Positions 1 through 63,348 of a stretch of DNA of 63,348 nt are shown piece by piece (within the stretch, counting starts at the first letter, position 1; the number at the start of each line of letters is the position of its first letter). The stretch covers positions 1 through 63,348 of IMG/VR virus record IMGVR_UViG_3300042905_000928; one strand, written 5' to 3'. Made by a program: the position numbers and the translations under genes. Below the pieces are notes generated by a model. The model was not told the DNA's origin. It made no database searches and worked only from the letters and a program-made list of their open reading frames with translations. This DNA comes from a virus. Its lineage: Duplodnaviria; Caudoviricetes.

Positions 1-1
1 A

Positions 2-547
2 GCATTACAGTCAATTACTGAAAACGCTACGATAGACGATGTGATTGCCATGACTGCACAAATGTTGCAGAGCATCAATGAAAACAGCACGCTTGATGAC
101 CTCAGAGCTATAACAGCCCAGTTCAATGTTAGCCGTACAGAGAATATGACCAGTGCGGATGCAGCGACCATCTTGGCGCAGTTCGTACAAAGCCCTGTTG
201 AAAACATGACGATGGCAGAAGCCCAGACAATTATTTCTGTGTTCACGTTTGCCATTATTGAGAATTTGGATGTTGCTGACGTCCTTGCTGCCTCGGCTAC
301 CTTTTTGCAATCCATCACGGAAAACGCAGGTATGGCTGATTCCGCTGGTGTTCAGGCGGCGTTTGCTACAGCAATTAATGAAACATTTTCAATGCTTGAT
401 GACCAATTCCCAAGGGGCTGGTTCTTAATAGATGACAATCAGACGCCAAACTGGCAGAATATCAATAACTCGCAATCTGTAACATGGGCTGAAATTAACA
501 ATGCTGGCCCAAATAACTGGGTGCAAATTAACAACGACCAAGGATAA
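2..547 (+). CDS. virion/tail-associated protein, 5'-truncated
   Basis: Frame is open from base 2; repeated 'xxSITEN...D' units and a Trp-rich C-terminus; lies in the tail module. Confidence 0.6.
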   Translation, partial: ALQSITENATIDDVIAMTAQMLQSINENSTLDDLRAITAQFNVSRTENMTSADAATILAQFVQSPVENMTMAEAQTIISVFTFAIIENLDVADVLAASATFLQSITENAGMADSAGVQAAFATAINETFSMLDDQFPRGWFLIDDNQTPNWQNINNSQSVTWAEINNAGPNNWVQINNDQG

Positions 548-549
548 TT

Positions 550-1326
550 ATGTCAACGTATTCAACAACTTTACGTTTAGAACTCATCGGTGCTGGTGAG
601 CAAGACGGTGTTTGGGGTGAAACCACCAACAATAACTTAGGTGATTTGATTGAAGCCGCAATCACTAATGCGGTAAACATTACCTTTGCAAACACTCAAT
701 ACACCTTATCAGCCAACAACGGCTTGCCAGACGAAGCCCGTAATGCGGTGTTAAACCTTATTGGATCAAACACAGGCGCACAAAACCTGATTGCTCCAGC
801 GGTTGACAAAACGTATATCGTCAAGAACGCCACAGGTGCAGCAGTCACAATTAAGACTTCAAGCGGTTCTGGTGTAGCAATAGCCACAGGCACAACTCGT
901 ATTGTATGGTGTGATGGTACAGACTTTTTTACAGCGGCGGCTTCAACGGTTATTGCTACAACCGCCCCAATCAATTCATCAACTACTGGTGATACGGTTA
1001 CCATTTCAATGGATAACAGTGGTGTTAATGCTGGTTCATACACCTCGCCAAACATAACTGTTGATGTAAAAGGGCGGGTTACTACAGCTTCTAGCGTAAC
1101 ACTTGGCACCATGTCATCTCAGAACGCCAATGCAGTAGCAATTACTGGGGGTAATGCTACACTTACTAACGTTACGGCAACTACAGTTCTTTTAGCTAAT
1201 AACTGGGCTGTAACCGTATCTAGCGGCAAATTGGTATTCCAAGTATCAGGCGTTACAAAAGGTTCTTTAGATAGCTCAGGAAACTTTATTGTGACAGGCA
1301 ACGTAACCGCATACGGAACTCCTTAA
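550..1326 (+). CDS. tail fibre protein
   Basis: Thr/Gly/Ala-rich; 'ITVDVKGRVT' repeat unit; ends GNVTAYG like fibre tips that precede an adhesin. Confidence 0.65.
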   Translation: MSTYSTTLRLELIGAGEQDGVWGETTNNNLGDLIEAAITNAVNITFANTQYTLSANNGLPDEARNAVLNLIGSNTGAQNLIAPAVDKTYIVKNATGAAVTIKTSSGSGVAIATGTTRIVWCDGTDFFTAAASTVIATTAPINSSTTGDTVTISMDNSGVNAGSYTSPNITVDVKGRVTTASSVTLGTMSSQNANAVAITGGNATLTNVTATTVLLANNWAVTVSSGKLVFQVSGVTKGSLDSSGNFIVTGNVTAYGTP

Positions 1327-1327
1327 T

Positions 1328-2050
1328 ATGGCGCTTCCTTCATCTGGGGCAATTAGTTTAGGGGATATCCAAACAGAGTTTGGTGGGTCTAACCCGATTG
1401 CATTGTCTGAGTACTACCAAGGTGGAAGCATCATTGGGGCGGGTGTTTACCCAAATACAATCCCAGCTTCTGGGGTTATTCAGTTAGATGACTTTTATAG
1501 CACCAAGGCAATCCATGCTTACGCAGGTGCAAGTTCACCAACCTATACATATAATGCTTGTATGGGCTACAGCATTGACTACTTTAGAAACAACCAACTA
1601 ACAGTAACCGTTGGGTATTGGGGAAACGGCAATACAAGCTCTTGGACTCAACTGCAATTTAAAACAACTTCAACGCAAACGGCAAACTTTAGAGAAATAG
1701 CGCAATTTACTTTAACAGCAGCTAATGCAAACGTAGTTCAGTATGGAACAATTGCGTCAGGCAATATGCTTTACTACAGCGCACAAATTTTTAGTAATCC
1801 TGTATTGGCATATGGAAACAACGTTAATACATCAGGTGGGTCATCTGGCGCACCAGGTGCAGCTTGGATGGCAGCTGCTAGTTGGGATGGTGTAAACACT
1901 GTTTATATTTACTTAAATCCAAGTCGTAACGGTACTGGCGATACAGGTACAACCATTTCAATGAGCAACATGGGATCTGCAATTAACTACTTAAACGGTG
2001 GCGCAGGTACTGGTGGAGCGCCAGCAACAGTAACTATTACAAGAACATAA
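1328..2050 (+). CDS. tail-fibre tip adhesin / receptor-binding protein
   Basis: N-terminus MALPSSGAISLGDIQTEFGGSNPI typical of phage tip adhesins; Gly-rich C-terminus. Confidence 0.55.
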   Translation: MALPSSGAISLGDIQTEFGGSNPIALSEYYQGGSIIGAGVYPNTIPASGVIQLDDFYSTKAIHAYAGASSPTYTYNACMGYSIDYFRNNQLTVTVGYWGNGNTSSWTQLQFKTTSTQTANFREIAQFTLTAANANVVQYGTIASGNMLYYSAQIFSNPVLAYGNNVNTSGGSSGAPGAAWMAAASWDGVNTVYIYLNPSRNGTGDTGTTISMSNMGSAINYLNGGAGTGGAPATVTITRT

Positions 2051-2247
2051 TGCACTATTTAATAGAACAGGCTAAAAATAACGAAGCCAAAGTTATTTAC
2101 GACATGTTTAAAGCTACTGGTAAAACTGATGGTGAATGGGATACGCTTACTTTAAATAATGGCGGGTCTGCAAAAGCTATTTTGGCGGGCAATACTATAA
2201 CTTTGACATATGTAGATGGAACTATTTCCACTTATACGGAGCAATAA
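2050..2247 (+). CDS. hypothetical protein
   Basis: Translationally coupled (TAATG) at both ends. Confidence 0.6.
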   Translation: MHYLIEQAKNNEAKVIYDMFKATGKTDGEWDTLTLNNGGSAKAILAGNTITLTYVDGTISTYTEQ

Positions 2248-2723
2248 TGCGTAACTTAACAGCTCTCCTTGTTGGCTTACTGATCGGTGGATTTACTGCC
2301 ACAACTATGGCTCAAGACACTACAATTAACTACAAAGGTCAGCCTCCAGCAGGTGCTATGGCACCAAGTATCTCTTCGTTCAGTCAAGATAACTGTTTGG
2401 TTGCAGTCTCTGGGGCTATTAGCTCTACAGTCATTGGATTTTCTGGTGGATCCTATATGATGGACGAAGATTGCTCAAGACGTAAGTGGGCAACCTTTTT
2501 ATCTAACAATGGTCTTAAAGTTGCTGCTGTAGCTATTGCCTGTTCTGCAAGACAAGAAAACTGGGATGCCATGATGATGTCAGGCACGCCTTGTCCGATT
2601 GATGGTCTCGTGGGTGATGCTGCCCGTAACGAGTGGATTAAACGTTACCCTGAAAAGTTTAAGAAATTATATGGCTCGGTTCCTCCTCTCGTTGATCTTG
2701 CTGTTAACCCTACTAAGGAGTGA
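2247..2723 (+). CDS. secreted Cys-containing hypothetical protein
   Basis: Signal-peptide-like N-terminus; motifs APSI..C..VSGA, KVAAVAIAC, GTPCP. Confidence 0.65.
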   Translation: MRNLTALLVGLLIGGFTATTMAQDTTINYKGQPPAGAMAPSISSFSQDNCLVAVSGAISSTVIGFSGGSYMMDEDCSRRKWATFLSNNGLKVAAVAIACSARQENWDAMMMSGTPCPIDGLVGDAARNEWIKRYPEKFKKLYGSVPPLVDLAVNPTKE

Positions 2724-3597
2724 GTATGTTCAAGCGGCTTGTTATGCTGGTACGTGGTCTAATGGGGTGCCAGTCTACAGCACCCTCTTCGTTGACGGTG
2801 GAACAACCCTCGCCCAGTGCCAAGCGCTCGCGTGCCAGTACTACCCAAGCATCTCCCAAAGCTGTTCGCAACCCTGCCAGCAAGTCAGCGAAACGCAAAC
2901 CCAAAACTGTCCAGTCAACTACAGCGGCCAAATCACGCAAACCCGCATCAAAACCTGCCCAGACAACCAGTGGCAAGCGTGGACGACCACGCAAAATACC
3001 TGCGTAGCTAACCCACCGACATGTCAAATATCAAGCCAACAACAAACACTCAGCTGCCAGACAGGCTATACGGGGAGCATTACCCAGACTCGTTCCTCGA
3101 TGTGTCCAGACCCATACGGGAGTCCAACGTGGCAACCTTGGGTGACTACATCAGACACTTGCAAGAAGTCAATCAACAACCCGACCAATCCTGTGTCGCC
3201 TGTGTCGCCCCTGAATCCAAGTTCGACCACATCTGCCCCAACAATCCAATCCTCACCTGTAACTGCACCGACCCCAAATACTGTGCAGAACTCGGAAACG
3301 ACCCCGACAACCAATACAGAGACCAAGACGGAGACAAAGACGGATTCGCAGACAACATCGACTACACAGGTATCCCCACCCCCAAAGGGAAAGGCGCAAT
3401 CAGTGGTTGGCCTTGTGTTGTCGTTGGATCTGTTCCTCAAACCTGGGTTAGTACAACCGAACGTATTTCCAGAAGTGAGCATAGTGCAGGGCATACCGAA
3501 CAACATACTGACGCAGGACTTAATAATGATGGACCTGTTACAACAAACGGGCTATAACCAACCATTTGATGCACCCGACTTAGGATTTGAACAATGA
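2671..3597 (+). CDS. secreted Cys-rich repeat protein with Thr/Pro stalk
   Basis: ATG at 2671 gives signal peptide MARFLLSLILLLTLL; two C..Y.G.ITQTR...CPD...WQ.W.TT..TC repeats; T/S/P-rich linker. Confidence 0.65.
   Translation: MARFLLSLILLLTLLRSEYVQAACYAGTWSNGVPVYSTLFVDGGTTLAQCQALACQYYPSISQSCSQPCQQVSETQTQNCPVNYSGQITQTRIKTCPDNQWQAWTTTQNTCVANPPTCQISSQQQTLSCQTGYTGSITQTRSSMCPDPYGSPTWQPWVTTSDTCKKSINNPTNPVSPVSPLNPSSTTSAPTIQSSPVTAPTPNTVQNSETTPTTNTETKTETKTDSQTTSTTQVSPPPKGKAQSVVGLVLSLDLFLKPGLVQPNVFPEVSIVQGIPNNILTQDLIMMDLLQQTGYNQPFDAPDLGFEQ
2726..3007 (+). CDS. candidate overprinted basic protein with C-terminal AT-hook
   Basis: AAGGAG at 2715-2720, ATG at 2726; K/A/S/P-rich; ends KRGRPRKIPA; nested in +1 frame of 2671..3597. 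Confidence 0.45.
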   Translation: MFKRLVMLVRGLMGCQSTAPSSLTVEQPSPSAKRSRASTTQASPKAVRNPASKSAKRKPKTVQSTTAAKSRKPASKPAQTTSGKRGRPRKIPA

Positions 3598-4046
3598 GTG
3601 ATTTAGAGAAATTAGACCAAGTACAAGGCTTTGTAGATAAGTGGGTAACTTGGGCCAAACAGAACACAATGGTGGCTGGCTTTATCATTGCTGGCGTACC
3701 TGTTATTTTAGGTGCTGGCTACACAGGCATTACTAAGTTTAACGAAGTCAAAGAGATGTACGAAGGCTACAGCGACACCGCCTCATCTGCAGCAGCTGCA
3801 GAGCGCAAGGTTAAGATATTAGAAGAGAAGGTAGCTGACCAGCGTGAAGTCATTGCTAAGATGCAGGAACGCCTAGCCGAGGCATTGATGGCAGCTCGTG
3901 AAGCTAAGATTGTTGCAGAAAGCACACAGAAAGAACTACGCTCTGGCATGGCTGCACAAAAGGTTGAGCTGGATGTGACAAGTTCTACACTTCGCTCTGA
4001 GATGAACACACTAAAACGTGCAACAACTAACCGATTGGGGAACTAA
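3594..4046 (+). CDS. membrane-anchored coiled-coil protein (i-spanin-like topology)
   Basis: One TM segment followed by a heptad-rich region, directly upstream of holin and endolysin. Confidence 0.5.
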   Translation: MSDLEKLDQVQGFVDKWVTWAKQNTMVAGFIIAGVPVILGAGYTGITKFNEVKEMYEGYSDTASSAAAAERKVKILEEKVADQREVIAKMQERLAEALMAAREAKIVAESTQKELRSGMAAQKVELDVTSSTLRSEMNTLKRATTNRLGN

Positions 4047-4550
4047 ATGTTATCGCTAATTTCAACACTAGGCGGCTTACTAATCTCAGGATTGCCAAAC
4101 GTATTGGGTTTCTTTCAAGATAAGTCTGACAAGAAGCATGAACTAGACTTAGCTCAGATGCAGACCGAGCGCGAGATTCAGATGATGGAGCGTGGCTTTG
4201 TTGCTCAAGCCAAGGTAGAAGAAATCCGCACAGATCAAGTCATGATGCAGACTGATGCAGGTATGACCAAAGCAGCTTATGAGCATGATGCTAAGGTATT
4301 GGCTAGGGCAGCTCCGTGGTCTTCTACATTCGTGGCTACAGTTCGCCCGATGGTAACTTATTTGTTTGTTGCTGAGTTGTTCATTATTAACATTGGTATT
4401 GGTATCTATGTGTTTACCCACCCAGGCGTTATTACAAACATTGAAGACTTGTTAAAGATTTCTGATGAGATTTTTAGCCAAGATGAGATGGCTATGCTAG
4501 GCGGTATTATTGGTTACTGGTTCGGTTCACGTGGGTGGTCTAAAAAGTGA
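4047..4550 (+). CDS. holin (3TM holin-like)
   Basis: Hydrophobic segments, VRP motif, C-terminal YWFGSR; adjacent to lysozyme. Confidence 0.7.
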   Translation: MLSLISTLGGLLISGLPNVLGFFQDKSDKKHELDLAQMQTEREIQMMERGFVAQAKVEEIRTDQVMMQTDAGMTKAAYEHDAKVLARAAPWSSTFVATVRPMVTYLFVAELFIINIGIGIYVFTHPGVITNIEDLLKISDEIFSQDEMAMLGGIIGYWFGSRGWSKK

Positions 4551-5023
4551 AAGTAAGCGAAAAGCTTATTGAGATGATTAAACATGACGAAGGGGTGAGA
4601 ACCTCCCCTTACCAATGCCCTGCCCTGTTGTGGACCGTGGGCGTGGGCCATGTGATTGATCCTACCCATGCTAGAGTTAAGTTAGAAAACAGGAAGGCAC
4701 TGCCCATTCCTGATGGTTGGAACCGTGTTTTAAGTATGGATGAAGTTAACGACATTCTTAAAAAAGACTTGGCACGCTTTGAGGCTGGCGTTCATCGTTT
4801 ATGCCCAGGTGAGATGACACAAGGTCAGTTTGATGCTTTGGTTAGTTTTTCATTCAACGTTGGTCTTGGTAACTTGCAGAACAGCACCCTGCGCATGAAG
4901 CACAACCGAAAAGAATTTGGTGCTGCAGCAGAAGAGTTCTTGAAGTGGAACAAGGCTGGTGGTAAAGTGTTAAAAGGGCTAGATAAACGCCGCAGAGGCG
5001 AAAAAGCCTTATACGAATCTTAG
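4547..5023 (+). CDS. endolysin, GH24 lysozyme
   Basis: HDEG..PY.C....WTVGVGH, QFDALVSFSFNVG, GL..RR..E motifs. Confidence 0.92.
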   Translation: MKVSEKLIEMIKHDEGVRTSPYQCPALLWTVGVGHVIDPTHARVKLENRKALPIPDGWNRVLSMDEVNDILKKDLARFEAGVHRLCPGEMTQGQFDALVSFSFNVGLGNLQNSTLRMKHNRKEFGAAAEEFLKWNKAGGKVLKGLDKRRRGEKALYES

Positions 5024-5031
5024 GGTAAACC

Positions 5032-6936
5032 ATGCCATTACAAAAGCTAGTATTTCGACCAGGCGTCAACAAAGAGAACACTAACTACTCTGGTGAGGGT
5101 GGTTGGTTTGAGTGTGACAAGATTCGCTTCCGTTCTGGCTTCCCTGAAAAACTTGGTGGCTGGACACGTTTTTCTAACGATCAGTTTCTAGGCACATGCC
5201 GTTCTTTAAATAACTGGACCTTATTAAACGGAGTAAGTCTTATTGGGGTTGGTACAAACTCTAAGATGTACTTGAATAAAGGTGGCGCTTATTACGACAT
5301 CACGCCTGTTTATGACGTTACGGTCAATGCCTCTACAGCTACATCAGGTCCATTCTTTGCCTCAAACGGGAGTAACTCTGTTACTGTAGTGGATGCTACC
5401 TACAACCCAGAGGCAGGTGACTATGTTATCTTTTCAGGTGCTGCTAATCTATATAACACTAGCGGTAACGTATCTGCTGTTGTTTTAAATCAAGAGTATG
5501 AAGTAGCCTCGGTTGTTAACGCTACAGCGTACACCGTGATTATCCCTACAACAGCAACTGCCAATGACATCCGTCATGGTGGTAACTCAACCACAATCAC
5601 TTACTTATTACCATCTGGTAATGACGTCTATACGATTGGTACAGGCTGGGGCGCTGGTCCTTGGTCACGCGGCACTTGGAGTTCTGGCTATACAACAGGT
5701 ATTGGTTCACAGTTACGCCTATGGACTCAAGATAACTTTGGCGAAGACTTTATCTTTGCTCCTCGTGGTGGTGAGCTTTACTACTGGGATGCAAACGTGG
5801 GGGTTACTACTCGTGCTATTACTTTAGAAGCAGCTGCTAATGCCGCAACTTACTCAGGGCAATTTGTTCCAAACACAACCAATCAGGTTATTTCGTCCGC
5901 TGTGCAACGGTTTGTTATTTGCTTTGGTGCAAACCCTTACGACCCAACCGACCCAAACACAGCATTTGACCCGTTGTTGATTCGTTGGTCTGACCAAGAA
6001 AACCCATTTGATTGGGTTCCATCAGCGACTAATCAGTCTGGTGAACAACGCCTAACCATCGGCTCATCAATTATTCAAGCGGTCAATACTCGTCAAGAGA
6101 TTGTCGTGTATACCGATGCTGCGGTTTACTCTATGCAGTATCTAGGCCCACCGTACGTATTTGGCTTCCAGCTCTTACAGGACAACATCTCAATCATAAG
6201 TCCGAGATCAGCCATTACAATTAACAACGTTACCTACTGGATGGGTAAAGATAAGTTCTTCTCATACTCTGGTCGTGTTGAAACATTACCATCTAGCTTG
6301 CGAACTTTCGTATTCCAAAACTTAAACAGAGACCAGTCTTGGCAAGTGTTTGCCGCCTCTAACGAACAGTACTCAGAGGTGTGGTGGTTCTACTGTTCTA
6401 CCAATTCTTTGGTCGTGGATAGTTATGTGATTTACAACTATTTAGACCGTGTATGGTATTACGGTACATTAGGACGTACAGCATGGCTTGATTCTGGCAC
6501 ACAACAACACCCTATTGGGGCTGACTACAATCGCCGCTTACTTAACCATGAAGATGGTGTAGATGACGTTTCAGGACCATCCGCTGTAGCTATTAATTCT
6601 TACATTCAGTCATCTGACTTTGATATTGGTGATGGACATAACTTTGGCTTTGTATGGCGTATCTTGCCTGACATTACATTTAACAGCTCAACAACTGCTA
6701 ATCCGTCAGGAACCATGGTGGTTAAACCAAGAACCAATGCTGGATCTGCTTACGGCGCTCCAAATGAACCAACGGTTACTCGTACTGTAGCCTTCCCAGT
6801 AGAACAGTTTACTGGTCAGGTCTATACCCGTATCCGTGGCAGACAGATGGCGTTCCGCATGGAGTCAACAAACTTAGGCGTTACATGGCAGTTAGGCAGC
6901 CCACGTATTGATATTCGCCCAGACGGACGTAGGTAA
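5032..6936 (+). CDS. tail hub / packaged-DNA stabilisation protein (P22 gp10-like)
   Basis: 634 aa, beta-rich, IRWSDQE motif; located before the ejection genes. Confidence 0.65.
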   Translation: MPLQKLVFRPGVNKENTNYSGEGGWFECDKIRFRSGFPEKLGGWTRFSNDQFLGTCRSLNNWTLLNGVSLIGVGTNSKMYLNKGGAYYDITPVYDVTVNASTATSGPFFASNGSNSVTVVDATYNPEAGDYVIFSGAANLYNTSGNVSAVVLNQEYEVASVVNATAYTVIIPTTATANDIRHGGNSTTITYLLPSGNDVYTIGTGWGAGPWSRGTWSSGYTTGIGSQLRLWTQDNFGEDFIFAPRGGELYYWDANVGVTTRAITLEAAANAATYSGQFVPNTTNQVISSAVQRFVICFGANPYDPTDPNTAFDPLLIRWSDQENPFDWVPSATNQSGEQRLTIGSSIIQAVNTRQEIVVYTDAAVYSMQYLGPPYVFGFQLLQDNISIISPRSAITINNVTYWMGKDKFFSYSGRVETLPSSLRTFVFQNLNRDQSWQVFAASNEQYSEVWWFYCSTNSLVVDSYVIYNYLDRVWYYGTLGRTAWLDSGTQQHPIGADYNRRLLNHEDGVDDVSGPSAVAINSYIQSSDFDIGDGHNFGFVWRILPDITFNSSTTANPSGTMVVKPRTNAGSAYGAPNEPTVTRTVAFPVEQFTGQVYTRIRGRQMAFRMESTNLGVTWQLGSPRIDIRPDGRR

Positions 6937-7610
6937 TGGCTAATTTAATCCCACCAAAGGCCCCCAACCTCTTACTTGCCCCGCCAAGTGAGTATGAAGC
7001 ACGGTATCACGAACAGCTTAACAACGCTTTGCGTTTGTACTTTAATACAATTGATAATGGATTAAGTGCTTTTTTTGGGTCACTAGGTGGTGGAAACATA
7101 AGCTTACCGTTTATTGAAGCATCTGACAGCACCACACAATATGCAGCCGCAACCAATACATCAACAATTGTAAAGTGGAATACAACGGCTTTAAATAACG
7201 GTTTTACATTAAACGTAGGCAATACAGCCACTGCACTGGTTTCTGGTATTTATAAGATTACTTACAGCCTACAGTTTGCCAATGATGACAACGCAATCCA
7301 CAATGCTATTGTCTGGCTACGGGTTAACGGTTCAACCTCAGCAGCAGATGTACCCAATTCAACAACTACTTTTACCTTGCAAGCTCGTAAAAGCGCCTCT
7401 CTTCCAAACTTTGTTTGCGGATACTCCGAAGTCGTGTTTTCACTAAATGCTGGCGATACAGTTGGTTTATGGTGGGGTACAGACCAAGCAGCAACAGCTG
7501 GTGGCGTTGACGGGGTATACATATATTCTTTGGTAGCTCAAACAACTCCAATGGCATACCCAGCAACTCCGTCTTCCATTGGTTCAATAACGTTTGTATC
7601 GGCACTTTAA
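6936..7610 (+). CDS. virion tail protein (needle/knob-like)
   Basis: Helical N-terminus then beta-rich domain; coupled to the hub gene. Confidence 0.45.
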   Translation: MANLIPPKAPNLLLAPPSEYEARYHEQLNNALRLYFNTIDNGLSAFFGSLGGGNISLPFIEASDSTTQYAAATNTSTIVKWNTTALNNGFTLNVGNTATALVSGIYKITYSLQFANDDNAIHNAIVWLRVNGSTSAADVPNSTTTFTLQARKSASLPNFVCGYSEVVFSLNAGDTVGLWWGTDQAATAGGVDGVYIYSLVAQTTPMAYPATPSSIGSITFVSAL

Positions 7611-7650
7611 TGATGATAAACTTCAACATAATTAACTCAGCGAGGCAAGA

Positions 7651-9492
7651 ATGAGCCTACAAGCAACAGCTAACCTTTTACAACAGCAGGGTCGTGGCAA
7701 CGACAAGATGCTTGTACACATGACTCCGCGTGAGGTTGCGGGCTTGGAAGCCATTGCCAGAGCCAAAGGTGGCTCATTAACCATCAACCCAAAGACTGGT
7801 CTTCCAGAAGCTGGGTTTTTAGATGACATATTACCGATTGCTGCATCTGCGGCATTGATGTACTTTGGTGGTCCTTTAGGCGCATCTATTGGTCAAAGTA
7901 TGGGTTTATCTGGTGCTTTAGCTCAAGGCGTAGGCATGGGCTTATTAACTGGTGGCGCTACAACATTATTGACTGGCGACATAAATAAGGGTTTAAAGAC
8001 AGGCTTGACCTCAGGTATTCTTTCTGGCGGTATGGCAGCTATGTCTGGTCCGTCAACCATTGATATGCCTACATCTAACGTAGACACATCTACCGCAGCC
8101 TTAGAATCAGTTAAGGCAGCACCACAAACCTGGGCTGATATGCCAAACGCATCAGAAGGATTTACGCCAGGTCAGCCATATAACGTTTATCCAAGCGACA
8201 TAGCTGGTCCTCCAAAGTCAGCTATGACAACTGACAAGGGCTTTTTTGGTAATTTGTCTGGTAATCAAAAGTTAGCCATGGGCTTAGGCGGTGCTGGCGC
8301 ATTATCACTATTAGGTGGTATGGATAATAAAGGCGTATCTGTTCCTCAAGACAAAGGCACTATCCGTCCTTACGAATACAGCACAGCTATGAGACCTCCT
8401 CAAGCTGGTCAATCACAATACTTCCAACCTATTCAATACGATATAGTTGGCAGACCATCACAGCCAATAGATACCAGTGAGCGTAACTATTTCACTCAAG
8501 GATACAAGGCTCTACCAACCTACGAAGCTGCCGATGGCGGTCAAGTTCCACAGTTAAACAATATGCCTGCTGGTGGTTTGGCAGCTATTCAAGGTATGCG
8601 TGAGGGTTACGCACCAATGACAACGGTTGGTGGTGATATACCTCAGTTTTCTAATGGTGGGGATACAGGCGATTCCACATCTGACTTGATGGCGCAGTAC
8701 AAAAAGTTAAGAGCTTTGAACATTCAGTTAGAGCCAAAACTTGAAGAGTTAGCTAATCAAAAGCTTAAGTTTCAAGGTGGTGAGTCCATACCAGACCGTT
8801 TTATTCTTGAAAAAATGAAAGCAGCCCAGCCAGACCAGATGCGTAATGTTGGTCAACAACCAATGGGAATGGTTGAAGGCTCACAAATGATGGACAGAAA
8901 TGCTATGTATGGCGGTAAGCCGCCAAGTGATATTGGTATTATGCCTCAGAGCTTAAACCCAAAAAACTTGTCTGGCATGGCAAATATTAACAGTCAGTTA
9001 GATGACGAAACACGTTTAAAACTTATGGCAGCTGGGCATCGTAATCAAATGGGTTCAGGAATTAATCGTATTGGTGCTGGCGTAACACGTCAACTAGACA
9101 GAGATTCTGACCTATCAGCTTTCTATGAAAGAAGTCCTGGATCACGAGACCAGATGGGTGGAGTTAAATACAGCAAACGGTTTAATGAAGGCGGTATGTC
9201 TGCTGGTGACTTAGGTGGTTACTCTGATGGTGGACGTATGCTCAAAGGTCCAGGAGATGGCGTTTCTGACTCTATCCCAGCAACAATTAATAACAAACAG
9301 CCAGCTCGTTTGGCTGATGGTGAGTTTGTAATCCCAGCTCGTATTGTTTCTGAGTTGGGTAACGGGTCTACTGATGCAGGCGCAAAACGCCTCTATGCCA
9401 TGATGGATCGTATCCAAGCAGACAGAAAGAAGACCGTAGGCAAAGATAAGGTGGCTGTAGACTCTAAAGCCAAGAAACATTTGCCAGCATGA
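7651..9492 (+). CDS. internal virion / DNA ejection protein
   Basis: Gly/Met-rich; TINPKTGLPE and GPGDGVSDSIPA...LADGEFV motifs; position in ejection module. Confidence 0.6.
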   Translation: MSLQATANLLQQQGRGNDKMLVHMTPREVAGLEAIARAKGGSLTINPKTGLPEAGFLDDILPIAASAALMYFGGPLGASIGQSMGLSGALAQGVGMGLLTGGATTLLTGDINKGLKTGLTSGILSGGMAAMSGPSTIDMPTSNVDTSTAALESVKAAPQTWADMPNASEGFTPGQPYNVYPSDIAGPPKSAMTTDKGFFGNLSGNQKLAMGLGGAGALSLLGGMDNKGVSVPQDKGTIRPYEYSTAMRPPQAGQSQYFQPIQYDIVGRPSQPIDTSERNYFTQGYKALPTYEAADGGQVPQLNNMPAGGLAAIQGMREGYAPMTTVGGDIPQFSNGGDTGDSTSDLMAQYKKLRALNIQLEPKLEELANQKLKFQGGESIPDRFILEKMKAAQPDQMRNVGQQPMGMVEGSQMMDRNAMYGGKPPSDIGIMPQSLNPKNLSGMANINSQLDDETRLKLMAAGHRNQMGSGINRIGAGVTRQLDRDSDLSAFYERSPGSRDQMGGVKYSKRFNEGGMSAGDLGGYSDGGRMLKGPGDGVSDSIPATINNKQPARLADGEFVIPARIVSELGNGSTDAGAKRLYAMMDRIQADRKKTVGKDKVAVDSKAKKHLPA

Positions 9493-9911
9493 TAGAAGTT
9501 TCTATGGTTCCTAATGAATACATAGATACCTGCTGGGATAAGGTTGAGAAGTTTGCAGCAAAAGCAACCAAATATACCTTTGGTCGTTATACGTCAGATG
9601 ATATTTATGACTGTGTTAAAGAGCATGACTATCAAATGTGGGTGGCTTATGAGCCATCAGGTGAGTTTAAAGGAGTAGTTATAACTAACGTTGTCAACTA
9701 CCCCAAAAGAAAGTTACTAGCTATGCAGTTTTGTGGCGGTGAGGATTTAAAGCAGTGGAAAGAACCAATGCTTGATTTGTTAAAGAAGTTCGGACGGGCA
9801 TCTGGCTGTGATGGAATTGAGTCGACAGGCAGACCAGGATGGGCTAAAGTGTTTAAAGACGATGGTTACAAGGCAACATGGGTAACCTATGAACTACCTC
9901 TCGGAGAATAA
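9489..9911 (+). CDS. GNAT-like virion assembly protein
   Basis: 140 aa, GRPGW motif; typical position between ejection genes. Confidence 0.5.
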   Translation: MIEVSMVPNEYIDTCWDKVEKFAAKATKYTFGRYTSDDIYDCVKEHDYQMWVAYEPSGEFKGVVITNVVNYPKRKLLAMQFCGGEDLKQWKEPMLDLLKKFGRASGCDGIESTGRPGWAKVFKDDGYKATWVTYELPLGE

Positions 9912-9913
9912 AT

Positions 9914-11965
9914 ATGGGTAAAGGCGGCGGAAGCCCAGCACCAGCACCAAGTTCACAAACGGTAACGCAGACATCGATACCTGAATACGCACGTCCCTAT
10001 GTGGAGAATATGCTTGGCAAGTCAGAAGCTCTGACAGACATTGGCGCCAATCCATATCAAGCCTACGGTGGTCAGCGAATTCAAGACTTTACGCCTATGC
10101 AACAACAGGCGTTTCAAGGTGTTGGCAATATGCAAGTTGCCCCAGAGATTGGTGCAGGCTCTAATCTAGCAGCCTTATCTGGTCTAGGATCAATCGGTGC
10201 TGGTGGTAACTACATGAGCATGGCTACTGATCCAAGATCAATACAGTCATTTATGTCCCCATACATGCAGAACGTGGTTGACATGCAAAAGCAAGAGGCT
10301 ACCCGTGACTATCAAAAAGGTTTGGGTGCATTAAATGCTCGTGCTGTAGGTTCTGGCGCTTTTGGTGGTACTCGTGCTGCTTTAGAGCGTTCCGAGGCTG
10401 GTCGTAACTTAGGTACACAGTTAGCTAACATTCAAGCTCAAGGCTCACAAAACGCTTTCCAGGCTGCTCAACAGGCACAGCAATATGGTGCTGGCTTAGG
10501 ATTACAAGGTATGGGTCAAGGCCTACAGGCTGCCTCTACGCTTGGCCAATTAGGTCAGACTGGATTCGGTCAAAGAATGGGTATCTTGGGAGAACAGCAG
10601 AAGGTTGGTGCAGTGCAACAAGCCCAAGGACAACAGGCTTTGGACTTGGGATACCAAGATTTTCTCAAGCAAAAGAACTACCCATATCAGCAATTGGCTT
10701 ACATGTCAGATATGCTCCGTGGCTTACCGTTATCTCAGTCAGCTCAACAAGTTTATACAGCTCCACCAAACGTAGCCTCACAGCTAGGTGGTCTAGGTAT
10801 GGCTGGCTTGGGTATCTATGGTATGTCTGGTGGATTTAAACCTGGTGGCATGGCTGAAGGTGGCTCTGTAAAGGGTTACAAAGATGGTGGCTCAATTGGC
10901 TATCTATCTGGCGGTGAAGTAGAAATGATGTCTACTGACCAACTAGAACAATTGTTAGCAAGCCCTAACCTTAATCCTCTAGAACTAGAGATGATTGAGA
11001 AGGCTTTGATGGCTCGCAGACGGATGGAAATGAATCCACAAGCTGGTGAGATGATGGCTCGTTCAGGTATCGGAGCTATATCAACGGGTGATATGGTTCC
11101 TGAGGAAATGGCTATGGCTGCCAATGGTGGCATCATTGCATTTTCCAAAGGCGGTAAGCCAGAAGGCTACGATGAGCGCAGAAAGAAACTTGAGTTGCAA
11201 CAAGACGAGTTTTTAAAAGCTATGCAAGATGACTCAGCTTTTGCAAAAACTAATGCTGCACAAGCAAAATACGATACAGACATAGCTTCCGCTGAGTCAA
11301 TGTTACCGTACCGTGCTATGGCTGCCGCTGGTTTTGCTGGCGCAAGAGGTGACGCTGACCCAGCAAGACGTAATTTCTTAAGCGGCTTAGGCACTATGGG
11401 AGAAGCAGGTTTAGGTGAATACAGCAAAGGTTTAGGCGAAATTGCCAGAGATAAGAAGACATCTCTACAGCAAGGTGTAGAGGCTGAAAAGACTAAGTAT
11501 GCCCGTAACGCTCAGTTGTACAGCGCATTGACTGGTACGATTGGTCAGATGGATACCAAAGAGCTAACAGCAGAATCCAATAGACTAAAGGCTGAAGGCA
11601 ATCTTCTTGCAAAGAATAAAGATGAGAGAGACAAGGCGCAAAACCGATACAACACATTGTTTGGTTCTATTCAAAGAGAGCTAAACAAAGCTGCAAGAAC
11701 TCCTACGGATCCTCGTTATAAGAAATACAAAGCTGACCCAGATTTAATTGATCAAGATGCTGAAAAAATGTCTATTGAGAAGCTATCTCCAGAGGCTAGA
11801 GAGTTGTTGGGTAAATCTGCTGATAATGTTAAACCAGTAGTAAAACCAGCTGCAAATACGGAAAATAAAGGTCCATTTGTAGTGACAGTTCCAGGTAAAG
11901 GAAGGTATACTTTCCCTACGCAAGAAGCGGCTGATGAATTCAAGAAACGAGCCAACTTGAGTTAA
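9914..11965 (+). CDS. internal virion / DNA pilot (ejection) protein
   Basis: MGKGGGS N-terminus, Gln/Gly/Ala-rich helical; SPYMQNVVD and GAFGGTR motifs. Confidence 0.65.
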   Translation: MGKGGGSPAPAPSSQTVTQTSIPEYARPYVENMLGKSEALTDIGANPYQAYGGQRIQDFTPMQQQAFQGVGNMQVAPEIGAGSNLAALSGLGSIGAGGNYMSMATDPRSIQSFMSPYMQNVVDMQKQEATRDYQKGLGALNARAVGSGAFGGTRAALERSEAGRNLGTQLANIQAQGSQNAFQAAQQAQQYGAGLGLQGMGQGLQAASTLGQLGQTGFGQRMGILGEQQKVGAVQQAQGQQALDLGYQDFLKQKNYPYQQLAYMSDMLRGLPLSQSAQQVYTAPPNVASQLGGLGMAGLGIYGMSGGFKPGGMAEGGSVKGYKDGGSIGYLSGGEVEMMSTDQLEQLLASPNLNPLELEMIEKALMARRRMEMNPQAGEMMARSGIGAISTGDMVPEEMAMAANGGIIAFSKGGKPEGYDERRKKLELQQDEFLKAMQDDSAFAKTNAAQAKYDTDIASAESMLPYRAMAAAGFAGARGDADPARRNFLSGLGTMGEAGLGEYSKGLGEIARDKKTSLQQGVEAEKTKYARNAQLYSALTGTIGQMDTKELTAESNRLKAEGNLLAKNKDERDKAQNRYNTLFGSIQRELNKAARTPTDPRYKKYKADPDLIDQDAEKMSIEKLSPEARELLGKSADNVKPVVKPAANTENKGPFVVTVPGKGRYTFPTQEAADEFKKRANLS

Positions 11966-11985
11966 CTTACAATTTAGGGTGGTAT

Positions 11986-14900
11986 ATGGATTACGACAAA
12001 TTAGCCAAACAACTTGGCGGTGAAGCTTATAGTCAACCAGACTTAGATGAGCTGGCCTCAGGACTTGGCGGTAAATTCCAGAAACCATCCTTTGGTCAGC
12101 AGTTATTAGAAGGCGAAGGCCTTGACATTGTTAAGCCAAAGAAAACTGGCAGTGTCCTAGAAGGTACAACCCTTACACCAGCAGAGCAAGCAGCTCCAGC
12201 CACAGGACCAAGCCTTGCAGAAGTCGCTGGTAAAATCAAAGAACGCATCCCTGAGGCTGAACTAAACGCCGCTAGAATTGCCGAGCTAGAAGAGAAGACT
12301 CGTCAGTACGAAGAAGAAGTTCCATTCCTACAAAGACAGACAGATCCAATCATGTCTGGTATTGCTCGTATCCCAGGTTATCTTCCTGGACTAGATGTTG
12401 CTAGTACGCAAAAAGAAATCAATAAGATTAGACAAGGGCAAAGTGGCGTAAGAGATCCAATTTCTGGCGAGATTATTCCTTTTTCTCCAGAAGAAGCTGA
12501 GAACGCTATTCGTATGTTGCAAGAGCGCCAAGCTGGATCTCAGAAGCAAGTGATGGAGTCTCAGGCAGAGGCAGGCAAATACAGAAAACGCCCGACAGTA
12601 GAAGCTATTGGTAACGTTAAAACAGCTAGAGAAGCCTTTGATGCCTTCCAAGTAGATCCTTTTGGGGTAATGGCAAGCGTATCCTTAGAGAGCCTTCCAA
12701 CTATGGTTCCTGCATTGGTGTTGGGTGCTGTAACTCGTAACCCAGCGGTGGGTGCATTGGCCATGGGTAGCACCAGCTTTGCTACAGAACTATCATCTGG
12801 CATCACAGAATACTTCCAAGACAAGGGCATTAATACTAATGACCCTGTAGCGGTTAATAAAGCATTAAACGACCCTGTTATGTTTGCCAAAGCATACGAA
12901 CATGCCCTAACCAGAGCCTCTATTATCGGCACGCTAGACATGGCATCAGCTGGTATAGCAAGTAAAATGCTTGTTCCAAAGAGTTTGGTTAAGAGTCAAG
13001 TAGCTAAAGAGGCTATTAACATTGGTGTAGCCCAGCCAGCAGCTCAGATGATCAGCGGTGGTGGTGGTGAAGCATTAGCTCAGATTGCCACAGAAGGATC
13101 TATTACTAAGCCTGGTCAAGTGTTTTTAGAAGCAGCTGGTGAAGGCCCAACAAGTATTCTTGAGACTGCTGCATTTGGTGGTGAAAAAGCAATACAAAGA
13201 TTAAAAGGTCAACAAGATCAAGGACCTGACACTCTAACAGATGTTAGAGTGCCGCCTACAGCTCCTGAAAGTATTGACCCTGAATTACAAGCCCGTGCAG
13301 CAATGAGATTTGAACAAATACTTCTTGACGCTCAAGCAACAAATAAAATTAACACGCGGGATTTAAATAAGCTGGCTAGAGAGTTAGACATTAAGCCTAG
13401 CAAAGATGTAAACGACACAAAGAACGCCATATACAACAAACTATTTATAACACCAGAAGCACCAGCTCCTGAGGTTTCCCCTAAAGTTGAGGCAGCACCA
13501 AGCCCAATAAAAGCTCCAGAGGTTGTAGAAGAGCCAAGCATACCAACAACTGTAAGAGCTTTTGATGAAGCTGAGTTTGCTGAAACTGCTGATCAACCGC
13601 AGGTTAAAGCAACCCAGCCAGAGATTGTTCAATCTTTCCCAATGGGAGAGAACTCTGAGTTCCGAGTCATTAAAAGCGACCAAGGTTACGTAGCAAACTT
13701 GTATGACAAAGATGCCGAACAATATTTAGATACGATGCGTTTGTTCCCAACGGAAACGTTTGGCGAAGAAGCTGAAGGTAGAGCAATTGAATTTGCAAGA
13801 TCAGAATCTGAAAAAGCAGCTGCCCTTTTGCCACAGGCTACTGAGGTATTAAAAGAAGAAGAAGTTAAGGCTGCACCAAAAGCTATTGAATTAACAAACA
13901 CAAAAGAAGGTTTTATTGCCAGCAAAGACGGCAAGCCTATTACTCTATATCACACCACTAGAGCTGTTGATGAGAATGGTAATCAAATAAAAGATTTAAT
14001 TCCTGGCGGTCCAAAAGGAGATGGAAGCGGTAAAGCAATTTGGTTTGGCATAGATCCTAATAAACTACAAGCTGCTCACAACGCCCCAGTTGGTAAAGAA
14101 GGTTCATACACTATCCCATCGTATGTAAAGTTAGAAAACCCACTTTATATTGATGATTTCAATTATCAAGAAATGAGAGACCGTTGGGGTCCAGATCTTC
14201 CATTTTCTATTTCTGATGAAAGAATTGAAAAATTAAAATCTGCTGGCTTCGATGGAATTATTTATGAAGATAACGGACAGATTGAAGAAGTAGTTGCTTT
14301 TAATAAAGATCAAGTTACTTTTAAATCTGATTACAAACCAGAAGCACCAGCAGCTGCCCCTGTCGAGCCAGTTAAGACACAAGCCCAGATTAACCAAGAA
14401 CGCCAAGCGGCACAGCGTGAGGCCGCCGCAGTTGCCAAGCCAAGTAAAGAAGAAGTAACCGAGAAGAAGATGCTTGATGCTATTGAAGGTATCAAGAAGA
14501 CTAAAGGCACAGCTAACCAGTTCATCGCTAAGTACGGCAAAGCCATGTTTGATCGTGCCAAGGCAGAGGGCTACATAGATAATGAAGCCAACGATCAGCG
14601 TCTATTCTCTACCCTAAAGCTAGACGAGCTATGGTCTAAATACAACAAGCCTGAAGACTACGCAGCAATGATAAAGCGTAGAGAGGCTGGTGAGAAAGAA
14701 AGACAAGCAGAACAGGCTAAGATTGCTGAAGAAGCCAAGCCAGCTGAAGCTCCAAGAGAAATGGACAAGTTGCAAAAAGACATGGGTACTGAGGCGTATC
14801 CATTTGCCAAGCCTGAGGTCAAAGTATCAGAGAACAAAATCTTTACTGAGGATGCTGCAACCAAGGCAAGAAACCGTTTACGCTCTAAGTTAAATCAACT

Positions 14901-17900
14901 CAACTCTGGTATCGATCCTGAGTTCTTAATTGATGGTATTACCTTATCTGGCTATCACATTGAGAAGGGTGCAAGAACCTTTGCAGCTTACTCTAAAGCC
15001 ATGATTGCTGACTTGGGCGATAAGGTTAAACCTTACCTCAAACAATGGTACAACGCTGTCCGTGATGATCCATCTGCCAAGGAATTGGTAGATGACATGG
15101 ATACATACGATCAAGTACAGAAAGCCTCTTTGCCTAGCGCAGAAGAAGGCACGATGGATTTGATGGACCCTGACTCTAAATTTAAGATTGCTCAAGCAAT
15201 ATCTCAACACTTTGTTTCTGGCAATGGTTTCCCAACAATCATTGAAGCTCGCAAGTTTATTTCTAATCTGACTGGTAAAAAGATTGAGCCAGCCACAGCT
15301 GATGCTAAGGAAGCAGATGAGGCTATTGAAGTCGGTATTGTATTGGCTGCTCGCAAGATTGTTGAAAGCGGTGAGAGTAAAGAGAATATTTACAATAATT
15401 TAGTTGACTTGTACAACCGTCAACCTAACTTAAGCGTTAGATCATCAACAAGCATCAAAGAACAGGCTTACTCAACCCCAGCTCCACTAGCATATATTGC
15501 ATCACAGTTGGCTGGTATTGATAAGAAAACAACAGTTTATGAGCCATCAGCTGGCAACGGCATGTTATTGATTGGTGCTAATCCTAAGAATGTTATTGCC
15601 AATGAACTGAACGCTACTCGTTATGAGATGCTAAAGAAGGTATTGCCAGATGCTGAAGTAGTAAACAAGAACGCATTAAGCTTTGATCCTACTCTAAGTG
15701 ATGTGGTTATCGCTAACCCACCATTTGGTGCTATTGGCGAAGAGGTTTTTTCAGCAGAAGGCTTTAAAACAAGAGAAATTGATCACGCCATTTCTTATAA
15801 AGCATTAGGCCGTATGCCAGTCAATGGCCGTGCAGTTCTTATCGTTGGCGGTGTCCGTGGTGAAACAGAAGATGCTAGAAGAGAAGGTTACCGTTCAGCA
15901 CAGAAACGTGCTTTTTACTCAAACCTATACAACAATTACAACGTAGTAGATCACTTTACCGTAGATGGTGACTTGTATAAAAAACAGGGTGCCGCTTACC
16001 CAGTAGATGTGATTGTTATTAACGGCAAAGGTCAGTCTAAAAGATCATACCCAGCTGCTGATTTACCACAAGTTTACAGCTCATACGAGCAACTAAAGGA
16101 GAAATTAAATGAACCTAGCTTGGTATCCAAAAGAGATGTTAGCACCGCCAGAGTTGACAGCGGTGATGCTGCCAAAGGGCGAGGTGAGCAACAAGGATTG
16201 GATCGAGGCACTGTCGGACAGGGTGTCAGACCTAGCGATGCAGGAGAACGATCCACTGAAAGCGGCACAACAGGCGTGCCTAGCACTGGAGCTGCCACTA
16301 GTGGACGAGGCGAACCAGCTGGGGAATTGCGTGGTGAAGGAGAACCTAAATCTGAGAACAAACCTAAGTTGCCAGAAGACAAAGGACCCGTTTCCAGCGA
16401 ACCTAAGCGAATCGAACCAAGAGGCGCTGCAAGCGATCAAGCAAACAAACCTAGCGCAGTGGGTGGAGCTGGCCAAGTCAGCGGTAAGCGTGTCGAGCCT
16501 GGATTAGCAGACCGCAGAGGTCAAGAGCAAGAAACGTCTACACAGGTAGCTTATTCTCCACACTCTAAGGCTTCAGCAGTAGGAACATTGGCTCCAAACG
16601 CAATGGCTCAAGCAATTGATGAGTCATTGACTTATTTGGAAGATCAAGTTGGTGATATTGATGAGTACGTTGCCAGCAAATTAGATTTTGATGTAGAAGA
16701 ATTAAAAATAAAGTTCTCAGCAGAACAGGTAGATGCTTTGGCATTAGCTATCAGCAATGCAGAACAGGGTAAGGGATTCATTATTGGTGACCAGACTGGT
16801 GTTGGTAAAGGCCGTGTGGTAGCTGGCATGATTAAGTACGCCTTGTTACAGGGTCAGATTCCAATCTTCATGACCCAAAAAGCAAACCTTTACTCAGACA
16901 TGATCCGTGACTTGGATGATATTGGCATGACTGATGTGTTGAATTTAAATTCAAACACACCAAATATTCTAATAACACAAGCTGATGAAAAAATTCCGTT
17001 TAAGTTATCTCGCCAAGATAAAAACGGCAATCCAATTGAAGAAAAGTACACATTAGAAAATCCTGTTAGCCAAGAAAAGCATAATGCTTTTATGAAACAG
17101 CTGGTTAAGGATAATGACTTAGGCAAGTTTAAGGTTATCTTCTCTGCATACGATTCAATGAATACGTATAGAGGAAATAAAACTGAACGTGCCAAGATGG
17201 TAGAGCATTTTGCCAATAACAACTATCTAATCCTAGACGAAAGCCATGCGGCTGGTGGTAGTGGCACAGATCCAGAAGCACAAAACCGTGCGAACTTTAT
17301 CAGAAGTTTAGTAAACAATTCTAAGGGTAGCTTCTTCTCATCTGCTACTTATGCCAAGCGCCCAGACGTAATGGATCTGTATTCAACTACAGACATGAAG
17401 TTAGCGGTAGAAGATATTTCAGAGTTGGGTGAAGCCATTAAACGAGGCGGCGTTCCAATGCAGCAAGTGGTAGCAAATATGCTAACCAAGTCTGGGCAAT
17501 ATATTCGCAGGGAAAGAACATTTGCTGGTGTTTCATACGAAACCAAAGAGAACAATGTAAACAAGCCTACCGCTGAAAACATGGCTACGGCTATGCGTTA
17601 TATCTTGGATTTCTCAAACAAGAAAAAAGGCGCTGTTAAAGAGCTTAAAAAAGAATTAGACGAGATGGGCGCGGTTGGTGGCGAGAGGGACTCTAAGACA
17701 GAAATAAAGCAAGTCCACTTTGGCTCAACAATGCACAATCTTATTGACCAAATGTTACTGTCTTTGAAAACTGCTGAGTCTGTTGACTTTGCTATTGAAA
17801 GATTAAAGGCTGGAGAAAAGGTAGTCTTGACCGTGGCTAACACCATGGGATCATTCATGAAAGATTTCGCAGAAGATAACGGCCTTAAAAAAGGTGATGA

Positions 17901-20900
17901 AATTAATCTGTCTTTCAGTGACCTGTTCCTAAGATATTTAGAAAAACAACGACAAATTACAATTAAGTTTCCTAACGGAGAGAAACAAAAGAGAAGACTA
18001 ACAGACGAAGAACTTGGCCCTACGTTAGTTGAGCTATACAACTCTATAGAAGACTATATTAAAAATGCTGGGTTTGGAGAGGCTCCTGTATCTCCAATTG
18101 ATTATATGCACAACGCATTGCGTCAAGCTGGATACAAGACAGATGAGATTACTGGTAGAGATCTAGTAATTGATTACGCAGGTGGCGCTCCAGTCCTTCA
18201 AGGCCGTAAAGCTGATATTGCACAACGAGTTAATGCGGTTGATGGATTTAATAATGGTGATACCGATGTCATCATTCTTAACCAGGCTGGGTCTACTGGC
18301 TTGTCATTGCACGCATCAAGTAAGTTTAAGAACCAGCAGAAGCGCCACATGATCATTGTTCAGCCTGAGAAGAACATTGATACGCATATGCAGATGCTTG
18401 GACGTGTGCATCGTACTGGTCAAATACTTGCCCCTTCTTACTCACAAATGATGGCTGACATCCCTGCTGAGATGAGACCAGCTGCTGTTTTGATGAAGAA
18501 GATGGCATCATTGAACGCCAACACAACTGCTTCCCGCAAGTCATCAGTGACGGCTGAAGGCGTAGTTGATTTTATGAATGACTACGGCGGTCAAGTAGTT
18601 CAGGAATATTTGCGTGACAATCCTGAAGTAAATGAGGCAACTGGCAAAAACGTTACTTTAAAAGAAGATTCAACTGAAGGAACAGTTGAGGATATTGCTA
18701 CGTTTACTGGTTATCTTCCAATCCTACCAATTGCCGAGCAAGAAGAGGTTTACAGGGATATTACTGAGCGTTACAACGAATTGCTGGAGCGTGAGAACAG
18801 CCTTGGAACAAACAAGCTTGAGGCCAAAGATGTAGACTTACAGGCAGAAACACTATCTGTACAGCCTATTACAGAAGATAAGGGTGGTCGATCTTTATTT
18901 GCTGCACCAGCAGTAATGGAAAAGGTTGAAGTTAACAGAACTGTTAAACCTTACTCTAGCGCAGAAGTTAAAGAGCAGGTTGAGAAGTCACTTGATGGTA
19001 AGTCAAGTTCAGATGTTGCAGTTGAACAAACAGCATCTTTACTTGAGCGTTTCCGTGATTTTGCCACTAAGCAGATTGACAAAGCTAAAGAGTCAAATGC
19101 TGATGAAGTCAAGATTCAATCATTAAAAGACAACTTGCGAACAATGCACAGCAAGATCAAGGTTATTTTGGACACCTATAAGATTGGTGACGAGATCTCC
19201 ATCAAAGACTCTGCTGGCATATACAACTACGCTGTAATCACTGACATTACAAACTCTAAGAAGACAGCTAATCCAGCAGCTGGTTCTGACTGGAAGATGC
19301 ACATAGCATTGGCTAACGGTGATGCCAAGGCATTAACCATCAGCTTCTCACAGATCAACACTACGTACACTCTAAGCAAAGAATACTATGTAGACTACTT
19401 CAACCCTGAAACCCAGCAGGCTGAACGAGTCAAAGTCATGGATATTTTTGACAAGGGTGCGACTGTTCGCCGTGAGAAGCGTTGGATGGTGACTGGCAAT
19501 ATCTTGGCTGGCTTTGCTAAATATCCTGGTCAGATCGTAACTTATACCAAGAAGGATGGCTCAGTTGGTCAAGGCGTATTGATGAGCCGTCAGTTTGACT
19601 TTGAGAAAACTCAGAGAGAAGCACCAGTTCGCATTAAGTCAGCTGGCCAAGCTATGCGCTTCTTTGAAGAGATTGGTGGCGTTATTAGTACAGATGATAA
19701 CAATATGCGTATTGAGAAGTCAGGCCGATCTTATTATTTTGTTGCGCCAAAACCTAAACGCCAAGGTTTTATGTACTATGGTGATGAGAACTTAACTAAC
19801 TTTACTGGCACTTTCTATGGCTCTGGTGGAACCATGAGAGCTGTTGTATCAGATGAAGCAAAAGTTGAGCAGGCGATACAGTATTTAATTGATACAAATA
19901 AGAAACTGTTTGTTAAGACTGGTGTTGAAAAAGCCAGAGCAATGTTTAACCCACCTAAGTTGGAGAACATTGAAGAGAAGAAACTTACCGACATGGCTGT
20001 CCAAGATCGTATAGACACCATTAAAGAGTATTCTAAAGTTCGCAAAGCTGGTCGCAGATTAGTTAAGCAAATTGCTAAGTATGGCACTGACATTCCTATG
20101 CAACGCCAACTTAACGAAGTGCTTGCTCAGGAAGAAAACCTAAAGAACTACATTGACCAAACCAAAGTTCCATCTATAACAGCTGAAGCCTTTATGGCTA
20201 GAGCTACTGAAGAGTTGGCTGCTGGCAACATCACGCCAGAGGTTGAAAGATTCATTCGTTCTGTCTATGAGCAGTATCCAAGCATCTTAAATGGCCTCAA
20301 GCTATCTGTTCGTGCTAAAGAAGGCAAAGGAAGCGCTACTGGTAACTTTGATCCAATTGAACGTCTTGTAACCTTGTGGAAGGGTACATCTGGCGTAACC
20401 AAGTCTAAGACTGCTCGCCATGAGTTAACTCATACCATGGAGCAGATGATGCCTCCAGAGGCAAGAAAAGCTGTTATAGGTGCTTGGGCTAAATCTTTAG
20501 AAGCTGCCATGAAGAAGTATAAGGATGCACAAAGCCAAAAGTATTTTGAACAAGTACTAAAGTTTTTAGAAAATCCAACAGAAGAAACAGCTAAAGATGC
20601 TACAAACGTAATGCCTGACTACAGCTTCTACCAGTATCTCAACCCATCTGAATACTGGGCTGTAAACGCTGAGAAGATGTTCGGTCAACAATTAGGTGGA
20701 GCTTGGACTCGTTTTGTCAAGGCGATGGAGAAGATGTTTGAAGCATTAAAGGCCATGTTCTTTATGAACAATAAGTTGGCTGTTCATAGAGCATTTGATC
20801 AAATAATCAAGAAGCAACCTACCAGAGAAACTAGAGATTCATTGATGGAGTATCTGGCAGGCGCCAAAATTCCGACTCGTTTTCTCAATCAGATTGAAGA

Positions 20901-23790
20901 AGACAAGAATTTAGTTGAAGACTTGGGTATCCCTGATGTACCAAATAGGGACAGTCAAACTAAAAAAGATTACATCCTTGAAAAAGTAAGCAAAATTAAT
21001 GAAAAAGCAAAAGAAATCAAGGTAGATCCAAAAGAAAGCATGCAAGATGGTTTAGCGGTTGCTTATGATGCAGCAACCATGGCTCGTATTAAGAACGTGG
21101 ACTACACAGCTGGTTTGGCAAAAAGAGATATGGCCAAATGGGAAGGCCAGATTAGAACAGCTAACGGTGAAATGATTCCTATTTTTGCTGCATTGAATAA
21201 CTTGCGTGCTGGCCACTTGGCTAATGCTGTTTTAGTACATGGAAAGCTAGAGTACAGCGGAAAATATGGTGTATTCATTGCTGTTGACAGTGATGAGTCC
21301 ATGGGTAATGTTATTCGTTTACAAGAAAGATTACGTAGACGTTTGACTCAAAATGTAGCTGATAAACTAATTAATGGTTGGTTTATTGCAATGAGAACTC
21401 GCAGTATTCAAGACGAGTACTTTAATAGAACAGCAGAAGTCCGCAAGTTACAAGAGCTTCTTTTAGCTAACACTGATTCTTCTAAGTCTCTTGAAATTGA
21501 AGCTGCTTTGCTAGAAGCCCAGCAAGACTTGGCTAACATCAAGCTGGCTTATCAAAAGGTTCCGTATTACTTCACTGTTTATAAAGGTTTTATTACCAAA
21601 AAAATCAAAGGTAAAGAAGTTCAAATACCTGATGTTCAATACGACCAAGACGGATTGCCAATATTAAATGACACAGCCTTAGACTCTATAATTGCTCGCT
21701 CTGATGCACATCCAGAGTTGCAAATGATGATGGATAATTGGACTGCTGTTAACCACAATATGTTGGATAACTTGGCATTTAGTGGTCGTGAAAGTAGACC
21801 TTATGTAGAGAAGTTAAAGAAGATTAAGAACTACTCTCCTTGGTCTCGTGTAATGGAAGAGAGTCATAATCCATATGATGCAAAACAAATTCCTACAGGC
21901 TCTTCTGGTCCAAGACACTTTAAGGCTGGCAGAACTGAACGGGATGTAGATAACGTTGTTGAAAGCATGATGCACAACGTAGCCATGTTTACCCGTAGCA
22001 CCGTGAAGAACTATGCTCAGTATCGTATCGCCATGGAATATGCGGAACGTGCGCCAGATACTTTTGATTCAAAAACTGGAAAACCAAAGCGCGGAAGAAT
22101 TTTAGTGTTTTCTGGTGAGCCTCGCTCAGATGTAGAGGGTGCAAAATTGCCTCTCTATATTGGTGGCCGTAAGATGTTAATTAATATTCCAGATAACTTG
22201 GTTGCTGAAGCTTACATTGGAATGAGCGTTGCTCCTTGGGAGTACTCATTCAGGGAAGTTTTAGGATCAGCTGCTCAACTGGCAAGAAGATCAATTACAT
22301 TCTCTGGTGTGTTCCAGTTAAAACAAGTGTTCTATGATTCTTGGGCGGCTGCCCTTAAGTCTGGTAGCAAGCATCCGTGGCGATTGTGGGGAGCTACGTA
22401 CATAGGATTCTTTAGAGCATTAGAAATAGGCAAACAAGATAAGACTGTACAAATCTTAAAACGTGCCGCTATTGGTGGATTTAGATCGCATCACAGATCG
22501 CCAGACTTAGAGTTGAAGGTAGAGGTTGGTTTATTAACCAACGACAATTGGCAAACGCTGATGAGCAGTATTGATGCTATTGGCGATGCTTCAGATTACT
22601 CAACTCGTATTGCTACTTATGACCAACTACTAAAAGAGTCAGGTGACCCAGCTTTAGCATTGTTTATGTCATCTAATATTATGGATTTTGGTAAGCATGG
22701 CAAAGGTATGGTTGGCCAGACGATGAAAGAAACAGTAACGTTTATGCAAGCTTGGGCAACAGATCTTGATACGATGTCGCAGACTGCCATGGGTGGAGCT
22801 GTTACAGGCAAAGCCAAGAAAGATCTTAAAAAGCAATTCCAAAAAACTATGATTAATTTCATGATTTTAGCTATTGCCTATACACTACTTGCAAGCTTAG
22901 ACCCTGACTATGACGAGTTGGATGACTCAACCAAGGCAAGAAACTTCTATGTACCGTTCTCTAAGAAAGCTACTGGCGCTCATGTTTTAATCCCCTTGAA
23001 TAACAATGCTGCGTTTTTCTTTAAAGTAACTCCTGAAATGCTAATTAACTACGTGCGCAAGTACGGCACAGAGGAACATATTGACACAACCAGAGCAGTA
23101 AATGCTTGGTTTAGTGCAATGGTTGATTCAGTGCTTGGCCCTACACCAATCCCAACTGGTATTAAGCCATCGCTTGAGATATTCTTGGATAGAAACACAT
23201 TCACAGGCGGTACTATTGTTCCAAAGAGCTTGAAAGATCTTACCTCTGCGGAGCAGTACACAGCCACAACATCTGAAATTGCAAAGTTACTTGGCGAGTA
23301 CACAGGCATTAGCCCAGTAAAGACAGACCATTTTATTCGTGGAACGTTTGGAACAATGGGTGGTTTAGCTCAGTGGTTCAGTAATATCATCTTCTCAGAA
23401 GGCCGTGTTGCTTCAGAGTTAAAACAAAACCCAATCCTCAGTTCATTTGTAGCTCCTGACGTTCTTAAGTTAAACGAGCAGCTCTACTACGATCTTAAAG
23501 AAAGAACAACCAAGGCACATGAGACTTGGGAAGACTTACTGAAAAATGAGAAGTTTGAGAAGGCAGATGCTTGGTATGAGAAGAATGAGAAGTTAATTGA
23601 AGCGCATGCCTACGTTACTTCTATTGAAACAGAACTGAAGGAACTTAACAAAGAGATCCGAAGGCTTGGAAGGACATATGATAAAAGCATGTCTCCAGAG
23701 GAGAAACGTGCGGAGATCAATGATTTTACCAAAAATAAACAGGATCTATTAGACGGAATATTTGAGGTCAGAAGAGACGCAGGGTTGTAA
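11986..23790 (+). CDS. giant polyvalent ejected protein (DarB-like): ART-like + N6-adenine MTase + Strawberry-notch SF2 helicase + zincin peptidase + LPD38-like C-terminus
   Basis: LYHTT...IWF...KLENPL...GFDGII (~13945-14310); EPSAGNG (15541), NPPF (15715); GDQTGVGKGR (16786), LDESH, QMLGRVHRTGQ (~18391); HELTH (20419). Confidence 0.85.
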   Translation: MDYDKLAKQLGGEAYSQPDLDELASGLGGKFQKPSFGQQLLEGEGLDIVKPKKTGSVLEGTTLTPAEQAAPATGPSLAEVAGKIKERIPEAELNAARIAELEEKTRQYEEEVPFLQRQTDPIMSGIARIPGYLPGLDVASTQKEINKIRQGQSGVRDPISGEIIPFSPEEAENAIRMLQERQAGSQKQVMESQAEAGKYRKRPTVEAIGNVKTAREAFDAFQVDPFGVMASVSLESLPTMVPALVLGAVTRNPAVGALAMGSTSFATELSSGITEYFQDKGINTNDPVAVNKALNDPVMFAKAYEHALTRASIIGTLDMASAGIASKMLVPKSLVKSQVAKEAINIGVAQPAAQMISGGGGEALAQIATEGSITKPGQVFLEAAGEGPTSILETAAFGGEKAIQRLKGQQDQGPDTLTDVRVPPTAPESIDPELQARAAMRFEQILLDAQATNKINTRDLNKLARELDIKPSKDVNDTKNAIYNKLFITPEAPAPEVSPKVEAAPSPIKAPEVVEEPSIPTTVRAFDEAEFAETADQPQVKATQPEIVQSFPMGENSEFRVIKSDQGYVANLYDKDAEQYLDTMRLFPTETFGEEAEGRAIEFARSESEKAAALLPQATEVLKEEEVKAAPKAIELTNTKEGFIASKDGKPITLYHTTRAVDENGNQIKDLIPGGPKGDGSGKAIWFGIDPNKLQAAHNAPVGKEGSYTIPSYVKLENPLYIDDFNYQEMRDRWGPDLPFSISDERIEKLKSAGFDGIIYEDNGQIEEVVAFNKDQVTFKSDYKPEAPAAAPVEPVKTQAQINQERQAAQREAAAVAKPSKEEVTEKKMLDAIEGIKKTKGTANQFIAKYGKAMFDRAKAEGYIDNEANDQRLFSTLKLDELWSKYNKPEDYAAMIKRREAGEKERQAEQAKIAEEAKPAEAPREMDKLQKDMGTEAYPFAKPEVKVSENKIFTEDAATKARNRLRSKLNQLNSGIDPEFLIDGITLSGYHIEKGARTFAAYSKAMIADLGDKVKPYLKQWYNAVRDDPSAKELVDDMDTYDQVQKASLPSAEEGTMDLMDPDSKFKIAQAISQHFVSGNGFPTIIEARKFISNLTGKKIEPATADAKEADEAIEVGIVLAARKIVESGESKENIYNNLVDLYNRQPNLSVRSSTSIKEQAYSTPAPLAYIASQLAGIDKKTTVYEPSAGNGMLLIGANPKNVIANELNATRYEMLKKVLPDAEVVNKNALSFDPTLSDVVIANPPFGAIGEEVFSAEGFKTREIDHAISYKALGRMPVNGRAVLIVGGVRGETEDARREGYRSAQKRAFYSNLYNNYNVVDHFTVDGDLYKKQGAAYPVDVIVINGKGQSKRSYPAADLPQVYSSYEQLKEKLNEPSLVSKRDVSTARVDSGDAAKGRGEQQGLDRGTVGQGVRPSDAGERSTESGTTGVPSTGAATSGRGEPAGELRGEGEPKSENKPKLPEDKGPVSSEPKRIEPRGAASDQANKPSAVGGAGQVSGKRVEPGLADRRGQEQETSTQVAYSPHSKASAVGTLAPNAMAQAIDESLTYLEDQVGDIDEYVASKLDFDVEELKIKFSAEQVDALALAISNAEQGKGFIIGDQTGVGKGRVVAGMIKYALLQGQIPIFMTQKANLYSDMIRDLDDIGMTDVLNLNSNTPNILITQADEKIPFKLSRQDKNGNPIEEKYTLENPVSQEKHNAFMKQLVKDNDLGKFKVIFSAYDSMNTYRGNKTERAKMVEHFANNNYLILDESHAAGGSGTDPEAQNRANFIRSLVNNSKGSFFSSATYAKRPDVMDLYSTTDMKLAVEDISELGEAIKRGGVPMQQVVANMLTKSGQYIRRERTFAGVSYETKENNVNKPTAENMATAMRYILDFSNKKKGAVKELKKELDEMGAVGGERDSKTEIKQVHFGSTMHNLIDQMLLSLKTAESVDFAIERLKAGEKVVLTVANTMGSFMKDFAEDNGLKKGDEINLSFSDLFLRYLEKQRQITIKFPNGEKQKRRLTDEELGPTLVELYNSIEDYIKNAGFGEAPVSPIDYMHNALRQAGYKTDEITGRDLVIDYAGGAPVLQGRKADIAQRVNAVDGFNNGDTDVIILNQAGSTGLSLHASSKFKNQQKRHMIIVQPEKNIDTHMQMLGRVHRTGQILAPSYSQMMADIPAEMRPAAVLMKKMASLNANTTASRKSSVTAEGVVDFMNDYGGQVVQEYLRDNPEVNEATGKNVTLKEDSTEGTVEDIATFTGYLPILPIAEQEEVYRDITERYNELLERENSLGTNKLEAKDVDLQAETLSVQPITEDKGGRSLFAAPAVMEKVEVNRTVKPYSSAEVKEQVEKSLDGKSSSDVAVEQTASLLERFRDFATKQIDKAKESNADEVKIQSLKDNLRTMHSKIKVILDTYKIGDEISIKDSAGIYNYAVITDITNSKKTANPAAGSDWKMHIALANGDAKALTISFSQINTTYTLSKEYYVDYFNPETQQAERVKVMDIFDKGATVRREKRWMVTGNILAGFAKYPGQIVTYTKKDGSVGQGVLMSRQFDFEKTQREAPVRIKSAGQAMRFFEEIGGVISTDDNNMRIEKSGRSYYFVAPKPKRQGFMYYGDENLTNFTGTFYGSGGTMRAVVSDEAKVEQAIQYLIDTNKKLFVKTGVEKARAMFNPPKLENIEEKKLTDMAVQDRIDTIKEYSKVRKAGRRLVKQIAKYGTDIPMQRQLNEVLAQEENLKNYIDQTKVPSITAEAFMARATEELAAGNITPEVERFIRSVYEQYPSILNGLKLSVRAKEGKGSATGNFDPIERLVTLWKGTSGVTKSKTARHELTHTMEQMMPPEARKAVIGAWAKSLEAAMKKYKDAQSQKYFEQVLKFLENPTEETAKDATNVMPDYSFYQYLNPSEYWAVNAEKMFGQQLGGAWTRFVKAMEKMFEALKAMFFMNNKLAVHRAFDQIIKKQPTRETRDSLMEYLAGAKIPTRFLNQIEEDKNLVEDLGIPDVPNRDSQTKKDYILEKVSKINEKAKEIKVDPKESMQDGLAVAYDAATMARIKNVDYTAGLAKRDMAKWEGQIRTANGEMIPIFAALNNLRAGHLANAVLVHGKLEYSGKYGVFIAVDSDESMGNVIRLQERLRRRLTQNVADKLINGWFIAMRTRSIQDEYFNRTAEVRKLQELLLANTDSSKSLEIEAALLEAQQDLANIKLAYQKVPYYFTVYKGFITKKIKGKEVQIPDVQYDQDGLPILNDTALDSIIARSDAHPELQMMMDNWTAVNHNMLDNLAFSGRESRPYVEKLKKIKNYSPWSRVMEESHNPYDAKQIPTGSSGPRHFKAGRTERDVDNVVESMMHNVAMFTRSTVKNYAQYRIAMEYAERAPDTFDSKTGKPKRGRILVFSGEPRSDVEGAKLPLYIGGRKMLINIPDNLVAEAYIGMSVAPWEYSFREVLGSAAQLARRSITFSGVFQLKQVFYDSWAAALKSGSKHPWRLWGATYIGFFRALEIGKQDKTVQILKRAAIGGFRSHHRSPDLELKVEVGLLTNDNWQTLMSSIDAIGDASDYSTRIATYDQLLKESGDPALALFMSSNIMDFGKHGKGMVGQTMKETVTFMQAWATDLDTMSQTAMGGAVTGKAKKDLKKQFQKTMINFMILAIAYTLLASLDPDYDELDDSTKARNFYVPFSKKATGAHVLIPLNNNAAFFFKVTPEMLINYVRKYGTEEHIDTTRAVNAWFSAMVDSVLGPTPIPTGIKPSLEIFLDRNTFTGGTIVPKSLKDLTSAEQYTATTSEIAKLLGEYTGISPVKTDHFIRGTFGTMGGLAQWFSNIIFSEGRVASELKQNPILSSFVAPDVLKLNEQLYYDLKERTTKAHETWEDLLKNEKFEKADAWYEKNEKLIEAHAYVTSIETELKELNKEIRRLGRTYDKSMSPEEKRAEINDFTKNKQDLLDGIFEVRRDAGL
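16109..16507 (+). CDS. candidate overprinted 132-aa helical protein inside the giant gene
   Basis: AAGGAG at 16096-16101, ATG at 16109; globular-looking sequence where the host frame is a low-complexity linker. Confidence 0.55.
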   Translation: MNLAWYPKEMLAPPELTAVMLPKGEVSNKDWIEALSDRVSDLAMQENDPLKAAQQACLALELPLVDEANQLGNCVVKENLNLRTNLSCQKTKDPFPANLSESNQEALQAIKQTNLAQWVELAKSAVSVSSLD

Positions 23791-23819
23791 AAAAAGGGGG
23801 GTGTTTTAAGACCCCCCTA
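23789..23819 (-). terminator. intrinsic terminator between convergent giant gene and rusA
   Basis: GGGGGGT/ACCCCCC stem with A-run on + strand (U-tract on - strand). Confidence 0.7.
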
Positions 23820-23849
23820 AACCACTCTCACTTCAAGGAAACTACCTGG

Positions 23850-24200
23850 CTAGTTTATTTGCAGAATGATTATTGTGCAAGCACCACCAGGAATTATTTC
23901 CTGCCGAATTATGTGTAACTCATCTATCTGGTTATCGTTCTCGTAGCAGCCCGCATGCTCGCAGGCATCTAATAAACTCTTTAAAACGTTGTCTACGTCC
24001 CTTTTACGCCTGTCGGGAGGGAAGAGTGCTATGTGGACCGCTAAACGGCCTTCTAGGGCCTGTATTCCAGCCTCATTGACCGCATCCATCACTCTAGCCC
24101 TGAACTCTTTACCCTTCTTGCCAATGAACCTATGGTTGCCTGACTGTCCCCAGTAGTGGTTAACACTAGGTGGGTAGGGTAGTTGGAGTTGAATGTGCAT
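23850..24200 (-). CDS. rusA: RusA Holliday junction resolvase
   Basis: LPYPPSVNHYW, PPDRRKRDVDNVLKSLLD, NDNQID motifs. Confidence 0.9.
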   Translation of the reverse strand: MHIQLQLPYPPSVNHYWGQSGNHRFIGKKGKEFRARVMDAVNEAGIQALEGRLAVHIALFPPDRRKRDVDNVLKSLLDACEHAGCYENDNQIDELHIIRQEIIPGGACTIIILQIN

Positions 24201-24261
24201 GCCGTACTGTAACATCTTTACTGTATAAATACAACAGTTGCAATAAAATGAGGACAACCTA

Positions 24262-24290
24262 TTGACATTACTCTCAACTGGTCATAATAT
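24262..24290 (+). promoter_or_regulatory. sigma70 promoter of the recombination operon
   Basis: TTGACA (24262-24267), 17 nt, TAATAT (24285-24290). Confidence 0.75.
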
Positions 24291-24296
24291 TGAGTC

Positions 24297-24321
24297 TCAA
24301 CTGCTAGGAAAGGAAAATCAA
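24297..24321 (+). promoter_or_regulatory. conserved leader motif copy 1 (TCAACTGCTAG-GAAAGGAAAATCA)
   Basis: Immediately after the -10 box, covers the RBS; recurs at 30956 (+), 39775 (-), 40797 (-). Confidence 0.7.
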
Positions 24322-25221
24322 GTGAAACTAACCAATAAGTATGGTATCCCACAGACGTTTATGAATGTCTTGGAGCGCCCTACATACAGTAAAGGTAAGG
24401 CTAATATCTCAGCGACTCAGCTGTTGAATAGCCCAAAGATCGTTGCTTTGACCAAGAAGTTTGATGAGGAACTGGAACAGGACGTGGCTGACATGATTTG
24501 GTCACTGTTTGGTTCAGCGATGCACAACATTCTTGAACATGGCAAAGATGGTAATCATGTGGTGGAACAGCGTGTCCACGTAGAGCATGACGGTTGGCAC
24601 ATCTCAGGCGCTGTTGACCTACAGATTGTGAATCCTGATGGAACGATTGATATTCGTGACTACAAGACCACATCTGCATGGGCAATGATGAACGAGAAGA
24701 TTGAGTGGGAACATCAACTCAACATCTACGCATGGCTTATTCAGCGTGCAAAGAAGCAAACTGTTAGTTCTGTGGGTATTGTTGGCTTAATCCGTGATTG
24801 GAATCGCCGTGAAGCGGCTACGAAAGAGGGCTATCCAGAAGCTCCAGTCAAAGAAATCCCAATCAAACTGTGGACGTTTGAAGAGCAAGAACAGTTTATC
24901 TCTAAAAGGGTGGCATTGCATAGTGCTTGTGAGTTCGCCATGGAAACAGAGGGCGACTTACCTGACTGCACCCCAACAGAGATGTGGGAAAAGCCAACGG
25001 TTTGGGCTTTGAAGAAAGAAGGAAACATCAAGGCTAAGGCTTTGTATGAGACTGAGGCACTTGCAGAGGAAGCTTTAAAAATTGCCTCTGAGAAAGATCC
25101 CAAGTCTAAGTTCTATGTAGAAGTAAGACCAGGAGAGCGTACTCGCTGTGCGAGCTTCTGTTCTGTTGCCCAATACTGCCAACAGTATCGGGACTATTTA
25201 AATCTTAAGGAGGAAGAATGA
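24322..25221 (+). CDS. PD-(D/E)xK Cas4-like exonuclease
   Basis: ISAT, GSAMH, SGAVDL...DYKT, QLNIY, C-terminal C..FC.V...C; GTG start after AAGGAAAA. Confidence 0.8.
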   Translation: MKLTNKYGIPQTFMNVLERPTYSKGKANISATQLLNSPKIVALTKKFDEELEQDVADMIWSLFGSAMHNILEHGKDGNHVVEQRVHVEHDGWHISGAVDLQIVNPDGTIDIRDYKTTSAWAMMNEKIEWEHQLNIYAWLIQRAKKQTVSSVGIVGLIRDWNRREAATKEGYPEAPVKEIPIKLWTFEEQEQFISKRVALHSACEFAMETEGDLPDCTPTEMWEKPTVWALKKEGNIKAKALYETEALAEEALKIASEKDPKSKFYVEVRPGERTRCASFCSVAQYCQQYRDYLNLKEEE

Positions 25222-25379
25222 AAACTAGACAAGAAATGATTTATGACTTCATGGTCTCTCTGGCTGCAAATGCAGAGTTTTATAAGCAATGGCATGAAGA
25301 CTCAGATGATGATGGGTATGGCAATAATGCTTATGCATTTGCTCAAGAACTTGCAGATGAATATTTAAGGAGCTTATGA
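25218..25379 (+). CDS. hypothetical protein (53 aa)
   Basis: AGGAGG RBS, overlapping start/stop on both sides. Confidence 0.6.
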   Translation: MKTRQEMIYDFMVSLAANAEFYKQWHEDSDDDGYGNNAYAFAQELADEYLRSL

Positions 25380-26104
25380 TGAGTGTATATAAAAAACTAC
25401 AGGATGCACGTATTCAGTTACAGAATACAAAGCTTTCTAAATCAGGGAAGAACAAGTTTGCTGGGTATGAATACTTTGAATTGGGTGACTTCTTGCCAGC
25501 TATTCAGACTATCTGCCAAAAGGTAGGCTTGTGCGGTGTCGTGTCATTCAATACTGACATGGCTTATTTAACCATCTATGACACAGACGGTGGTGACTTT
25601 GCTACATTCACATCCCCTATGTCATCAGCTGCCCTTAAGGGTTGCCATGATGTGCAGAACCTAGGTGCGGTTCAAACCTACCTACGCCGTTATTTATGGA
25701 CTAATGCTTTTGAGATTGTTGAGCATGATGCTTTAGATGCGACCACAGGTAATCAACCAGTAGCAAAGGTAGAGCCTAAGCCAGTAGTTAAAACTGTTAA
25801 CGGATACCCTGTTGATGAGAACTTAAAAATAATCGGACCTAAGCCTATCACTGGCGAGAAGGGTCAGTTCCAAATCGTAGCACCAGGAAAGCCCCAAGCA
25901 GAAGAGGCTATTGCAGGATGGTTGGCTAACATTAAAGATACCGCCAAGGTTCTATTAATGACTGCTTCAACCGAAGAGGATGTCATGCACATCTTTAAGA
26001 AGAACAAGGTGTTGTTTGACACCGTAAAAGCAACCGATGCCGTTTTCTTTAAGGAAATAATGGCGTTATTCACAGAAGCAAAAAACCAACTAGCGAAGGA
26101 GTAA
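25376..26104 (+). CDS. ERF-family ssDNA annealing protein
   Basis: KSGKNKFAGYEYFEL and QNLGAVQTYLRRY signature. Confidence 0.85.
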   Translation: MMSVYKKLQDARIQLQNTKLSKSGKNKFAGYEYFELGDFLPAIQTICQKVGLCGVVSFNTDMAYLTIYDTDGGDFATFTSPMSSAALKGCHDVQNLGAVQTYLRRYLWTNAFEIVEHDALDATTGNQPVAKVEPKPVVKTVNGYPVDENLKIIGPKPITGEKGQFQIVAPGKPQAEEAIAGWLANIKDTAKVLLMTASTEEDVMHIFKKNKVLFDTVKATDAVFFKEIMALFTEAKNQLAKE

Positions 26105-26107
26105 TAC

Positions 26108-26362
26108 ATGGCTTTTGAACAAAAACCAAATAGCGGTGCAATGTTTGTAAACGACCAAAAGAAGGCAGAGAACCACCCAGATTGGCGTGGCGATGTTTTC
26201 TTAGATAAGACATTCATCATTGAACAAATGGATAAATCCAAGGGTTCAATGGTCAAGATTGCTTTGTCAGCTTGGTCTAAACAGGCTAAGTCAGGCAAGG
26301 ACTACCTATCCATATCGGCATCAGAGCCATGGGTTAAAAAAGACGAAGACATTCCATACTAA
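26108..26362 (+). CDS. small ssDNA-binding-like protein
   Basis: HPDWRG...LSAW...GKDYLS and acidic tail DEDIPY. Confidence 0.6.
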   Translation: MAFEQKPNSGAMFVNDQKKAENHPDWRGDVFLDKTFIIEQMDKSKGSMVKIALSAWSKQAKSGKDYLSISASEPWVKKDEDIPY

Positions 26363-26371
26363 GGAGAAACC

Positions 26372-26827
26372 ATGAAACCATCCATTAAAAAAGCTATTTC
26401 AGTAGTCCGCAACACTTTGTTAGAAAACGGCAATCGCCCAACTCACAGCAACGATATTTGCACAAAGCATACAGATTTACCAAGAAGTGAGATTCACTAC
26501 GCATTGCGTGTCATGTGTGAAAAGAAGACTCTATCTCGTGTTAAACAAGGTACTTATGTGCTTACTTTTGCTGACAGACCATTTGATGAGTATGTGCTGA
26601 CTACCAAGAGACGAGCAAAAAAGCCACGCAAGGTTAATCCTGCAATACCTCTTGAGAAACAGTTACAGAAGTGGGATGCTGAAGAGAAAAAGACTGACTG
26701 GCAGGATCTATGTCAGAAGCTACAGAACGCATTGGCTAAAGCTTATGTGGACTGTGACCTGCTAGAAGCCACAGTTGCCGAGCAGAAAGTGGTCATTCGT
26801 TACTTAGAAAACCGTACTGTTCTATGA
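26372..26827 (+). CDS. winged-helix-like hypothetical protein
   Basis: AAGGAG RBS; wHTH-like N-half ending GTY, coiled-coil C-terminus. Confidence 0.5.
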   Translation: MKPSIKKAISVVRNTLLENGNRPTHSNDICTKHTDLPRSEIHYALRVMCEKKTLSRVKQGTYVLTFADRPFDEYVLTTKRRAKKPRKVNPAIPLEKQLQKWDAEEKKTDWQDLCQKLQNALAKAYVDCDLLEATVAEQKVVIRYLENRTVL

Positions 26828-27243
26828 ACAAGGTAAGTTTTGAGGGCGTCAAGGTTGCTATCAAGCAAGATAAGACTGGCTATGTGCTAACGCTTTCTAT
26901 CCACCCTGATGATATTCCTGAGATGCTTCTCAGGGATTTCGTTGGGGCGCGGTATGGCGTGGCCATGATTAGGATTGACGGCAACGAGCAACCGATGAAC
27001 CGAGAAGCTGAGTTTGAAGGTGATAAGCTGGTCCGCATAGCTGGCATGTTCAGCAAGGATGTGGAGTTCTGGAAGTATCTGTATGAGGATTCACAGATAT
27101 TTGAAGAGAACGAAAAGGAAGCCACAGAGTGGTTAAGAACTTACCTGTGTATTCAATCCCGTGCCGAGCTTAAAACCAATGCTCAAGCACAGCAACTTAT
27201 GAAAAAACTAGTTAAGGAATTTAACGAATGGAAAAGAAACTAG
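26824..27243 (+). CDS. hypothetical protein
   Basis: Coupled ORF; GYVLTLSIHPDD and SRAELK motifs. Confidence 0.6.
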   Translation: MNKVSFEGVKVAIKQDKTGYVLTLSIHPDDIPEMLLRDFVGARYGVAMIRIDGNEQPMNREAEFEGDKLVRIAGMFSKDVEFWKYLYEDSQIFEENEKEATEWLRTYLCIQSRAELKTNAQAQQLMKKLVKEFNEWKRN

Positions 27244-27506
27244 TACCGTACTCTGTGTATCTACCAATAGAACATGTTGAGAAGATCAAAAAGTTAGCTA
27301 AGAATCGTAAAGCTTCTGAGCTAATCCGTGATTCAATTATCAACATGTTAGAACATAAAGACATGTTCAAAAGTGGGTACAACAAGGGTATTAAAGATGC
27401 AGCCAAAGTAATCTATGACTGTAAAGAAGCACAAATGATTGCCATCCAGAAGCGTGATTTGGGTGACATTTTGTCTGAACAGATTCAATCATTGGAGCTT
27501 AAATGA
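27228..27506 (+). CDS. ribbon-helix-helix-like hypothetical protein
   Basis: YSVYLP...KASELIRDSI pattern. Confidence 0.5.
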   Translation: MEKKLVPYSVYLPIEHVEKIKKLAKNRKASELIRDSIINMLEHKDMFKSGYNKGIKDAAKVIYDCKEAQMIAIQKRDLGDILSEQIQSLELK

Positions 27507-27724
27507 ATGAAGACCCAACAAGAGATATAGCAATTGAGGTATTTCAGGTGCTGGCTACCAAGGCTGACATGGATACTGCTGTGATTTTGTCTGCTGTGAG
27601 TATTGTCCTGGCTACGATTGCGGTTGAAGCTGGGATGGAAGAGGAAAAGGCAGTTTACGCTTTCCGTAAATCCTATAGCAATGCACAGAGAAGACTGAAG
27701 CGATTGATGAAAGAGGTGCATTGA
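27503..27724 (+). CDS. hypothetical protein
   Basis: GGAG RBS, coupled ORF. Confidence 0.6.
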   Translation: MNEDPTRDIAIEVFQVLATKADMDTAVILSAVSIVLATIAVEAGMEEEKAVYAFRKSYSNAQRRLKRLMKEVH

Positions 27725-27924
27725 TGAATGATGATGACTTGAGAGACTGTTTTGCAATGTTTGCTGTTGCAGGAATGATGGCTCGTGGTGACATCCCACA
27801 CAAGGATATTGCTTACAGGGCTTATAACCTAGCAGATCTTGCCTTAAAAGCTCGTGTCCAGAAAGAAACAGATGAGTCAGCTGGCCTACCAGCGATTAAA
27901 CGGAGAGTTAAAAAGGGTGAATGA
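27721..27924 (+). CDS. small phage protein, LRD.FA..AY..AD..L.AR family
   Basis: Recurrent phage motif. Confidence 0.6.
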   Translation: MMNDDDLRDCFAMFAVAGMMARGDIPHKDIAYRAYNLADLALKARVQKETDESAGLPAIKRRVKKGE

Positions 27925-28066
27925 TCAAAACAAGTGGTGTACGTCATGCCGAATGATGAAGAACCCCATGGGTGGCGAGTGGATTGTTGCTAACAAGGGG
28001 CTTGTTAAACGATGGTCTTGTGCTTCTTGCCTTCAAAGAGCCAAGGAAAGAAAGGGAAAACAATAA
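27917..28066 (+). CDS. small Zn-ribbon protein
   Basis: CxxC...CxxC; GTG start inferred. Confidence 0.5.
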   Translation: MNDQNKWCTSCRMMKNPMGGEWIVANKGLVKRWSCASCLQRAKERKGKQ

Positions 28067-28257
28067 TGGATACAGATATTAAAAATGACAAGGCTTGGAT
28101 TGCTAAGTTAAGAAACTTTTTAATTGTGCTAATGGTTGGATTTTCCATCGGCAGCATAGTGACTAACGCTACATTTACCTACCAATTGCAACAAGACTGC
28201 GACACTATGAAACAGTTCCGTGTTGGTAAGTTAGCCTATACCTGCATAGTCAAATGA
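28066..28257 (+). CDS. small membrane protein
   Basis: One TM helix; coupled ORF. Confidence 0.55.
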   Translation: MDTDIKNDKAWIAKLRNFLIVLMVGFSIGSIVTNATFTYQLQQDCDTMKQFRVGKLAYTCIVK

Positions 28258-28330
28258 GCTGGGCCATATTAATCTGCCTCATCGTGATCGTGTATCGCCT
28301 TGAGTGCATCTTGAAGGAGCTGAGAAAGAA

Positions 28331-28594
28331 ATGAAAAATGAACCAGTAGCTTGGGCTGTATGGGAGGGAAGACCACATGATTTATTTTTTACAAAAGAAG
28401 AAGCAGATGAACTGTGCCGTCTAAAAGGTGGTGATGCTAAATCTATTCCACTCTACACCGCACCAAGAGAATTAAGTGATGAGGAAATAGTAAATTTGTA
28501 TGAATCATTGGAATACAAAAATGCTACAAGTAATGAGAAATATGATGCTATTCAGTTTGCTAGAGCAATACTAAAGAAAGCGAGTGAGAAATGA
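28331..28594 (+). CDS. hypothetical protein (EPVAW...PLY...LSDEEI type)
   Basis: Recurrent accessory phage motif; AAGGAG upstream. Confidence 0.6.
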   Translation: MKNEPVAWAVWEGRPHDLFFTKEEADELCRLKGGDAKSIPLYTAPRELSDEEIVNLYESLEYKNATSNEKYDAIQFARAILKKASEK

Positions 28595-28818
28595 GAGAAG
28601 ACTTTGAAGAGTGGGCGAAAGGTAAAATTTCTTTAGCCAACTATGACGGTGAATACGCCAATCTTGAGTCTCAGATAGCTTGGCAAGCATGGCAACGTTC
28701 GTGGAACATTGCAATCCGTGCGCAAAGACAAAGGGATGAGGCAGAGCTAAACGCCCTCAAGAACAAGATACTAATTGCTAAGGCCGCTTTAACGACTAAG
28801 GTTTTGGGTGCAAGATGA
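28591..28818 (+). CDS. hypothetical protein (FEEW...AWQAWQ type)
   Basis: Coupled ORF, recurrent phage motif. Confidence 0.55.
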   Translation: MREDFEEWAKGKISLANYDGEYANLESQIAWQAWQRSWNIAIRAQRQRDEAELNALKNKILIAKAALTTKVLGAR

Positions 28819-29474
28819 TTCCTAAAATCATTCACATCATCTGGATTGGCGATCAGTCCAAGAAGCCTACCCAGTGCATTGACACTTGGATTAAAAAGAA
28901 CCTTGACTACGAGGTAAGGGTTTGGGGTAACAATCAAGTCCAAAGTGTTAACTGGAAGAACTACCGCCAACTCCATGACATGCTGGCTAAGAAAGACTAC
29001 GCAGGGGCTAGTGACGTAATGCGTTATGAAATCCTCTACGAGCATGGTGGCATCTATGTAGATGCTGATACCTATTGCGTTAAGCCATTAGAAGATTGGT
29101 TGTTAAATTGTCAGGCGTTTGCCTCTTGGGAACAGGAGCTGGTGCGTAACAATCTGATAGCCAATACGGTGCTGGGCAGCGCTCCTGGGGCTGAAGCATT
29201 GAAATTATGTATAGAAGAAGTGGCTACCAAGGACTGCACAGAACAAAAACTGGCATGGATGATTACTGGTCCAATGCTTGTAACAGAGATATTTTTTAAG
29301 AAACAAGCCAATCTAACGGTGTATCCTTCTCATTTCTTTATGCCAGAACATCACTCTGGATACGAAAGTAAAGTTACAGGTCATCACTTTGCTCGGCATC
29401 TGTGGGGATCTGGCACAGGTTACGACAATATGGATGAAAGATTTAGAAATGACACCACAAAATCAACAACGTGA
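28815..29474 (+). CDS. glycosyltransferase, GT32/OCH1-like
   Basis: IPKIIHIIWIG, SDVMRYEILYEHGGIYVDAD. Confidence 0.88.
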   Translation: MIPKIIHIIWIGDQSKKPTQCIDTWIKKNLDYEVRVWGNNQVQSVNWKNYRQLHDMLAKKDYAGASDVMRYEILYEHGGIYVDADTYCVKPLEDWLLNCQAFASWEQELVRNNLIANTVLGSAPGAEALKLCIEEVATKDCTEQKLAWMITGPMLVTEIFFKKQANLTVYPSHFFMPEHHSGYESKVTGHHFARHLWGSGTGYDNMDERFRNDTTKSTT

Positions 29475-29488
29475 AGAAAGAGAGCAAA

Positions 29489-30262
29489 ATGAGCGAAAAC
29501 AACGAGAAACCAACGACTAAATCACCAACATTATTTGTAGCTACACCTATGTACGGTGGTATGTGCATTGGTAACTACGCCGCAGCTCTTATGCAGATGC
29601 CAATGATTGTAAGTAAAGCTGGTATTAAGATGTACTACACCTACATGATGAACGAGAGCCTGATTACCCGTGCCCGTAACAGTTTGGCTTATGATTTCTT
29701 GGCTTCAGATGCTACTCATTTGATGTTTATTGATGCTGACGTTGGGTTTCAACCTAATGACATCGTTGAGATGGTTAAGCGTGACGTGGATATTTGTTGT
29801 GGTTTGTACCCCAAGAAAGAAATTCATTGGCAACGAGTGGCTGATGCGGTAGGCAGAGGCGTGCCAGCTGACCAGTTAAAAGACCATACAGGTACATTCG
29901 TGGTGAACTTGGTTAAAGAAGAACGCCAAGAAGTAAAGATGAATGAATTATTAGAGATTCACAATGGTGGCACAGGCTTTATGTTGATCAAACGTGAAGT
30001 GTTTGAGGCTTTGGCTGATAAAGTGCCTGAATACAACAGTGATATGTATCTAGCCGTAGACACCGTAAGAACACCAAAAATTATTAAAGAATACTTTGCG
30101 ACCAGCATTGACCCTGAATCCAATAACCGCCTGCTATCTGAGGACTACCATTTCTGTAAGTTAGCGCGCAAGCATGGGTTCAAGGTGCATGCTGCGCCAT
30201 GGGTACAGTTATCTCACACTGGAACATACATCTTTAGCGGTGCTTTACAGCGTGTATCGTAA
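29489..30262 (+). CDS. GT-A-fold glycosyltransferase-like protein
   Basis: VATPMY, SLITRARN, LMFIDAD, GTGFMLIKREVF, LSEDYHFC. Confidence 0.75.
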   Translation: MSENNEKPTTKSPTLFVATPMYGGMCIGNYAAALMQMPMIVSKAGIKMYYTYMMNESLITRARNSLAYDFLASDATHLMFIDADVGFQPNDIVEMVKRDVDICCGLYPKKEIHWQRVADAVGRGVPADQLKDHTGTFVVNLVKEERQEVKMNELLEIHNGGTGFMLIKREVFEALADKVPEYNSDMYLAVDTVRTPKIIKEYFATSIDPESNNRLLSEDYHFCKLARKHGFKVHAAPWVQLSHTGTYIFSGALQRVS

Positions 30263-30539
30263 TAAGAAGCTATTGGAGGCTCTGCGTGAGTCTCCATGCC
30301 AACATTGTGGAAAACAAGATGGAACAATTGTTGCAGCGCACAGTAACCAGCTTAGAGATGGCAAAGGCCGTAGCATCAAGGCACATGACTACAGGACGGC
30401 AGCTCTATGCTACTGGTGTCACATGGAACTGGATCAGGGCAAAGACCTATCGAAAGCTGACAGGGAAGAGCTATGGGAAAACGCCCATCGTAAGACGGTA
30501 GGCTGGCTTTTTGAATCAGAAAAACTTACAATTAAATAA
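30252..30539 (+). CDS. HNH-like Zn-binding nuclease (DUF1364/DUF968-like)
   Basis: PCQHCG...AAH...ALCYWCH. Confidence 0.7.
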   Translation: MYRNKKLLEALRESPCQHCGKQDGTIVAAHSNQLRDGKGRSIKAHDYRTAALCYWCHMELDQGKDLSKADREELWENAHRKTVGWLFESEKLTIK

Positions 30540-30607
30540 AGCGAAAGCCAGCTTTACAAGCGAGACAAGGATTGCCCTTAAAGTGAGTTTGGCTGGCGAG
30601 TAGCTTT
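30538..30607 (+). ncRNA. structured hairpin with loop-E/sarcin-ricin internal loop
   Basis: AAAGC-GAAA-GCCAGCT ... GGCTGGC-GAGTA-GCTTT. Confidence 0.45.
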
Positions 30608-30627
30608 TTGCAAAAAAAATCGGCATT

Positions 30628-30643
30628 AAGTAAATATTTACTT
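30628..30643. promoter_or_regulatory. perfect 16-bp palindrome, candidate operator
   Basis: AAGTAAATATTTACTT, 15 bp upstream of the sRNA -35 box. Confidence 0.5.
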
Positions 30644-30658
30644 GACAAACACTATAGG

Positions 30659-30688
30659 TTGACAGGTGTTAAGAATTTCTGCTATATT
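30659..30688 (+). promoter_or_regulatory. sigma70 promoter of candidate sRNA
   Basis: TTGACA (30659-30664), 18 nt ending in extended TGc, TATATT (30683-30688). Confidence 0.75.
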
Positions 30689-30692
30689 TAGT

Positions 30693-30820
30693 GTATCAGT
30701 CCCCTTACTGATAGCCGTCAACCTGATTTTTCCGATTTAGCAGTTGGACTATCTTGACGGCAGCCCTCCAGGTGATCCCCTTCACCCTAAACCCCCAGCT
30801 AATCCCTGGGGGTTTTTCTT
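30693..30820 (+). ncRNA. candidate trans-acting antisense sRNA, four stem-loops
   Basis: Stems TATCAGT/ACTGATA, GCCGTCAA/TTGACGGC, GGTGA/TCACC and terminator AAACCCCCAG/CTGGGGGTTT; no ORF; loops complementary to phage leaders and RBSs. Confidence 0.75.
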
Positions 30821-30821
30821 T
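30789..30821 (+). terminator. intrinsic terminator of the sRNA
   Basis: 10-bp stem followed by U-rich tract. Confidence 0.8.
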
Positions 30822-30879
30822 GTGCCAATATGGTAAGAGCATGCCATGAATAATTTCCGTTAAAACGTACCTTTGTCAA

Positions 30880-30906
30880 TAACCTGAAATAGCTTATTTG
30901 AGGTTA
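30880..30906. promoter_or_regulatory. imperfect palindrome, candidate operator
   Basis: TAACCTGAAATA-GCT-TATTTGAGGTTA just upstream of the replication-operon -35. Confidence 0.45.
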
Positions 30907-30920
30907 CCTTTAAAAAGTTG

Positions 30921-30949
30921 TTGCAATTTATTTTTACTTCATTTAATCT
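30921..30949 (+). promoter_or_regulatory. sigma70 promoter of the replication operon
   Basis: TTGCAA, 17 nt, TAATCT; followed by GAGCCTCAACTGCTAG at the same spacing as the 24262 promoter. Confidence 0.7.
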
Positions 30950-30954
30950 AGAGC

Positions 30955-31356
30955 CTCAACTGCTAGAAGGAAAAATCAGGAACTGAAACAACTTCCTGAT
31001 GACAATTAGATTACCACCACGCCATTCATGGTGTGAGCTTGTGTCTCTTTGTCACTTTCTTTCTAGCATATGACGTACTCCACACGATAGCAAGAACCTA
31101 CATGGGTTGCGTGGAAGTAAACATAGGCTGATTTCATCACCCGATTTAGCCTCGTAGCCTTAAATGGGGACTACACAAGACGGAGAGCCAAGCGGTGAGA
31201 CCAACTCTCCATCGAATGAACATTAACTTAGGTAGGACTAGCAGTAACTGTGGAGTAGTGTATGGATTCGGAGAGTGTTATATGTGGGTCGGAGTGGTTA
31301 AGCACAACAGATGGTTGGCTTATCACCCTTGGGGGAACTATCAATTGGAGCAATGT
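30955..31356 (+). ncRNA. ~400-nt structured 5' leader / candidate RNA switch
   Basis: Helices 30961-30973/31056-31068, 30975-30982/30993-31000, 31076-31084/31249-31257, 31125-31131/31146-31152; alternative 30959-30966/31238-31245. Confidence 0.6.
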
Positions 31357-31656
31357 ATGAAAAACAAAGAACTTACAGACATAATCCTTGAAGCCATTAC
31401 GGAGCATGGATGTGTCACAACAACACAGATTGCAGACCTTCTCAAAGTTAATTCAGCCACCGCAGCAGGGCGGTTGACTTACCTTAGATCACAGGGTCGC
31501 ATTGTGGGCAAAAGAGCTAATTGGGCATTTAGATTGGAAGATCTAAAGGTCAAGCCCAAACAGCATATCGTTAATCAATCATTCACTGAACTATCAAATA
31601 TCTTTTACAACATAGTTCGCATGGGAGCTACAAATGAAAAAAATCAACATTCTTAA
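31357..31656 (+). CDS. winged-helix DNA-binding protein
   Basis: GGAG RBS; TTTQIADLLKVNSATAAGRLTYLRSQGRI HTH. Confidence 0.65.
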   Translation: MKNKELTDIILEAITEHGCVTTTQIADLLKVNSATAAGRLTYLRSQGRIVGKRANWAFRLEDLKVKPKQHIVNQSFTELSNIFYNIVRMGATNEKNQHS

Positions 31657-32479
31657 TATCCGCATTGATGGTGGCACACAGCCACGTCAAGAAATTGACT
31701 ACGATGTAGTGAAAGACTACGCAGAACTCATGCGTGATGGCGTGACATTTCCACCAGTCACCGTTTACTTTGATGGCGCAGAGTATTGGCTTGCAGACGG
31801 TTTCCACCGCTACCATGCCACTAAATCCAACGCTACAGCCACCATTGAAGCAGAAGTAATCACTGGTTCAATAGATGATGCTGAAGAGTATTCATTCACA
31901 GCCAACGGGGGTCGTGGTAACGATCTTACGAGAGAAGACAAGAAAGCCATCATCAGAAGAATGTTCCTGAAGAAAGAACGTTACGGAGACTGGTCACAGG
32001 AACGTATTGCCAAGCATGTCCATGTGTCACCCATGTTCGTCAGCCGAGTCAAGGCAGCCATGGAAATCAAAGATGAGCCAAAGGTCAAGAAGTTCATCAA
32101 AGATGGCGTAGAGAAAGAGATGAATGTCTCCAATATTGGTAAAAAAGCCAAGAATCAACCTACTAAACCTACTAAACCTGAAGTAGAACCGTATGACGAA
32201 AGCGAAGACAAAATCCGTGAGCTATCTGAGGTCATCACCCAGTTAGACGAGGAAGTAACGCTTCTGAAGGACAAGATAGCCATTGGTCAATGGGATGCCT
32301 CAGAAATTGAGAAGATTGACGTGGAAGAAACCCTTGTGGACTTGCGTGAACGAATCAGACTACTGGAAATTGACAACAAAGCATTGCGTGAGAGCAGAGA
32401 TATGTTCCAAAACCGTAACGCAGAGCTGATGAAAACAGTCACTTATTTACAAAGAAAGCTTAAAAAGGAAACAGCATGA
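31634..32479 (+). CDS. ParB/Srx N-terminal domain protein with HTH and coiled coil
   Basis: TQPR...FPPV...LADGFHRY; SQERIAKHVHVS HTH. Confidence 0.8.
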   Translation: MKKINILNIRIDGGTQPRQEIDYDVVKDYAELMRDGVTFPPVTVYFDGAEYWLADGFHRYHATKSNATATIEAEVITGSIDDAEEYSFTANGGRGNDLTREDKKAIIRRMFLKKERYGDWSQERIAKHVHVSPMFVSRVKAAMEIKDEPKVKKFIKDGVEKEMNVSNIGKKAKNQPTKPTKPEVEPYDESEDKIRELSEVITQLDEEVTLLKDKIAIGQWDASEIEKIDVEETLVDLRERIRLLEIDNKALRESRDMFQNRNAELMKTVTYLQRKLKKETA

Positions 32480-32640
32480 TGGATTACTCATTAATAATGA
32501 TTAAGATGCAAATTGGTTTAAAGGATTTGCACGATGCTATTAACTCCAAGGACTGGATGGAAATTGACATTCAAGCAGATAACCTTGCTTTCTTGGCAAA
32601 ACAAATGCGTGACTCAGTTGCCGACATCCAGACTAAATAA
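32476..32640 (+). CDS. hypothetical protein (54 aa)
   Basis: AAGGA RBS, coupled on both sides. Confidence 0.55.
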   Translation: MMDYSLIMIKMQIGLKDLHDAINSKDWMEIDIQADNLAFLAKQMRDSVADIQTK

Positions 32641-34115
32641 TGGAATTACACCTACGAGAACACCAACAAGAGGTCATAGAATCTCTCAGGGAAGGCTTCC
32701 GTCAAGGGCATAGGTCGCAGTTGTTATACGCACCAACAGGGTTCGGCAAGACCGAGGTAGCCATAGCCCTGATGAAAGCTACAGGCGAGAAGTTTAAACG
32801 CGCAGCCATGGTATTGGATCGCATTGTTTTGGTAGACCAAACCAGTCTTCGCTTGGATAAATACAGACTGAAGCATGGCGTATTCCAAGCTAACCACTGG
32901 CGGTATGACAAGCGAGAACGCCTACAGGTATGTTCAGCCCAAACCTTAGAACGCAGGGATGACTTTCCAGAGATGGACTTGTTAATCGTTGATGAGTGCC
33001 ACATTGCTCGTAAGCAGACATCCGAGTTCATTAAGGATAACCCCAACATCCGTGTTGTTGGCTTGACTGCTACCCCCTTCACCAAAGGACTAGGCGATCT
33101 GTATACCAATGTTGTATGCGGTTCAACCACTGAATCCTTGGTAGATGAGAAGTGGCTTGCTCCCCTGAAGGTATTCATTGCCAAAGAGATTGACATGACT
33201 GGGGCGAAGAAGTTAGCTGGTGAGTGGTCACAGGATGTGGTCACAGAGCGAGGTATGAGGTTAACAGGCGATATAGTATCTGAGTGGATCAAGAAGACTC
33301 ACGATGTATTTGGGAAACCACGCAAGACCATTGTCTTCTGTGCGGGCGTAGCCCATGGAGCAGACTTGGTTCAGCAGTTCGCAGACCATGGCTATAACTT
33401 TGTATCCATCAGCTACAAGGATGATGATGAGTTCAAAAAGGCAGCCATTGAGGACTTTGCGAAGCCAGACACCCAAATCCATGGACTGATAGCCACCGAC
33501 ATCCTCACAAGGGGTTTTGACGTATCAGATGTCATGATTGGGGTATCAGCAAGACCGTTTAGCAAATCACTGTCATCCCATGTGCAACAAATGGGGCGAG
33601 TCATGCGCCAACATCCTGAAAAGGAGTTCGCTTTATGGTTAGATCACAGTGGAAATTACCTACGCTTTCAAGATGATTGGGATGAGCTATACGAAAATGG
33701 CGTTAAATCCCTCACAAATGAAGGCGAAAAAGCCAAAAGAGAGCCAACAGAGAAGAAAAAGAAAGAATCCAAGTGTCCAGTATGCCAACATTTATGGCCA
33801 AAAAGCTCAGATACTTGCCCTAGTTGCGGTCATGTTAGACAGAAACGCAACGAAATATCCGCAGTATCAGGTCATTTAGAGGAGCTAGTCGCTGGAGCAA
33901 AGATCCGCAAGGATGATAAGCAAGACTTCTACTCACAGTTGGTATTCATTGCAAGGGATAAAGCATACAACCCCCACTGGGCAAGTCACAAGTATCGTGA
34001 GAAATTTGGCGTATGGCCAAGGGGATTGGTAGAAGTTCCTGCCCCACCGACAATGACAACCCTCAAGTGGATAAAATCACGCAACATCAAATGGTCAAAA
34101 GGTAAGAATAAATGA
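32640..34115 (+). CDS. SF2 DExH helicase (RadD/YejH-like) with Zn finger
   Basis: APTGFGKT, VDECH, GLTATP, QQMGRVMR, CxxC..CxxC. Confidence 0.9.
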   Translation: MELHLREHQQEVIESLREGFRQGHRSQLLYAPTGFGKTEVAIALMKATGEKFKRAAMVLDRIVLVDQTSLRLDKYRLKHGVFQANHWRYDKRERLQVCSAQTLERRDDFPEMDLLIVDECHIARKQTSEFIKDNPNIRVVGLTATPFTKGLGDLYTNVVCGSTTESLVDEKWLAPLKVFIAKEIDMTGAKKLAGEWSQDVVTERGMRLTGDIVSEWIKKTHDVFGKPRKTIVFCAGVAHGADLVQQFADHGYNFVSISYKDDDEFKKAAIEDFAKPDTQIHGLIATDILTRGFDVSDVMIGVSARPFSKSLSSHVQQMGRVMRQHPEKEFALWLDHSGNYLRFQDDWDELYENGVKSLTNEGEKAKREPTEKKKKESKCPVCQHLWPKSSDTCPSCGHVRQKRNEISAVSGHLEELVAGAKIRKDDKQDFYSQLVFIARDKAYNPHWASHKYREKFGVWPRGLVEVPAPPTMTTLKWIKSRNIKWSKGKNK

Positions 34116-34942
34116 GATTTGAAGATTTTGCCAAAATCCATGGACTGATCCTACGGGAAGTTACCCCCTTCAAATGGATGGCAACACCAACAGAAGACCA
34201 TCCAAACAAACGCAATGGGCGATACAAGTTCATGGGTGATATAGGATGGGTGCAAAACTGGGCAACCATGGACAAACCAGCCATGTGGAAGACAGAAGAT
34301 CGAAATGCGCTCAATCCAGAGCTGCTGCGACAAAAATCCAATTTTGAGGATGAAAGAGCAAAACTAGCAAAAAACGCTCAATCCAAGGCAGAGTGGATAA
34401 TTTCTCAATCCACCCTTCAAACGCATGAATATCTTGCCAAAAAAGGCTTTCCAGACGAAGAATCCATGGTATGGAATACTGATAAGGGCGACAAGTTAAT
34501 GGTCATACCTATGCGTAAAGGCGGAGAATTGGTAGGGTGTCAGTTGATCAATGAGCAAGGGGAAAAGAAGTTCTTGTATGGTCAGCAGACTAAAGGGGCA
34601 TCCTTCAGGATCGGTGCAAAAGGCATCCCTATACTTTGCGAAGGTCTTGCCACTGGATTGTCGGTCAGGTCGGTAATGCAAGCGAATAAACTCGATTGTG
34701 CTATCTACATTTGCTTTTCCGCAAGCAATGTTCAAGAAGTAAGTCGGCACATCCTCGGTGGGTTCATCATTGCTGATAATGATCCCAACGGAGTCGGAGA
34801 ATCCACTGCTCAAAAAACAGGTAAGCCATATTGGATTTCCGACACAGTTGGAGAAGATTTTAATGACTACCACATAAGAGTAGGCACTTTTAGGGCTAGT
34901 CAATCAATTAAGCCGTTAACTTATAAAAATAAGATTGAGTGA
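34112..34942 (+). CDS. Toprim DNA primase-like protein
   Basis: YLAKKG, CEGLATG, ADND, GEDFNDY. Confidence 0.8.
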   Translation: MRFEDFAKIHGLILREVTPFKWMATPTEDHPNKRNGRYKFMGDIGWVQNWATMDKPAMWKTEDRNALNPELLRQKSNFEDERAKLAKNAQSKAEWIISQSTLQTHEYLAKKGFPDEESMVWNTDKGDKLMVIPMRKGGELVGCQLINEQGEKKFLYGQQTKGASFRIGAKGIPILCEGLATGLSVRSVMQANKLDCAIYICFSASNVQEVSRHILGGFIIADNDPNGVGESTAQKTGKPYWISDTVGEDFNDYHIRVGTFRASQSIKPLTYKNKIE

Positions 34943-35189
34943 TTAGTCGCATAAACTTGGCTTCTATCTCCCTTACTCTTTGTTTTGATAAGCCATACAG
35001 TGATCCACAGCCCTTCAGTGTTTTACCCTTGGCTCTTTCAGACATAATATGCCAGTATTTCTCTCGCAATTCCATCTTTGTGTAGTTGTTATACAGTTGG
35101 CAGAAGTCAGCCATGGAAGGGAAGTCTATAAACACATACCCCCCTTCCGTATAAATTGGCACTTTGCCATTACCCAGTCTTAAATTCAT
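34908..35189 (-). CDS. sigma70 region-4-like HTH protein
   Basis: KTLKGCGSLYGLSKQRVREIEAK; start after AAGGGA. Confidence 0.6.
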   Translation of the reverse strand: MNLRLGNGKVPIYTEGGYVFIDFPSMADFCQLYNNYTKMELREKYWHIMSERAKGKTLKGCGSLYGLSKQRVREIEAKFMRLITQSYFYKLTA

Positions 35190-35190
35190 G

Positions 35191-35364
35191 TCAGTCCCTT
35201 GGATCAATTTCACAAACATCAACAATATCCCAATCATCCTCATAGGTGGCTTCTTCAGAATTAAGATAATCCATAGCCATATCACAGGCTTCATCTGCAT
35301 CACTGGCATCTACAACCACCACTTTGGTGGCAGTTGTAGTCAGTTTAACTTCGTATCTTCTCAT
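35191..35364 (-). CDS. small acidic protein (MRRYEVKL..., 57 aa)
   Basis: GAGGT RBS; below ORF-track cutoff; paralogue pattern V.A.D..EA...A. Confidence 0.6.
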   Translation of the reverse strand: MRRYEVKLTTTATKVVVVDASDADEACDMAMDYLNSEEATYEDDWDIVDVCEIDPRD

Positions 35365-35546
35365 GTTGTTACCTCTTTAACATCAGTTAACCCATCTTCT
35401 GCCCAAACAATGTCTTTTGAGTCGTAGTCTTCTTCGTTGTATCTATCAGATGCAATCTCTTCTGCAATCCCTTCATGCTCTGCTTCAACATCAAAGTAAT
35501 AGACAGTCGTTTCTGTTCTTGGTATACCCACTTTAAACTTCTTCAT
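35361..35546 (-). CDS. small acidic protein, same paralogue family
   Basis: MKKFKV...FDVEAEHEGIAEEIA. Confidence 0.6.
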   Translation of the reverse strand: MKKFKVGIPRTETTVYYFDVEAEHEGIAEEIASDRYNEEDYDSKDIVWAEDGLTDVKEVTT

Positions 35547-35733
35547 TGATACCATCCTTTTCCAGTTGGCTAGCAATGCCATTCAGAAGAATCTGCACAG
35601 CCATGTAAACAAACAAGGCAGATTTACCACGATCTTTAGCTAGGTCATCAACCCTAGCCATGGCAGTTTCAATATCATCAGGCACAAAGAAGATTCCTGA
35701 TTTCATTTTCAATAGTTGTTCAGTTGTTGTCAT
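35533..35733 (-). CDS. hypothetical protein
   Basis: AAGGGGA RBS at 35739-35745. Confidence 0.6.
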   Translation of the reverse strand: MTTTEQLLKMKSGIFFVPDDIETAMARVDDLAKDRGKSALFVYMAVQILLNGIASQLEKDGINEEV

Positions 35734-35881
35734 TTTCTTCCCCTTCCATTTCATCTAAGTAGCACTGTCTTGCTTCTTTATGGAAAGTAACAATAATGTT
35801 ACCTTTACGATCCCATGAAATTACCCAGTCAGCATGACCAAATACCTCTTCGCAATACTCGTCTAGTAAATCGCTATTCAT
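35720..35881 (-). CDS. hypothetical acidic protein (53 aa)
   Basis: Fills gap with overlapping start/stop. Confidence 0.5.
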   Translation of the reverse strand: MNSDLLDEYCEEVFGHADWVISWDRKGNIIVTFHKEARQCYLDEMEGEENDNN

Positions 35882-36168
35882 TCTGAAGCCCATCCAAAAA
35901 ATAAATACTCATCATCTTTAATATGGATGCAACCCGCATCCCCCCATTTGTCATCCACCCTTGAGTCGCAGTCATCAATCAGTTGTTCGGCATACACAAA
36001 GGCATCCAGTCCTTCAGCCAATGGAATGACCACAAAAGAGTTCTTCTCAGCGATAGTCCCAGTGTAGCCACCATGCCCATGCTGATACCTAGCTTCGTAA
36101 ACTAAACTATCAAAGGCTTTCTTGGCAGTCGAACCCAGTCCCACAGTCATAAACACTACTGCTCCCAT
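35878..36168 (-). CDS. hypothetical protein (GHGGYTGTIAEK family)
   Basis: GAGGAG RBS; DKWGDAGCI and FFGWAS motifs. Confidence 0.65.
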   Translation of the reverse strand: MGAVVFMTVGLGSTAKKAFDSLVYEARYQHGHGGYTGTIAEKNSFVVIPLAEGLDAFVYAEQLIDDCDSRVDDKWGDAGCIHIKDDEYLFFGWASE

Positions 36169-36713
36169 TATTCGCACTCCTCATCTGATTCATATTGCAT
36201 AGATATATCCATCTGATCATCAATGTATCTAGGTATGTTCTCTTGCACCCACGCTGAAGTGCATTGCTCAATGTCGTAATACTCTTCTTCGCCATCTATC
36301 CATGCACCACAGAAAGCCATGCCTGATTCGTAGTAATAACCCTTCACTTTGAAGCCAAGGTCAGCCAATACCGCATATGCTTGAGTTGGTGGACTCCAAG
36401 CAGAATCAAAGTAAACAAACATATCTTTCTCGCCACCTTGTGCATGATTATCTCTAGCAGAATCGTAGCCAATGTCCCATTTAGTCCCCCAGTTCTGCAC
36501 TCGCCAGTCCCACCAAGCAGTTTCAGGATCTACTGGATTCTCATTACCCCTAATATGCGGAAAAGTAGGCTTCACTTCCACAGTTTTGTAATCAGGCTCA
36601 GGCACAAGAGTCCCCAAGAATTTGCCTGATTCCCAAGCATCCTTGGCTTTCTTAATCATTTCAGGATCATCATGAGTTAAATACAAGTTGTTATCGCACC
36701 AGTTAGGCATCAT
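36168..36713 (-). CDS. DUF1281/YubB ferredoxin-like domain protein
   Basis: MPNWCDN, WWDWRVQNWGTKWD, FDSAWSPP, YYESGMAFCG. Confidence 0.75.
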   Translation of the reverse strand: MMPNWCDNNLYLTHDDPEMIKKAKDAWESGKFLGTLVPEPDYKTVEVKPTFPHIRGNENPVDPETAWWDWRVQNWGTKWDIGYDSARDNHAQGGEKDMFVYFDSAWSPPTQAYAVLADLGFKVKGYYYESGMAFCGAWIDGEEEYYDIEQCTSAWVQENIPRYIDDQMDISMQYESDEECE

Positions 36714-36859
36714 TCATTCTCCTTAAGTTTATAAATATTAAATACAGATACATCTTGAAAACGCACACAATCATTGAGATACTGGATTAGTGCATCAACC
36801 GCTTCTTCTTCATTCTCCACTTCCAATTCATCTTTAAAAGTAATTTCAAACTTCGGCAT
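36710..36859 (-). CDS. small acidic protein
   Basis: MPKFEITF...EVENEEEA. Confidence 0.55.
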   Translation of the reverse strand: MPKFEITFKDELEVENEEEAVDALIQYLNDCVRFQDVSVFNIYKLKENE

Positions 36860-37043
36860 CTTGATCCACCTTTGCGTATGTTCCAGTAATGTTAGATTCA
36901 AATAGATATAAGTCATCTGCATGAATTCCTTCAAAATGTCTTGTTTCTGCAATATGATGTGCTTCCTCACTATCTTTGGCTTCCATCTCATATGTGTAAA
37001 CCCATTGCTGAGTTTCATGTATTTCAACAGTGAAATTAGGCAT
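36846..37043 (-). CDS. small acidic protein, same paralogue family
   Basis: MPNFTVEIHE...MEAKDSEEAHHIA. Confidence 0.6.
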   Translation of the reverse strand: MPNFTVEIHETQQWVYTYEMEAKDSEEAHHIAETRHFEGIHADDLYLFESNITGTYAKVDQDAEV

Positions 37044-37326
37044 TTTCATTCTCCATAAACTCCAAAACATCAGTCCTAAAGGTATCCAGTGGATAATCCT
37101 CATTGATGATGTCAGTCAATAGATCAAGAAAATCATCTGTAGACATATTGTCGCTACCCAACCAACCTTCAACCATGGTTTTGCTTATGAGTTTCTTCCC
37201 AGTTGCCAAGTAGTAATCTGCTTCCTCTTCAGTTGCAAAGGTATGCAGTATTTCATCCCCATTGACATTGCTATGCCATATGTCCCATTGATCTTCACTT
37301 CTTTGTGATTTATATGTTGTTGCCAT
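37036..37326 (-). CDS. hypothetical acidic protein
   Basis: GAGGAG RBS. Confidence 0.6.
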   Translation of the reverse strand: MATTYKSQRSEDQWDIWHSNVNGDEILHTFATEEEADYYLATGKKLISKTMVEGWLGSDNMSTDDFLDLLTDIINEDYPLDTFRTDVLEFMENENA

Positions 37327-37328
37327 GA

Positions 37329-37496
37329 TTACTCCTCAAATTCGTTAATGTCGTAGAACACTATTCCCCAGTGTTCACCTTTTTCTATTAAATCGGACTG
37401 TTCCATTTCCCTAGCAATTTCTTCTGCTTGTTCAATCGAGTCAGCATCAATCAATACTCTTGTTTCAGTTGAAAAACTGGCAGTAAAACTAGGCAT
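37329..37496 (-). CDS. small acidic protein, same paralogue family
   Basis: MPSF...IDADSIEQAEEIA. Confidence 0.6.
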   Translation of the reverse strand: MPSFTASFSTETRVLIDADSIEQAEEIAREMEQSDLIEKGEHWGIVFYDINEFEE

Positions 37497-37653
37497 TTTC
37501 ATTCTCCTCAATTTGTTTAATTTTCTCTTCTGTTTCTGCTCTTGTAGGGAACATTAGGTAATCTCCAACCTCATCTATGTATTCATCAGCACCATTTGAG
37601 TCCAAGATAATCCAATAGTCCGCTACTATTTCTACTGCTTTCCATTTAGGCAT
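37489..37653 (-). CDS. hypothetical acidic protein
   Basis: AAGGGGA RBS at 37659-37665. Confidence 0.6.
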   Translation of the reverse strand: MPKWKAVEIVADYWIILDSNGADEYIDEVGDYLMFPTRAETEEKIKQIEENENA

Positions 37654-37876
37654 CTTCATCCCCTTCAATATCAACAATCACAAAGCCATCATCTAGGATC
37701 AAACCTACTTCCAACGGCTCTCCATCCATGTAGAAGAAAATGTTTCTATCTTCGTCATCTTCCACTTCATCCCAAGAATCCAATGCAATATCCACCCAAG
37801 TAAAATCCACCTTACTGGCATTTATATAGTCAGGCATATAAAACCCTCGGCAGTGTTTAGTATTGTATTTATTCAT
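37646..37876 (-). CDS. hypothetical acidic protein
   Basis: AAGGGG RBS at 37883-37888. Confidence 0.6.
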   Translation of the reverse strand: MNKYNTKHCRGFYMPDYINASKVDFTWVDIALDSWDEVEDDEDRNIFFYMDGEPLEVGLILDDGFVIVDIEGDEDA

Positions 37877-37886
37877 GTCATACCCC

Positions 37887-38189
37887 TTATTCAAAGTCTT
37901 TACCAACAAACACATTATTTTTACGGAGCAAGGCAATCGCATGGTCGTTTAATGACATTACTCCATCATATTCAACCAGTGTGCGACTGCCCACCTTGTC
38001 AAACTCAAACCAAAGCCCAATGCTTTCAAACAAGTCAGCACTGGGTATATCCCATTCAATAAACCCAGTGTTGTCCTTGCGGAAGTAAAGCTCCAGTGTT
38101 GACTCATGCTCACCTAAGTCCCTAGCACCCCAAGAACCCTCAAGGAATAGCTCAGATTTGACAGTCATAGAATCAATGAGTTCAGCCAT
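37887..38189 (-). CDS. hypothetical protein
   Basis: IGLWF...LVEYDGV motif; tightly packed operon. Confidence 0.6.
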   Translation of the reverse strand: MAELIDSMTVKSELFLEGSWGARDLGEHESTLELYFRKDNTGFIEWDIPSADLFESIGLWFEFDKVGSRTLVEYDGVMSLNDHAIALLRKNNVFVGKDFE

Positions 38190-38191
38190 AA

Positions 38192-38527
38192 TCAATACTC
38201 AGAAGTAAGCATCAATACATTGTCAGTCAGGAAGAATTCATACTCCCCTTCAGGGCAGTCAGTGAAGTCAATATGCTTTGTTTTGATCACATTGCAATCG
38301 CCATCTTCCACAGTGATTGTGGCTTTACCATCAGCCACCACCATCTTGATTGACAGGAAGTAGTCAACCTCTTGCAGTTCAAAGAATTCAGTCGCAACAA
38401 TATCCAAAAACCAGTAGGCACTGGCTTCACGACAGAAGTATTCCACCCCATCCGTATGCACCAGTTTTGGCACAAACATATTGGATTTATAGTATTGCTC
38501 AGTCCCAGTAAATTGATTCAATTCCAT
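38192..38527 (-). CDS. DUF6876-like protein
   Basis: LNQFTGTEQYY, TDGV, AYWFLD, IDFTDCP, LMLTSEY; AAGGGGA RBS. Confidence 0.7.
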   Translation of the reverse strand: MELNQFTGTEQYYKSNMFVPKLVHTDGVEYFCREASAYWFLDIVATEFFELQEVDYFLSIKMVVADGKATITVEDGDCNVIKTKHIDFTDCPEGEYEFFLTDNVLMLTSEY

Positions 38528-38528
38528 G

Positions 38529-38738
38529 TTATTCCCCTTGCATAAGTTCGTTATAAAAAGACCATGTAGAGCTAATACAGTCCCCACAGGCATTAAACAC
38601 ATCTACCACTACTCCATCATCATCCATCTTGATATTGATATAACCACCCGCCTTACCATCCTTATCTACCATGATGGCAAGAGAGTCGTTATCCAATTCA
38701 GCGACAGATAAGTCAAACCCCTTAATATTCGTTTTCAT
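38529..38738 (-). CDS. hypothetical protein
   Basis: GAGGT RBS; DDGVVVDVF. Confidence 0.6.
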   Translation of the reverse strand: MKTNIKGFDLSVAELDNDSLAIMVDKDGKAGGYINIKMDDDGVVVDVFNACGDCISSTWSFYNELMQGE

Positions 38739-38740
38739 AA

Positions 38741-39010
38741 TTACCTCAACACTGGCAAAACAGATTTCTCAGGATGCGAAGTAAACAACGCACCACCATC
38801 ATTGCCTTCATCATCCATGGATGCGAACAACCAAATACCAGTTTCCAACATGAAAGCAACAGGTCTTGAAGTCCAGTCCATGTCCTCTGCTTCTCTATGG
38901 CTTACATAGCGAACCCTAGTTATCTTCTTGCCAAGCAATATGCTACTGGCTTCAGAAGTCCAGTAATCCTCAATCTCCAATTCATTCATCTTTGATAGTT
39001 CAGCAGTCAT
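38741..39010 (-). CDS. hypothetical protein (DDEGNDGGAL family)
   Basis: AAGGGGA RBS at 39016-39022. Confidence 0.65.
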   Translation of the reverse strand: MTAELSKMNELEIEDYWTSEASSILLGKKITRVRYVSHREAEDMDWTSRPVAFMLETGIWLFASMDDEGNDGGALFTSHPEKSVLPVLR

Positions 39011-39566
39011 TTGTTTCCCCTTTTGTAACAGTAAATTCTCTTTCTTTCCATTTAGTGATGCGACATAGCACGCCATTGGTGGCTCTGAAAGCATCCCTAC
39101 CCAAGTAGGACTCATAAGTAAAAGTATCCTCTGAGAAGCTCCCAAAGCTCATTGCGGTGGCAAACTTGACCACATCCCCCATGATCAGTTTTGCCGATTT
39201 CTTCTTCTCTGATTTCTTGCGACAGGCTTCTCTCCAGACCCTTGCATGGTTATTAAATGGTGGAAAGAGAGCATCCAGTTTATCTAGCAGTTTCTTAGGT
39301 GCATCATAGTAATAAGGATGAGCAGTTTCACCCATCTCTTTGTAGTAAAGCCAATCATCCTCTTTGCGAGTCAGGATAATCATGGCTTCTGCTAAGATAA
39401 TCCCAGTTGTCTTATCTTGCACCTTGTGGATGCCATACGCAGTAGTCCCACGCATTGATACATCCGTTAATTCCCACTTGTGAGTATCAGACTCACTTGT
39501 GAATTCACGCACCAACCAGTCTTTAGTCGGCAGTGAGTCAAACTTTTGCGAACCAGTCCATCCCAT
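39000..39566 (-). CDS. DUF6927-like protein
   Basis: MGWT, YKEMGETAHPYYYDAP, WREAC; AAGGGGA RBS. Confidence 0.7.
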   Translation of the reverse strand: MGWTGSQKFDSLPTKDWLVREFTSESDTHKWELTDVSMRGTTAYGIHKVQDKTTGIILAEAMIILTRKEDDWLYYKEMGETAHPYYYDAPKKLLDKLDALFPPFNNHARVWREACRKKSEKKKSAKLIMGDVVKFATAMSFGSFSEDTFTYESYLGRDAFRATNGVLCRITKWKEREFTVTKGETNDC

Positions 39567-39576
39567 GTTATTCCCC

Positions 39577-39765
39577 TTAATGAGTTAAGTTAGCGTAATG
39601 CACGCCATGTTCAGCACATACCTTGACGAAGAAATCATCCTTCTTCAACGCACCAGTCATAGCGGATGCAATCTCTCTTGCAGTCCGATAAGGCATGGCG
39701 TTTTCTAAATGCACCCTAGCGATTGCTTTAGGCACAGGCTTTGAATTGATATACCACTGAATCAT
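39577..39765 (-). CDS. hypothetical protein
   Basis: AGGAG RBS preceded by the leader motif. Confidence 0.6.
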   Translation of the reverse strand: MIQWYINSKPVPKAIARVHLENAMPYRTAREIASAMTGALKKDDFFVKVCAEHGVHYANLTH

Positions 39766-39774
39766 TTGTATCTC

Positions 39775-39785
39775 CTAGCAGTTGA
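39775..39785 (-). promoter_or_regulatory. conserved leader motif copy 3 (TCAACTGCTAG)
   Basis: Starts 5 nt 3' of the hammerhead cut site and overlaps the RBS. Confidence 0.7.
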
Positions 39786-39877
39786 CTAAGACTGGATGCA
39801 ATTTGCGGACTCATGCCAACAGGCAATTTGCGGACTCATGCACCCAGTTTCGGGGATTCACCCCTCATCAGTTAGTC
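39784..39877 (-). ncRNA. type I hammerhead ribozyme
   Basis: GACUAA-CUGAUGA-GGGG/CCCC-GAAA-CUGGGUGCA/UGCAUCCAG-UC-UUAGUC; GUC cut after 39790. Confidence 0.9.
39798..39841. repeat. 19-bp direct repeat, two copies
   Basis: GCAATTTGCGGACTCATGC at 39798-39816 and 39823-39841. Confidence 0.95.
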
Positions 39878-40039
39878 TTTTTCTAGCTCGCAGTGCATGA
39901 AGAACATAAAGCAAAGACCAACAGTGGATGCAATCAAAGTAAAGATATACAGTGGTGCGGGATTCTCTGATACAACATAGATAGAGAGCATAAACAGACC
40001 AAAGATACCAAGGTTTAAAAAGTAAGCTAAGTGTTTCAT
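39872..40039 (-). CDS. small 2-TM membrane protein
   Basis: Two hydrophobic helices; AAGGGGA RBS at 40045-40051. Confidence 0.6.
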   Translation of the reverse strand: MKHLAYFLNLGIFGLFMLSIYVVSENPAPLYIFTLIASTVGLCFMFFMHCELEKD

Positions 40040-40049
40040 CATCATCCCC

Positions 40050-40325
40050 TTAAAAAGTTTTAACCCAAATGCGATTAGCATCAGCGAAGTCGTAGATTGT
40101 GTCTAGCAGATAGTCAGCATCTTCAATGTAGTCAGTCCATGCGAGTTCATCTACTGCATCTTCAAAGTTGCTGAAGTAAATGTAGTCAGCAGTTTTAGGA
40201 TTAGCATCAATGAATGATTTAAACGCTTGGTGCAAACAGGTAAGCATTTCATGACCATCAATATCGTCATTCTCATACTTGGCATATAGGTCAGCCAAGT
40301 CAATCTCATGTTTCCAGTTAGCCAT
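40050..40325 (-). CDS. hypothetical acidic protein (IYDFADANRIWV family)
   Basis: GGGAG RBS. Confidence 0.65.
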   Translation of the reverse strand: MANWKHEIDLADLYAKYENDDIDGHEMLTCLHQAFKSFIDANPKTADYIYFSNFEDAVDELAWTDYIEDADYLLDTIYDFADANRIWVKTF

Positions 40326-40327
40326 GA

Positions 40328-40519
40328 TTATTTCTCCCAGTTAGCAAGCATGAATTCAATCTCTCTGAATTGTGCTTCTGATAAGTTGATGTAATTAGTC
40401 TTACCTAATGCGGATTTGATTTGCATACGGATTTGGAAGGTATCGCCCAGTGACTCAATGACGGCATCAGTTGGCAACACTTTCCAAAACTGGTTACAGA
40501 TATAAGTTTCTTGATTCAT
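40328..40519 (-). CDS. hypothetical protein
   Basis: AAGGGGA RBS at 40525-40531. Confidence 0.6.
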   Translation of the reverse strand: MNQETYICNQFWKVLPTDAVIESLGDTFQIRMQIKSALGKTNYINLSEAQFREIEFMLANWEK

Positions 40520-40536
40520 AAGTTTCCCCTTTATTT

Positions 40537-40587
40537 GTCAATGACCCATCACTGGGTTTCGGCTATTGAAGCCATCATCAGATTGAC
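40537..40587 (-). ncRNA. type I hammerhead ribozyme
   Basis: GUCAAU-CUGAUGA-U-GGCU/AGCC-GAAA-CCCA(GUGA)UGGG-UC-AUUGAC; GUC cut after 40543. Confidence 0.9.
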
Positions 40588-40787
40588 TGAGTAAAACGCA
40601 CCTTTATATCTATTAGGTTTTGAATGTTATCTAATGCTTTAGGTAGATCAAACTTTGCTTCAGATAACAATTCCAATATATCCCCATCTAACCAGTATTC
40701 ATTAACTACATCCCAGTGTTGTCTTTCTCTAGCAATCATACGGACTGCACCGATTAACATCATTTCGTCAGCATCTTTTGTAGTCAT
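40578..40787 (-). CDS. hypothetical protein, first gene of leftward operon
   Basis: TAGGGGA RBS preceded by leader-motif variant. Confidence 0.6.
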   Translation of the reverse strand: MTTKDADEMMLIGAVRMIARERQHWDVVNEYWLDGDILELLSEAKFDLPKALDNIQNLIDIKVRFTQSI

Positions 40788-40788
40788 C

Positions 40789-40807
40789 TTTTTCCCCTAA
40801 CAGTTGA
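40789..40807 (-). promoter_or_regulatory. conserved leader motif copy 4 (TCAACTGTTAG-GGGAAAAA)
   Basis: One C>T change relative to the other copies; covers the RBS. Confidence 0.6.
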
Positions 40808-40841
40808 TTGATATTTACATATAACAGGTGATACAGACTTC

Positions 40842-40871
40842 ATTTTCAATAAATAGCTATTGACTTGTCAA
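40842..40871 (-). promoter_or_regulatory. probable promoter of the leftward operon
   Basis: TTGACA (40871-40866), 18 nt, GAAAAT; AT-rich upstream; -10 imperfect. Confidence 0.45.
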
Positions 40872-41149
40872 CACCTTTTTACAATTATTTTTCACTCTAT
40901 ATAGAATAAGGCTTCCAAGGCATTTGATACAGCTGAGAAAGGGCTTGCTTGTGGATCAGTGGGCATAAAAACACAAAGCATGGCTCTAAAACGCACTCTA
41001 ACGCTTGTTAGAGTAGCGAAGCGGAACAGTGTATTGGGTAATAACATAGAGAGAGATACGCCAATAGACCAATAGACAGACACCAGTTGCACATAGTCCT
41101 AATCTTGTCCTATTATCAGGCACTACTAAGAAATCCTCTATATATACCT

Positions 41150-42049
41150 ATGACCAAACTAACACGCAAACAAATACAGGATGGACTCAAGGCAATGCCT
41201 ATGGATACGCTATTACTGGGTGCGAGTAGTAAGACAACAAGGCTTACCCCAAAACAGATTAAGTTCGCAGAGGAAATCGCGAAGGGAGAGTCAAAGGCTC
41301 AGGCTTACAGGAAGTCTTATAACTCCACTGGCAAACCACATACCCAGTCACGCAATGGGCAGAAGCTACTAAAGAATGACGCAATACAAACCCAAGTGGA
41401 TGCCTTCAAGGTGGCTATTGAAGCGAGTAAATATACAACCCCTGCTCACTTGAGGATGCACATAATCCATAAGTTGACTCAAAAGACACTGGATGATGAA
41501 GTCCCTCACGCACAACAGTTGAAGGCACTGGAGTTGCTGGGCAAGATAACAGAGGTATCACTGTTCACGCACAGGACTGAGGTCATCAAGACGGATAACA
41601 GTGAGTCAATGAAGGAGAAGCTAATCAAGTCATTGGCACTGGCTATGAATTCTACTGGCGGGAAAAAGATTCCTGAGTATTCTGCGGAGTCATTGTTGGC
41701 AGAGCTAACTGGCGAAGCACCAGTTGATGATGTTGTCACTAACTTTAATGTCACAGATGTTAGTGTGATGGATGTAGAAGCACATGATGATGGTGGCACT
41801 GGGTTATCCGATTGCGATTCTGCGTCACCCACTACACCGCCACCCCTAAAATTTGAGGATTCGCACTCTGGCCCATTGCATAGTAATCCGCACACTCAAT
41901 CACCAACTTTTGAGAATTCCCTTCCAAATCAATCACCTGGCACTCTAACAAATGTTAGAGTGGGGGAGGGGGTATCAAAAATTGATCCAGACGAGGACAA
42001 TGTTTCTACAGAAACACCCCCCGTCACTAATTGGGTAGAAAAGGCATAG
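41150..42049 (+). CDS. terminase small subunit-like protein with long disordered tail
   Basis: LTPKQIKFAEEIAKGESKAQAYRKSY HTH, ALELLGK; upstream of terL. Confidence 0.7.
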   Translation: MTKLTRKQIQDGLKAMPMDTLLLGASSKTTRLTPKQIKFAEEIAKGESKAQAYRKSYNSTGKPHTQSRNGQKLLKNDAIQTQVDAFKVAIEASKYTTPAHLRMHIIHKLTQKTLDDEVPHAQQLKALELLGKITEVSLFTHRTEVIKTDNSESMKEKLIKSLALAMNSTGGKKIPEYSAESLLAELTGEAPVDDVVTNFNVTDVSVMDVEAHDDGGTGLSDCDSASPTTPPPLKFEDSHSGPLHSNPHTQSPTFENSLPNQSPGTLTNVRVGEGVSKIDPDEDNVSTETPPVTNWVEKA

Positions 42050-42057
42050 GGGGGTAT

Positions 42058-42189
42058 ATGAAAATTTGGACATACGAAGAGATGTTATTGGCAATCCAGT
42101 CTATGACGGAAGAAGAGAAGCAGAAGTTATTGACGATGTTATTGCGCGATGAGGCGGTGATGATTATGACGAAAAGGTATCCAGAATGA
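42058..42189 (+). CDS. hypothetical protein (43 aa)
   Basis: G-rich RBS, ATGA overlap with next gene. Confidence 0.45.
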   Translation: MKIWTYEEMLLAIQSMTEEEKQKLLTMLLRDEAVMIMTKRYPE

Positions 42190-42410
42190 CCCCAGCTCAA
42201 AAGGATATATTTTTGGTTATAGATGAGTGGTGGAAAATGTATGGTTTCGGCCCCTCGATTGATGATGTTATGCGAGTAACTGGTGAGAGAAGTCGCAGTA
42301 ACGTGGCGCGCAAGATGAAGAAACTAGTAGAACTTGGGGTTTGCAAAGGGGTTCCAAGGCGGGCGCGATCTATACGGCCAGCGGGTTTGAGAGTGAGAAC
42401 AATTGAGTAA
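42186..42410 (+). CDS. LexA-type DNA-binding domain only
   Basis: MTPAQ...GFGPSIDDV...S.SNV...LVELG...RARSI; no peptidase domain. Confidence 0.75.
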   Translation: MTPAQKDIFLVIDEWWKMYGFGPSIDDVMRVTGERSRSNVARKMKKLVELGVCKGVPRRARSIRPAGLRVRTIE

Positions 42411-43893
42411 GTTAGAAGACATCATAGAGAGTCTGCCTGAGGCAGAGCGTGAGTCTTTACTTGCAATGGCACAGGCTTATACAGAGGCTGTGACCAGGGA
42501 GAAGGCGACTGTTGAGTTCATGGAGTTTGTTAGAGTCATGTGGCCTGGGTTCATTCACGGACGTCATCATGCCTTAATGGCAAAGAAGTTTGAGGATATA
42601 GCTAACGGCAAAATTAAACGGTTAATCATTAATATGCCGCCGCGACACACGAAGTCAGAGTTTGCCAGTTATTTGTTGCCAGCTTGGTTTCTAGGTAAAT
42701 ACCCTAATAAAAAGATTATTCAGTGTTCTAACACAGCGGAGCTTGCGGTAGGCTTTGGTCGTAAGGTGCGTAACTTAGTAGACGGAGAACAGTATGCAAA
42801 AGTCTTTCCCAATGTCCGTCTTAGGTCTGACTCTAAAGCTGCTGGTCGCTGGAGTACTAATGGTAACGGGGAGTATTTTGCTATTGGTGTTGGCGGTACT
42901 GTTACAGGTAAAGGTGCGGATCTACTCATTATTGATGACCCTCACTCGGAACAAGAAGCAGCATTAGCAGCTAGTAACCCTGAGGTGTACGACAAGGTTT
43001 ATGAGTGGTACGGCTCTGGTCCACGTCAGCGTTTACAGCCAGGCGGTGCAATTGTCATTGTTATGACCCGCTGGGGTAAGCGAGATCTAACTGGTCGTAT
43101 TTTACAAAGTACGATTGAGCGAGATGGTGATGAATGGGAACAGATTGACCTTCCAGCTATCTTGCCGAGTGAAAAACCTTTATGGCCTGAGTTCTGGTCG
43201 TATGAGGAACTGGTCAAGCTTAGAAACGAATTGCCCGTATCTAAGTGGTCAGCCCAGTATCAACAGCAACCGACCTCAGAAGCGGGTGCGCTTGTTAAGC
43301 GTGAGTGGTGGCAAATGTGGGAACAAGAGAATCCTCCGCAGTGCGAGTTCATCATTCAGTCTTGGGATACAGCGTTCACTAAGAATGAACGGTCAGACTA
43401 CTCGGCGTGTACGACATGGGGGGTCTTTTATAAAGACGAGAACCCAGATGATGCCAATGTGATTTTGTTGGACGCCTTTAAGGAACGGCTAGAGTTCCCT
43501 GAGTTAAAAGAAAAGGCGTTACAGTATTACAAAGAATGGGAGCCTGATGCGTTCATAGTCGAGGCAAAAGCTTCTGGTGCGCCATTAATTTTTGAATTAA
43601 GAAGGATGGGTATTCCCGTACAAGAATTTACACCAACCCGTGGTAATGATAAGATTTCAAGAGTAAACTCCGTATCAGACTTATTTGCTTCTGGCAAGAT
43701 ATGGTGTCCACGTACTAGATGGGCAGAAGAGGTGATGGAAGAGATGGCTGCTTTCCCTAATTCAGATCACGATGACTTGGTTGACTCATCAACCCAAGCG
43801 CTGATTAGGTTTAGAAAAGGCGGCTTTTTACGATTACAGACCGATGAAGTAGACGATCCTGTTTACTTCAGACGCAAAGTTGCATATTACTAA
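42403..43893 (+). CDS. terL: terminase large subunit
   Basis: MPPRHTKS Walker A, LLIIDDP Walker B, QSWDTA, HDDLVD nuclease motifs. Confidence 0.95.
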   Translation: MSKLEDIIESLPEAERESLLAMAQAYTEAVTREKATVEFMEFVRVMWPGFIHGRHHALMAKKFEDIANGKIKRLIINMPPRHTKSEFASYLLPAWFLGKYPNKKIIQCSNTAELAVGFGRKVRNLVDGEQYAKVFPNVRLRSDSKAAGRWSTNGNGEYFAIGVGGTVTGKGADLLIIDDPHSEQEAALAASNPEVYDKVYEWYGSGPRQRLQPGGAIVIVMTRWGKRDLTGRILQSTIERDGDEWEQIDLPAILPSEKPLWPEFWSYEELVKLRNELPVSKWSAQYQQQPTSEAGALVKREWWQMWEQENPPQCEFIIQSWDTAFTKNERSDYSACTTWGVFYKDENPDDANVILLDAFKERLEFPELKEKALQYYKEWEPDAFIVEAKASGAPLIFELRRMGIPVQEFTPTRGNDKISRVNSVSDLFASGKIWCPRTRWAEEVMEEMAAFPNSDHDDLVDSSTQALIRFRKGGFLRLQTDEVDDPVYFRRKVAYY

Positions 43894-43901
43894 GGAAACA
43901 T

Positions 43902-46337
43902 ATGTCATTCGATAAAGGTTTATACGAACTACCACAGGGACTTGGAGCCATTAATGACCAAGAGCCAGCAATTGAGATTGAAATTGAAGACCCTGAGGCA
44001 GTAAATATTGCCATAGATGGTTTAGAGATTGAAATCCGCAAAGAAGAAGATGAGTTTGATATTAACTTAGCGGAAGACATGGACGGGCAAGTGCTTGCCT
44101 CTCTAGCCAATGACTTAATTAATGATGTTGACTCCGACATCAGTGCCAGAAAAGACTGGATTCAGACATACGTTGACGGCTTAGAGCTGTTAGGCATGAA
44201 GATTGAAGAAAGATCTGAGCCATGGGAAGGCGCTTGTGGCGTTTACCACCCATTATTGAGTGAAGCTCTGGTTAAATTCCAAGCTGAAACTGTGATGGAG
44301 ACTCTTCCAGCCAGCGGTCCAGTAAGAACTGTGATTATCGGCAAAGAAACACAAGAAAAAGTAGACGCAGCCAAGCGAGTACAGGCTGATATGAACTATC
44401 AGATCACCGATGTAATGCCAGAGTACCGCCCAGAACACGAAAGAATGGTTTGGGGCTTAGGACTTTCAGGTAATGCGTTCAAAAAAGTGTATTACGACCC
44501 ACACATGGAGCGCCAGGTCTCTATTTATGTACCAGCTGAGGACATCATTGTCCCTTATGGCGCATCAAACCTAGAAACCGCCGAGCGTGTAACCCATGTG
44601 ATGCGTAAAACCAGCAATGAATTGCGCCGCTTACAAGTTGCTGGCTTCTACCGTGACGTGGATCTAGGCGATCCAGTTATGACCATGGATGAAGTAGAGA
44701 AAGAAATTGCAAAGAAGATGGGATTCCGTGCAACTACGGATGACCGCTTTAAATTACTAGAAATGCACGTAGATTTAGACTTGCCAGGCTTTGAAGACGA
44801 AGAAGATGGCGAGCCAACAGGGATTGCTCTACCGTATGTAGTGACTATTGAGAAGGGAACGCAAACTGTTCTCTCTATCCGCAGAAACTGGAACCCTGAT
44901 GACTCTACCAAACAAAAACGCCAACACTTTGTACATTATGGTTACGTGCCTGGCTTTGGTTTTTATTGTTTTGGTCTTATTCATCTCATCGGAGCTTTTG
45001 CTAAGTCAGGAACCTCTATTATTCGCCAGCTTGTTGATGCTGGTACGCTAAGTAACTTACCAGGCGGCTTTAAAACCCGTGGTATGCGAGTCAAAGGGGA
45101 CGATACCCCAATTGCTCCAGGCGAATTCCGTGATGTAGACGTACCATCTGGCACATTAAAAGATAACTTATTGCCTCTTCCGTACAAAGAACCAAGCCAA
45201 GTTCTATATAGCTTGATGAATACCATTGTGGATGAAGGCCGCCGTTTTGCCTCAGCTGCGGATTTAAAGATCAGCGATATGTCAGCCAACTCACCAGTTG
45301 GTACGACTCTAGCTATCCTTGAGCGTACCTTAAAGGTAATGTCAGCTGTTCAGGCTCGTGTTCATTACTCAATGAAACAAGAGCTAAAACTCTTAAAAGG
45401 AATCATTCGTGACTACACCCCAGAAGAATACAGCTATGAGCCAGATGAAGGTTCAAGATTGGCAAAGCAGTCTGATTACGACAATGTGGACGTTATCCCT
45501 GTGTCAGATCCTAATGCTGCAACAATGTCACAGAAGGTTGTCCAGTATCAAGCGGTTCTACAGTTAGCCCAGCAAGCCCCACAGTTATACGACTTGGCTA
45601 AGTTACACCGTCAAATGCTAGAAGTATTGGGCATTAAGAACGCTGAGAAGCTTGTTAAGTTAGAAGATGACAAGAAACCAGAAGATCCAATTACTGAGAA
45701 CATGAACGCCTTGAACATGAAGCCTATCAAAGCTTTCTATTATCAAGATCACCAAGCTCATATCCAAGTGCATATGAACGCCATGAAAGATCCAAAGATT
45801 GCAGCAATTGTCGGTCAAAACCCGAACGCTCAAGCAATCCAAGCAGCTATGTTGGCGCACATCAACGAACACTTAGGCTTTGAGTACAAGAAACAAATGG
45901 AACAACTCATTGGTATGCCGTTGCCAGAAGACGAAGACCAAGAGGGTATTCCAAAAGAAATGGAAGTACAGGTTTCCCGTATGGCAAGCCAAGCTTCCGA
46001 CATGTTGTTGCAACGTAACCAAAATGAAATTGCAGCACAGCAGGCCCAGCAAGCAGCCCAAGACCCAGTTATCCAAATGCAAATCAAAGAACAGCAGTTG
46101 GAAGAGCAGGAATTGTTGCGTAAGAAGCAGAAAGACGTCCTTGAAGCAGCATCAAAAGCTGACCAACTCAAGGTCGAACAAGAGCGCATTGCCTCGCAAG
46201 AACGTATTGCTGGCATGCAAGTCGGTGCTAAAACCGCTGTTGATCGTGAAGAACTTCAGTTTAAAAAACAAGTTGAGGGATTCAAGATTGGCAAGGAAAT
46301 AGCGGACCAATCCAAACCTGCCAAAAAGGGTGAATGA
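43902..46337 (+). CDS. portal protein
   Basis: 811 aa after terL; GNAFKKVYYD, FYCFGL, Gln-rich C-terminal barrel. Confidence 0.85.
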   Translation: MSFDKGLYELPQGLGAINDQEPAIEIEIEDPEAVNIAIDGLEIEIRKEEDEFDINLAEDMDGQVLASLANDLINDVDSDISARKDWIQTYVDGLELLGMKIEERSEPWEGACGVYHPLLSEALVKFQAETVMETLPASGPVRTVIIGKETQEKVDAAKRVQADMNYQITDVMPEYRPEHERMVWGLGLSGNAFKKVYYDPHMERQVSIYVPAEDIIVPYGASNLETAERVTHVMRKTSNELRRLQVAGFYRDVDLGDPVMTMDEVEKEIAKKMGFRATTDDRFKLLEMHVDLDLPGFEDEEDGEPTGIALPYVVTIEKGTQTVLSIRRNWNPDDSTKQKRQHFVHYGYVPGFGFYCFGLIHLIGAFAKSGTSIIRQLVDAGTLSNLPGGFKTRGMRVKGDDTPIAPGEFRDVDVPSGTLKDNLLPLPYKEPSQVLYSLMNTIVDEGRRFASAADLKISDMSANSPVGTTLAILERTLKVMSAVQARVHYSMKQELKLLKGIIRDYTPEEYSYEPDEGSRLAKQSDYDNVDVIPVSDPNAATMSQKVVQYQAVLQLAQQAPQLYDLAKLHRQMLEVLGIKNAEKLVKLEDDKKPEDPITENMNALNMKPIKAFYYQDHQAHIQVHMNAMKDPKIAAIVGQNPNAQAIQAAMLAHINEHLGFEYKKQMEQLIGMPLPEDEDQEGIPKEMEVQVSRMASQASDMLLQRNQNEIAAQQAQQAAQDPVIQMQIKEQQLEEQELLRKKQKDVLEAASKADQLKVEQERIASQERIAGMQVGAKTAVDREELQFKKQVEGFKIGKEIADQSKPAKKGE

Positions 46338-46531
46338 TGATTGACCAAAATCTTGATTACTTGTTAGACCAAAACAGAGACCGTATGGATATGCTCAAAC
46401 AAGCATTAACGTCTGGTAACTGTCAGTCTTACGAGGAATATAAGTACACATGTGGCCAGCTACGAGGTCTCGAAGCTGCATGTTTAACCATAGTAGACCT
46501 CAAAAATAGATTGGAGAACTCGAATGAGTGA
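46334..46531 (+). CDS. hypothetical head-module protein
   Basis: YEEYKYTCGQLRGL motif between portal and GroES. Confidence 0.65.
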   Translation: MMIDQNLDYLLDQNRDRMDMLKQALTSGNCQSYEEYKYTCGQLRGLEAACLTIVDLKNRLENSNE

Positions 46532-46934
46532 AATCCTTATCGGCTCAAACCCCGATGATGTAAACGCAGTAACAACTCTGCCTCAAACAGCAGAAGAAAA
46601 AGCAAAGCAACTACCTGAACCTGTTGGCTACCGCATCCTATGCGCTATTCCTGATCAAGAAAAGGAATATGAAAGTGGCATTTTGAAGGCAGACTCAACA
46701 ATGCACTTTGAAGAAATTCTTTCTACGGTGTTCTTTGTTGTGAAGCTGGGTCCTGACTGCTACACCGATAAAGCTCGTTTTCCTAACGGCGCTTGGTGCA
46801 AAGTCGGTGATTTTATTCTGGCCAGACCAAACTCTGGTACACGTTTAAAGATTCACGGACGTGAATTCCGTTTAATAAATGATGATTCTGTCGAGGGTAT
46901 TGTAGAAGACCCACGCGGCATCACAAGAGTGTAA
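46524..46934 (+). CDS. GroES-like co-chaperonin
   Basis: PVGYRIL, SGIL, VVKLGP, CKVGDFIL, GTRLKIHG.EFRLINDD. Confidence 0.85.
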   Translation: MSEILIGSNPDDVNAVTTLPQTAEEKAKQLPEPVGYRILCAIPDQEKEYESGILKADSTMHFEEILSTVFFVVKLGPDCYTDKARFPNGAWCKVGDFILARPNSGTRLKIHGREFRLINDDSVEGIVEDPRGITRV

Positions 46935-46944
46935 GGAGTAAAAC

Positions 46945-47919
46945 ATGTCTGAATATATGGAAGAATTTAAGTTTCCAGACGAGATTGAAGCCGAGAAAAA
47001 GGCTTCAGCACCCGTGGAAGATGACATTGAAGTTGAGATTGTTGACGATACCCCAGAAGAAGATCGTCAAAATTCAGCCCCAATGCCTAAGGATATTGTT
47101 GACGAGCTAGAGCAGGATGAGCTTGAAGAGTATTCTGACAAAGCCAAGATGCGCTTGAAGCAGCTTAAAAAGGTCTGGAACGATGAGCGCCGTGCAAAAG
47201 AAAACGCCACAGCTGAACAAGCTGAAGCTATTCGAGTTGCACAATTACTTATAGAAGAGAACAAAAAGCTTAAAGGCAGGCTCTCTGACGGTGAAAAGAC
47301 TTTGGTCTCTAACCACAAAGAAAAGCTAGATCGAGAGCTATTGGATGCCAAGAAAGAGTTCAAAGATGCTTATGACTCTGGCGATTCAGATCGCTTGGCT
47401 GATGCCCAAGAGCGACTCACGGATGTTAAGTTTAAATCTGCCCAGGCAGAGGCTTATAAACCTGAGTTTGAAAATACTTTACAAGAAGAAGAAAATGATG
47501 TACAAAGTCAACAACCGCAGCGCTTGGATCCAAAAACCCAAGCATGGCTGGACAAAAACAGCTGGTACGGTGTTGATCAAGATATGAGCTACCTAGCAAT
47601 GGGTGTTCATAGACGATTGCAAGTAGAAGGAGTGCCAGTAGGCTCTGAGAACTACTTCAATTCAATTGACGCAGAAATGCGTAGACGGTTCCCAGAGAGA
47701 TTTGAGGACCAATCAGAGTCCAAAACCTCTGAAAACACAGTGTCCAAAAACACTGCTAAGGTTAGCAAACCAAGCACTGTTGTTGCTCCAGCGACCAGAA
47801 GTACATCCCCAAAAAAGATTACTTTGACTCAAAGACAACTTAATTTGGCTAAGAAATTTAAACTTACCCCAGAGCAGTACGCTCGTGAACTAACTAAATT
47901 GGAGTCCCAAAATGGCTGA
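46945..47919 (+). CDS. scaffolding protein (putative)
   Basis: Acidic coiled coil; C-terminal LT..Q...AKKF.LTPEQYA. Confidence 0.7.
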   Translation: MSEYMEEFKFPDEIEAEKKASAPVEDDIEVEIVDDTPEEDRQNSAPMPKDIVDELEQDELEEYSDKAKMRLKQLKKVWNDERRAKENATAEQAEAIRVAQLLIEENKKLKGRLSDGEKTLVSNHKEKLDRELLDAKKEFKDAYDSGDSDRLADAQERLTDVKFKSAQAEAYKPEFENTLQEEENDVQSQQPQRLDPKTQAWLDKNSWYGVDQDMSYLAMGVHRRLQVEGVPVGSENYFNSIDAEMRRRFPERFEDQSESKTSENTVSKNTAKVSKPSTVVAPATRSTSPKKITLTQRQLNLAKKFKLTPEQYARELTKLESQNG

Positions 47920-48367
47920 AAATTCAAGAACACCAAGAGAAGTGGCAACAAGAACTCAAGCAGAACGTCCTAAACAGTGGCAAGCGCCTGAGTTGTTACC
48001 TGAACCAGACAAACAAGCTGGCTTTTCTTACAGATGGATTCGTGTAGCTACTAACGGTCAAGCTGACCCACGCAACTTATCTTCCAAAATAAGAGAAGGT
48101 TGGGAGCCAGTAAGAATCGAAGAGCAACCGAAGTTTGGACTGTTAATGGATCCCAATAGTCGTTTTAAAGACAACATTGAGATCGGTGGGTTGTTGTTAT
48201 GCAAAACTCCTACAGAATTGGTTAACCAGCGTAATGCACATTACCAAAATTTAACTGATTCTCAAACGAGAGCTGTAGACAATAGCTTTATGCGCCAGAA
48301 TGACCCAAGGATGCCTCTCTTTAATGAGCGTAAATCCACGGTAAGTTTTGGTAAAGGTAATAGTTAA
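47912..48367 (+). CDS. head-module protein
   Basis: YRWIR...EGWEPV...GGLLLCK motif. Confidence 0.65.
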   Translation: MAENSRTPREVATRTQAERPKQWQAPELLPEPDKQAGFSYRWIRVATNGQADPRNLSSKIREGWEPVRIEEQPKFGLLMDPNSRFKDNIEIGGLLLCKTPTELVNQRNAHYQNLTDSQTRAVDNSFMRQNDPRMPLFNERKSTVSFGKGNS

Positions 48368-48392
48368 CTTTTTATTAATTAGGAGTATTTAA

Positions 48393-49019
48393 ATGGCTTA
48401 TCCAACAGTAAGCGCTCCATATGGTTTTCAACCTATTAATCGTCAAGATGGCATGGCATACGCTGGTGCGACCACCCAATACGTGATCAAATCAGTAACA
48501 ACTACCATTTTTAACGGTGACTTGGTTCTAATCAATGACGGCGCAGTTAAATCAACAGTAACAACAACTTCAGCTTTGACAGTTGCTAACCAAGCAAACT
48601 TGACAGCTGGTGTATTTGTAGGCTGTCAGTACGTAAACACTCAAGGTCAGACAGTTCAGTCACAGTATTACCCAGGTAACGCTGCTGCTTCTTCTGCTAT
48701 CGCTTATGTGGTAGTTGACGAAAACGCTGCTTATAAAGTAGCTGTAACGAACGGTTCAGGCGTGATGTCTTCAACAACACGTAAAGCTATCGGTGTTAAC
48801 CTAGCTGTAGACCAGGAAGCTGGCTCTACAACTACTGGTAACTCTGGTAACGGTGTTGTAGCCCCATCAGGAGCGCTTGGTAACGCTACTACATTGCCTG
48901 TTAAGGTGATTGCAGTTGTTCCTGAAACAGCTATTAACGCAACAAACTTCTGCGAAGTTATTGTTGTTTTGACTAACCCTCAGTTGACATCCGCTGCTGG
49001 CGGCGTTGACTTCGCATAA
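48393..49019 (+). CDS. capsid decoration/cement protein (putative)
   Basis: APYGFQP, GVFVGCQY; directly before MCP. Confidence 0.6.
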   Translation: MAYPTVSAPYGFQPINRQDGMAYAGATTQYVIKSVTTTIFNGDLVLINDGAVKSTVTTTSALTVANQANLTAGVFVGCQYVNTQGQTVQSQYYPGNAAASSAIAYVVVDENAAYKVAVTNGSGVMSSTTRKAIGVNLAVDQEAGSTTTGNSGNGVVAPSGALGNATTLPVKVIAVVPETAINATNFCEVIVVLTNPQLTSAAGGVDFA

Positions 49020-49031
49020 GGAGCTACTTAA

Positions 49032-49943
49032 ATGGCTATTTCACGCGCACAACTCTTAAAAGAGTTATTACCAGGATTGAACGCATTGTTCGGACTTGAG
49101 TATGCAACATACGGTGAACAACACAAAGAGATCTACGAAACAGAGACCTCTGAGCGTTCGTTTGAAGAAGAAACTAAGTTGTCAGGCTTCTCAGCCGCAC
49201 CAGTAAAGAACGAAGGTTCTTCATTGGCATATGACAACGCACAGGAAGCTTTTACAGCTCGCTATACACACGAGACTATCGCTCTTGGCTTCAGCTTAAC
49301 TGAAGAAGCTATTGAAGATAACTTGTATGACAGCCTATCAGGTCGTTATACAAAGGCTCTAGCTCGTGCTATGGCTTACACAAAGCAAGTAAAAGCTGCT
49401 AACGTATTGAACAACGGCTTCAACTCTGCCTTTGCTGGTGGAGATGGTGTTGCATTGTTCTCTACATCGCATCCGCTAGTTTCAGGTGGTGTAAACAGCA
49501 ACACGCCAGCTACTCAAGCTGACTTGAATGAAACATCATTGGAAAATGCTGTTATTCAAATCGCTGCTTGGACAGACGAGCGTGGTCTTTTGATTGCTGC
49601 TAAACCTACTAAGTTGATCGTTCCACCATCATTGCAATTCGTTGCAACACGCTTGTTGGAAACTGAACTTCGTGTAGGCACAGCCGATAACGACATCAAC
49701 GCAATTAAGAACAATGGTTCTATCCCAGGTGGTTACACAGTAAACAACTACTTGACAGATAACAACGCATGGTTCTTGTGTACTGATGTACCAAACGGCA
49801 TGAAGCACTTTGTTCGTACAGCTATGTCTACTGGCATGGACGGCGACTTCGATACTGGTAACGTACGTTACAAGGCTCGTGAGCGTTATTCATTCGGTTT
49901 CTCAGATCCATTGGGAATGTTCGGTTCACAAGGTTCTGCTTAA
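49032..49943 (+). CDS. major capsid protein (Mu gpT-like)
   Basis: MAISRAQLLKELLPGLNALFG...RYKARERYSFG. Confidence 0.9.
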   Translation: MAISRAQLLKELLPGLNALFGLEYATYGEQHKEIYETETSERSFEEETKLSGFSAAPVKNEGSSLAYDNAQEAFTARYTHETIALGFSLTEEAIEDNLYDSLSGRYTKALARAMAYTKQVKAANVLNNGFNSAFAGGDGVALFSTSHPLVSGGVNSNTPATQADLNETSLENAVIQIAAWTDERGLLIAAKPTKLIVPPSLQFVATRLLETELRVGTADNDINAIKNNGSIPGGYTVNNYLTDNNAWFLCTDVPNGMKHFVRTAMSTGMDGDFDTGNVRYKARERYSFGFSDPLGMFGSQGSA

Positions 49944-49960
49944 TAGCTCGCACTTTGTGG

Positions 49961-49991
49961 TAAAAAGAGGGGTCTTCGGACCCCTTTTTTA
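49961..49991 (+). terminator. intrinsic terminator after MCP
   Basis: AAAAAGAGGGGTC-TTCG-GACCCCTTTTTT. Confidence 0.9.
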
Positions 49992-50006
49992 TTTCAGGAG
50001 AATTAC

Positions 50007-50687
50007 ATGGAATTCCCAAACGCTAAATTAATACCAGCATTTCTAGCAGAACAAGAGCCATTCTTTGAGCTATATAAAAACAACCTAGATACGCTAAAAC
50101 GGATTATTGATGACGTAGGTGAGCCACTAGAAGGCAACATTTTCTACGAGCATTTAGAGACAAACCTCACCACTTTAACCCCACGATTCTTCCAAAAACG
50201 TGCTGCATTGGCTATGTTTGCCATGGCACATAAAGAGGTTGTTGAGATTGGGTTTAACTCAGGGTTCAGTGCATTATTAATGCTAACAGCTAACCCAGAA
50301 CTAAGGCTGACATGCGTAGACATATGCGAACACAAGTATACGGAGCCATGCTTTCAGTACCTAAAGACTGTGTTTGAAGACAGAATTACTTTGGTTAAAG
50401 GTGACTCAACAGTGGTATTGCCAGAGGTGTTGCAGAGCAACAAGAGCTTAACTGGGTACATTATTGACGGCGGCCATGGTTTAAACGTGGCAGAACAAGA
50501 CTTACAGAATGTCATTAAGTATGCAAATAATGACGCTGTTTTGTGTTTTGATGATAGCGACTTTGTAGAACTAAGAATGATGTTAAACATGTACATGATG
50601 TCAGGTCACTTAATAAACTTTATGGACGAGTTTGGGCCTACTCAAAATCAGACACAAATGTTTTTTAAAATAGTTGCAACTTCTTAA
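50007..50687 (+). CDS. class I SAM-dependent methyltransferase (Methyltransf_24-like)
   Basis: VEIGFNSGFSA, CVDI, GDS, IDGGH, FDD. Confidence 0.8.
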   Translation: MEFPNAKLIPAFLAEQEPFFELYKNNLDTLKRIIDDVGEPLEGNIFYEHLETNLTTLTPRFFQKRAALAMFAMAHKEVVEIGFNSGFSALLMLTANPELRLTCVDICEHKYTEPCFQYLKTVFEDRITLVKGDSTVVLPEVLQSNKSLTGYIIDGGHGLNVAEQDLQNVIKYANNDAVLCFDDSDFVELRMMLNMYMMSGHLINFMDEFGPTQNQTQMFFKIVATS

Positions 50688-50701
50688 AATTAGAGTAAGA
50701 T
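50674..50701 (+). promoter_or_regulatory. possible sigma70 promoter
   Basis: TTGCAA, 16 nt, TAAGAT. Confidence 0.45.
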
Positions 50702-50709
50702 TACTGAAA

Positions 50710-50780
50710 CTGGGAAACCAGCTTATTAGACTGCCCCAGCAGACGATATACCGACTAATGAGCTAACTTGTATATAAGGA
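50710..50780 (+). ncRNA. pseudoknotted RNA, Mu-gpT-DE-like
   Basis: CTGGG/CCCAG, AGCTTATTAG/CTAATGAGCT and ATATAC/GTATAT crossing helices; downstream of gpT-like capsid gene. Confidence 0.6.
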
Positions 50781-50786
50781 CTCAAA

Positions 50787-51242
50787 ATGGCTAATACTAC
50801 ATTCAGCGGCCCAATTCGCGCTGGTAACATTCCAAACACAACAGGTACTACTGTTGGTACAAACGTAGCTAACATCGGTCAAGTTGTAATGGCTCAATCA
50901 GCTGTTATTGACATCATCGGCGCATCAGCAAACACAACAGTTGCAACTGTTCCTGCAAACTCACAAATCGTAGATTGCATCCTAAACGTGACTACCGTTA
51001 ACAACGACTCAAACGCAGCAGCAGTGGTTGTTGGTGTTTCAGGCGATACAAACGCTTTTATCCCATCAACTTCAGTTAAATCATTGGCTACAACTCGTGG
51101 TACTTTGGATACAGAAGCAACTGATGTTGGTTCAACAGATGTTCAAGTTATTGCTACATTTACTGCTACTGACGGCGATGGCACTACTGGCGCGGCTACA
51201 GTGACTGTTCTTTACATCCAGAACAACAACTTAACTGCTTAA
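50787..51242 (+). CDS. virion structural protein
   Basis: MANTTFSGP N-terminus; beta-rich. Confidence 0.6.
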   Translation: MANTTFSGPIRAGNIPNTTGTTVGTNVANIGQVVMAQSAVIDIIGASANTTVATVPANSQIVDCILNVTTVNNDSNAAAVVVGVSGDTNAFIPSTSVKSLATTRGTLDTEATDVGSTDVQVIATFTATDGDGTTGAATVTVLYIQNNNLTA

Positions 51243-51288
51243 TTAATCTAGGGGCTTCGGCCCCGCTTAACAATTTAGGAGATTAATT

Positions 51289-51561
51289 ATGGGTATGCAA
51301 TATGATGTTCTATCTACCGCATGTGCTAACGGAGCCGCCACTTCTGTATTTAATGGTCCAGCTCGCGTTAAGGGTATGACCATTAGTTACGCATCTGGCG
51401 GTACGGTAGTTATTGCTAATGGTACTTCAAACGTTTATTCATTCACAGCCCCAGCAGCTGCTGGTTCACTCAGTGTATTGATTCCAGGTGAAGGTATTCG
51501 TTGTGGTTCCAACGTAGTGGCTACAACAGCTAATGCTACAGCAGTAGTATTTTATGGCTAA
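51289..51561 (+). CDS. small virion protein
   Basis: AGGAG RBS; PARVKG, IPGEGIR, VFYG. Confidence 0.6.
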   Translation: MGMQYDVLSTACANGAATSVFNGPARVKGMTISYASGGTVVIANGTSNVYSFTAPAAAGSLSVLIPGEGIRCGSNVVATTANATAVVFYG

Positions 51562-51811
51562 GAAGAAGGGCGTATCCCTAGCTATCGGTCGTGGTGAGAA
51601 GCTACCTGTCTCGAAAGGGGCAGGGCTTACTGCTAAAGGCCGTGCTAAGTACAACAAAGCTACTGGATCAAATCTAAAGGCTCCACAGCCTGAGGGTGGT
51701 CCACGTAAACGCTCGTTCTGCGCACGTATGTCAGGCATGCCAGGTCCAATGAAAGACGAGAACGGGAAACCGACTCGTAAAGCAGCGAGTTTAAAACGAT
51801 GGAAATGCTAG
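51554..51811 (+). CDS. basic protein (DUF6321-like)
   Basis: GLTAKGR...LKAP...RKRSFCARM...WKC. Confidence 0.65.
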   Translation: MAKKKGVSLAIGRGEKLPVSKGAGLTAKGRAKYNKATGSNLKAPQPEGGPRKRSFCARMSGMPGPMKDENGKPTRKAASLKRWKC

Positions 51812-52047
51812 TCTGGAACTTGGTCCTAACGACCTTGCTTGGTATGTTGGCGTTCTTTTTAAAAGAAAAGTCATCTGAAATTAACCGTCTTCAGATTCTG
51901 TTAAACAGAACTCGTGAAGAAATGGCTAAGGAATATGTGACTAAGGCTGATGTGCATAACGACATCAACCGTGTTTTAGATAGAATAGATCGCATGGAAG
52001 CTAAGTTGGACGACTTTATAAAAGGACAACGAAGTGCCATCAACTAG
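51799..52047 (+). CDS. small TM + coiled-coil protein
   Basis: N-terminal TM; TREE...YVTK. Confidence 0.6.
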   Translation: MEMLVWNLVLTTLLGMLAFFLKEKSSEINRLQILLNRTREEMAKEYVTKADVHNDINRVLDRIDRMEAKLDDFIKGQRSAIN

Positions 52048-52477
52048 TAAAAAACAACACAACTTTATGGCAGCAGTTGCCAAGAATCCTAAGTTTGCCA
52101 AGAAAGCTGGCGTTTCACAATCAGTGGGCGAAGATTTTTTAGAGGCAGACAAGGGTAAGAAGTTTCGTAGGGGCGGTACTACCAACCCTAATCGTGCAGG
52201 TATCAACAAACAGAAAACTCGTGCTGGCATGTTACAAATGCCCAATGCGAGCCTTACAAAATTTAGAGGTTTTAACCAAGGTGGAGATATTATGAAACAT
52301 TCAGACATGTCAAAAGACAAACCAATGATGAAAGCTGAAGCCAAAAAGGCTGTTAAAGGCCATGAGAAGCGCATGCACGGCATGGCTCACGGTGGAGTAA
52401 CCCGTGCTGATGGTATCGTTAAAAAAGGCCATACTAAAGGCAAAATGATTGCTATGAAAAAAGGCGGGGCTTGCTAA
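52034..52477 (+). CDS. basic K/G/M-rich protein
   Basis: MPSTSKKQHNFMAAVA; RADG..KKGHT. Confidence 0.6.
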   Translation: MPSTSKKQHNFMAAVAKNPKFAKKAGVSQSVGEDFLEADKGKKFRRGGTTNPNRAGINKQKTRAGMLQMPNASLTKFRGFNQGGDIMKHSDMSKDKPMMKAEAKKAVKGHEKRMHGMAHGGVTRADGIVKKGHTKGKMIAMKKGGAC

Positions 52478-52782
52478 TGGCTAATATCCGTAAACCAACA
52501 GTAAAAGAGGTTGAAAAGCTAGACAAATCTCGTGAACTAATGGTTCGCGGTATTGAAGGTGAAAAAGACTTTTTGTCCAAGGTTTCAACTACCATGGCTA
52601 AATCTGCTCGTGACGATCAAAAGTCTGCCAAGAAAATGCGTGAGTCTGTACCTGAAAGCGCTCGTGATTACGAGGCTTATCAAGGTGCTGGCTACAAAAA
52701 AGGTGGCGTTACTCGTGCTGACGGTTGCGTAACTAAAGGTCACACTAAAGGCAAGATGGTTTCTATGAAAAAAGGTAAATAA
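52477..52782 (+). CDS. basic protein
   Basis: YKKGGVTRADGCVTKGHTKG. Confidence 0.6.
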   Translation: MANIRKPTVKEVEKLDKSRELMVRGIEGEKDFLSKVSTTMAKSARDDQKSAKKMRESVPESARDYEAYQGAGYKKGGVTRADGCVTKGHTKGKMVSMKKGK

Positions 52783-52784
52783 TC

Positions 52785-53132
52785 ATGGGATTCAAAGACG
52801 TATTAAAAGCAGTAAGCCCATTGGCAATGGTTGCAGACAAAAATCCAGATGTATTACGTGCATTTGGTATTGCTGGTAATGCTGCTGCTAATAAGTTAGA
52901 AAATCGTGAAGACGACAAGCAAATGGAAGTAGAGCGTCAAGCTCAGGTTGCTGCTGCTCAGGCAAAAGAACAAAAAGCTGCTGCTGCACGAGCTAACTAT
53001 ATTTCTAATGTTCGTAATACAACTGGTGGTTTAGAAGGATACAAAGCTTCTGGACTTAAAAAAGGCGGCAAGGTTAAATCAGCTTCCGCACGCGCAGACG
53101 GATGCGCAATCCGTGGAAAAACAAAGGCTTAA
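52785..53132 (+). CDS. basic protein
   Basis: KKGGKV...RADGCAIRGKT. Confidence 0.6.
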   Translation: MGFKDVLKAVSPLAMVADKNPDVLRAFGIAGNAAANKLENREDDKQMEVERQAQVAAAQAKEQKAAAARANYISNVRNTTGGLEGYKASGLKKGGKVKSASARADGCAIRGKTKA

Positions 53133-53133
53133 T

Positions 53134-53382
53134 ATGAGACCATCTCGTGGTATGGGTGACATTAACCCAAGCAAAATGCCTGGCGCTAAGAAAAAGACCA
53201 GACGTGATGACACCGACTTTACGCAATATGCTGAAGGTGGTAAGGTTGGTTTGTATGCCAATATCGCCGCAAAGAAAAAACGCATAGCTGAGGGATCTGG
53301 TGAGAAAATGAGAAAGCCAGGAGCCAAAGGCGCCCCAACTAAAGCAGACTTTATTAAGTCAGCAAGGACAGCTAAGAAATGA
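53134..53382 (+). CDS. basic protein
   Basis: MRPSRGMG, GLYANI.AK, GAPT. Confidence 0.6.
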   Translation: MRPSRGMGDINPSKMPGAKKKTRRDDTDFTQYAEGGKVGLYANIAAKKKRIAEGSGEKMRKPGAKGAPTKADFIKSARTAKK

Positions 53383-54323
53383 CAACATCAGGAACCACAG
53401 CATTTAATCTTGACCTGAACGATCTAATCGAAGAGGCTTTTGAGCGTTGTGGTCTTGAGTTGCGTACTGGCTATGATTTCCGTACAGCCAGACGATCATT
53501 AAACTTACTTACTGTAGAGTGGGCTAACCGTGGAATCAATTTGTGGACCGTAGAACAGGGCCAGATTGCGATGAACACTGGTCAGGCTATCTATGCCCTA
53601 CCTAACAACACGATTGACCTTCTAGACCAGGTTATACGCCAAAATACAGGCAGTTCATCTAATCAGATTGACATCAACATCAGCCGTATTAGTGAATCTA
53701 CCTACTCTACTATCCCTAATAAACTGACTCAAGGTCGACCTATTCAGGTGTGGATTAACCGCCAATCAGGTCAATCTAGCGTAACAGCCTCAACTTTGAC
53801 TACAACCATTACAGCGACAGATACATCTATCAGTTTGTCAGATGTAACAGTTTTGCCAGCAGCTGGGTTTATTAAGCTAGACAATGAGCTTATTAGCTAT
53901 AACACGCTGACGTTAACCAGCACAGCTGGAACGGCTGGAGTATTAACTAATTTAGGTCGTGGTCAACAAGGCACTATCCCAGCAGCTCATACATCTGGAG
54001 CTATTGTATCAATCGTTAACCCACCATCTATTAACGTATGGCCATCTCCTAATGCTGGTGGTGGATATACATTCGTTTACTGGCGTATGCGCCGCGTACA
54101 AGATGCTGGTAACGGTGTTACAGACCAGGACATTCCGTTTAGATTTATACCTTGTATGGTTGCTGGCTTGGCTTATTACATTGCCATTAAAAAGCCTGAG
54201 GTATCACCAGATCGCATTATGATGTTAAAAGCCGATTACGAGCAACAGTTCCAGTTAGCAGCAGACGAAGATAGGGAGAAAGCTCCTTTGCGCTTTGTAC
54301 CAAGGAATATGTTCTATGCCTAA
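53379..54323 (+). CDS. head-tail connector / tail adaptor protein
   Basis: MTTSGT..F.LD...IEEAFERCG, TARRSLN, WANRG.NLW. Confidence 0.65.
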   Translation: MTTSGTTAFNLDLNDLIEEAFERCGLELRTGYDFRTARRSLNLLTVEWANRGINLWTVEQGQIAMNTGQAIYALPNNTIDLLDQVIRQNTGSSSNQIDINISRISESTYSTIPNKLTQGRPIQVWINRQSGQSSVTASTLTTTITATDTSISLSDVTVLPAAGFIKLDNELISYNTLTLTSTAGTAGVLTNLGRGQQGTIPAAHTSGAIVSIVNPPSINVWPSPNAGGGYTFVYWRMRRVQDAGNGVTDQDIPFRFIPCMVAGLAYYIAIKKPEVSPDRIMMLKADYEQQFQLAADEDREKAPLRFVPRNMFYA

Positions 54324-54705
54324 TCGTTTTGCTTCAGGCAAGTATGCGATTGCAGAATGTGACCGCTGCGGTCAAAGGTATAAGTTAAAACAGTTAAAGT
54401 CTTTAACAATTAAGACTAAAAAGGTCAACATTTTGGTATGCCCAGAGTGTTGGGAACCAGATCAGCCTCAGTTGCAATTGGGTATGTATCCAGTAGATGA
54501 CCCACAAGCTTTAAGAAATCCTAGACCTGATACCAGTTATCAAGTATCTGGAGTGGATGTAGAAGGTGATCCATCGGGTGGTAGTAGAGTATTTCAGTGG
54601 GGTTGGGCGCCTGTAGGTGGGGCAAGTTATTTTGATACAGCTTTAACACCAAATAGCTTGATTGCGGTGGGACAAGTTGGTACAGTTACAGTTAATATTA
54701 CTTAG
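54316..54705 (+). CDS. Zn-binding virion-module protein
   Basis: CDRCG...VCPECWE, DPQALRNPRPD. Confidence 0.6.
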   Translation: MPNRFASGKYAIAECDRCGQRYKLKQLKSLTIKTKKVNILVCPECWEPDQPQLQLGMYPVDDPQALRNPRPDTSYQVSGVDVEGDPSGGSRVFQWGWAPVGGASYFDTALTPNSLIAVGQVGTVTVNIT

Positions 54706-54714
54706 GAGTAAATC

Positions 54715-54906
54715 ATGTTTAAAAAAGGCGCAGACGGTATCACTAAACAGGGCAAAACCAAAGGTAAAAACCTTGGTGATTCAGGTCCTACAGTAGCAGC
54801 TTTGCACGGAAAAGGCACAAAGACTTCAGGTGGTGGTAAGCGCAACATTGATATGAAGACTATGGGTCGTGGCTTGGCTAAAGTTGCTGCACAAAAACGA
54901 GGTTAA
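54715..54906 (+). CDS. small basic protein
   Basis: AGGAG RBS; ADG...GKT. Confidence 0.6.
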   Translation: MFKKGADGITKQGKTKGKNLGDSGPTVAALHGKGTKTSGGGKRNIDMKTMGRGLAKVAAQKRG

Positions 54907-54908
54907 TT

Positions 54909-55178
54909 ATGGCTAAGTTTTCTAAAAAAGTAATGGGTAAAGAGATTGGCGATGCTGAGGTTTATGCACCTCCTCATACCATGAAAGGTAAAACAATGGA
55001 TACAAAGATGGCTAAAGATGCCGTAACCAAGCCAGGTAATGGCGTGGATAAGGTTAACATGTCAGTTGCTGGTATCAGCAAAGGCAATTACCCACCAGAA
55101 AATAAGTACGGTAAGATTCAAATGCGTGGTACAGGCGCAGCTACCAAAGGCAAAATGTCTAGTGGAAAAATGGGCTAA
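54909..55178 (+). CDS. small basic protein
   Basis: RGTGAATKG motif. Confidence 0.6.
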   Translation: MAKFSKKVMGKEIGDAEVYAPPHTMKGKTMDTKMAKDAVTKPGNGVDKVNMSVAGISKGNYPPENKYGKIQMRGTGAATKGKMSSGKMG

Positions 55179-55858
55179 TGAACTACACAGAGTTATCCGC
55201 TAGAATCCAAGCGTATTGCGAGAACGAGTTCCCAGCTTCGGCTGGTAATTTGACGTCTGCCCAGCAGATAGCTACGTTTGTTCAGCAAGCTGAAGAGCGT
55301 GTTTTTAATACCGTTCAGTTTCCATCATTGCGTAAAAACGTGACTGGAACAGTGACCGTAAATAATAAATACCTATCTTGCCCAAATGATTTCTTAGCTG
55401 TTTACTCTATGGCGGTCATTCAAGCGGATGGTAGTTACGAATACCTTTTAAATAAGGACGTTAACTTTATTCGTGCAGCCTACCCAACACCAACAGATTC
55501 TGGTTTGCCTAAGTACTATGCTTTGTTTGGACCACAATACACGCTTCAAACCGAGTTGTCGTTCATTCTTGGTCCAACGCCAAATGCAAATTACAACGTA
55601 GAACTACACTATTTCTTCTACCCAGAGTCAATCACTACCGCTGGCACAAGCTGGTTGGGTGACAACTACGATCCTGTGTTGCTGTACGGTGCCTTGCGTG
55701 AAGCCTACATCTACATGCGTGGCGAGGCTGATATGATTGCTAATATTGAAGCTAAGTACCAAGAAGCCTTGGGTCAAGCTAAACGTCTTGGTGATGGCAT
55801 GGAGCGTGGTGACGCGTACCGTGAAGGCCAGACTAAACTTAAGTACAACGCTTTATGA
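55178..55858 (+). CDS. phage adaptor / tail-tube A-like protein
   Basis: MNYTEL...AEERV, GLPKYYA, GPTP, LLYGAL.EA. Confidence 0.65.
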   Translation: MNYTELSARIQAYCENEFPASAGNLTSAQQIATFVQQAEERVFNTVQFPSLRKNVTGTVTVNNKYLSCPNDFLAVYSMAVIQADGSYEYLLNKDVNFIRAAYPTPTDSGLPKYYALFGPQYTLQTELSFILGPTPNANYNVELHYFFYPESITTAGTSWLGDNYDPVLLYGALREAYIYMRGEADMIANIEAKYQEALGQAKRLGDGMERGDAYREGQTKLKYNAL

Positions 55859-56277
55859 TCGCTCAAACACAATGTACCGTCTTCAAAGTAAACCTGTTAA
55901 AGGGTTTGGAGAACTTCAATACGGGTTCGCCTTATACCTACAAGATTGCGTTATACACGGCAGATGCTAATTTAGATGAAGACACTACTGTTTACACGAC
56001 TCAAAACGAAGTAACAGGTACTGGCTACACAGCGGGTGGTTTGGCTTTGGTTCCAACAGTTCCAACAAGCAGTAACGCCACCGCTTATATCAACTTTGCT
56101 AATGTTTCATGGGCATCTTCAAGCTTTACTGCCAGGGGTGCTTTAATCTACAATAGCAATACAAGCGCAGCTGTTGCGGTATTAAACTTTGGGTCTGACA
56201 AAACTGTTAGTAATCAGACGTTTACAGTAACCTTCCCTGCGGCTACTAGCACTACAGCCGTTATTAGAATTTCATAG
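55855..56277 (+). CDS. tail structural protein
   Basis: KIALY, NEVTGTGYTAGG, ARGALIYN. Confidence 0.6.
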   Translation: MIAQTQCTVFKVNLLKGLENFNTGSPYTYKIALYTADANLDEDTTVYTTQNEVTGTGYTAGGLALVPTVPTSSNATAYINFANVSWASSSFTARGALIYNSNTSAAVAVLNFGSDKTVSNQTFTVTFPAATSTTAVIRIS

Positions 56278-56285
56278 GAGTAATT

Positions 56286-56891
56286 ATGTTTAAAGAAAAA
56301 CAAGGTTTCGGTGATAGCGCAGTCGCTACATTGCAGACTAATGGTGCGGCTGACGAGTCAGTTGGTATAGCTGGTTATTACCATGTTGAGTGCCGTGATG
56401 CAGAAGGCAACGTAAAGTGGACTGAAGAGTTCCCTAACTTGGTTAACGCCATTGGCAAAGAATTGATGTTGGATACCTTGTTAAAAGGTTCTAGCTACTC
56501 AGTAACAGGCCCATTTCTAGGCTTGATTTCTGGTTCTGGCTCAACATTTGCTGCTTCAGACACAATGACTTCTCATGCTGGTTGGACTGAGTTTGCCAAC
56601 TTCACAGTAAGTGGTTCAGCGGTTCGTGGTACAGCGGTGTTTGCTTCTGCTACTTCAGCTGGTGCAACTCCTTCTAACGTAACTACTTCAGCTGCTACAG
56701 CGATCACTTACACTATTACAGGTGCTGGCGGTACAGTGGGCGGTTGCTTCCTAGTGTTGGGTTCTGGTGCTTCTAGCACGATCAGCAATACTGGTGGTAC
56801 TTTGTACTCTGCTGGCAACTTTACAACAGCTAAGGTAACAACCGCTGGTGATACAGTTTCGGTAACTTATTCGACCACCGCAACAAGTTGA
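56286..56891 (+). CDS. tail structural protein
   Basis: NLVN.IGK, GTLYSAG; T/S/G-rich. Confidence 0.6.
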   Translation: MFKEKQGFGDSAVATLQTNGAADESVGIAGYYHVECRDAEGNVKWTEEFPNLVNAIGKELMLDTLLKGSSYSVTGPFLGLISGSGSTFAASDTMTSHAGWTEFANFTVSGSAVRGTAVFASATSAGATPSNVTTSAATAITYTITGAGGTVGGCFLVLGSGASSTISNTGGTLYSAGNFTTAKVTTAGDTVSVTYSTTATS

Positions 56892-56910
56892 TGATTTATA
56901 AGGGTTTTTA

Positions 56911-57573
56911 GTGTTTTGTACCTACTCACACTCAACCCCGCAAGGCCGCCTTTTCTACATCGGAAAAGGTAGCTCCGCGCGCCGTGCTTACTACATGCAA
57001 GGTAGAAATAACTATTGGAACAAAATTGTAGCTAAGTACGGCAAACCAACTGTTCAGGTTTTGGCAGAATGGAAAACAGAAGCTGAGGCTTTTGACCATG
57101 AAAAGTTTTTAATTGCATGTTTTCGTGACATGGGATACGAACTCGCTAACCTAACAGATGGCGGCGATGGCACATCTGGGTACAAGCAAACACCAGAACA
57201 TATAGAAAAAACCAGAAAAGCAAAATTAGGTAAACCAGCTTACTGGAACATCGGACGCAAACACTCAGAAGAATCTAAATTAAAGATGCGCGTCAAGCTA
57301 AAGGGGCGTGTTAATTCTGAGAAACAAAAATCTATTGCCAGTGCATTGTTTAAGGGTAACACTTATTGTGTTGGCAACACTCAAAACCGCAAGTGGGTCT
57401 GGATCGGCACGCACATTGAAACTGGCGAAGTGATCCGTTTGGTTGGCGAACAAGCCATGAAAGATGCTGGCGTTCAACACGCTAATGTCATAAAATGTCT
57501 CAACGGTGAGCGTAAAAGCCATAAAGGCTACACCTGGCGCAGAGAACTTTGGGAAGGTAAAGAATGTCATTAG
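56911..57573 (+). CDS. free-standing GIY-YIG homing endonuclease with NUMOD3/NUMOD1 motifs
   Basis: TY...FYIGKG...R, E, NLTDGGDG, HSEESKLKM, KSHKGYTW. Confidence 0.85.
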   Translation: MFCTYSHSTPQGRLFYIGKGSSARRAYYMQGRNNYWNKIVAKYGKPTVQVLAEWKTEAEAFDHEKFLIACFRDMGYELANLTDGGDGTSGYKQTPEHIEKTRKAKLGKPAYWNIGRKHSEESKLKMRVKLKGRVNSEKQKSIASALFKGNTYCVGNTQNRKWVWIGTHIETGEVIRLVGEQAMKDAGVQHANVIKCLNGERKSHKGYTWRRELWEGKECH

Positions 57574-58646
57574 TATTACTTGATCGTGTTCAGGAATCTG
57601 CAACCGCTAATACCACAGTTAGCTTTACCCTAGCTGGCGCTGTCACAGGGTTTCAAGACTTTTCCGCTATTGGTAACGGAAATACTACCTTTTATGCTGC
57701 CACAGATACAACTGGCAACTGGGAGGTGGGCGTTGGCACGTACTCAACTTCTGGCCCAACTTTAACCCGCACCACAATTCTTTCTTCTAGCAATGCTGGT
57801 AGTGCTGAAACGTTCTCAGGCACGGTATCTGTATTTGTTACTTATCCATCTGAACAGTCAGTTAACCTTGATGCAAGTAATAATGTTAGTGCTTTAGGGA
57901 ACGTCACATCAGGTACATGGCAAGGCACAACGATAGGCGTAGCTTACGGCGGTACGGGTGTTGTTTCATCGTCTGGTGCTAACTCAGTAATGCTTCGAGA
58001 TGCCAATCAAAACGTAGCAGTAAACCGACTCAACCAATCCAATACCTCTATTGCGGCTGCTGGTGGAACCACAGCATTAACAGCAGCTTCCAGTTATTCT
58101 CAAACACTGACTGGTACTGGTAATCAGACTTATACGATGCCTGATGCAACTACCCTGACTACAGGCGTAGCGTTTGTGTTTAACAACAATGCAACAGGCA
58201 CATTAACGCTTCAAGATTATGCTACTGGTGCTGTTGGAACAATTACTTCTGGCGGTGCTGTTGAACTTGTTTTATTGTCTAACGGAACTACCGCAGGAAC
58301 ATGGGACGTACACGGGTATCTTCCAGAAGCGGTAACGTGGGGTACAAACGCTCTTAATTTAGGTTCTACTGTTATCACTAATGGTACATGGCAAGGTGGT
58401 ACGATTGGTACAGCATACGGAGGTACAGGCTTAACAAGCTTTAGTGCAGCCAACTACGCTTTATATTCAACGTCATCATCTGCTTTAACAGCAGGTACTT
58501 TGCCTGCCGCAGCGGGTGGTACGGGATTGACTTCGCCTGGTACTTTAGGTAACGTACTAACATCAAACGGTTCTGCTTGGACATCCGCACCAATAGTTAC
58601 AATTTCAGCGGACGATGCTTACTTTTTATCATTTATGATGGGCTAA
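57564..58646 (+). CDS. tail fibre protein
   Basis: DRVQES, WEVGVGT, repeated GTWQG.TIG.AYGGTG. Confidence 0.7.
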   Translation: MSLVLLDRVQESATANTTVSFTLAGAVTGFQDFSAIGNGNTTFYAATDTTGNWEVGVGTYSTSGPTLTRTTILSSSNAGSAETFSGTVSVFVTYPSEQSVNLDASNNVSALGNVTSGTWQGTTIGVAYGGTGVVSSSGANSVMLRDANQNVAVNRLNQSNTSIAAAGGTTALTAASSYSQTLTGTGNQTYTMPDATTLTTGVAFVFNNNATGTLTLQDYATGAVGTITSGGAVELVLLSNGTTAGTWDVHGYLPEAVTWGTNALNLGSTVITNGTWQGGTIGTAYGGTGLTSFSAANYALYSTSSSALTAGTLPAAAGGTGLTSPGTLGNVLTSNGSAWTSAPIVTISADDAYFLSFMMG

Positions 58647-58647
58647 C

Positions 58648-58974
58648 ATGGCAACTTATACAAATACCTCTTATGTAGCCAAAGACGTTGGCACAGCTGC
58701 ATCCTCACTAACCACGGTATCAGGCGGCACAACAGCTGCGGTAGCCAGCTTGGTGGTATGTAATACAACGGCTTCACCGATTACAGCCTCTGTGTTTATT
58801 ACCAGATCAGCGGTGGATTACTTTATTGTTAAGAACGCTACTGTACCTGTGGGTGGCTCATTGGAGTGTATCCAAGGCAACCGTGTGGTTGTAATCGCTG
58901 GTGACGCTCTTAAAGTAAGCGCAAGCGCCAACACTTCAGCAGATTGTGTAGCTTCAGTCTTATTGGCGAGCTAA
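58648..58974 (+). CDS. small tail protein
   Basis: Beta-rich; VPVGGSL, GDALKV. Confidence 0.55.
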   Translation: MATYTNTSYVAKDVGTAASSLTTVSGGTTAAVASLVVCNTTASPITASVFITRSAVDYFIVKNATVPVGGSLECIQGNRVVVIAGDALKVSASANTSADCVASVLLAS

Positions 58975-58975
58975 C

Positions 58976-60022
58976 ATGGGCTACCTAGGTAATACCCCAG
59001 AAAACCAAGCGTTTACGCCAAGGGTTGATTTTTTCAGCGGTAATGCTAGTGCAACTGCATTTACTTTAAGCTTTCCTGTAGCTTCTGTAGCTCAGGTTCA
59101 AGCGGTTATTGAGAACGTCCCTCAGAACCCAGGCGATGCGTACACGGTATCTGGCAGCACAATCACATTTACCAGCGCACCACCAAGCGGTACAAACAAT
59201 ATTTATGTGTACTACACCAGTCCTATTACTCAGGTGATTCAGCCAGGTCAGGGTACTGTTGGTACAGCTCAGATTGTTGATGGTGCAGTTACGCAAGCTA
59301 AATTAGCCGCTGGTGCTGGTAGCCAATGGACTACGACTGGTTCTGATATTTACTACAACACAGGTAATGTAGGTATTGGTACTAGTTCAAGTCTTGGTGG
59401 TTTATCTGAGAGATTGGGTGTAGCTGGTGCAAAATACAGCACATCTTACCCTTTTATTATTAACTCAGTTGATACTGCTGCATACAATGCTGGTACTAAC
59501 GGTGGCGGTATTGGTTTTACATACAAATACAATGCTGCTGGTGAGTATGCAAGTGGTCCATCAATCCAAGGTTTTAAAGAAAACACAACAGATGGTAACT
59601 ACGCTTCTGGTTTAAGGTTTTTAACTAGACCACAAGGTGCTGATGCGTCAGAACAAGCTCGTATTACCTCTACTGGTTTATTCCAATTTAACTCAGGTTA
59701 CGGCTCAGTCGCTACTGCTTACGGATGTCGTGCATGGGTAAACTTTAATGGTACTGGTACGGTTGCTATTCGTGCAAGTGGTAATGTGAGTTCTATTACT
59801 GATAACGGAAACGGAAACTACACAGTAAACTTTTCAACTGCTATGCCTGATGCAAATTACTCAATAAGCGGATTTACTACTGATATAGATGGTTCAGGCG
59901 GTGATGTTTCATTTGTAAGATACCCATCGGATACATATACATCTTCTGCTGTGCAAGTAAGAAGCGTTTTCAATGCAGTCGGTTATGATGGCGGTATCGT
60001 TTCCGTACAAGCTTTCCGCTAA
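58976..60022 (+). CDS. tail fibre / receptor-binding protein
   Basis: YLGN.P anchor, GNVGIGT, CRAWVNFNG...NVSSITDNG tip. Confidence 0.75.
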   Translation: MGYLGNTPENQAFTPRVDFFSGNASATAFTLSFPVASVAQVQAVIENVPQNPGDAYTVSGSTITFTSAPPSGTNNIYVYYTSPITQVIQPGQGTVGTAQIVDGAVTQAKLAAGAGSQWTTTGSDIYYNTGNVGIGTSSSLGGLSERLGVAGAKYSTSYPFIINSVDTAAYNAGTNGGGIGFTYKYNAAGEYASGPSIQGFKENTTDGNYASGLRFLTRPQGADASEQARITSTGLFQFNSGYGSVATAYGCRAWVNFNGTGTVAIRASGNVSSITDNGNGNYTVNFSTAMPDANYSISGFTTDIDGSGGDVSFVRYPSDTYTSSAVQVRSVFNAVGYDGGIVSVQAFR

Positions 60023-60034
60023 TCAGGAGAAATT

Positions 60035-60211
60035 ATGAATCAACGAATAATATATAGAACTGATGATGGCGGTGTTGCTATCATAATTCCAGCAGTATCT
60101 GTTGAGTTAGCTATGAAAGATGTGCCTGCTGGTAAATCATTTAAGATTGTTGACGTGTCTGATATTCCAGAAGACCGCACATTTCGTAACGCCTGGGAGT
60201 ACCAAGAATGA
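60035..60211 (+). CDS. tail fibre assembly protein (58 aa)
   Basis: AGGAG RBS; KDVP...DRTFRNAW. Confidence 0.6.
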   Translation: MNQRIIYRTDDGGVAIIIPAVSVELAMKDVPAGKSFKIVDVSDIPEDRTFRNAWEYQE

Positions 60212-60429
60212 TTGTTATTAACGTAAACAAAGCTAAAGAGATCACCAAAGAGCGTTTGCGTGCTGAACGTGCGCCACTACTTCAAGCTCAGGATGTGGCA
60301 TTTCAACGTGCTTTAGAAAAAGGCGCAGATACAACTGCGATTGTTGCTGAAAAACAACGCTTGCGTGACATTACACAGTTAGCCGACCAAGCATCAACAT
60401 TGGACGAACTTAAGGAATTAAAGGCTTAA
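60208..60429 (+). CDS. tail fibre assembly chaperone
   Basis: R.ER..LL..D...KQRLRDIT. Confidence 0.65.
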   Translation: MIVINVNKAKEITKERLRAERAPLLQAQDVAFQRALEKGADTTAIVAEKQRLRDITQLADQASTLDELKELKA

Positions 60430-60431
60430 TA

Positions 60432-61130
60432 ATGGCTATTAGTCAAATCACATCTAACAGTATTGCAGCAGGTGCTGTATCAGCTTCGGATTTGGCTGAT
60501 GGTTCTATTAGTACAGCAAAGATTGCTGACAGCGCCGTAACTACAGCAAAGATTGCAAACACAAACATAACAGCCGCTAAGTTAGCAACAACAGGTTCCG
60601 CAAGTTCTTCTACGTATTTGCGTGGCGATATGGCTTGGGCTTCTTTGCCAGCCAGCGGTAAAGTGTTGCAAGTTTCTCAGACCGTTATTTCGTCAGCTAT
60701 GACTCAGACAGGCGGTAACTGGAGTACTTGGGTAGACCTTAGTGGCTACAGTATTTCTATTACACCAAGCAGTTCTTCAAGCAAGGTTCTTTACCAAATC
60801 AGTTTTGGCGCTATGTCACAGTCAACCAACGCAATTGTGTTCAGACTTGTTAGAAACGGTACAGTTATTGGCGTAGGTGACGCATCTGGTAGCAGACCAC
60901 AAGCTACATTTAGAACTATGCGTGAAGGCGATTCTAACCACACAAAGACAGCCCCACACTTTACGTACCTTGATTCGCCTGGAACCACATCATCAGTTGA
61001 ATATAAGTTACAGTGGACTGGTGAAGGTTCGCCGACTATTTACGTAAACAGGTCACAGACTGACACAGACGGCCAATCTTACGGCGCTAGAACTATTTCA
61101 ACAATGACTGTTTGGGAGATTGCAGGATGA
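60432..61130 (+). CDS. short tail fibre protein
   Basis: (I/V)TTAKIA repeats, GKVLQV, ITPSSSSSKVL, LDSPGTTS. Confidence 0.7.
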   Translation: MAISQITSNSIAAGAVSASDLADGSISTAKIADSAVTTAKIANTNITAAKLATTGSASSSTYLRGDMAWASLPASGKVLQVSQTVISSAMTQTGGNWSTWVDLSGYSISITPSSSSSKVLYQISFGAMSQSTNAIVFRLVRNGTVIGVGDASGSRPQATFRTMREGDSNHTKTAPHFTYLDSPGTTSSVEYKLQWTGEGSPTIYVNRSQTDTDGQSYGARTISTMTVWEIAG

Positions 61131-61420
61131 TAACGGATGCACTTTTATCTTTAGTCCCAGGCGCACAATGGTCAATAATTGATGAAGACTATGACTCGCT
61201 TGTCTGGAGCGAAGGCAACACACAAACAAAACCTACGTTAGAAGAAGTGCAGGCTGAAGTTGCAAGATTAAAAGCTATCGCTGACGCTAAGAAATACCAG
61301 CAGCAACGCAAATCAGAGTACCCATCTATCCAAGAGCAACTAGACACGCTTTATCACGGCGGATATGATGCTTGGAAGGCACAAGTTAAAGCAATAAAAG
61401 ATAAGTACCCAAAAGGATAA
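61127..61420 (+). CDS. fibre-associated chaperone (XkdW-like)
   Basis: YQ..R..EYPSIQEQLD, IKDKYPK. Confidence 0.6.
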   Translation: MITDALLSLVPGAQWSIIDEDYDSLVWSEGNTQTKPTLEEVQAEVARLKAIADAKKYQQQRKSEYPSIQEQLDTLYHGGYDAWKAQVKAIKDKYPKG

Positions 61421-61423
61421 ACC

Positions 61424-62950
61424 GTGCCATATATCGGAAACGAACCAACCTCGGTCGCATTTTTAACAGACACATTTAGTGGTAACGCATCAGCCACGGC
61501 TTTTACTTTATCAGCTGCTCCTGCTACGACTTCATCTATTCTGGTTGCGGTATCAGGCGTTCTTCAAGATCCAAGCACATACAGCTCAGTTGGTACAACT
61601 TTAAATTTTAGTGCGGCTCCTCCAAGCGGTACGGATAACATCAGCGTTAGATTCTTAGGTATCCCAGCTTCAGGCGTAACCACAACAGCTTATCGCACGG
61701 TTACAGAGTTCACAGCTACAGCCAGCCAGACAACATTCTCAGTACCTTCTTACACAGTGGGCTTCATTGACGTATACCGTAACGGCGTGATGCTTGGCTC
61801 TGCTGACTACACAGCTACAAGCGGTGTGAGCGTGGTCTTAGCTGCTGGTGCTACTGCAGGTGACTTGGTAGAAGTGATTAGTTTCCAAGTAAGCTCAGTG
61901 CTTAACGCCATCCCAGCAACGGCTGGATCAGTGGGTTCTAGTAACATCGCTAACGGCGTAACAATTAACTTTGCTGACGGTTCAGCATCTACACCTTCAA
62001 TCACAAACGATGGCGATACTAATACAGGCATATTCTTCCCAGCCGCAGATACCATAGCTTTTGCTGAAGGCGGTGTTGAATCAATGAGAATCACCTCGGC
62101 TGGTAATGTAGGTATTGGTACAAGTTCTCCTGCTGCAAAATTTCACATCAAAGCAGGTAATGCCAACCAAGCGTATTTTGATAATGCTGGCGAACAATAT
62201 ACACAGGTAACTTGGCAAAATAACGGAACAGACAAAGCTGCAATTTGGACAGATAACACCAATTCTACTTTTTCTTTGTACGCCTATCCATCATTGGCTA
62301 TGAATTTTTTTACAGGTGGCTCAGAACGCATGAGAATAGATAGCTCTGGTAACTTGAGTGTTGGAGCAACTGGTGCTCTTACATCAAATCTTTTGGCAAG
62401 AGCTAACATACAAGGAAGCGTATCTAATGCTCCAGCAATAGCTGCTGCAGTTAGCGGTGCTTCATATACTGGTTCTGTACTTTCTCTTGGTAGCGGAACA
62501 AATTCTGGCAGTGGCTGGAATTTAATTCAAGGCTATAGTGCAAATGGTGGGTCAGACCAATTTGCAGCTCTTCGTTTTCAAGTTAGAGGTGATGGAAATG
62601 TTACAAACTCTAACAATTCTTATGGTGCAATTTCTGATATTAAAATAAAAGAAAATATTGTTGATGCTACACCAAAACTAGAAAAACTAAACCAAGTGCG
62701 AGTTGTTAATTACAATTTAATTGGTAGCGAACAAAAGCAGATTGGTGTTGTTGCTCAAGAGTTAGAGCAGATTTTCCCAAGCATGATTGATGAGTCACCT
62801 GATACAGATGCTGAAGGCAACGACTTAGGCACAACAACTAAGTCAGTTAAATACTCTGTTTTTGTGCCTATGCTTATCAAGGCTATTCAAGAACAACAAG
62901 CCATCATTACAGACCTTAAAGCGCGCGTTGAAGCGTTGGAGAACAAATAA
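61424..62950 (+). CDS. tail fibre with C-terminal S74 intramolecular chaperone
   Basis: SDIKIKENI, GVVAQE, LIKAIQE coiled coil. Confidence 0.85.
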   Translation: MPYIGNEPTSVAFLTDTFSGNASATAFTLSAAPATTSSILVAVSGVLQDPSTYSSVGTTLNFSAAPPSGTDNISVRFLGIPASGVTTTAYRTVTEFTATASQTTFSVPSYTVGFIDVYRNGVMLGSADYTATSGVSVVLAAGATAGDLVEVISFQVSSVLNAIPATAGSVGSSNIANGVTINFADGSASTPSITNDGDTNTGIFFPAADTIAFAEGGVESMRITSAGNVGIGTSSPAAKFHIKAGNANQAYFDNAGEQYTQVTWQNNGTDKAAIWTDNTNSTFSLYAYPSLAMNFFTGGSERMRIDSSGNLSVGATGALTSNLLARANIQGSVSNAPAIAAAVSGASYTGSVLSLGSGTNSGSGWNLIQGYSANGGSDQFAALRFQVRGDGNVTNSNNSYGAISDIKIKENIVDATPKLEKLNQVRVVNYNLIGSEQKQIGVVAQELEQIFPSMIDESPDTDAEGNDLGTTTKSVKYSVFVPMLIKAIQEQQAIITDLKARVEALENK

Positions 62951-63348
62951 TGACTAATGCGGTTGCAATTGCGCAAAGTGGTAGCAATAACGTTACGATG
63001 AGAAATAAAATCATCAACGGTGCAATGATGATTGACCAGAGAAACGCAGGAGCTAGTGTTACTCCTACTAATGGTTCTTACACTTTGGATAGATGGCAAT
63101 GCCAAGCATCACAAGCATCTAAATTTACAGTTCAACAAAATGCTGGCTCTGTAACTCCACCAGTAGGTTTTAGCAACTATTTAGGAGTTACATCAACTTC
63201 TGCTTACTCAATTGGTGCGGCAGATTATTTTGCTATTGACCAGAGTATTGAAGGATTTAACTTTGCTGATTGCCAATTTGGTACTGCTAATGCTAAAACA
63301 ATTACCATTTCAGCATGGGTTTATAGTTCATTAACTGGTACTTTTGGT
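62950..63348 (+). CDS. tail fibre protein, 3'-truncated
   Basis: Open to window end; RNKIINGAMMIDQRN, YTLDRW. Confidence 0.7.
   Translation, partial: MTNAVAIAQSGSNNVTMRNKIINGAMMIDQRNAGASVTPTNGSYTLDRWQCQASQASKFTVQQNAGSVTPPVGFSNYLGVTSTSAYSIGAADYFAIDQSIEGFNFADCQFGTANAKTITISAWVYSSLTGTFG

Follow-up and report, generated by a model that had tools for sequence, protein, structure and literature searches.

A candidate phage antisense sRNA with a variable specificity module matched to the leader of a replication operon

Organization of the locus

The window, i.e. the whole 63,348-base virus record that was analysed, comes from a lake phage. It carries a previously unannotated sRNA gene and, on the same strand and 230 bp downstream, a complementary site (site 2) at the predicted 5′ end of a long leader preceding genes for a small winged-helix protein, a ParB-like protein, a helicase and a primase. 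Three other sites (1, 3 and 4) share with site 2 the motif TCAACTGYTAG (Table 1).

Table 1. Positions in the window of the sRNA gene, the replication-operon leader and the motif-bearing sites
Feature	Position	Strand	Remarks
sRNA promoter	30659–30688	+	TTGACA, 18 nt, TGcTATATT (extended −10); best sigma-70-like match in 23500–42500, 11/12 plus TG
sRNA gene, about 125–130 nt	30693–30822 (transcript 30693–30817)	+	ends predicted
sRNA 5′ hairpin	30695–30712	+	two covarying pairs, 11 sequences
sRNA loop-closing stem	30714–30721 with 30754–30761	+	GCCGTCAA/TTGACGGC
sRNA variable (specificity) module	30722–30733	+	CCTGATTTTTCC; 12/12 Watson–Crick pairs with 30969–30980
sRNA constant module	30738–30747	+	TAGCAGTTGG, complement of the motif; pairs with TCAACTGCTA, terminal G·U
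sRNA third hairpin	between closing stem and terminator	+	
sRNA intrinsic terminator, then T run	30789–30815	+	terminator scan
Leader promoter	30921–30949	+	TTGCAA, 17 nt, TAATCT; ends 6 nt upstream of motif; read by eye, unlisted by consensus scan
Site 2	30956–30980	+	motif 30956–30966, AA, variable half GGAAAAATCAGG 30969–30980; predicted leader 5′ end
Leader hairpin	30975–31000	+	ATCAGGAA, loop CTGAAACAAC, TTCCTGAT; 5′ arm overlaps sRNA-binding site (predicted)
Internal anti-sequence	31056–31068	+	TTTCTTTCTAGCA; pairs in cis with 30962–30974, 13 bp, one G·U
Remaining untranslated leader	31069–31356	+	leader ∼400 nt in all; unrelated to RF02932
Probable first operon gene, winged-helix protein (∼99 aa)	31357–31656	+	Shine–Dalgarno GGAG 31347–31350
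Downstream operon genes	ParB-like 31634, helicase 32640, primase 34112	+	neighbour annotations
Site 1	24262–24324	+	promoter TTGACA-17-TAATAT 24262–24290, motif 24297–24307, Shine–Dalgarno/purine tract, GTG 24322
Site 3	39763–39785	−	motif 39775–39785, Shine–Dalgarno GGAG, ATG 39765 of 62-aa ORF; hairpin upstream
Site 4	40785–40871	−	motif variant TCAACTGTTAG 40797–40807, ATG 40787 of 69-aa ORF

The sRNA would be transcribed from its own sigma-70-type promoter to its own terminator and act in trans as an antisense RNA; its expression and transcript ends are predicted from sequence. The −10 block TGCTATATTTAGTG is identical across seven contigs. The RNA folds at −46.8 kcal/mol (z = −6.5), and none of 200 shuffles reached an equally good fold. 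The gene contains no ORF of at least 50 aa, an Rfam scan returned no family for it, and no contig of the single RNA run covers it. The leader promoter, TTGTTGCAA-N15-TTTAATCT, is kept in every recovered sRNA-bearing contig; the consensus scan that does not list it found overall fewer promoter-like sites than its own shuffles (26 versus 38.9). Matches to winged-helix (wHTH) proteins are weak, all under Pfam cut-offs, and lie in residues 62–111 of a 153-aa ORF whose N-terminal 54 residues appear to be non-coding.

The shared motif

TCAACTGYTAG occurs four times in the window against 0.08 expected matches, with no further copy in the whole record, and 0 of 100 dinucleotide shuffles contained four or more. 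The sequence-only reading had placed these copies exactly. It was also right that all four lie in gene and mRNA sense, that three precede start codons at ribosome-binding sites (sites 1, 3 and 4), that the C-to-T substitution of site 4 retains G·U pairing with the sRNA, and that the two plus-strand copies lie equally far from their −10 boxes (TAATAT-6 nt-TCAACTG and TAATCT-6 nt-TCAACTG). This fixed spacing is confined in the window to sites 1 and 2; in clades A and C it recurs in all eight promoter-linked copies examined. The proposal that the motif marks the 5′ end of four early transcripts holds at best for sites 1 and 2, perhaps also for site 4, because the consensus scan offers no acceptable sigma-70 promoter for site 3 and the motif of site 4 would stand at +28 or about +5, depending on which candidate promoter is taken (TTGACA-18-GAAAAT, 40871–40842, or an extended −10 TGtTATATG). 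Two more copies of CAACTGCTA were found within late coding regions.

Pairing of the sRNA with the replication-operon leader

As the earlier reading had it, the sRNA carries the complement of the motif. Both modules lie in a loop closed by a stem. The loop would display an antisense stretch of ∼26 nt, made of the variable module, a short spacer and the constant module, whose core TAGCAG is invariant in 11/11 aligned sRNAs. Site 2 is likewise bipartite, with an invariant half, i.e. the motif, and a hypervariable half. Its duplex with the sRNA (−35.5 to −36.1 kcal/mol, z = −7.2) is the top non-self match of a genome-wide scan with a mean of −11.7 ± 3.4 kcal/mol. Only site 1 (−28.9 to −30.0 kcal/mol, third in the scan) stands out besides it; sites 3 (−21.8 kcal/mol) and 4 (−18.7 kcal/mol) lie 2–3 sd from the mean, outside the top 15. 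Seeds of 9 nt to the sRNA loop are not enriched (12 loci versus 11.2 in shuffles).

Complementarity, covariation, structure signal and genomic architecture can be read directly from the sequences compared. The relatives that carry the sRNA show ten different variable halves, every one of which fits the leader that goes with it. When eight variable parts were compared all against all, the cognate helix (9–14 bp) was the longest in its row and column in 8/8 cases, the non-cognate ones having a mean of 6.0 and a maximum of 11. Full duplexes of six cognate pairs range from −31.7 to −38.8 kcal/mol; non-cognate ones average −20.3 and reach −27.0 at best. Relatives L026 and L010/L014 add two further cognate variants, and some sRNA–leader helices contain G·U pairs. 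Where the core itself has changed, the sRNA has changed with it at the 30956-type site: TCAAC/GUUGA became TTAAC/GUUAA in L119, and CUGCUA/UAGCAG became CCGCUA/UAGCGG in L010/L014. The earlier claim of RNA–RNA recognition is thereby strongly upheld at 30956, where covarying modules, G·U pairs and compensated core changes come together; at sites 1, 3 and 4 there is a seed only.

The sRNA thus very probably pairs with site 2, and its primary target would be the first ∼25 nt of the leader. The hypervariable module would give each phage lineage a private specificity; if true, this would be akin to heteroimmunity or plasmid incompatibility.

Candidate secondary targets

Sites 1, 3 and 4 share only the invariant seed of 10–13 bp, adjoining or over the Shine–Dalgarno sequence. 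The GTG of site 1 opens an exonuclease/Erf operon; orthologues of this site in L005 and L090 retain the core, and site 3 is identical in L005. Pairing there may shut off translation of early genes, and a secondary role of this kind is plausible; whether the three sites are real targets of the sRNA is, on sequence grounds, evenly balanced. The proposed pairing of the purine tracts with the sRNA did not survive comparison: it shows no covariation, and the secondary sites of L005 keep GGAAAAATCA and GGAAAGGAAAAT though its sRNA has CCUAGGCAUCC and not the U-tract. Because this pairing is unconserved and foreign sRNAs fit equally, the tracts are best read as Shine–Dalgarno sequences.

A possible but less probable explanation is that the sRNA regulates the replication leader only, and that at sites 1, 3 and 4 the motif serves as an RNA element independent of the sRNA, which matches it only because site 2 begins with the same sequence. 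Such an element would be a shared ribosome-binding cassette (CUGCU + AGGAG), serving as translation enhancer, processing site or site for an RNA-binding protein. The weak duplex energies at sites 3 and 4 are in line with this, as is the lack of preference of the secondary sites for their own sRNA, since their fit to foreign sRNAs equals or exceeds that to the cognate one. Secondary sites of L090 type, for example, form 10 bp with their own sRNA versus 12–16 bp with that of L008; the L090-type sRNAs (CAGAUUGG) mismatch the conserved AAC upstream of the core in their own sites, which sRNAs of L135 and L087 type also leave unmatched. Many operon-internal genes of relatives have the core CTGCTAGG(AG) in front of them, after hairpins and overlapping the Shine–Dalgarno sequence, in clade B at a fixed distance from the start codons of many genes. 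Against a role without the sRNA, no other partner is known for CUGCU, and invariance of UAGCAG beside a fully turned-over module needs an extra constraint. The minimal sRNA of L027 consists of the constant module only, displaying CCUCCUAGCAGUGG, and a matching CCACUGCUAGGAG site is present. Every sRNA variant retains an uninterrupted match of 10 bp or more to ribosome-binding sites of CTGCTAGG type, and the one core-drifted lineage, L010/L014, shows none of these repeated sites. Motif and sRNA also co-occur across loci, an association confounded by shared descent: CTGCT stands directly before AGGAG at 16/99 such sites in six sRNA-bearing loci, versus a place outside the six commonest 5-mers at the 775 sites of the other 76 loci.

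Leader folding and sense of regulation

The 5′ end of the leader has a second predicted partner, the internal anti-sequence, which suggests a competition switch on the leader. Equivalents of this cis helix measure 16 bp in L007, 14 in L119, 11 in L008, 10 in L135 and 8 in L005; the helix is weak in L087 and L090 (2/8 variants), and the cognate one is the longest in its own row in only 4/8. In L005, L007 and L119, a change of variable module goes along with changed arms of the leader hairpin, whose loop is retained. Directly 3′ of the cis anti-sequence, the leaders of L005, L008, L087, L090, L119 and L019 carry RF02932 (Betaproteobacteria-1 RNA; 86.8–98.3 bits), whose function Weinberg et al. 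2017 leave undescribed in their main text; in the window and in L007 it is not detectable, and unrelated sequence occupies its place.

Because the internal segment can engage this 5′ end in cis, binding of the sRNA should refold the leader. The expected outcome would be down-regulation of the replication module, via an RNase III-sensitive duplex or changed leader folding, although repression is here an even call. The opposite sense, rated as rather improbable, is that the sRNA is an activator: by capturing the 5′ end it would keep the cis helix from forming and so free the leader, either for expression or for some RNA-primed function of the replication module. Both the sRNA and the cis helix need identical bases, and pairing at the extreme 5′ end can stabilise mRNAs. 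On the other hand, RNase III typically acts on duplexes as long as this one (about 24 bp), and a fast-diversifying private module would be easier to account for in a repressor that excludes relatives than in an activator.

Readings at the DNA level are less probable still. It is highly improbable that TCAACTGYTAG is a double-stranded operator located at +1 of early promoters and recognised by a protein of the phage, for instance the winged-helix product of 31357–31656, with the copy in the sRNA gene as an additional operator; for sites 1, 3 and 4 taken by themselves an operator is unlikely. The fixed 6 nt that separate the motif from the −10 box, seen at sites 1 and 2 as well as at their orthologues, would fit, and concerted change of all copies could also reflect an altered protein specificity. 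However, the motif is not palindromic and keeps to mRNA sense, its distance in relatives is fixed from start codons of internal genes and not from promoters, neither an HTH_3 nor an S24 repressor was found, the winged-helix matches stay under cut-off, and ten covarying modules, G·U pairs and a same-strand cis partner would be left unexplained. The least probable reading makes the sRNA loop and site 2 an inverted repeat in DNA, for example recombination sites of an invertible promoter segment or an origin cruciform, whose arms, 200–230 bp apart, flank a promoter and adjoin replication genes; against it, no tyrosine or serine recombinase was found, the two halves of each arm are separated by spacers of unequal length, covariation extends to a third partner on the same strand, one arm lies in a conserved hairpin loop between promoter and terminator, and no joint expected from both orientations of 30750–30955 was reported, itself weak evidence.

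The preferred reading is a composite, rated slightly more probable than not: an antisense sRNA encoded by the phage would act in trans on a bipartite target whose invariant half is TCAACTGYTAG, with site 2 as primary target, leader refolding, down-regulation, private specificity and secondary sites.

Comparison with known systems

The closest analogues are the c4 RNAs of P1 and P7, the CI RNA of P4 and the plasmid copy-control RNAs. According to the account in PMC12197685, P22 sar and lambda OOP are phage-encoded sRNAs that use base pairing to repress genes of the phage, and the c4 RNAs (immI) are small, trans-acting RNAs encoded just upstream of their target, in which short separate complementary segments block the region of the ribosome-binding site and segment differences set specificity between relatives (PMC12197685, citing Citron and Schuster 1990). 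On that description, the present sRNA would resemble sar and OOP in pairing with phage genes; unlike it, both overlap their targets on the opposite strand, without a separate variable specificity module or a multi-site motif. It would resemble c4 more closely, in acting in trans from just upstream of its target, in its separate short segments with a blocked ribosome-binding region, and in specificity set by segment differences. The c4 RNA is excised from the same transcript as its target and controls an antirepressor in a temperate plasmid-prophage, whereas the present sRNA has its own predicted promoter and terminator and would be aimed at the very start of the leader of a replication operon; the search for lysogeny genes was negative, and the Rfam scan gave no match to the c4 family.

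In satellite phage P4, RNA-based immunity relies on the CI RNA, which silences the replication (alpha) operon by pairing with sites in its nascent leader. A small RNA pairing with such a leader would be common to both systems. The P4 RNA, however, is a processing product of that very leader and works through premature termination, whereas the present sRNA has a gene to itself and its target leader showed no attenuator terminator. Finally, RNA I/RNA II of ColE1 and CopA/CopT of R1 are cis-encoded, fully complementary countertranscripts, unlike the phage regulator, which lies on the same strand as its target, 230 bp upstream, and is partly complementary to it (two helices of 10–14 bp). In these plasmids, a loop-displayed antisense RNA binds the 5′ part of a replication leader or preprimer in competition with alternative leader folding, and specificity variants define incompatibility; loop display, competition with leader folding and specificity variants are the features that the phage sRNA would share with them.

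Genomic setting and the predicted sRNA gene

The complete 63,348-base IMG/VR virus record has no near-identical counterpart for 24000-32000 (megablast against 50,697 phage records), and its large terminase is just 54-57% identical to those of the closest isolates, phage 023Pt_psg01, Pelagibacter phage HTVC027P and phage DSL-LC04. Lake-water metagenomes contain DNA near-identical to the window. Public data from metatranscriptome X24 and three lake DNA runs, contigs throughout, were compared with 24000-41200; X24 gave no cover across 30314-30887. No integrase, resolvase, S24 peptidase, HTH_3 or ParA was found in the window. The giant 3934-aa protein, considered as an N4-like virion RNA polymerase, was rejected as such because its domains are those of a polyvalent protein (an ART-PolyVal match stays sub-threshold, 30.2 bits against a cut-off of 31.2), and early transcription is therefore assumed to depend on the host sigma-70 polymerase.

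Features of the window and of related phage contigs (L-numbers)
Feature	Location	Strand or direction	Remarks
Structural block	from 41087, wrapping round to 11986-23790		reaches round to the polyvalent protein
Polyvalent protein, 3934 aa	11986-23790	+	AAA_34/Helicase_C_4 (Strawberry-notch-type) helicase and LPD38 domains
Recombination block	24322, 25376, 30174	rightward	exonuclease, Erf, HNH endonuclease
HNH endonuclease gene	30174-30539	+	directly upstream of the sRNA gene
sRNA gene, predicted	30693-30817	+	~125 nt
Replication block	31634, 32640, 34112	rightward	small winged-helix protein, then ParB-like, helicase, primase
Small-ORF block	34908-40787	leftward
Motif site 1	24297-24307	+	start codon GTG 24322
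Motif site 2	30956-30966	+	predicted 5' end of replication-operon leader
Motif site 3	39775-39785	-	start codon ATG 39765
Motif site 4	40797-40807	-	T variant; start codon ATG 40787
Cis helix of leader	30962-30974 with 31056-31068		13 bp
CTGATTTCATCACCCGATTTAGCC segment	31118-31152	+	in leader
CTCAACTGGT	24272-24281	+	partial second motif copy
Extra CAACTGCTA 9-mers	6692-6700, 59835-59843	+	late coding regions
GCATGAGTCCGCAAATTGC direct repeat	39841-39823, 39816-39798	-	19 bp, period 25 bp
RF02932 in replication-operon leaders	L005:7802-7926, L008:1917-2033, L087:3940-4060, L090:6231-6347, L119:4733-4853, L019:8615-8737
Different RNA-like element	L011:2870-3020, L047:6030-6180, L056:2160-2345		distant helicase relatives
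Repeated cassette	L008:11395, 10538, 8666	-	examples

The sRNA gene lies between the HNH gene and site 2. By its promoter (TTGACA-18-TGcTATATT, 11/12 matches, the best sigma-70-like promoter of the region) and an intrinsic terminator of 10 pairs ~100 nt further on, it is a predicted independent intergenic transcription unit, and it contains no ORF of at least 50 aa. The RNA folds far more strongly than its shuffles (z = -6.5), with a stem GCCGTCAA/TTGACGGC that encloses the loop CCTGATTTTTCC-GATT-TAGCAGTTGG. On a MAFFT alignment of the sRNAs, RNAalifold recovers the 5' hairpin and terminator and nothing else; the variable module of the loop shifts the central stem out of register. The Rfam scan of the window gave no family at gathering threshold for the sRNA, its sole match being a chance-level one to NsiR1 (E = 0.73). 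Pattern scans recovered the sRNA in 18 IMG/VR contigs; a covariance model added three that the patterns had missed among 76 helicase-relative loci (L026, L010 and L014), and a minimal form in L027 was spotted by eye. One scan of bacterial genomes for the sRNA 3' half returned two unrelated matches only (Peptostreptococcus and an Elusimicrobium MAG) and no sign of prophage copies, and a literature search, mostly of listings, found no published description. The predicted sRNA is a new family and a putative new form of phage antisense control, and comparison of relatives strongly supports one target.

Covariation between the sRNA and the replication-operon leader

That target is site 2, the top non-self match of a genome-wide duplex scan in the window (z = -7.2). 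The core TAGCAG of the sRNA loop is invariant in all 11 aligned sRNAs, and the module on its 5' side bears no relation from one lineage to the next. Each lineage's leader, past a conserved TTGTTGCAA-N15-TTTAATCT promoter, matches the module of its own sRNA. Six cognate duplexes have energies of -31.7 to -38.8 kcal/mol, against a non-cognate mean of -20.3 and a best non-cognate value of -27.0. With the constant core excluded, the cognate helix (9-14 bp) is the longest in both row and column in 8/8 comparisons, and non-cognate helices average 6.0 with a maximum of 11. Further cognate variants occur in L026 (9 bp + 7 bp) and L010/L014 (14/16), bringing the specificity variants to ten. The core itself is compensated where it changes: TTAACTG faces GUUAA in L119, and CCGCUA faces UAGCGG in L010/L014. 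In the L008/L087/L090 clade, site 2 lacks CAAC and the GUUG of the sRNA has drifted. The complementarity is thus backed by compensatory change, and site 2 is, as far as comparison of genomes can tell, the co-evolving partner of the sRNA. As a strand test, G-U and A-C oppositions number 8 vs 9 over all retained runs, off-register helices included, and 5 vs 1 in 17 in-register helices, a choice of helices that is a matter of judgement and leaves the count not decisive.

The leader comes to ~400 nt, since translation of the ORF annotated at 31195 probably begins at ATG 31357: the SD GGAG precedes this ATG, the HTH matches lie past it and the 54 codons upstream look non-coding. Its 5' end can pair with a downstream cis anti-sequence. 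Equivalent cis helices, changing with the variable module, occur in L007 (16 bp), L119 (14), L008 (11), L135 (10) and L005 (8); those of L087 and L090 are weak. In 4/8 rows the cognate cis helix is the longest. Covariation extends to a leader hairpin, the 5' arm of which overlaps the sRNA-binding site. In six relatives the cis segment is followed immediately, on its 3' side, by RF02932 (Betaproteobacteria-1), scoring 86.8-98.3 bits against a gathering threshold of 49.4; the window and L007 give no match and have unrelated sequence in that place. The occurrence of RF02932 in these leaders is a hint that the host is a betaproteobacterium and that the motif has a role linked to replication. The main text of the original publication on the 224 motifs (PMC5737381) leaves it unmentioned. 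A literature search, mostly of listings and covering PMC5737381 in its main text, found no paper on a function for Betaproteobacteria-1.

Several other elements were seen in these leaders and their counterparts. The CTGATTTCATCACCCGATTTAGCC segment of the window leader resembles the sRNA loop CCTGATTTTTCCGATTTAGCAG and is the same in aligned L007, though the sRNA of L007 has another module. This segment could be a relic, or else the variable module of the window may derive from it. The RNA-like element of the distant helicase relatives (~110-130 nt, past a sigma-70-like promoter) has a terminal stem of 11-18 bp followed by a T run; L047 and L056 share a conserved block, CCGTCAGGGCGCGTTAGC..., after it. 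Upstream of RF02932, L019 and L021 have an sRNA-like gene of a further kind, containing CCUCCUAG.

Other copies of the motif as candidate secondary targets

TCAACTGYTAG occurs four times in the window, against 0.08 copies expected by chance. The sequence-only reading had placed it, in sense orientation, at the 5' end of four transcripts, with pairing to the sRNA at each. All four copies are indeed in sense orientation relative to the downstream gene, three of them precede start codons and the two + copies begin at an identical spacing, 6 nt past TAATAT and TAATCT. The 5'-end claim applies at most to sites 1, 2 and possibly 4, because site 3 follows a hairpin and lacks an acceptable sigma-70 promoter, and site 4 could use either of two promoters. 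RNA-RNA recognition is strongly supported for site 2 by covariation and compensatory core changes; sites 1, 3 and 4 show no own-sRNA specificity, foreign sRNAs doing equally well or better there. At these three sites, the proposed pairing of the purine tracts with UGAUUUUUCC does not covary: L005 keeps the tracts despite a different sRNA module. As a whole, the observation holds and its interpretation does so in part.

Other copies and neighbours of the motif were noted. The CAACTGCTA 9-mer totals five sense copies, well above the roughly 0.5 expected; its two extra copies in late coding regions are probably due to chance. The partial copy CTCAACTGGT lies within the spacer of the site-1 promoter and is missing from the orthologous promoter of L005. 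At ~1 kb downstream of site 2, L005 and L007 have a further motif-bearing promoter without a counterpart in the window. The doubled GCATGAGTCCGCAAATTGC element, within a hairpin loop upstream of site 3, may be a protein-binding or mobile mini-element; in G002, a distant relative, it likewise precedes a motif site, and L005 has the site-3 hairpin without it. In the L008/L090 clade (L008, L091, L125), a repeated cassette composed of a GC-rich hairpin and then a near-palindrome of GATTGTnATTCnnCAATC type precedes motif-bearing ribosome-binding sites and looks like a mobile or processed intergenic unit.

The alternative of greatest weight is that the motif at ribosome-binding sites is a cassette independent of the sRNA. 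The secondary sites share a family-wide core CTGCTAGG(AG) that overlaps the SD, and in the L008, L087, L090, L119 and L026 genomes it precedes at least four leftward-block genes, often past hairpins. Every sRNA variant forms at least 10 contiguous pairs with core sites; L090-type sRNAs mismatch the conserved AAC of the secondary sites. The duplex energy is notable at site 1 (-28.9 kcal/mol) and not at sites 3 (-21.8) and 4 (-18.7), and there is no generic seed enrichment against the whole sRNA loop. Four points, all confounded by shared descent, speak for secondary targeting. The sRNA core stays fixed as the adjoining module turns over; the minimal L027 sRNA shows the core alone, and L027 has a matching CCACUGCUAGGAG site; CTGCT precedes AGGAG at 16/99 sites of six sRNA-bearing loci and is not among the six commonest 5-mers before AGGAG at 775 sites elsewhere; and the drifted-core lineage (L010/L014) lacks such repeated sites. 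A second function of the sRNA, pairing through its seed alone at three early ribosome-binding sites, is plausible.

Proposed mechanism

The trans-acting antisense sRNA would bind the 5' end of the replication-operon leader, competing there with the cis helix, and most likely reduce expression of the replication genes, with the hypervariable module as a private specificity determinant. Seed-only pairing at the three early ribosome-binding sites would plausibly add a second role. That the sRNA acts as an activator instead of a repressor comes second in weight among the alternatives.

Third in weight, and disfavoured, is a dsDNA operator, for which the only candidate DNA-binding protein is a sub-threshold wHTH match at 31357-31656: the 11-mer is asymmetric, with neither dyad nor repeat symmetry, its four copies are sense-only rather than orientation-independent and its position tracks start codons in relatives. 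The weakest alternative, a DNA-level inverted repeat formed by the sRNA loop and site 2, is disfavoured by the absence of recombinases and, like the operator, by the three-way same-strand covariation.

Extending antisense capture of the leader, we suggest very tentatively, and consider rather improbable, that virulent-looking lake podophages possess an RNA-only incompatibility or exclusion system. A hypervariable sRNA, set against a cis anti-sequence at a structured leader (RF02932 in most relatives), would fix replication-gene output and exclude co-infecting relatives of the same specificity, and its invariant half would be a private anti-SD seed silencing an early regulon. If this were true, the orphan Betaproteobacteria-1 motif would gain a biological context, and RNA-based heteroimmunity would extend outside temperate phages.

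The predicted sRNAs form a family so far without annotation, from lake phages that are uncultured. Natural covariation, unusually clean and spread over ten specificity variants, defines their target. These findings point to a replication module governed at the RNA level, suggest a diversifying 'private key' logic akin to immunity or incompatibility groups and place orphan RF02932 in a defined regulatory setting. The natural variants are ready-made orthogonal sRNA/leader pairs, open to reporter fusions despite the lack of an isolate.

Comparison with known systems

To our knowledge, few phage sRNAs control genes of their own phage. The classic ones belong to temperate phages: P1/P7 c4, P4 CI, P22 sar and lambda OOP. 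The putative private specificity of the hypervariable module would resemble plasmid incompatibility. Plasmid countertranscripts come from the strand opposite their target, whereas the sRNA and its target here are on the same strand, 230 bp apart; a replication-gene leader as predicted target and a putative competing cis helix would fit plasmid copy control. In the Rfam comparison, the window matches neither a c4-type immunity RNA, by sequence or structure, nor RF02932 at its 49.4-bit threshold. P1/P7 c4 targets the ribosome-binding site of an antirepressor operon in a temperate phage, whereas the predicted target of the sRNA here is the leader of a wHTH/ParB-like/helicase/primase operon in a genome where no integrase, resolvase, S24, HTH_3 or ParA was found. 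The hypervariable module as a putative private specificity determinant has its likeness in P1/P7 c4 heteroimmunity, as described in PMC12197685: in both, specificity between relatives is set by covarying complementary segments.

What the first reader, a model, noticed from the sequence alone, without database searches (positions are those of the whole stretch)
30659..30821. Stand-alone multi-loop sRNA that appears to be a master antisense regulator of the phage's early genes
Seen: a strong sigma70 promoter, ~125 nt with no ORF folding into four consecutive hairpins, and an intrinsic terminator. The large loop of hairpin 2 (30722-30746, CCUGAUUUUUCC-GAUU-UAGCAGUUG) is the reverse complement of the replication-operon leader (30957-30980, CAACUGCUA-GAA-GGAAAAAUCAGG) as 9-bp plus 12-bp perfect blocks. 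Hairpins 1 and 3 both present UCCCCUU. Known: P1/P7 C4, P4 CI and N15 CA RNAs are phage immunity RNAs with bipartite loop-target pairing; I do not recognise this sequence as any of them. Inference: one RNA silences the recombination, replication and host-takeover units, acting as an RNA-based immunity or early-to-late switch in a phage with no visible CI-type repressor or integrase in this window.
Basis: partly seen in the sequence, partly recalled or inferred. Interest (0 to 1): 0.92.

Follow-up and report, generated by a model that had tools for sequence, protein, structure and literature searches.

The report
Phage antisense RNA against its own leaders
An uncultured lake-water phage and its relatives carry a small non-coding RNA gene whose exposed stretch mirrors the first bases of the neighbouring replication transcript and changes in step with it, so it is very probably a real RNA regulator of the phage's own early genes, although nobody has yet seen it expressed.

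Summary
At 30659-30824 (+) there is a near-consensus extended -10 promoter, a ~125-nt ORF-poor stretch that folds into four hairpins (z -6.3) and an intrinsic terminator. The hairpin-2 loop is the exact mirror (9 + 12 bases) of 30957-30980.

The unit is conserved upstream of the same gene in 26 of 80 related IMG/VR loci. Stems covary. In 20 distinct homologues the variable part of the seed and the first bases of the next transcript change together (cognate -29.9 vs non-cognate -19.8 kcal/mol; 0 of 10000 permutations). The invariant seed core also matches a leader motif at the start of the recombination operon and two leftward sites.

It matches no Rfam family and none of five GenBank relatives. 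It is not a c4/CI member: it has its own promoter and terminator.

In 16 of 21 relatives the targeted transcript carries the orphan Rfam motif RF02932. The window carries a different structured RNA there.

No integrase, resolvase or HTH_3 repressor was found, so prophage immunity is unsupported. Early-gene damping, or replication control with lineage-specific specificity, fits better. No expression data exist.

This scan found the same family before on another genome (e1-5981511).

The parts
30659..30688 (+). sRNA promoter: -35 TTGACA, 18-nt spacer with TG extension, -10 TATATT
   Evidence: 11 of 12. The same architecture is present in 20 of 20 distinct homologues, with the TG extension in 18 of 20.
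30695..30712 (+). Hairpin 1: 6-bp stem with a C-rich loop containing UCCCCUU
   Evidence: Fold. The stem covaries: 4 of 5 modelled pairs show changes on both sides. Loop sequence varies among relatives: CCCC-type, CCUCC-type or CCCACAC.
30714..30761 (+). Hairpin 2: 8-bp closing stem around a 32-nt loop that holds the seed
   Evidence: In most relatives the seed instead lies unpaired, 5' of a small hairpin.
30722..30746 (+). Seed: variable specificity block 30722-30733, spacer, and conserved core UAGCAGUUG at 30738-30746
   Evidence: TAGCAG is invariant in 18 of 18 aligned homologues. Mean pairwise identity is 0.94 for the core and 0.37 for the variable block.
30771..30786 (+). Hairpin 3: 5-bp stem GGUGA/UCACC with loop UCCCCU
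   Evidence: Relatives have GGAUC/GAUCC instead, so 3 of 5 pairs are changed on both sides (read from the folds).
30789..30824 (+). Intrinsic terminator: 10-bp stem plus U-tract
   Evidence: Of 8 modelled pairs, 4 show changes on both sides.
30921..30949 (+). Promoter of the target transcript: TTGCAA, 17 nt, TAATCT
   Evidence: Read. TTGCAN-16/17-TAAYCT-like promoter is present in 20 of 20 homologues, with the target core 6 or 12 nt after the -10.
30957..30980 (+). Primary target: the first bases of the replication-module transcript (9 + 12 nt mirror of the seed)
   Evidence: Covaries with the seed.
31056..31068 (+). Cis partner of the target, closing a 5' rod-like stem. The sRNA must compete with it.
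   Evidence: Folds. The cis helix covaries: cognate -20.1 vs non-cognate -15.6 kcal/mol, 0 of 10000 permutations.
31060..31290 (+). Body of the targeted transcript: a structured non-coding stretch before the first gene (ATG 31283)
   Evidence: z -3.6 for 30950-31200. Shared with L005, L028 and weakly L016. Relatives carry RF02932 at this position.
24297..24324 (+). Secondary target: leader of the recombination operon. The motif TCAACTGCTAG follows TTGACA-17-TAATAT and runs into the ribosome site and the GTG at 24322.
   Evidence: -30.0 kcal/mol, second-best trans site. The same motif at the same place in 4 related genomes.
39775..39785 (-). Copy of the leader motif just before AGGAG and an ATG inside the leftward cluster, directly after a hammerhead-like element
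40797..40807 (-). Variant copy of the leader motif (C to T, which still allows a G-U pair) before the first leftward gene
   Evidence: read by eye. It is not among the top sites of the scan.

Best explanation
This is a trans-acting antisense small RNA of about 125-130 nt, made from its own strong host-type promoter and ended by its own terminator.

Its exposed seed has two parts. A conserved core (CCUAGCAG-like; UUUAGCAGUUG in the window) mirrors a motif that opens several early transcripts and runs into their ribosome-binding sites. A fast-changing extension mirrors the next 10-20 bases of one particular transcript: the one that starts at the promoter immediately downstream and leads into the replication module (wHTH, ParB-like, helicase, primase).

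Shown: the gene's anatomy, its conservation, stem covariation, seed-target covariation, and competition for the same 5' strand with a covarying cis helix.

Inferred: at short leaders (the recombination operon here, the ParB-like gene in relatives) the duplex covers the ribosome site and blocks translation. At the long structured transcript, pairing to the extreme 5' end opens the 5' rod and changes the fate of that RNA through refolding, cleavage or decay. The net effect would be damping of early and replication functions as the RNA accumulates, with a specificity that differs between phage lineages.
For: Anatomy.

Conservation: the covariance model hits 26 of 80 loci fetched through the neighbouring ParB-like gene. 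All hits are on the gene's strand and upstream of it, and there is one copy in the window.

Structure: 96.2% of cells are paired, 8 of 13 pairs change on both sides, and the covariation score is 0.418 against 0.183 shuffled (0 of 500). Slid controls give 0.013-0.119.

Seed-target covariation:
- In 17 distinct pairs, cognate duplexes average -29.9 and non-cognate -19.8 kcal/mol. The cognate is best in its row for 11 of 17 and best in its column for 14 of 17; 0 of 10000 permutations reach the observed mean.
- Homologues found later (L097, L100, L182; L152 by eye) show the same lineage-specific matching.
- All 20 pairs scored give 14-29 bp.
- G-U pairs number 30 of 431 bp, against 7 A-C mismatches. 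This fits RNA pairing of + strand transcripts (biased, because the algorithm counts G-U as a pair).

Genome-wide, the adjacent leader is the best trans partner in the window, in G002 and in G004.

Both promoters are conserved in 20 of 20 homologues, and the target begins at the predicted transcription start.

The core motif occurs at the start of the recombination operon in the window and 4 relatives, and before the ParB-like gene behind its own promoter in many relatives.

Specificity blocks are hypervariable (identity 0.37/0.38) while the promoter (0.65), core (0.94) and terminator (0.64) are kept. Between the window and L003 the promoter is 46 of 46 identical but the variable seed only 15%.
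Against: No transcript has been observed.

The host is unknown, so promoter use and any chaperone are assumed.

The sRNA and its targets all have host-type promoters, so it is unclear how the early genes escape repression at the start.

At the long leader the target lies about 300 nt before the first gene. In a folding test, blocking the target did not lower the predicted accessibility of that gene's ribosome site (0.45 free, 0.52 blocked). So repression there is not shown, and activation is possible.

At the recombination leader only the conserved core covaries, not the variable block.

A coding-region site scores almost as well as the recombination leader (-29.8 vs -30.0).

54 of 80 related loci gave no model hit. 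Some lack the upstream flank and others carry different RNA units.

Relatedness of the sequences inflates shuffle and permutation tests.
Confidence: 0.72

Rival explanations
1. This is a functional sub-reading of the best explanation rather than a contradiction of it. The RNA is a copy-number or incompatibility determinant. The structured transcript it targets (RF02932 in most relatives, another RNA in the window) is needed for replication. The constitutively made antisense RNA reports genome copy number, as plasmid countertranscripts do. The rapid co-diversification of seed and target keeps co-infecting relatives from cross-regulating.
For: The target is the transcript at the head of the replication module. 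Pairing is to its extreme 5' end and competes with a cis fold. The specificity blocks are hypervariable between otherwise near-identical flanks. In several relatives the targeted RNA is followed by a separate promoter for the next gene, so it need not be just an mRNA leader.
Against: No origin, primer site or RNase H logic has been shown. The function of RF02932 is unknown: the main text of PMC5737381 does not mention the motif, and the supplements are closed. The antisense RNA is trans-encoded, not a countertranscript. Compensatory drift alone could produce the covariation.
Confidence: 0.3
2. The RNA is an activator. By pairing with the 5' strand it opens the rod-like stem and thereby stabilises the downstream RNA or exposes it.
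For: The target is sequestered in cis by a covarying helix. The folding test shows slightly higher, not lower, accessibility of the first ribosome site when the target is blocked.
Against: At the recombination leader, and at the ParB-like leaders of relatives, the duplex covers the ribosome site itself. That normally represses.
Confidence: 0.15
3. The element acts in cis. Read-through of the terminator gives one long transcript in which the seed and its mirror pair intramolecularly, as in the P4 and P1 immunity leaders. There would then be no free small RNA.
For: Seed and target are on the same strand and 210 nt apart. The known phage systems process the regulator from the operon it controls (passages of PMC5320573).
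Against: The terminator is strong: 10 pairs plus a U-tract, with covarying pairs. A separate conserved promoter sits between the terminator and the target in 20 of 20 homologues.
Confidence: 0.08
4. The complementarity is a DNA-level inverted repeat: a protein operator pair or a recombination site, not an RNA-RNA interaction.
For: The motif sits at the promoter-proximal position of several early promoters, where operators also lie.
Against: No recombinase or HTH_3 protein was found. G-U pairs outnumber A-C mismatches 30 to 7. One motif copy follows a ribozyme-like element rather than a promoter. The surrounding hairpins, promoter and terminator are conserved as an RNA gene.
Confidence: 0.04

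Closest known systems
c4 antisense RNA of phages P1/P7 (Rfam C4), with the related CI RNA of P4 and CA RNA of N15 (the last two recalled, not read here)
   Same: It is a phage-encoded structured antisense RNA that acts on the phage's own transcripts. One constant pairing part overlaps a ribosome site, and one variable part sets specificity and differs between related phages. For c4 these are loops b' and a', as described in passages of PMC5320573.
   Different: c4 is cut by RNase P out of the leader of the operon it controls, is about 77 nt long, and belongs to a prophage immunity system (PMC5320573 passages). Here the RNA has its own promoter and terminator. It has no Rfam C4 match. The phage shows no integrase or repressor. 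The main target is the 5' end of a long structured RNA.
Plasmid countertranscript copy-control RNAs (ColE1 RNA I/RNA II, R1 CopA, pT181/pIP501 attenuation systems; recalled)
   Same: A small, constitutively made, multi-hairpin RNA pairs with the 5' part of a replication-module transcript and competes with that transcript's own folding. Specificity diverges quickly between relatives.
   Different: Those RNAs are read from the opposite strand of their target, so complementarity is automatic. Here the regulator is a separate gene on the same strand, and complementarity is kept by co-evolution. A role for the target in replication is not shown.
Multi-target Hfq-type sRNAs with an anti-ribosome-site seed (GcvB, RsaE-like C-rich loops; recalled)
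   Same: The gene stands alone with a terminator and U-tail. A conserved seed matches a motif shared by several leaders, and C-rich loops could match G-rich ribosome sites.
   Different: It is phage-encoded and aimed at the phage's own genes. It carries an extra lineage-specific extension of 10-20 nt for one target. No chaperone is known, and the host is unknown.
Rfam RF02932, Betaproteobacteria-1 RNA (orphan motif)
   Same: It lies on the targeted transcript, directly after the sRNA-bound 5' rod, in 16 of 21 related loci tested.
   Different: It is the target's body, not the sRNA. The window itself has no RF02932 match and instead carries another structured RNA, shared with L005 and L028.

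Membership tests
P1/P7 c4 antisense RNA (Rfam C4) | Sequence and structure match to the Rfam covariance model | tested here: not met
   No family reached its gathering score in the whole window. At E up to 10 in 30400-31700 there were 5 weak hits, none to C4.
P1/P7 c4 antisense RNA (Rfam C4) | Processed by RNase P from the leader of the operon it controls (PMC5320573 passages) | tested here: not met
   Own promoter in 20 of 20 homologues and own terminator. Processing itself cannot be tested with these tools.
P1/P7 c4 antisense RNA (Rfam C4) | Two pairing elements, one occluding a ribosome site and one giving specificity | tested here: met
   The conserved core overlaps ribosome sites of short leaders. 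The variable block covaries with the adjacent leader. This is a functional likeness, not homology.
P1/P7 c4 antisense RNA (Rfam C4) | Part of a prophage immunity system (repressor, antirepressor) | tested here: not met
   No PF00589, PF00239 or PF01381 in the 100%-complete genome, while the controls ring. No antirepressor was seen among the ORFs scanned. Not every small ORF was scanned.
Plasmid-type countertranscript copy-control RNA | Transcribed antisense to (overlapping) its target | tested here: not met
   Regulator and target are separate units on the same strand, 210 nt apart.
Plasmid-type countertranscript copy-control RNA | Target transcript is required for replication (primer or rep mRNA leader) | not testable with these tools
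   The target heads the wHTH/ParB-like/helicase/primase module. Its role is unknown.
Trans-acting base-pairing sRNA (generic) | Independent transcription unit, conserved structure, single-stranded or loop seed, conserved complementarity to targets | tested here: met
Trans-acting base-pairing sRNA (generic) | Discrete transcript detected | not testable with these tools
   See Tried and rejected.
Rfam RF02932 Betaproteobacteria-1 | Match to the model at or above 49.4 bits | tested here: not met
   Not met for the window. Met at 86-100 bits in 16 of 21 relatives' loci, downstream of the sRNA target.

The most novel reading that the evidence does not exclude
The small RNA and the structured transcript it binds form an RNA I/RNA II-like pair that controls phage DNA replication. 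The orphan Betaproteobacteria-1 RNA (or its counterpart in the window) would be a replication RNA. The trans-encoded antisense RNA would be its copy-number and incompatibility determinant, diversifying like an immunity specificity in phages that have no repressor or integrase.
Probability: 0.13. Interest if true: 0.85.

Novelty: new variant of a known kind. Interest (0 to 1): 0.66.

Why it matters
Antisense RNAs that govern a phage's own programme are known from a handful of temperate coliphages. There they are carved out of the operon they control.

Here a free-standing RNA gene with a two-part seed (a constant anti-leader core plus a fast-evolving specificity block) is conserved across a clade of uncultured lake phages. 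These phages show no lysogeny genes. The covariation is as clear as sequence alone can give.

The finding also gives the orphan Rfam motif RF02932 a regulatory partner and a genomic role to test.

Together with similar notes from this scan on unrelated phages, it suggests that 'anti-leader' RNAs may be a common way for phages to time or limit early gene expression.

Tried and rejected
Rfam: nothing at gathering score in the window and nothing relevant at E up to 10 around the locus. A weak Pseudomonadales-1 hit at 30507-30625 (17.4 bits against a threshold of 68) was dismissed.

blastn of 30500-31300 and of 31283-32479 against 50,697 phage records gave no match.

Model R1 was run against five GenBank relatives (MW202426, DSL-LC04, 023Pt_psg01, HTVC027P, Pag-Yong1). 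There was no credible hit; the best was 15.5 bits, E 0.2, in HTVC027P.

Of 238 loci fetched, nhmmer kept 7, all viral and 2 of them already known, and 0 of 120 genome loci. This says nothing about prophage copies.

RF02932 was sought in 151 genomes of one order and found in 1, with no R1 beside it. This gave no host lead.

Sequencing runs: no RNA holder listed. The DNA holders are lake-water metagenomes kept as contigs.

The first duplex test, with long sequences, was too noisy because of large interior loops. It was replaced by short windows.

MAFFT and RNAalifold did not align the middle of the RNA. Hairpin 3 was therefore read from single-sequence folds.

A folding test of whether sRNA binding hides the first ribosome site was inconclusive.

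I left this as a side note.

The loop/ribosome-site idea was tested only roughly. ORF calls there are mechanical, and the loci are related to one another.

The main text of PMC5737381 does not mention Betaproteobacteria-1. Its supplements, which may describe the motif's contexts, are closed.

Full report
WHAT IS THERE. The window is a complete (CheckV 100%), linear 63,348-bp virus record from IMG/VR.

Its gene map:
- A long + strand structural block runs 41087 to the end and continues from base 1 to 23790. It holds small and large terminase, portal, capsid-like proteins, tail fibres, ejection proteins and a 3934-aa multi-domain protein.
- A RusA-like gene lies on the minus strand at 23850-24257.
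- A rightward recombination and modification block runs 24322-30539 (exonuclease, Erf, glycosyltransferases, HNH).
- The candidate RNA follows.
- A rightward replication block comes next: wHTH protein (ATG 31283), ParB-like 31634, helicase 32640, primase 34112.
- A leftward block of small unknown genes spans 40800 down to 34908.

The large terminase is 53-57% identical to those of phage 023Pt_psg01, Pelagibacter phages HTVC027P and HTVC023P, and phage DSL-LC04. DNA holders of the locus are lake-water metagenomes.

THE OBSERVATION.
- an 11-of-12 promoter with a TG extension at 30659-30688, and the only terminator-like site of the region at 30789-30815;
- four hairpins in 30695-30824, with MFE -46.8 kcal/mol and z -6.27 against 200 shuffles;
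- a hairpin-2 loop whose bases 30722-30733 and 30738-30746 are the exact mirror of 30969-30980 and 30957-30965.

The + strand of the unit has no ATG, and the listed frames are 30-31 aa from TTG.

In a scan of all 25,322 windows of 45 nt on both strands, the loop's best trans partner is the replication leader (-35.5 kcal/mol; background -11.6 +/- 3.3). Second is the start of the recombination operon (-30.0). A coding site at 11831 scores -29.8 and is probably chance.

IS IT A GENE? I fetched 80 related loci through the neighbouring ParB-like protein (31-73% identity).
- nhmmer found the unit in 22 of them.
- A covariance model found it in 26 of 80. Twenty-two score 66 bits or more, three score 29 bits and one scores 20 bits. 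All are on the same strand, upstream of that gene, and the window holds a single copy.
- Five further homologues came from a pattern scan.

On 23 distinct sequences, hairpin 1 and the terminator are 96.2% paired. Eight of 13 pairs change on both sides, and the covariation score is 0.418 against 0.183 in shuffles (0 of 500). Slid controls give 0.013-0.119.

Hairpin 3 switches between GGUGA/UCACC and GGAUC/GAUCC, so three of its five pairs change on both sides.

The promoter (TTGACN, 18 nt, TAYATT) is present in 20 of 20 distinct homologues, with the TG extension in 18.

This is a conserved, structured, independently transcribed non-coding RNA gene.

IS THE PAIRING REAL? In every homologue the terminator is followed by a second promoter (TTGCAA, 17 nt, TAAYCT; 20 of 20). 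The mirror of the seed begins 6 or 12 nt after its -10, which is at the predicted first bases of that transcript.

The seed has two parts. The invariant core is TAGCAG, usually CCTAGCAG. The block 5' of it differs in almost every lineage, and the leader differs with it.

The quantitative tests agree:
- With 39-nt seeds and 42-nt leader windows of 17 distinct loci, cognate duplexes average -29.9 and non-cognate -19.8 kcal/mol.
- The cognate leader is the best of 17 for 11 sRNAs, and the cognate sRNA is the best of 17 for 14 leaders.
- None of 10,000 permutations reaches the observed mean.
- All 20 distinct pairs give 14-29 bp.
- The same genome-wide scan in two complete relatives again puts the adjacent leader first.
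- G-U pairs (30 of 431 bp) outnumber A-C mismatches (7). This is the asymmetry expected for RNA pairing of + strand transcripts rather than a DNA inverted repeat. The count is biased, because the algorithm treats G-U as a pair.

The specificity blocks are hypervariable (mean pairwise identity 0.37 for the seed, 0.38 for the target) between conserved flanks (promoter 0.65, core 0.94, terminator 0.64). Between the window and L003 the promoter is identical at 46 of 46 positions while the variable seed is 15% identical.

WHAT IS THE TARGET? The first ~25 nt of the transcript are also paired in cis with a strand 60-90 nt downstream, forming a rod-like 5' stem (window 30961-30973 with 31056-31068). 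This cis helix covaries too: -20.1 against -15.6 kcal/mol, 0 of 10,000 permutations. The sRNA and the cis strand therefore compete for the same 5' strand.

Behind the rod, 16 of 21 related loci tested carry the Rfam motif RF02932 (Betaproteobacteria-1 RNA, 86-100 bits). This is an orphan motif. Its source paper does not discuss it in the main text, and the supplements are closed.

The window, L005, L028, L006, L097 and L078 have no RF02932 match. The window instead has another structured stretch (31060-31290), shared with L005 and L028 and weakly with L016.

In several relatives the next gene has its own promoter, so the targeted RNA may be more than an mRNA leader.

OTHER TARGETS. The core's mirror, TCAACTGCTAG, occurs at three places in the window:
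- directly after the -10 of the recombination-operon promoter, running into the ribosome site and the GTG at 24322;
- at 39775-39785(-), before AGGAG and an ATG;
- as a C-to-T variant at 40797-40807(-), before the first leftward gene.

The 9-mer occurs 6 times against 0.86 expected (0 of 100 shuffles). One copy is the sRNA gene itself and two lie in structural genes.

Four related genomes have the motif at the same place in their recombination leaders. There only the core matches their sRNA, not the variable block. Many relatives also have the motif behind a separate promoter just before the ParB-like gene. At these short leaders the duplex would cover the ribosome site.

THE C-RICH LOOPS. Eight of the 9 AGGGGA sites that precede ORF starts lie in the leftward cluster, and they match the UCCCCUU loops.

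In G002 the hairpin-1 loop is of the CCUCC type, and 12 leftward genes use GGAGG sites. That is also the ordinary strong ribosome site, so the match proves little.

In G004 and many others the loops are CCCACAC/CAC, with no matching ribosome sites.

Across loci, GGGG-type sites are 22 of 135 where the loops carry CCCC and 11 of 179 where they do not. The ORF calls there are mechanical and the loci are related.

LIFESTYLE. Searches of the whole genome for tyrosine integrase, serine recombinase and HTH_3 found nothing, while the controls rang. The family scans of 40 ORFs showed no repressor or antirepressor. 'Immunity of a prophage' therefore has no support. The specificity pattern is nevertheless what immunity and incompatibility determinants look like.

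COMPARISON WITH KNOWN SYSTEMS. The closest in logic is c4 of P1/P7. It is a structured antisense RNA with one loop that occludes a ribosome site and one that sets specificity, and it differs by a few bases between heteroimmune phages (passages of PMC5320573). But c4 is cut by RNase P from the operon leader and belongs to a prophage immunity system. Neither holds here, and there is no Rfam match.

Plasmid countertranscripts share the replication context and the competition with target folding (recalled), but they are cis-encoded.

No GenBank phage tested carries the RNA.

From the search listings, the passages of PMC5320573 and the passages of PMC5737381, none describes this family. I read no other paper.

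This scan noted the same family earlier on another genome (e1-5981511), and analogous anti-leader RNAs in unrelated phages. I did not use those notes as evidence.

VERDICT. I class it as a new variant of a known kind, with interest 0.66.

Noticed in passing
window 39790-39876 (-) and about 40537-40590 (-); G002 near 22624 (-): Hammerhead-like elements: a CUGAUGA core, stem II, GAAAC, stem III and a GUC, with stem I closed by the flanks. The MFE of the first gives the three-way junction, and a copy in relative G002 has different, still paired, stems. Rfam reports nothing even at E up to 10. In the window, cleavage of the first would leave the sRNA-matching motif near a new 5' end.
   Followed up: partly
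L003, L007, L011-L015, L018, L022, L027, L029, L031, L032, L076, L100, L182 (e.g. L029:1486-1605): Rfam RF02932 (Betaproteobacteria-1 RNA, 86-100 bits) sits on the transcript targeted by the sRNA in 16 of 21 related loci. The motif therefore occurs in freshwater phage replication modules and has a conserved antisense partner.
   Followed up: partly
window 31060-31290 (+): A structured non-coding stretch replaces RF02932 in the window. It is shared with L005 (E 2.5e-57) and L028, and weakly with L016, and it holds a second CUAGCAGU copy at 31238-31245.
   Followed up: partly
window 30882-30904, with a minus-strand promoter-like site at 30879-30850: A near-palindrome (ACCTGAAAT..ATTTGAGGT) lies in a ~100-nt insert between the sRNA terminator and the next promoter. 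A similar insert occurs only in L005; in other relatives the gap is 4-11 nt. It could be an operator or an antisense promoter.
   Followed up: no
L016:3480-3690, L019, L020, L021 (upstream of the ParB-like gene): More distant relatives lack the R1 RNA. They carry a different promoter-to-terminator unit of about 150 nt that itself begins with the GCTAGG leader motif, followed by a structured RNA like the window's.
   Followed up: no
window 35744-40798 (-): The leftward small genes favour an AAGGGGA ribosome site: 8 of the 9 such sites in the genome that precede ORF starts.
   Followed up: partly
window 11986-23790 (+): A 3934-aa ORF combines DarB-like antirestriction, lysozyme-like and DNA methyltransferase matches. 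It is probably an ejected multi-enzyme virion protein.
   Followed up: no
window 30507-30625 (+): A hairpin-rich spacer lies between the HNH gene and the sRNA promoter. It has a weak, sub-threshold match to Rfam Pseudomonadales-1 (17.4 bits, threshold 68).
   Followed up: no

Follow-up and report, generated by a model that had tools for sequence, protein, structure and literature searches.

The leader at the head of the replication operon of this phage was revealed to be a real structured RNA of two parts, namely a fold-back that hides the site of a small RNA (sRNA) and a copy of a knotted phage RNA family, termed core-1 herein. The sequence analyzed (hereafter the window) covers 63,348 nucleotides and is the complete 63-kb genome of an integrase-less freshwater phage, in which the 400-nt leader (30956-31356, + strand) is non-coding and consists of two modules. 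The explanation that we judge best, with slightly better than even confidence, is that the sRNA acts as a repressor gated by the fold-back (module 1) and that the core-1 copy (module 2) has been inserted before the first gene of the operon. What the regulation achieves and what module 2 does are both inferred.

The first gene, which is preceded by the Shine-Dalgarno (SD) sequence GGAG (31346-31349) and starts at ATG 31357, encodes a 99-aa winged-helix-like protein (31346..31656, + strand; assigned from the ORF and Pfam), whose match to AbiEi_4 (7.3e-05) is below Pfam's cut-off. As delineated by ORFs and domain matches, the operon body (31634..34942, + strand) comprises a ParB-like protein (31634-32479), a 54-aa ORF, an SF2 helicase (32640-34115), and a Toprim primase (34112-34942). 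The leader is preceded by a promoter-like site read from the sequence (TTGCAA, 16 nt, TAATCT; 30922..30949, + strand), of which the block AGTTGTTGCAA..TTTAATCT is kept in all four aligned relatives, and a pattern search with this block found eight IMG/VR stretches. The putative transcription starts of the leader, near 30956, and of the sRNA were placed by hexamer matches. A blastn search with 30540-31660 gave no match in the phage and plasmid collections, and a tRNA/tmRNA scan of the window found none. Contigs from four public RNA libraries cover parts of 31023-31342, those of one run also cover parts of 31361-31680, and none lies on the sRNA or on 30956-31022, although such contigs indicate neither transcription nor its absence.

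An earlier note on this DNA had described the leader as untranslated and structured, and had named translation from an upstream start at 31195 as what would speak against it. The frame starting at 31195, which was considered as a GTG-initiated N-terminal extension of the first gene, is closed by an in-frame TAG in the relative L004, whose leader region also lacks any + strand ORF of 30 aa or longer. Because of these two features the leader was regarded as non-coding, and the description of an untranslated structured RNA was supported.

The sRNA would be transcribed from a + strand promoter-like site (30659..30688; TTGACA, 18 nt, TATATT, with TG before the -10) that agrees with the consensus at 11 of 12 positions and whose hexamers are kept in L002, L004, and L006. 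Folding and homologues point to a trans-acting RNA of ~128 nt (30694..30822, + strand; predicted ends), with a predicted layout, from 5' to 3', of a 5' hairpin, an antisense hairpin, a small hairpin, and a terminator. Its fold (-48.2 kcal/mol, z = -6.70) was equaled by none of 200 shuffles, its homologues were found in L002/3, L004, L006/7/9, and L208, and a comparison with Rfam assigned it to no family. The putative intrinsic terminator, a 10-bp stem followed by a U-run (30789..30815, + strand; terminator-like site scan), is the sole terminator-like site within 30000-32000. Two segments of the sRNA are complementary to the leader, namely the specificity block CCUGAUUUUUCC (30722..30733, + strand; complement of 30969-30980) and the seed UAGCAGUUG (30738..30746, + strand; complement of CAACUGCUA), and the UAGCAG of the seed is common to all six sRNA variants seen, including that of L027. 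The gene lies ~130 nt (30823-30955) upstream of the partly complementary leader on the same strand; the sRNA is trans-encoded with partial, two-block complementarity and is not an overlapping antisense transcript.

Module 1 (30956-31071, + strand) was predicted from folding and compensatory changes to form a three-way junction. Its 5' terminus carries the sRNA target (30957..30980, + strand; identified by complementarity), which consists of CAACUGCUA at 30957-30965, a 3-nt gap, and GGAAAAAUCAGG at 30969-30980, and which can pair with the sRNA through blocks of 9 and 12 bp flanking a 3/4-nt internal loop; for this cognate duplex RNAduplex gave -38.8 kcal/mol. The same strand enters the fold-back domain P0 (30961..31068, + strand; fold and compensatory change), whose closing helix (30961-30973/31056-31068) has 12 Watson-Crick pairs and one G-U pair. 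Within it stand hairpin 1 at 30975-31000 (30975-30982/30993-31000; 8 of 8 pairs) with the A-rich loop CUGAAACAAC, and hairpin 2 at about 31017-31037. The predicted folding energy of the 116-nt domain of module 1 is -43.1 kcal/mol (z = -6.29), a value that none of 200 shuffles equaled, while folding of the entire 416-nt leader gave a z of only -2.49, against -2.48 for the opposite strand.

The sequestration of the sRNA target in cis by a mutually exclusive helix, which the earlier note had proposed together with the 13-bp helix and the 8-bp hairpin, was upheld by the comparison of five variants (window, L002, L004, L006, and L208). In all five, a small count drawn from related lineages, compensatory changes keep both the closing helix and hairpin 1, and the specificity block of the sRNA differs from variant to variant, as do the target and the cis strand, with all three still matching. 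The complementarity of 9 + 12 bp thus covaries in these variants, as expected if the 5' end of the leader is the sRNA target. Moreover, the duplexes of the five cognate sRNA-target pairs ranged from -32.4 to -38.6 kcal/mol and those of non-cognate pairs from -17.2 to -27.4 kcal/mol with one exception (-34.7), and the cognate was the best partner in 5/5 rows and 4/5 columns of the cross-pairing. These comparisons of sequence and folding support the view that the closing helix hides the 5'-terminal sRNA target and that the cis and sRNA pairings exclude each other.

The fold-back is evidently not obligatory, since L027 possesses the 5' target with no cis partner. P0 and the sRNA occur without module 2 in L002, L006, and L208, and most core-1 loci have module 2 without P0. 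A general pairing of an upstream small RNA with the 5' end of the next transcript was also considered; at 33 other core-bearing loci, cognate and non-cognate combinations gave the same mean (-27.5 kcal/mol), and such pairing is unsupported outside the clade of the window.

Each complementarity quoted in the earlier note is present in the window, and the relatives back only some of them. The far pairing of 31076-31084 with 31249-31257, complete in the window (9/9), is broken in the closest relative L004, where GTGTTGTA replaces GTGGAGTA, and the far-pairing strand lies within an insertion absent from most other core-1 members. The near pairing of 31076-31084 with 31111-31119 needs a bulge in the form in which it was quoted, but its portion 31079-31082/31112-31115 proved to be a covarying core-1 helix (helix 2), all four pairs of which change on both sides. 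As for the supposed second cis partner, CTAGCAGT at 31238-31245, it complements 30959-30966, yet it is unchanged in L004 and hence shows no covariation. Likewise, CCGATTTAGC, which is identical at 30732-30741 and 31141-31150 and had been taken as a sense copy of the sRNA loop, is found in the leader of L004 and is absent from its sRNA; the same 1161 bases contain another exact 10-nt repeat, a meaningless one. The far pairing, the second cis partner, and the sense copy were therefore rejected as unconserved or no better than chance.

The earlier note had interpreted these pairings as an antisense-controlled attenuator or as a replication pre-primer or origin, and neither an intrinsic attenuator nor an origin was supported by the sequence. 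Intrinsic attenuation of the pT181/pIP501 type, in which the strand freed by the sRNA would complete a terminator hairpin, could draw on the mutually exclusive cis and trans pairing of the 5' strand. However, no stem followed by a U-run exists anywhere in 30823-32000, as judged by a scan that is blind to Rho-dependent sites, and in folds with the target blocked (window, L004, L006, and L208) the new partner of the freed strand differed each time, giving no conserved alternative helix. With no terminator-completing alternative pairing, this type was rejected as extremely improbable.

A pre-primer or origin under antisense control in the style of ColE1 RNA II/RNA I was also regarded as very doubtful, even though it is the very 5' terminus of a long structured RNA, one beside helicase and primase genes, to which the sRNA is matched. 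The regulator is trans-encoded rather than derived from the opposite strand and is complementary only in part, through two blocks, and the ColE1 type was rejected on this ground; furthermore, it has targets at ribosome-binding sites (RBSs) elsewhere, module 2 also precedes capsid genes, and the leader region contains no iterons. The cumulative GC skew shows no switch at 31 kb and turns only where the gene orientation turns, near 33-36 kb, although the skew follows the gene strand throughout the genome and is hence weak as a test of an origin.

Sites for the sRNA at RBSs elsewhere in the genome had been overlooked in the earlier note. The seed-target 10-mer CAACTGCTAG occurs three times in the window, compared with 0.18 expected, and none of 100 shuffles reached this number. 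The second target, found by seed match, comprises a promoter-like TTGACA/CATAAT and then CAACUGCUAGGAAAGGAAAAUCAAGUG (24262..24324, + strand), and overlaps the SD and the GTG start of an exonuclease gene (24322-25221; phrog_2139, 2.1e-48), with a predicted sRNA duplex of -28.0 kcal/mol. The third, also a seed match (39763..39784, - strand; -25.2 kcal/mol), consists of CAACUGCUAGGAG, 7 nt, and the AUG of a 62-codon ORF that heads a leftward gene block. Both of these sites abut or overlap an SD and a start codon, and 17 of the 19 extra seed sites inspected in relatives abut them as well, making 19 of 21 together with those of the window. Among such SD-adjoining sites are the RBS of an HTH gene in L006 and that of a mini-ORF overlapping the HTH start in L002 and L004. 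In five related records, AACTGCTAR was counted 5, 6, 5, 5, and 5 times, versus 1, 3, 0, 3, and 1 times for the reversed control. Because the seed pairs beside or over the SDs of other genes, the sRNA is likely a multi-target translational repressor, to which the fold-back would gate access. The recurring motif AACUGCUAGGAG could, for its part, primarily be a protein-binding or translation-enhancing site.

The roles of the sRNA and the leader might instead be reversed, in that the 5' domain of the leader would be a decoy or sponge that titrates the sRNA and relieves the exonuclease, the leftward operon, and the HTH gene of the relatives, with the fold-back setting the decoy supply. The leader site forms the strongest predicted duplex (-38.8 vs. 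-28.0 and -25.2 kcal/mol), resembles the exonuclease RBS nearly base for base with no start codon behind it, and is the only site with a genome-specific extension. Nevertheless, we consider a decoy unlikely: concealment in a 13-20-bp helix would weaken it, and in L002, L004, and L006 the same operon has a second seed site at an RBS, which indicates that the operon itself is a target.

Activation resembling that by IsrK was weighed as well, in which the fold-back would be the inactive state and the sRNA would invade the closing helix to render the leader, and perhaps module 2, translatable or stable. According to PMC4825925, short IsrK opens the cis helix of a read-through transcript and thereby turns translation on, and the gene order, an sRNA gene followed by its target on the same strand, is the same here. 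The seed, however, covers or abuts the SD at 19 of the 21 other sites, which is the geometry of repression, and the folds revealed no segment that sRNA binding would free and that could in turn open the RBS at 31346. Activation therefore appeared quite improbable.

Module 2 (31074..31341, + strand) was assigned by profile match to core-1, and a check profile built with the window, L004, and L027 left out matched the window once, at module 2, with E = 2.5e-25. The structure predicted for the window (+ strand) contains the helices 31074-76/84-86, 31079-82/112-15, 31094-98/105-10, 31125-28/149-52, 31154-57/171-74, 31179-87/205-13, and 31194-98/31323-27, and a pairing of the loop 31160-66 with 31221-26. 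The collection from IMG/VR phage contigs gave 141 matches and 108 distinct full-length sequences, about 235-320 nt in length. In the model of 47 pairs by 64 sequences, 95.1% of the cells pair, compared with 74.4% after shuffling and 31-43% with the partners slid, where the structure was derived from the same sequences as were used for the counts and three small pairs (helices 12 and 13) are mis-bracketed and to be disregarded. The covariation score was 0.567 vs. 0.185, with 0 of 500 shuffles as high, and 32 of the 47 pairs change on both sides. The fold includes at least two long-range pseudoknots, and some of its unpaired nucleotides are invariant. Module 2 of the window is ~94% identical to that of L004, whereas the ParB proteins of the two are only 58% identical. 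The earlier note had not recognized that two thirds of the supposed leader belongs to an RNA family that is autonomous and widespread.

As judged from these matches and the covariation, core-1 is a widespread pseudoknotted phage RNA family absent from Rfam 15. Rfam 15 gave no match at the gathering score across the entire window, five weak matches to other families in 30400-31700 at E up to 10, none in eight core-1 loci (78,806 bases), and, for the core-1 copy of L019 with E-values up to 10 allowed, nothing beyond a single match of 6.9 bits, which was to the model of a mammalian lncRNA. When two other members were compared with phages by blastn, one had no match and the other a single 53-nt match in an uncultured virus record. 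In bacterial genomes, an 18-nt core-1 pattern found 54 stretches, about the chance level, and one of them was a real member, located on a 2.7-kb contig of a Methylobacter MAG. PMC10690425 reports more than 10,000 candidate phage RNAs, including five that precede a major capsid gene, and core-1 may already be among these candidates, without description.

The conserved 3' tail of the family, CACCCUUGGGGG, includes an SD-like G-run, GGGGG (31331..31335, + strand; family conservation), which in the window lies 11 nt before the real SD of the operon. An ATG stands 6 nt after the tail motif in 49 of 107 members, where the window has ATC, and in L128 this ATG is the start of an ORF of 124 aa, in which a PHROG match extends from residue 5 onward. 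An SD-like G-run together with a start codon after the tail is a feature of about half of the core-1 copies.

Whether module 2 acts on the adjoining gene or on its own is the question on which these features bear. Because promoter-like sequences often precede the next gene, module 2 could be a stand-alone, trans-acting or catalytic RNA gene rather than a cis element, for example a ribozyme, an RNA that binds a protein, or a sensor responding to some general signal of the cell, and the gate would then control the production of module 2, not that of the operon. We regard this as a real possibility, though one falling short of even chances. It is in line with the diversity of the genes found within two ORFs downstream at the 48 loci scanned (ParB-like in 17, major head protein in 5, replication initiator in 3), with the promoter-like stretches or operator-like palindromes that often separate it from the following gene at other loci, with the several pseudoknots and invariant unpaired nucleotides, and with the occurrence of a second conserved RNA, core-2, in place of core-1 in related operons. 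On the other hand, in the window and in L004 the interval from module 2 to the following ORF is too short to hold a promoter, core-1 has the orientation of the downstream gene in all examples inspected, and the fixed 6-nt distance from the tail to the ATG, as well as the ORF of L128, speak against a stand-alone gene. A further proposal is tentative and rather doubtful, namely that core-1 is a large, multiply pseudoknotted phage RNA of a new class, acting in its own right as a sensor or catalyst, that core-1 and the unrelated-looking core-2 of sister phages are cargo RNAs at operon heads, and that in the lineage of the window the seed sRNA, which would also silence several RBSs, controls core-1 through the co-evolving fold-back gate. 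A riboswitch was considered separately: a conserved, covarying aptamer-like fold is present, but the downstream genes differ instead of belonging to one pathway and promoter-like sequences often intervene, which does not fit that class.

In the gated-repressor explanation that we prefer, the 5' strand of module 1 would be the highest-affinity site of the upstream sRNA, recognized through the conserved seed and the genome-specific block, and would have two mutually exclusive partners, the sRNA and the cis strand 31056-31068. The sRNA would capture only the nascent 5' end, before the cis strand ~100 nt downstream exists, and this capture would block the fold-back and leave a pyrimidine-rich strand unpaired. 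Full-length translatable mRNA would then fall via Rho or RNase, not via an intrinsic terminator, and, since the sRNA gene sits on the replicating genome, a dose-dependent negative feedback on the replication genes would result. Module 2 would be an autonomous RNA inserted between the gate and the first gene, with a 3' tail that probably pairs back into the fold and carries the SD-like G-run. For module 2 we favor a role in cis in ribosome access or RNA stability, which is the weakest part of the reading.

RNAs of the C4/IsrK group (P1 c4, P4 CI, and IsrK) are matured from a longer precursor by RNase P, and the specificity of P1/P7 c4 resides in a few bases. The present sRNA shares with this group the two short blocks complementary to a downstream phage operon leader, while the Rfam models of the group gave no match in the window at the gathering score or in 30400-31700 at E up to 10. 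As with P1/P7 c4 and IsrK, it is a two-block trans RNA whose gene immediately precedes the target operon, both being on one strand. Unlike them, it would act mainly on the 25 nt at the start of the transcript, which lie far from the RBS (the first RBS of the window is 400 nt away), and has RBS targets in other operons. It would compete with the cis helix of its target in the manner described for IsrK in PMC4825925, except that IsrK activates and repression is proposed here. PMC4825925 also describes how P4 CI RNA pairs with seqA and seqC in the replication-operon leader to turn the replication genes off; in both phages a small RNA thus pairs with short complements in an untranslated leader of the replication operon. 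P4 CI, however, is cut from the leader transcript and has targets on both sides, whereas the sRNA here has promoter- and terminator-like sites of its own and targets downstream or elsewhere, and the termination sites of P4 have no intrinsic-terminator-like counterpart in 30823-32000.

In hok/sok-type mRNAs, fold-back inhibition (fbi) holds the two ends of the entire mRNA together by pairing, and 3' processing releases them. The 5'-end cis helix of module 1 similarly hides an antisense site, such that the regulator would see one folding state, although the partner lies only ~100 nt downstream, suggesting a co-transcriptional window, and no toxin gene is involved. The enterobacterial RybB and GcvB use one short conserved seed that recognizes a motif recurring at the RBSs of several mRNAs. 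The phage sRNA likewise has one seed and a motif at or beside several RBSs, but here the regulator and all of its targets are phage-encoded, and at one of these targets a second, strain-specific block and a competitor in cis come into play. As to module 2, GOLLD and ROOL are large orphan structured RNAs of phages and metagenomes with families in Rfam. Module 2 is, like them, long, pseudoknot-rich, phage-borne, and furnished with invariant unpaired bases but no assigned function; it differs in its smaller size, in having no Rfam match, and in being placed at the heads of operons rather than close to tRNA genes.

For the replication genes of phages, control by antisense RNA is familiar from a handful of model elements (P1, P4, and IsrK). 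The same logic would operate here in a complete, integrase-less freshwater phage, in a circuit testable by compensatory mutation. To our knowledge, an RBS regulon of a phage sRNA, a strain-specific second block, and a cis fold-back covarying with the sRNA have not been found together before. Large, highly conserved knotted RNAs with no assigned function are rare, and earlier examples proved to be riboswitches, ribozymes, or RNA assemblies; core-1, which is absent from Rfam 15, comprises no fewer than 108 distinct sequences, covaries strongly, and contains several pseudoknots. Under the more doubtful proposal that core-1 and core-2 are cargo RNAs, with core-1 controlled through the fold-back gate, the whole would constitute a self-contained, RNA-only circuit with strain-specific "immunity" in uncultured freshwater phages.

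The window comprised the entire virus record, 63,348 bases with a completeness rating of 100%, in which no tyrosine integrase was found and a scan for tRNA and tmRNA genes returned nothing. On its plus strand, the small RNA (sRNA) gene and then the leader lie between the HNH endonuclease gene upstream (30174-30539) and the gene of a 99-aa winged-helix-like protein (31357-31656), the first gene 3' of the leader, which is followed by genes for a ParB-like protein (31634-32479), an SF2 helicase (32640-34115) and a Toprim primase (34112-34942). Two glycosyltransferase-like genes directly precede the HNH gene (28815-30262, plus strand); the first has a match to the DXD sugar-binding family Gly_transf_sug and a weaker one to the catalytic glycosyltransferase domain of TcdA/TcdB, and probably encodes a phage enzyme modifying DNA or surface sugars. 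Farther upstream, 11.8 kb of the window is taken up by one uninterrupted ORF (11986-23790, plus strand; 3934 codons).

The sRNA gene carries a near-consensus promoter-like site (30659-30688) and a terminator-like site (30789-30815), the sole such site within 30000-32000. Its 129-nt stretch was predicted to fold at -48.2 kcal/mol (z = -6.70), and the antisense segment within it has no second copy in the genome. Pairing with the leader involves two blocks, namely UAGCAGUUG with CAACUGCUA (30957-30965) and CCUGAUUUUUCC with GGAAAAAUCAGG (30969-30980). The hexamers of a conserved promoter-like block (TTGCAA at 30922, TAATCT at 30944) would place the leader transcription start near 30956, and the sRNA target would thus be the extreme 5' end of the transcript. 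A further promoter-like site on the minus strand (30879-30850; TTGACA, 18 nt, AATTAT; 10/12) is directed leftward into the sRNA gene and would yield a transcript antisense to the sRNA; the spacer holding it is missing in L002 and L006, two related IMG/VR loci, and different in a third, L004.

All complementarities listed in the earlier note were found in the sequence at the positions it gave, and its central point, that a mutually exclusive helix sequesters the sRNA target in cis, could be assessed in relatives. An IMG/VR search with the ParB-like protein yielded 80 loci, among which blastn detected sRNA homologues in L002/3, L004 and L006/7/9; its leader matches were complete in L004 and partial in L027/38 and L015/16. 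Scanning for the leader-promoter block added two contigs. Across the five distinct sRNA-plus-leader variants (window, L002, L004, L006 and L208), the second sRNA block, the leader 5' segment and the strand about 100 nt downstream all differed while their complementarity was kept. In the minimum-energy fold of every variant's leader, the long helix closes a three-way junction, whose hairpin 1 also covaries (CAGGAA/UUCCUG in the window, CGAGAA/UUCUCG in L004), and the 116-nt domain of the window folds at -43.1 kcal/mol (z = -6.29). Predicted duplexes between cognate sRNAs and targets ranged from -32.4 to -38.6 kcal/mol and non-cognate ones from -17.2 to -27.4 kcal/mol, the lone exception being the window sRNA on the L002 target (-34.7 kcal/mol). 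The covariation, folds and duplex energies together uphold the cis-sequestered target: the gate is real, with the sRNA competing against the cis strand for one 5' segment.

The mutually exclusive pairings had also led to the proposal of an antisense-controlled attenuator. Intrinsic attenuation was not supported, as the leader is without a terminator-like site and folding with the target blocked gave the freed strand no conserved new partner. Nor was the proposed replication origin or pre-primer supported, given that neither a skew switch nor iterons were found. Two further features did not survive comparison with L004: a second cis partner, CUAGCAGU at 31238, is identical there and thus shows no covariation, and a 10-nt "sense copy" of sRNA sequence is retained in the L004 leader and missing from the L004 sRNA, a further, meaningless exact 10-nt repeat being present within the same 1.1 kb. 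Translation of the leader from a GTG at 31195 was rejected because a TAG closes this frame in L004; the leader is non-coding.

The 3' part of the leader turned out to be a module of its own. At about 31065-31345, the window and L004 are ~94% identical, while their ParB proteins share only 58% identity. A profile of this stretch gave 20 matches among the ParB loci, and an 18-nt degenerate motif matched at least 120 IMG/VR contigs; among the matches listed, this element, core-1, totalled 141 copies (132 full-length, 108 distinct). With the window, L004 and L027 left out of the profile, the window still gave one match, 31074-31341 (E = 2.5e-25). Neither the window nor eight other loci had any Rfam 15 match, core-1 was not found in cultured phages, and only one of 54 pattern matches in bacterial genomes was a real member. 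No described relative was found; a published set of over 10,000 candidate RNAs from phages (PMC10690425) may include core-1. Contigs of four public RNA libraries overlap portions of the module and, being contigs, do not demonstrate its transcription.

For 64 core-1 sequences of less than 88% mutual identity, RNAalifold predicted 29 pairs, of which 24 showed compensatory change, and a covariation scan contributed additional long-range pairs. Over 47 pairs, which include three small mis-bracketed ones and belong to a structure derived from these very sequences, 95.1% of the cells in the same alignment were paired (74.4% when shuffled; 31-43% with partners slid), 620 cells had changed on both sides (182; 62-105), and the covariation score was 0.567 (0.185, with 0/500 shuffles as high; 0.045-0.096). 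One hairpin loop pairs with a segment 60 nt downstream (UUAAAUG/CAUUAA in the window, CAGCGA/UCGCUG in most members), and the loop GGUG of another pairs with CACC in the 3' tail. The near pairing that the earlier note had described for UACUCCACA is helix 2 of this fold; the far partner (31249-31257) is broken in L004 and sits in an insertion absent from most other members. The fold is conserved, and the window copy of core-1 belongs to a widespread family of knotted phage RNAs that is new.

The surroundings of core-1 were scanned in 48 loci with flanking ORFs (97 of 153 listed ORFs). Within two ORFs downstream lay a ParB-like gene in 17 loci, a major head protein gene in five and a replication-initiation protein gene in three. 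Promoter-like sequence or operator-like palindromes separate core-1 from the next gene in many loci; the palindromes before the ParB gene in L018, L019, L020, L093 and L199 (e.g., ATGTCATGAGGTGACAT) look like repressor operators. The 3' tail CACC(C)UUGGGG is conserved; 6 nt beyond it, 49 of 107 copies have ATG and many others TTG or GTG. Most ORFs that begin there are tiny (median 6 codons; 12 or fewer in 43/55). This mini-ORF (M-[A/P/S/L]-K...; e.g., L195, L105, L090) often has its stop within the -35 hexamer of the promoter-like site that comes next; the ATG could be a true start site or no more than part of a conserved, A-rich flank of the promoter. At 20-30 nt upstream of core-1 there is a hairpin with a U-run. 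In L015, L019, L055, L195, L154, L090 and L188, a separate 100-130-nt element at this distance combines a U-run with a long closing stem (GCCGUUUA...UAAACGGC); those in L015, L019 and L055 have a promoter-like site of their own. The element may represent a small RNA or the equivalent of the window's fold-back domain. Between the upstream hairpin and core-1, L119 carries an inserted domain closed by ACTGTTAAATGATGATG...CATCATCATTTAGCAGTTAAG. This domain, which includes the sRNA-like motif UUUAGCAGUU, resembles the fold-back domain of the window.

In L002 (2821-3025), L006 (3456-3664) and L208 (832-1025), the gate is followed not by core-1 but by core-2, a conserved non-coding element of about 190 nt with the motifs GGGUGCUGUGGCUCC, AACAGUUGAAGGCA and GGCUAGGUG. 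Core-2 occurred in 25 locus rows (these three and 22 more), lying between the gate and the ParB-like gene where inspected. This exchange indicated that the leader combines two modules that are independent of each other.

The sRNA seed also matches motifs flanking ribosome-binding sites in several operons. The window contains exactly three copies of the 10-mer CAACTGCTAG, where 0.18 were expected (0/100 shuffles reached three). The second site (24298) follows a TTGACA/CATAAT promoter-like site and overlaps the SD and GTG start of the exonuclease gene; the third (39784, minus strand) reads CAACUGCUAGGAG, 7 nt, AUG and heads a leftward gene block. In five related records, the 9-mer occurred 5 to 6 times each (0 to 3 for the reversed control). 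Among 21 extra sites inspected, 19 immediately preceded an SD and start codon, a placement that, on sequence grounds, is the geometry of translational repression. They include the ribosome-binding sites of an HTH gene (L006) and of a mini-ORF overlapping it (L002, L004), which shows that the replication operon is an sRNA target in relatives too. Among 33 other loci, no evidence was obtained that upstream small RNAs pair with the 5' end of the next transcript. The exonuclease gene 5' end (24298-24330, CTCAACTGCTAGGAAAGGAAAATCAAGTGAAAC) and the leader 5' end (30955-30990, CTCAACTGCTAGAAGGAAAAATCAGGAACTGAAAC) are nearly the same sequence, the leader copy being without a start codon, as if from a ribosome-binding site. 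In L273-L278 and L281 (records G003, G004 and G005), an intergenic cassette recurs ahead of several genes, in the order terminator-like hairpin, small hairpin GGGAUUG..CAAUC, AACUGCUAGGAG, 5-8 nt, ATG.

All told, the leader is a real co-evolving sRNA/fold-back gate joined to a core-1 copy, richer than first described. The system works in like manner to P4 CI, P1 c4 and IsrK, and likewise resembles fold-back-protected antisense targets; it differs from them in its 5'-terminal main target, co-evolving cis competitor and regulon of ribosome-binding sites, and no Rfam covariance model match placed the window sRNA in the C4/IsrK family. Rival readings are that the leader acts as a decoy, or that the sRNA might activate the operon as IsrK does (PMC4825925). 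We infer repression instead: on the replication operon, the sRNA would have to capture the 5' end of the nascent transcript ahead of cis-strand synthesis, leaving unpaired the 3' half of the fold-back domain (31038-31074; 28 of 37 bases pyrimidine), and Rho or RNases would then lower full-length mRNA. For core-1, whose tail has a G-run 11 nt ahead of the operon SD, we favour for that reason a function in cis, affecting ribosome access or stability, with a stand-alone function about as likely. Since the sRNA gene is copied along with the genome, repression by the sRNA would allow rising copy number to damp replication-gene expression.
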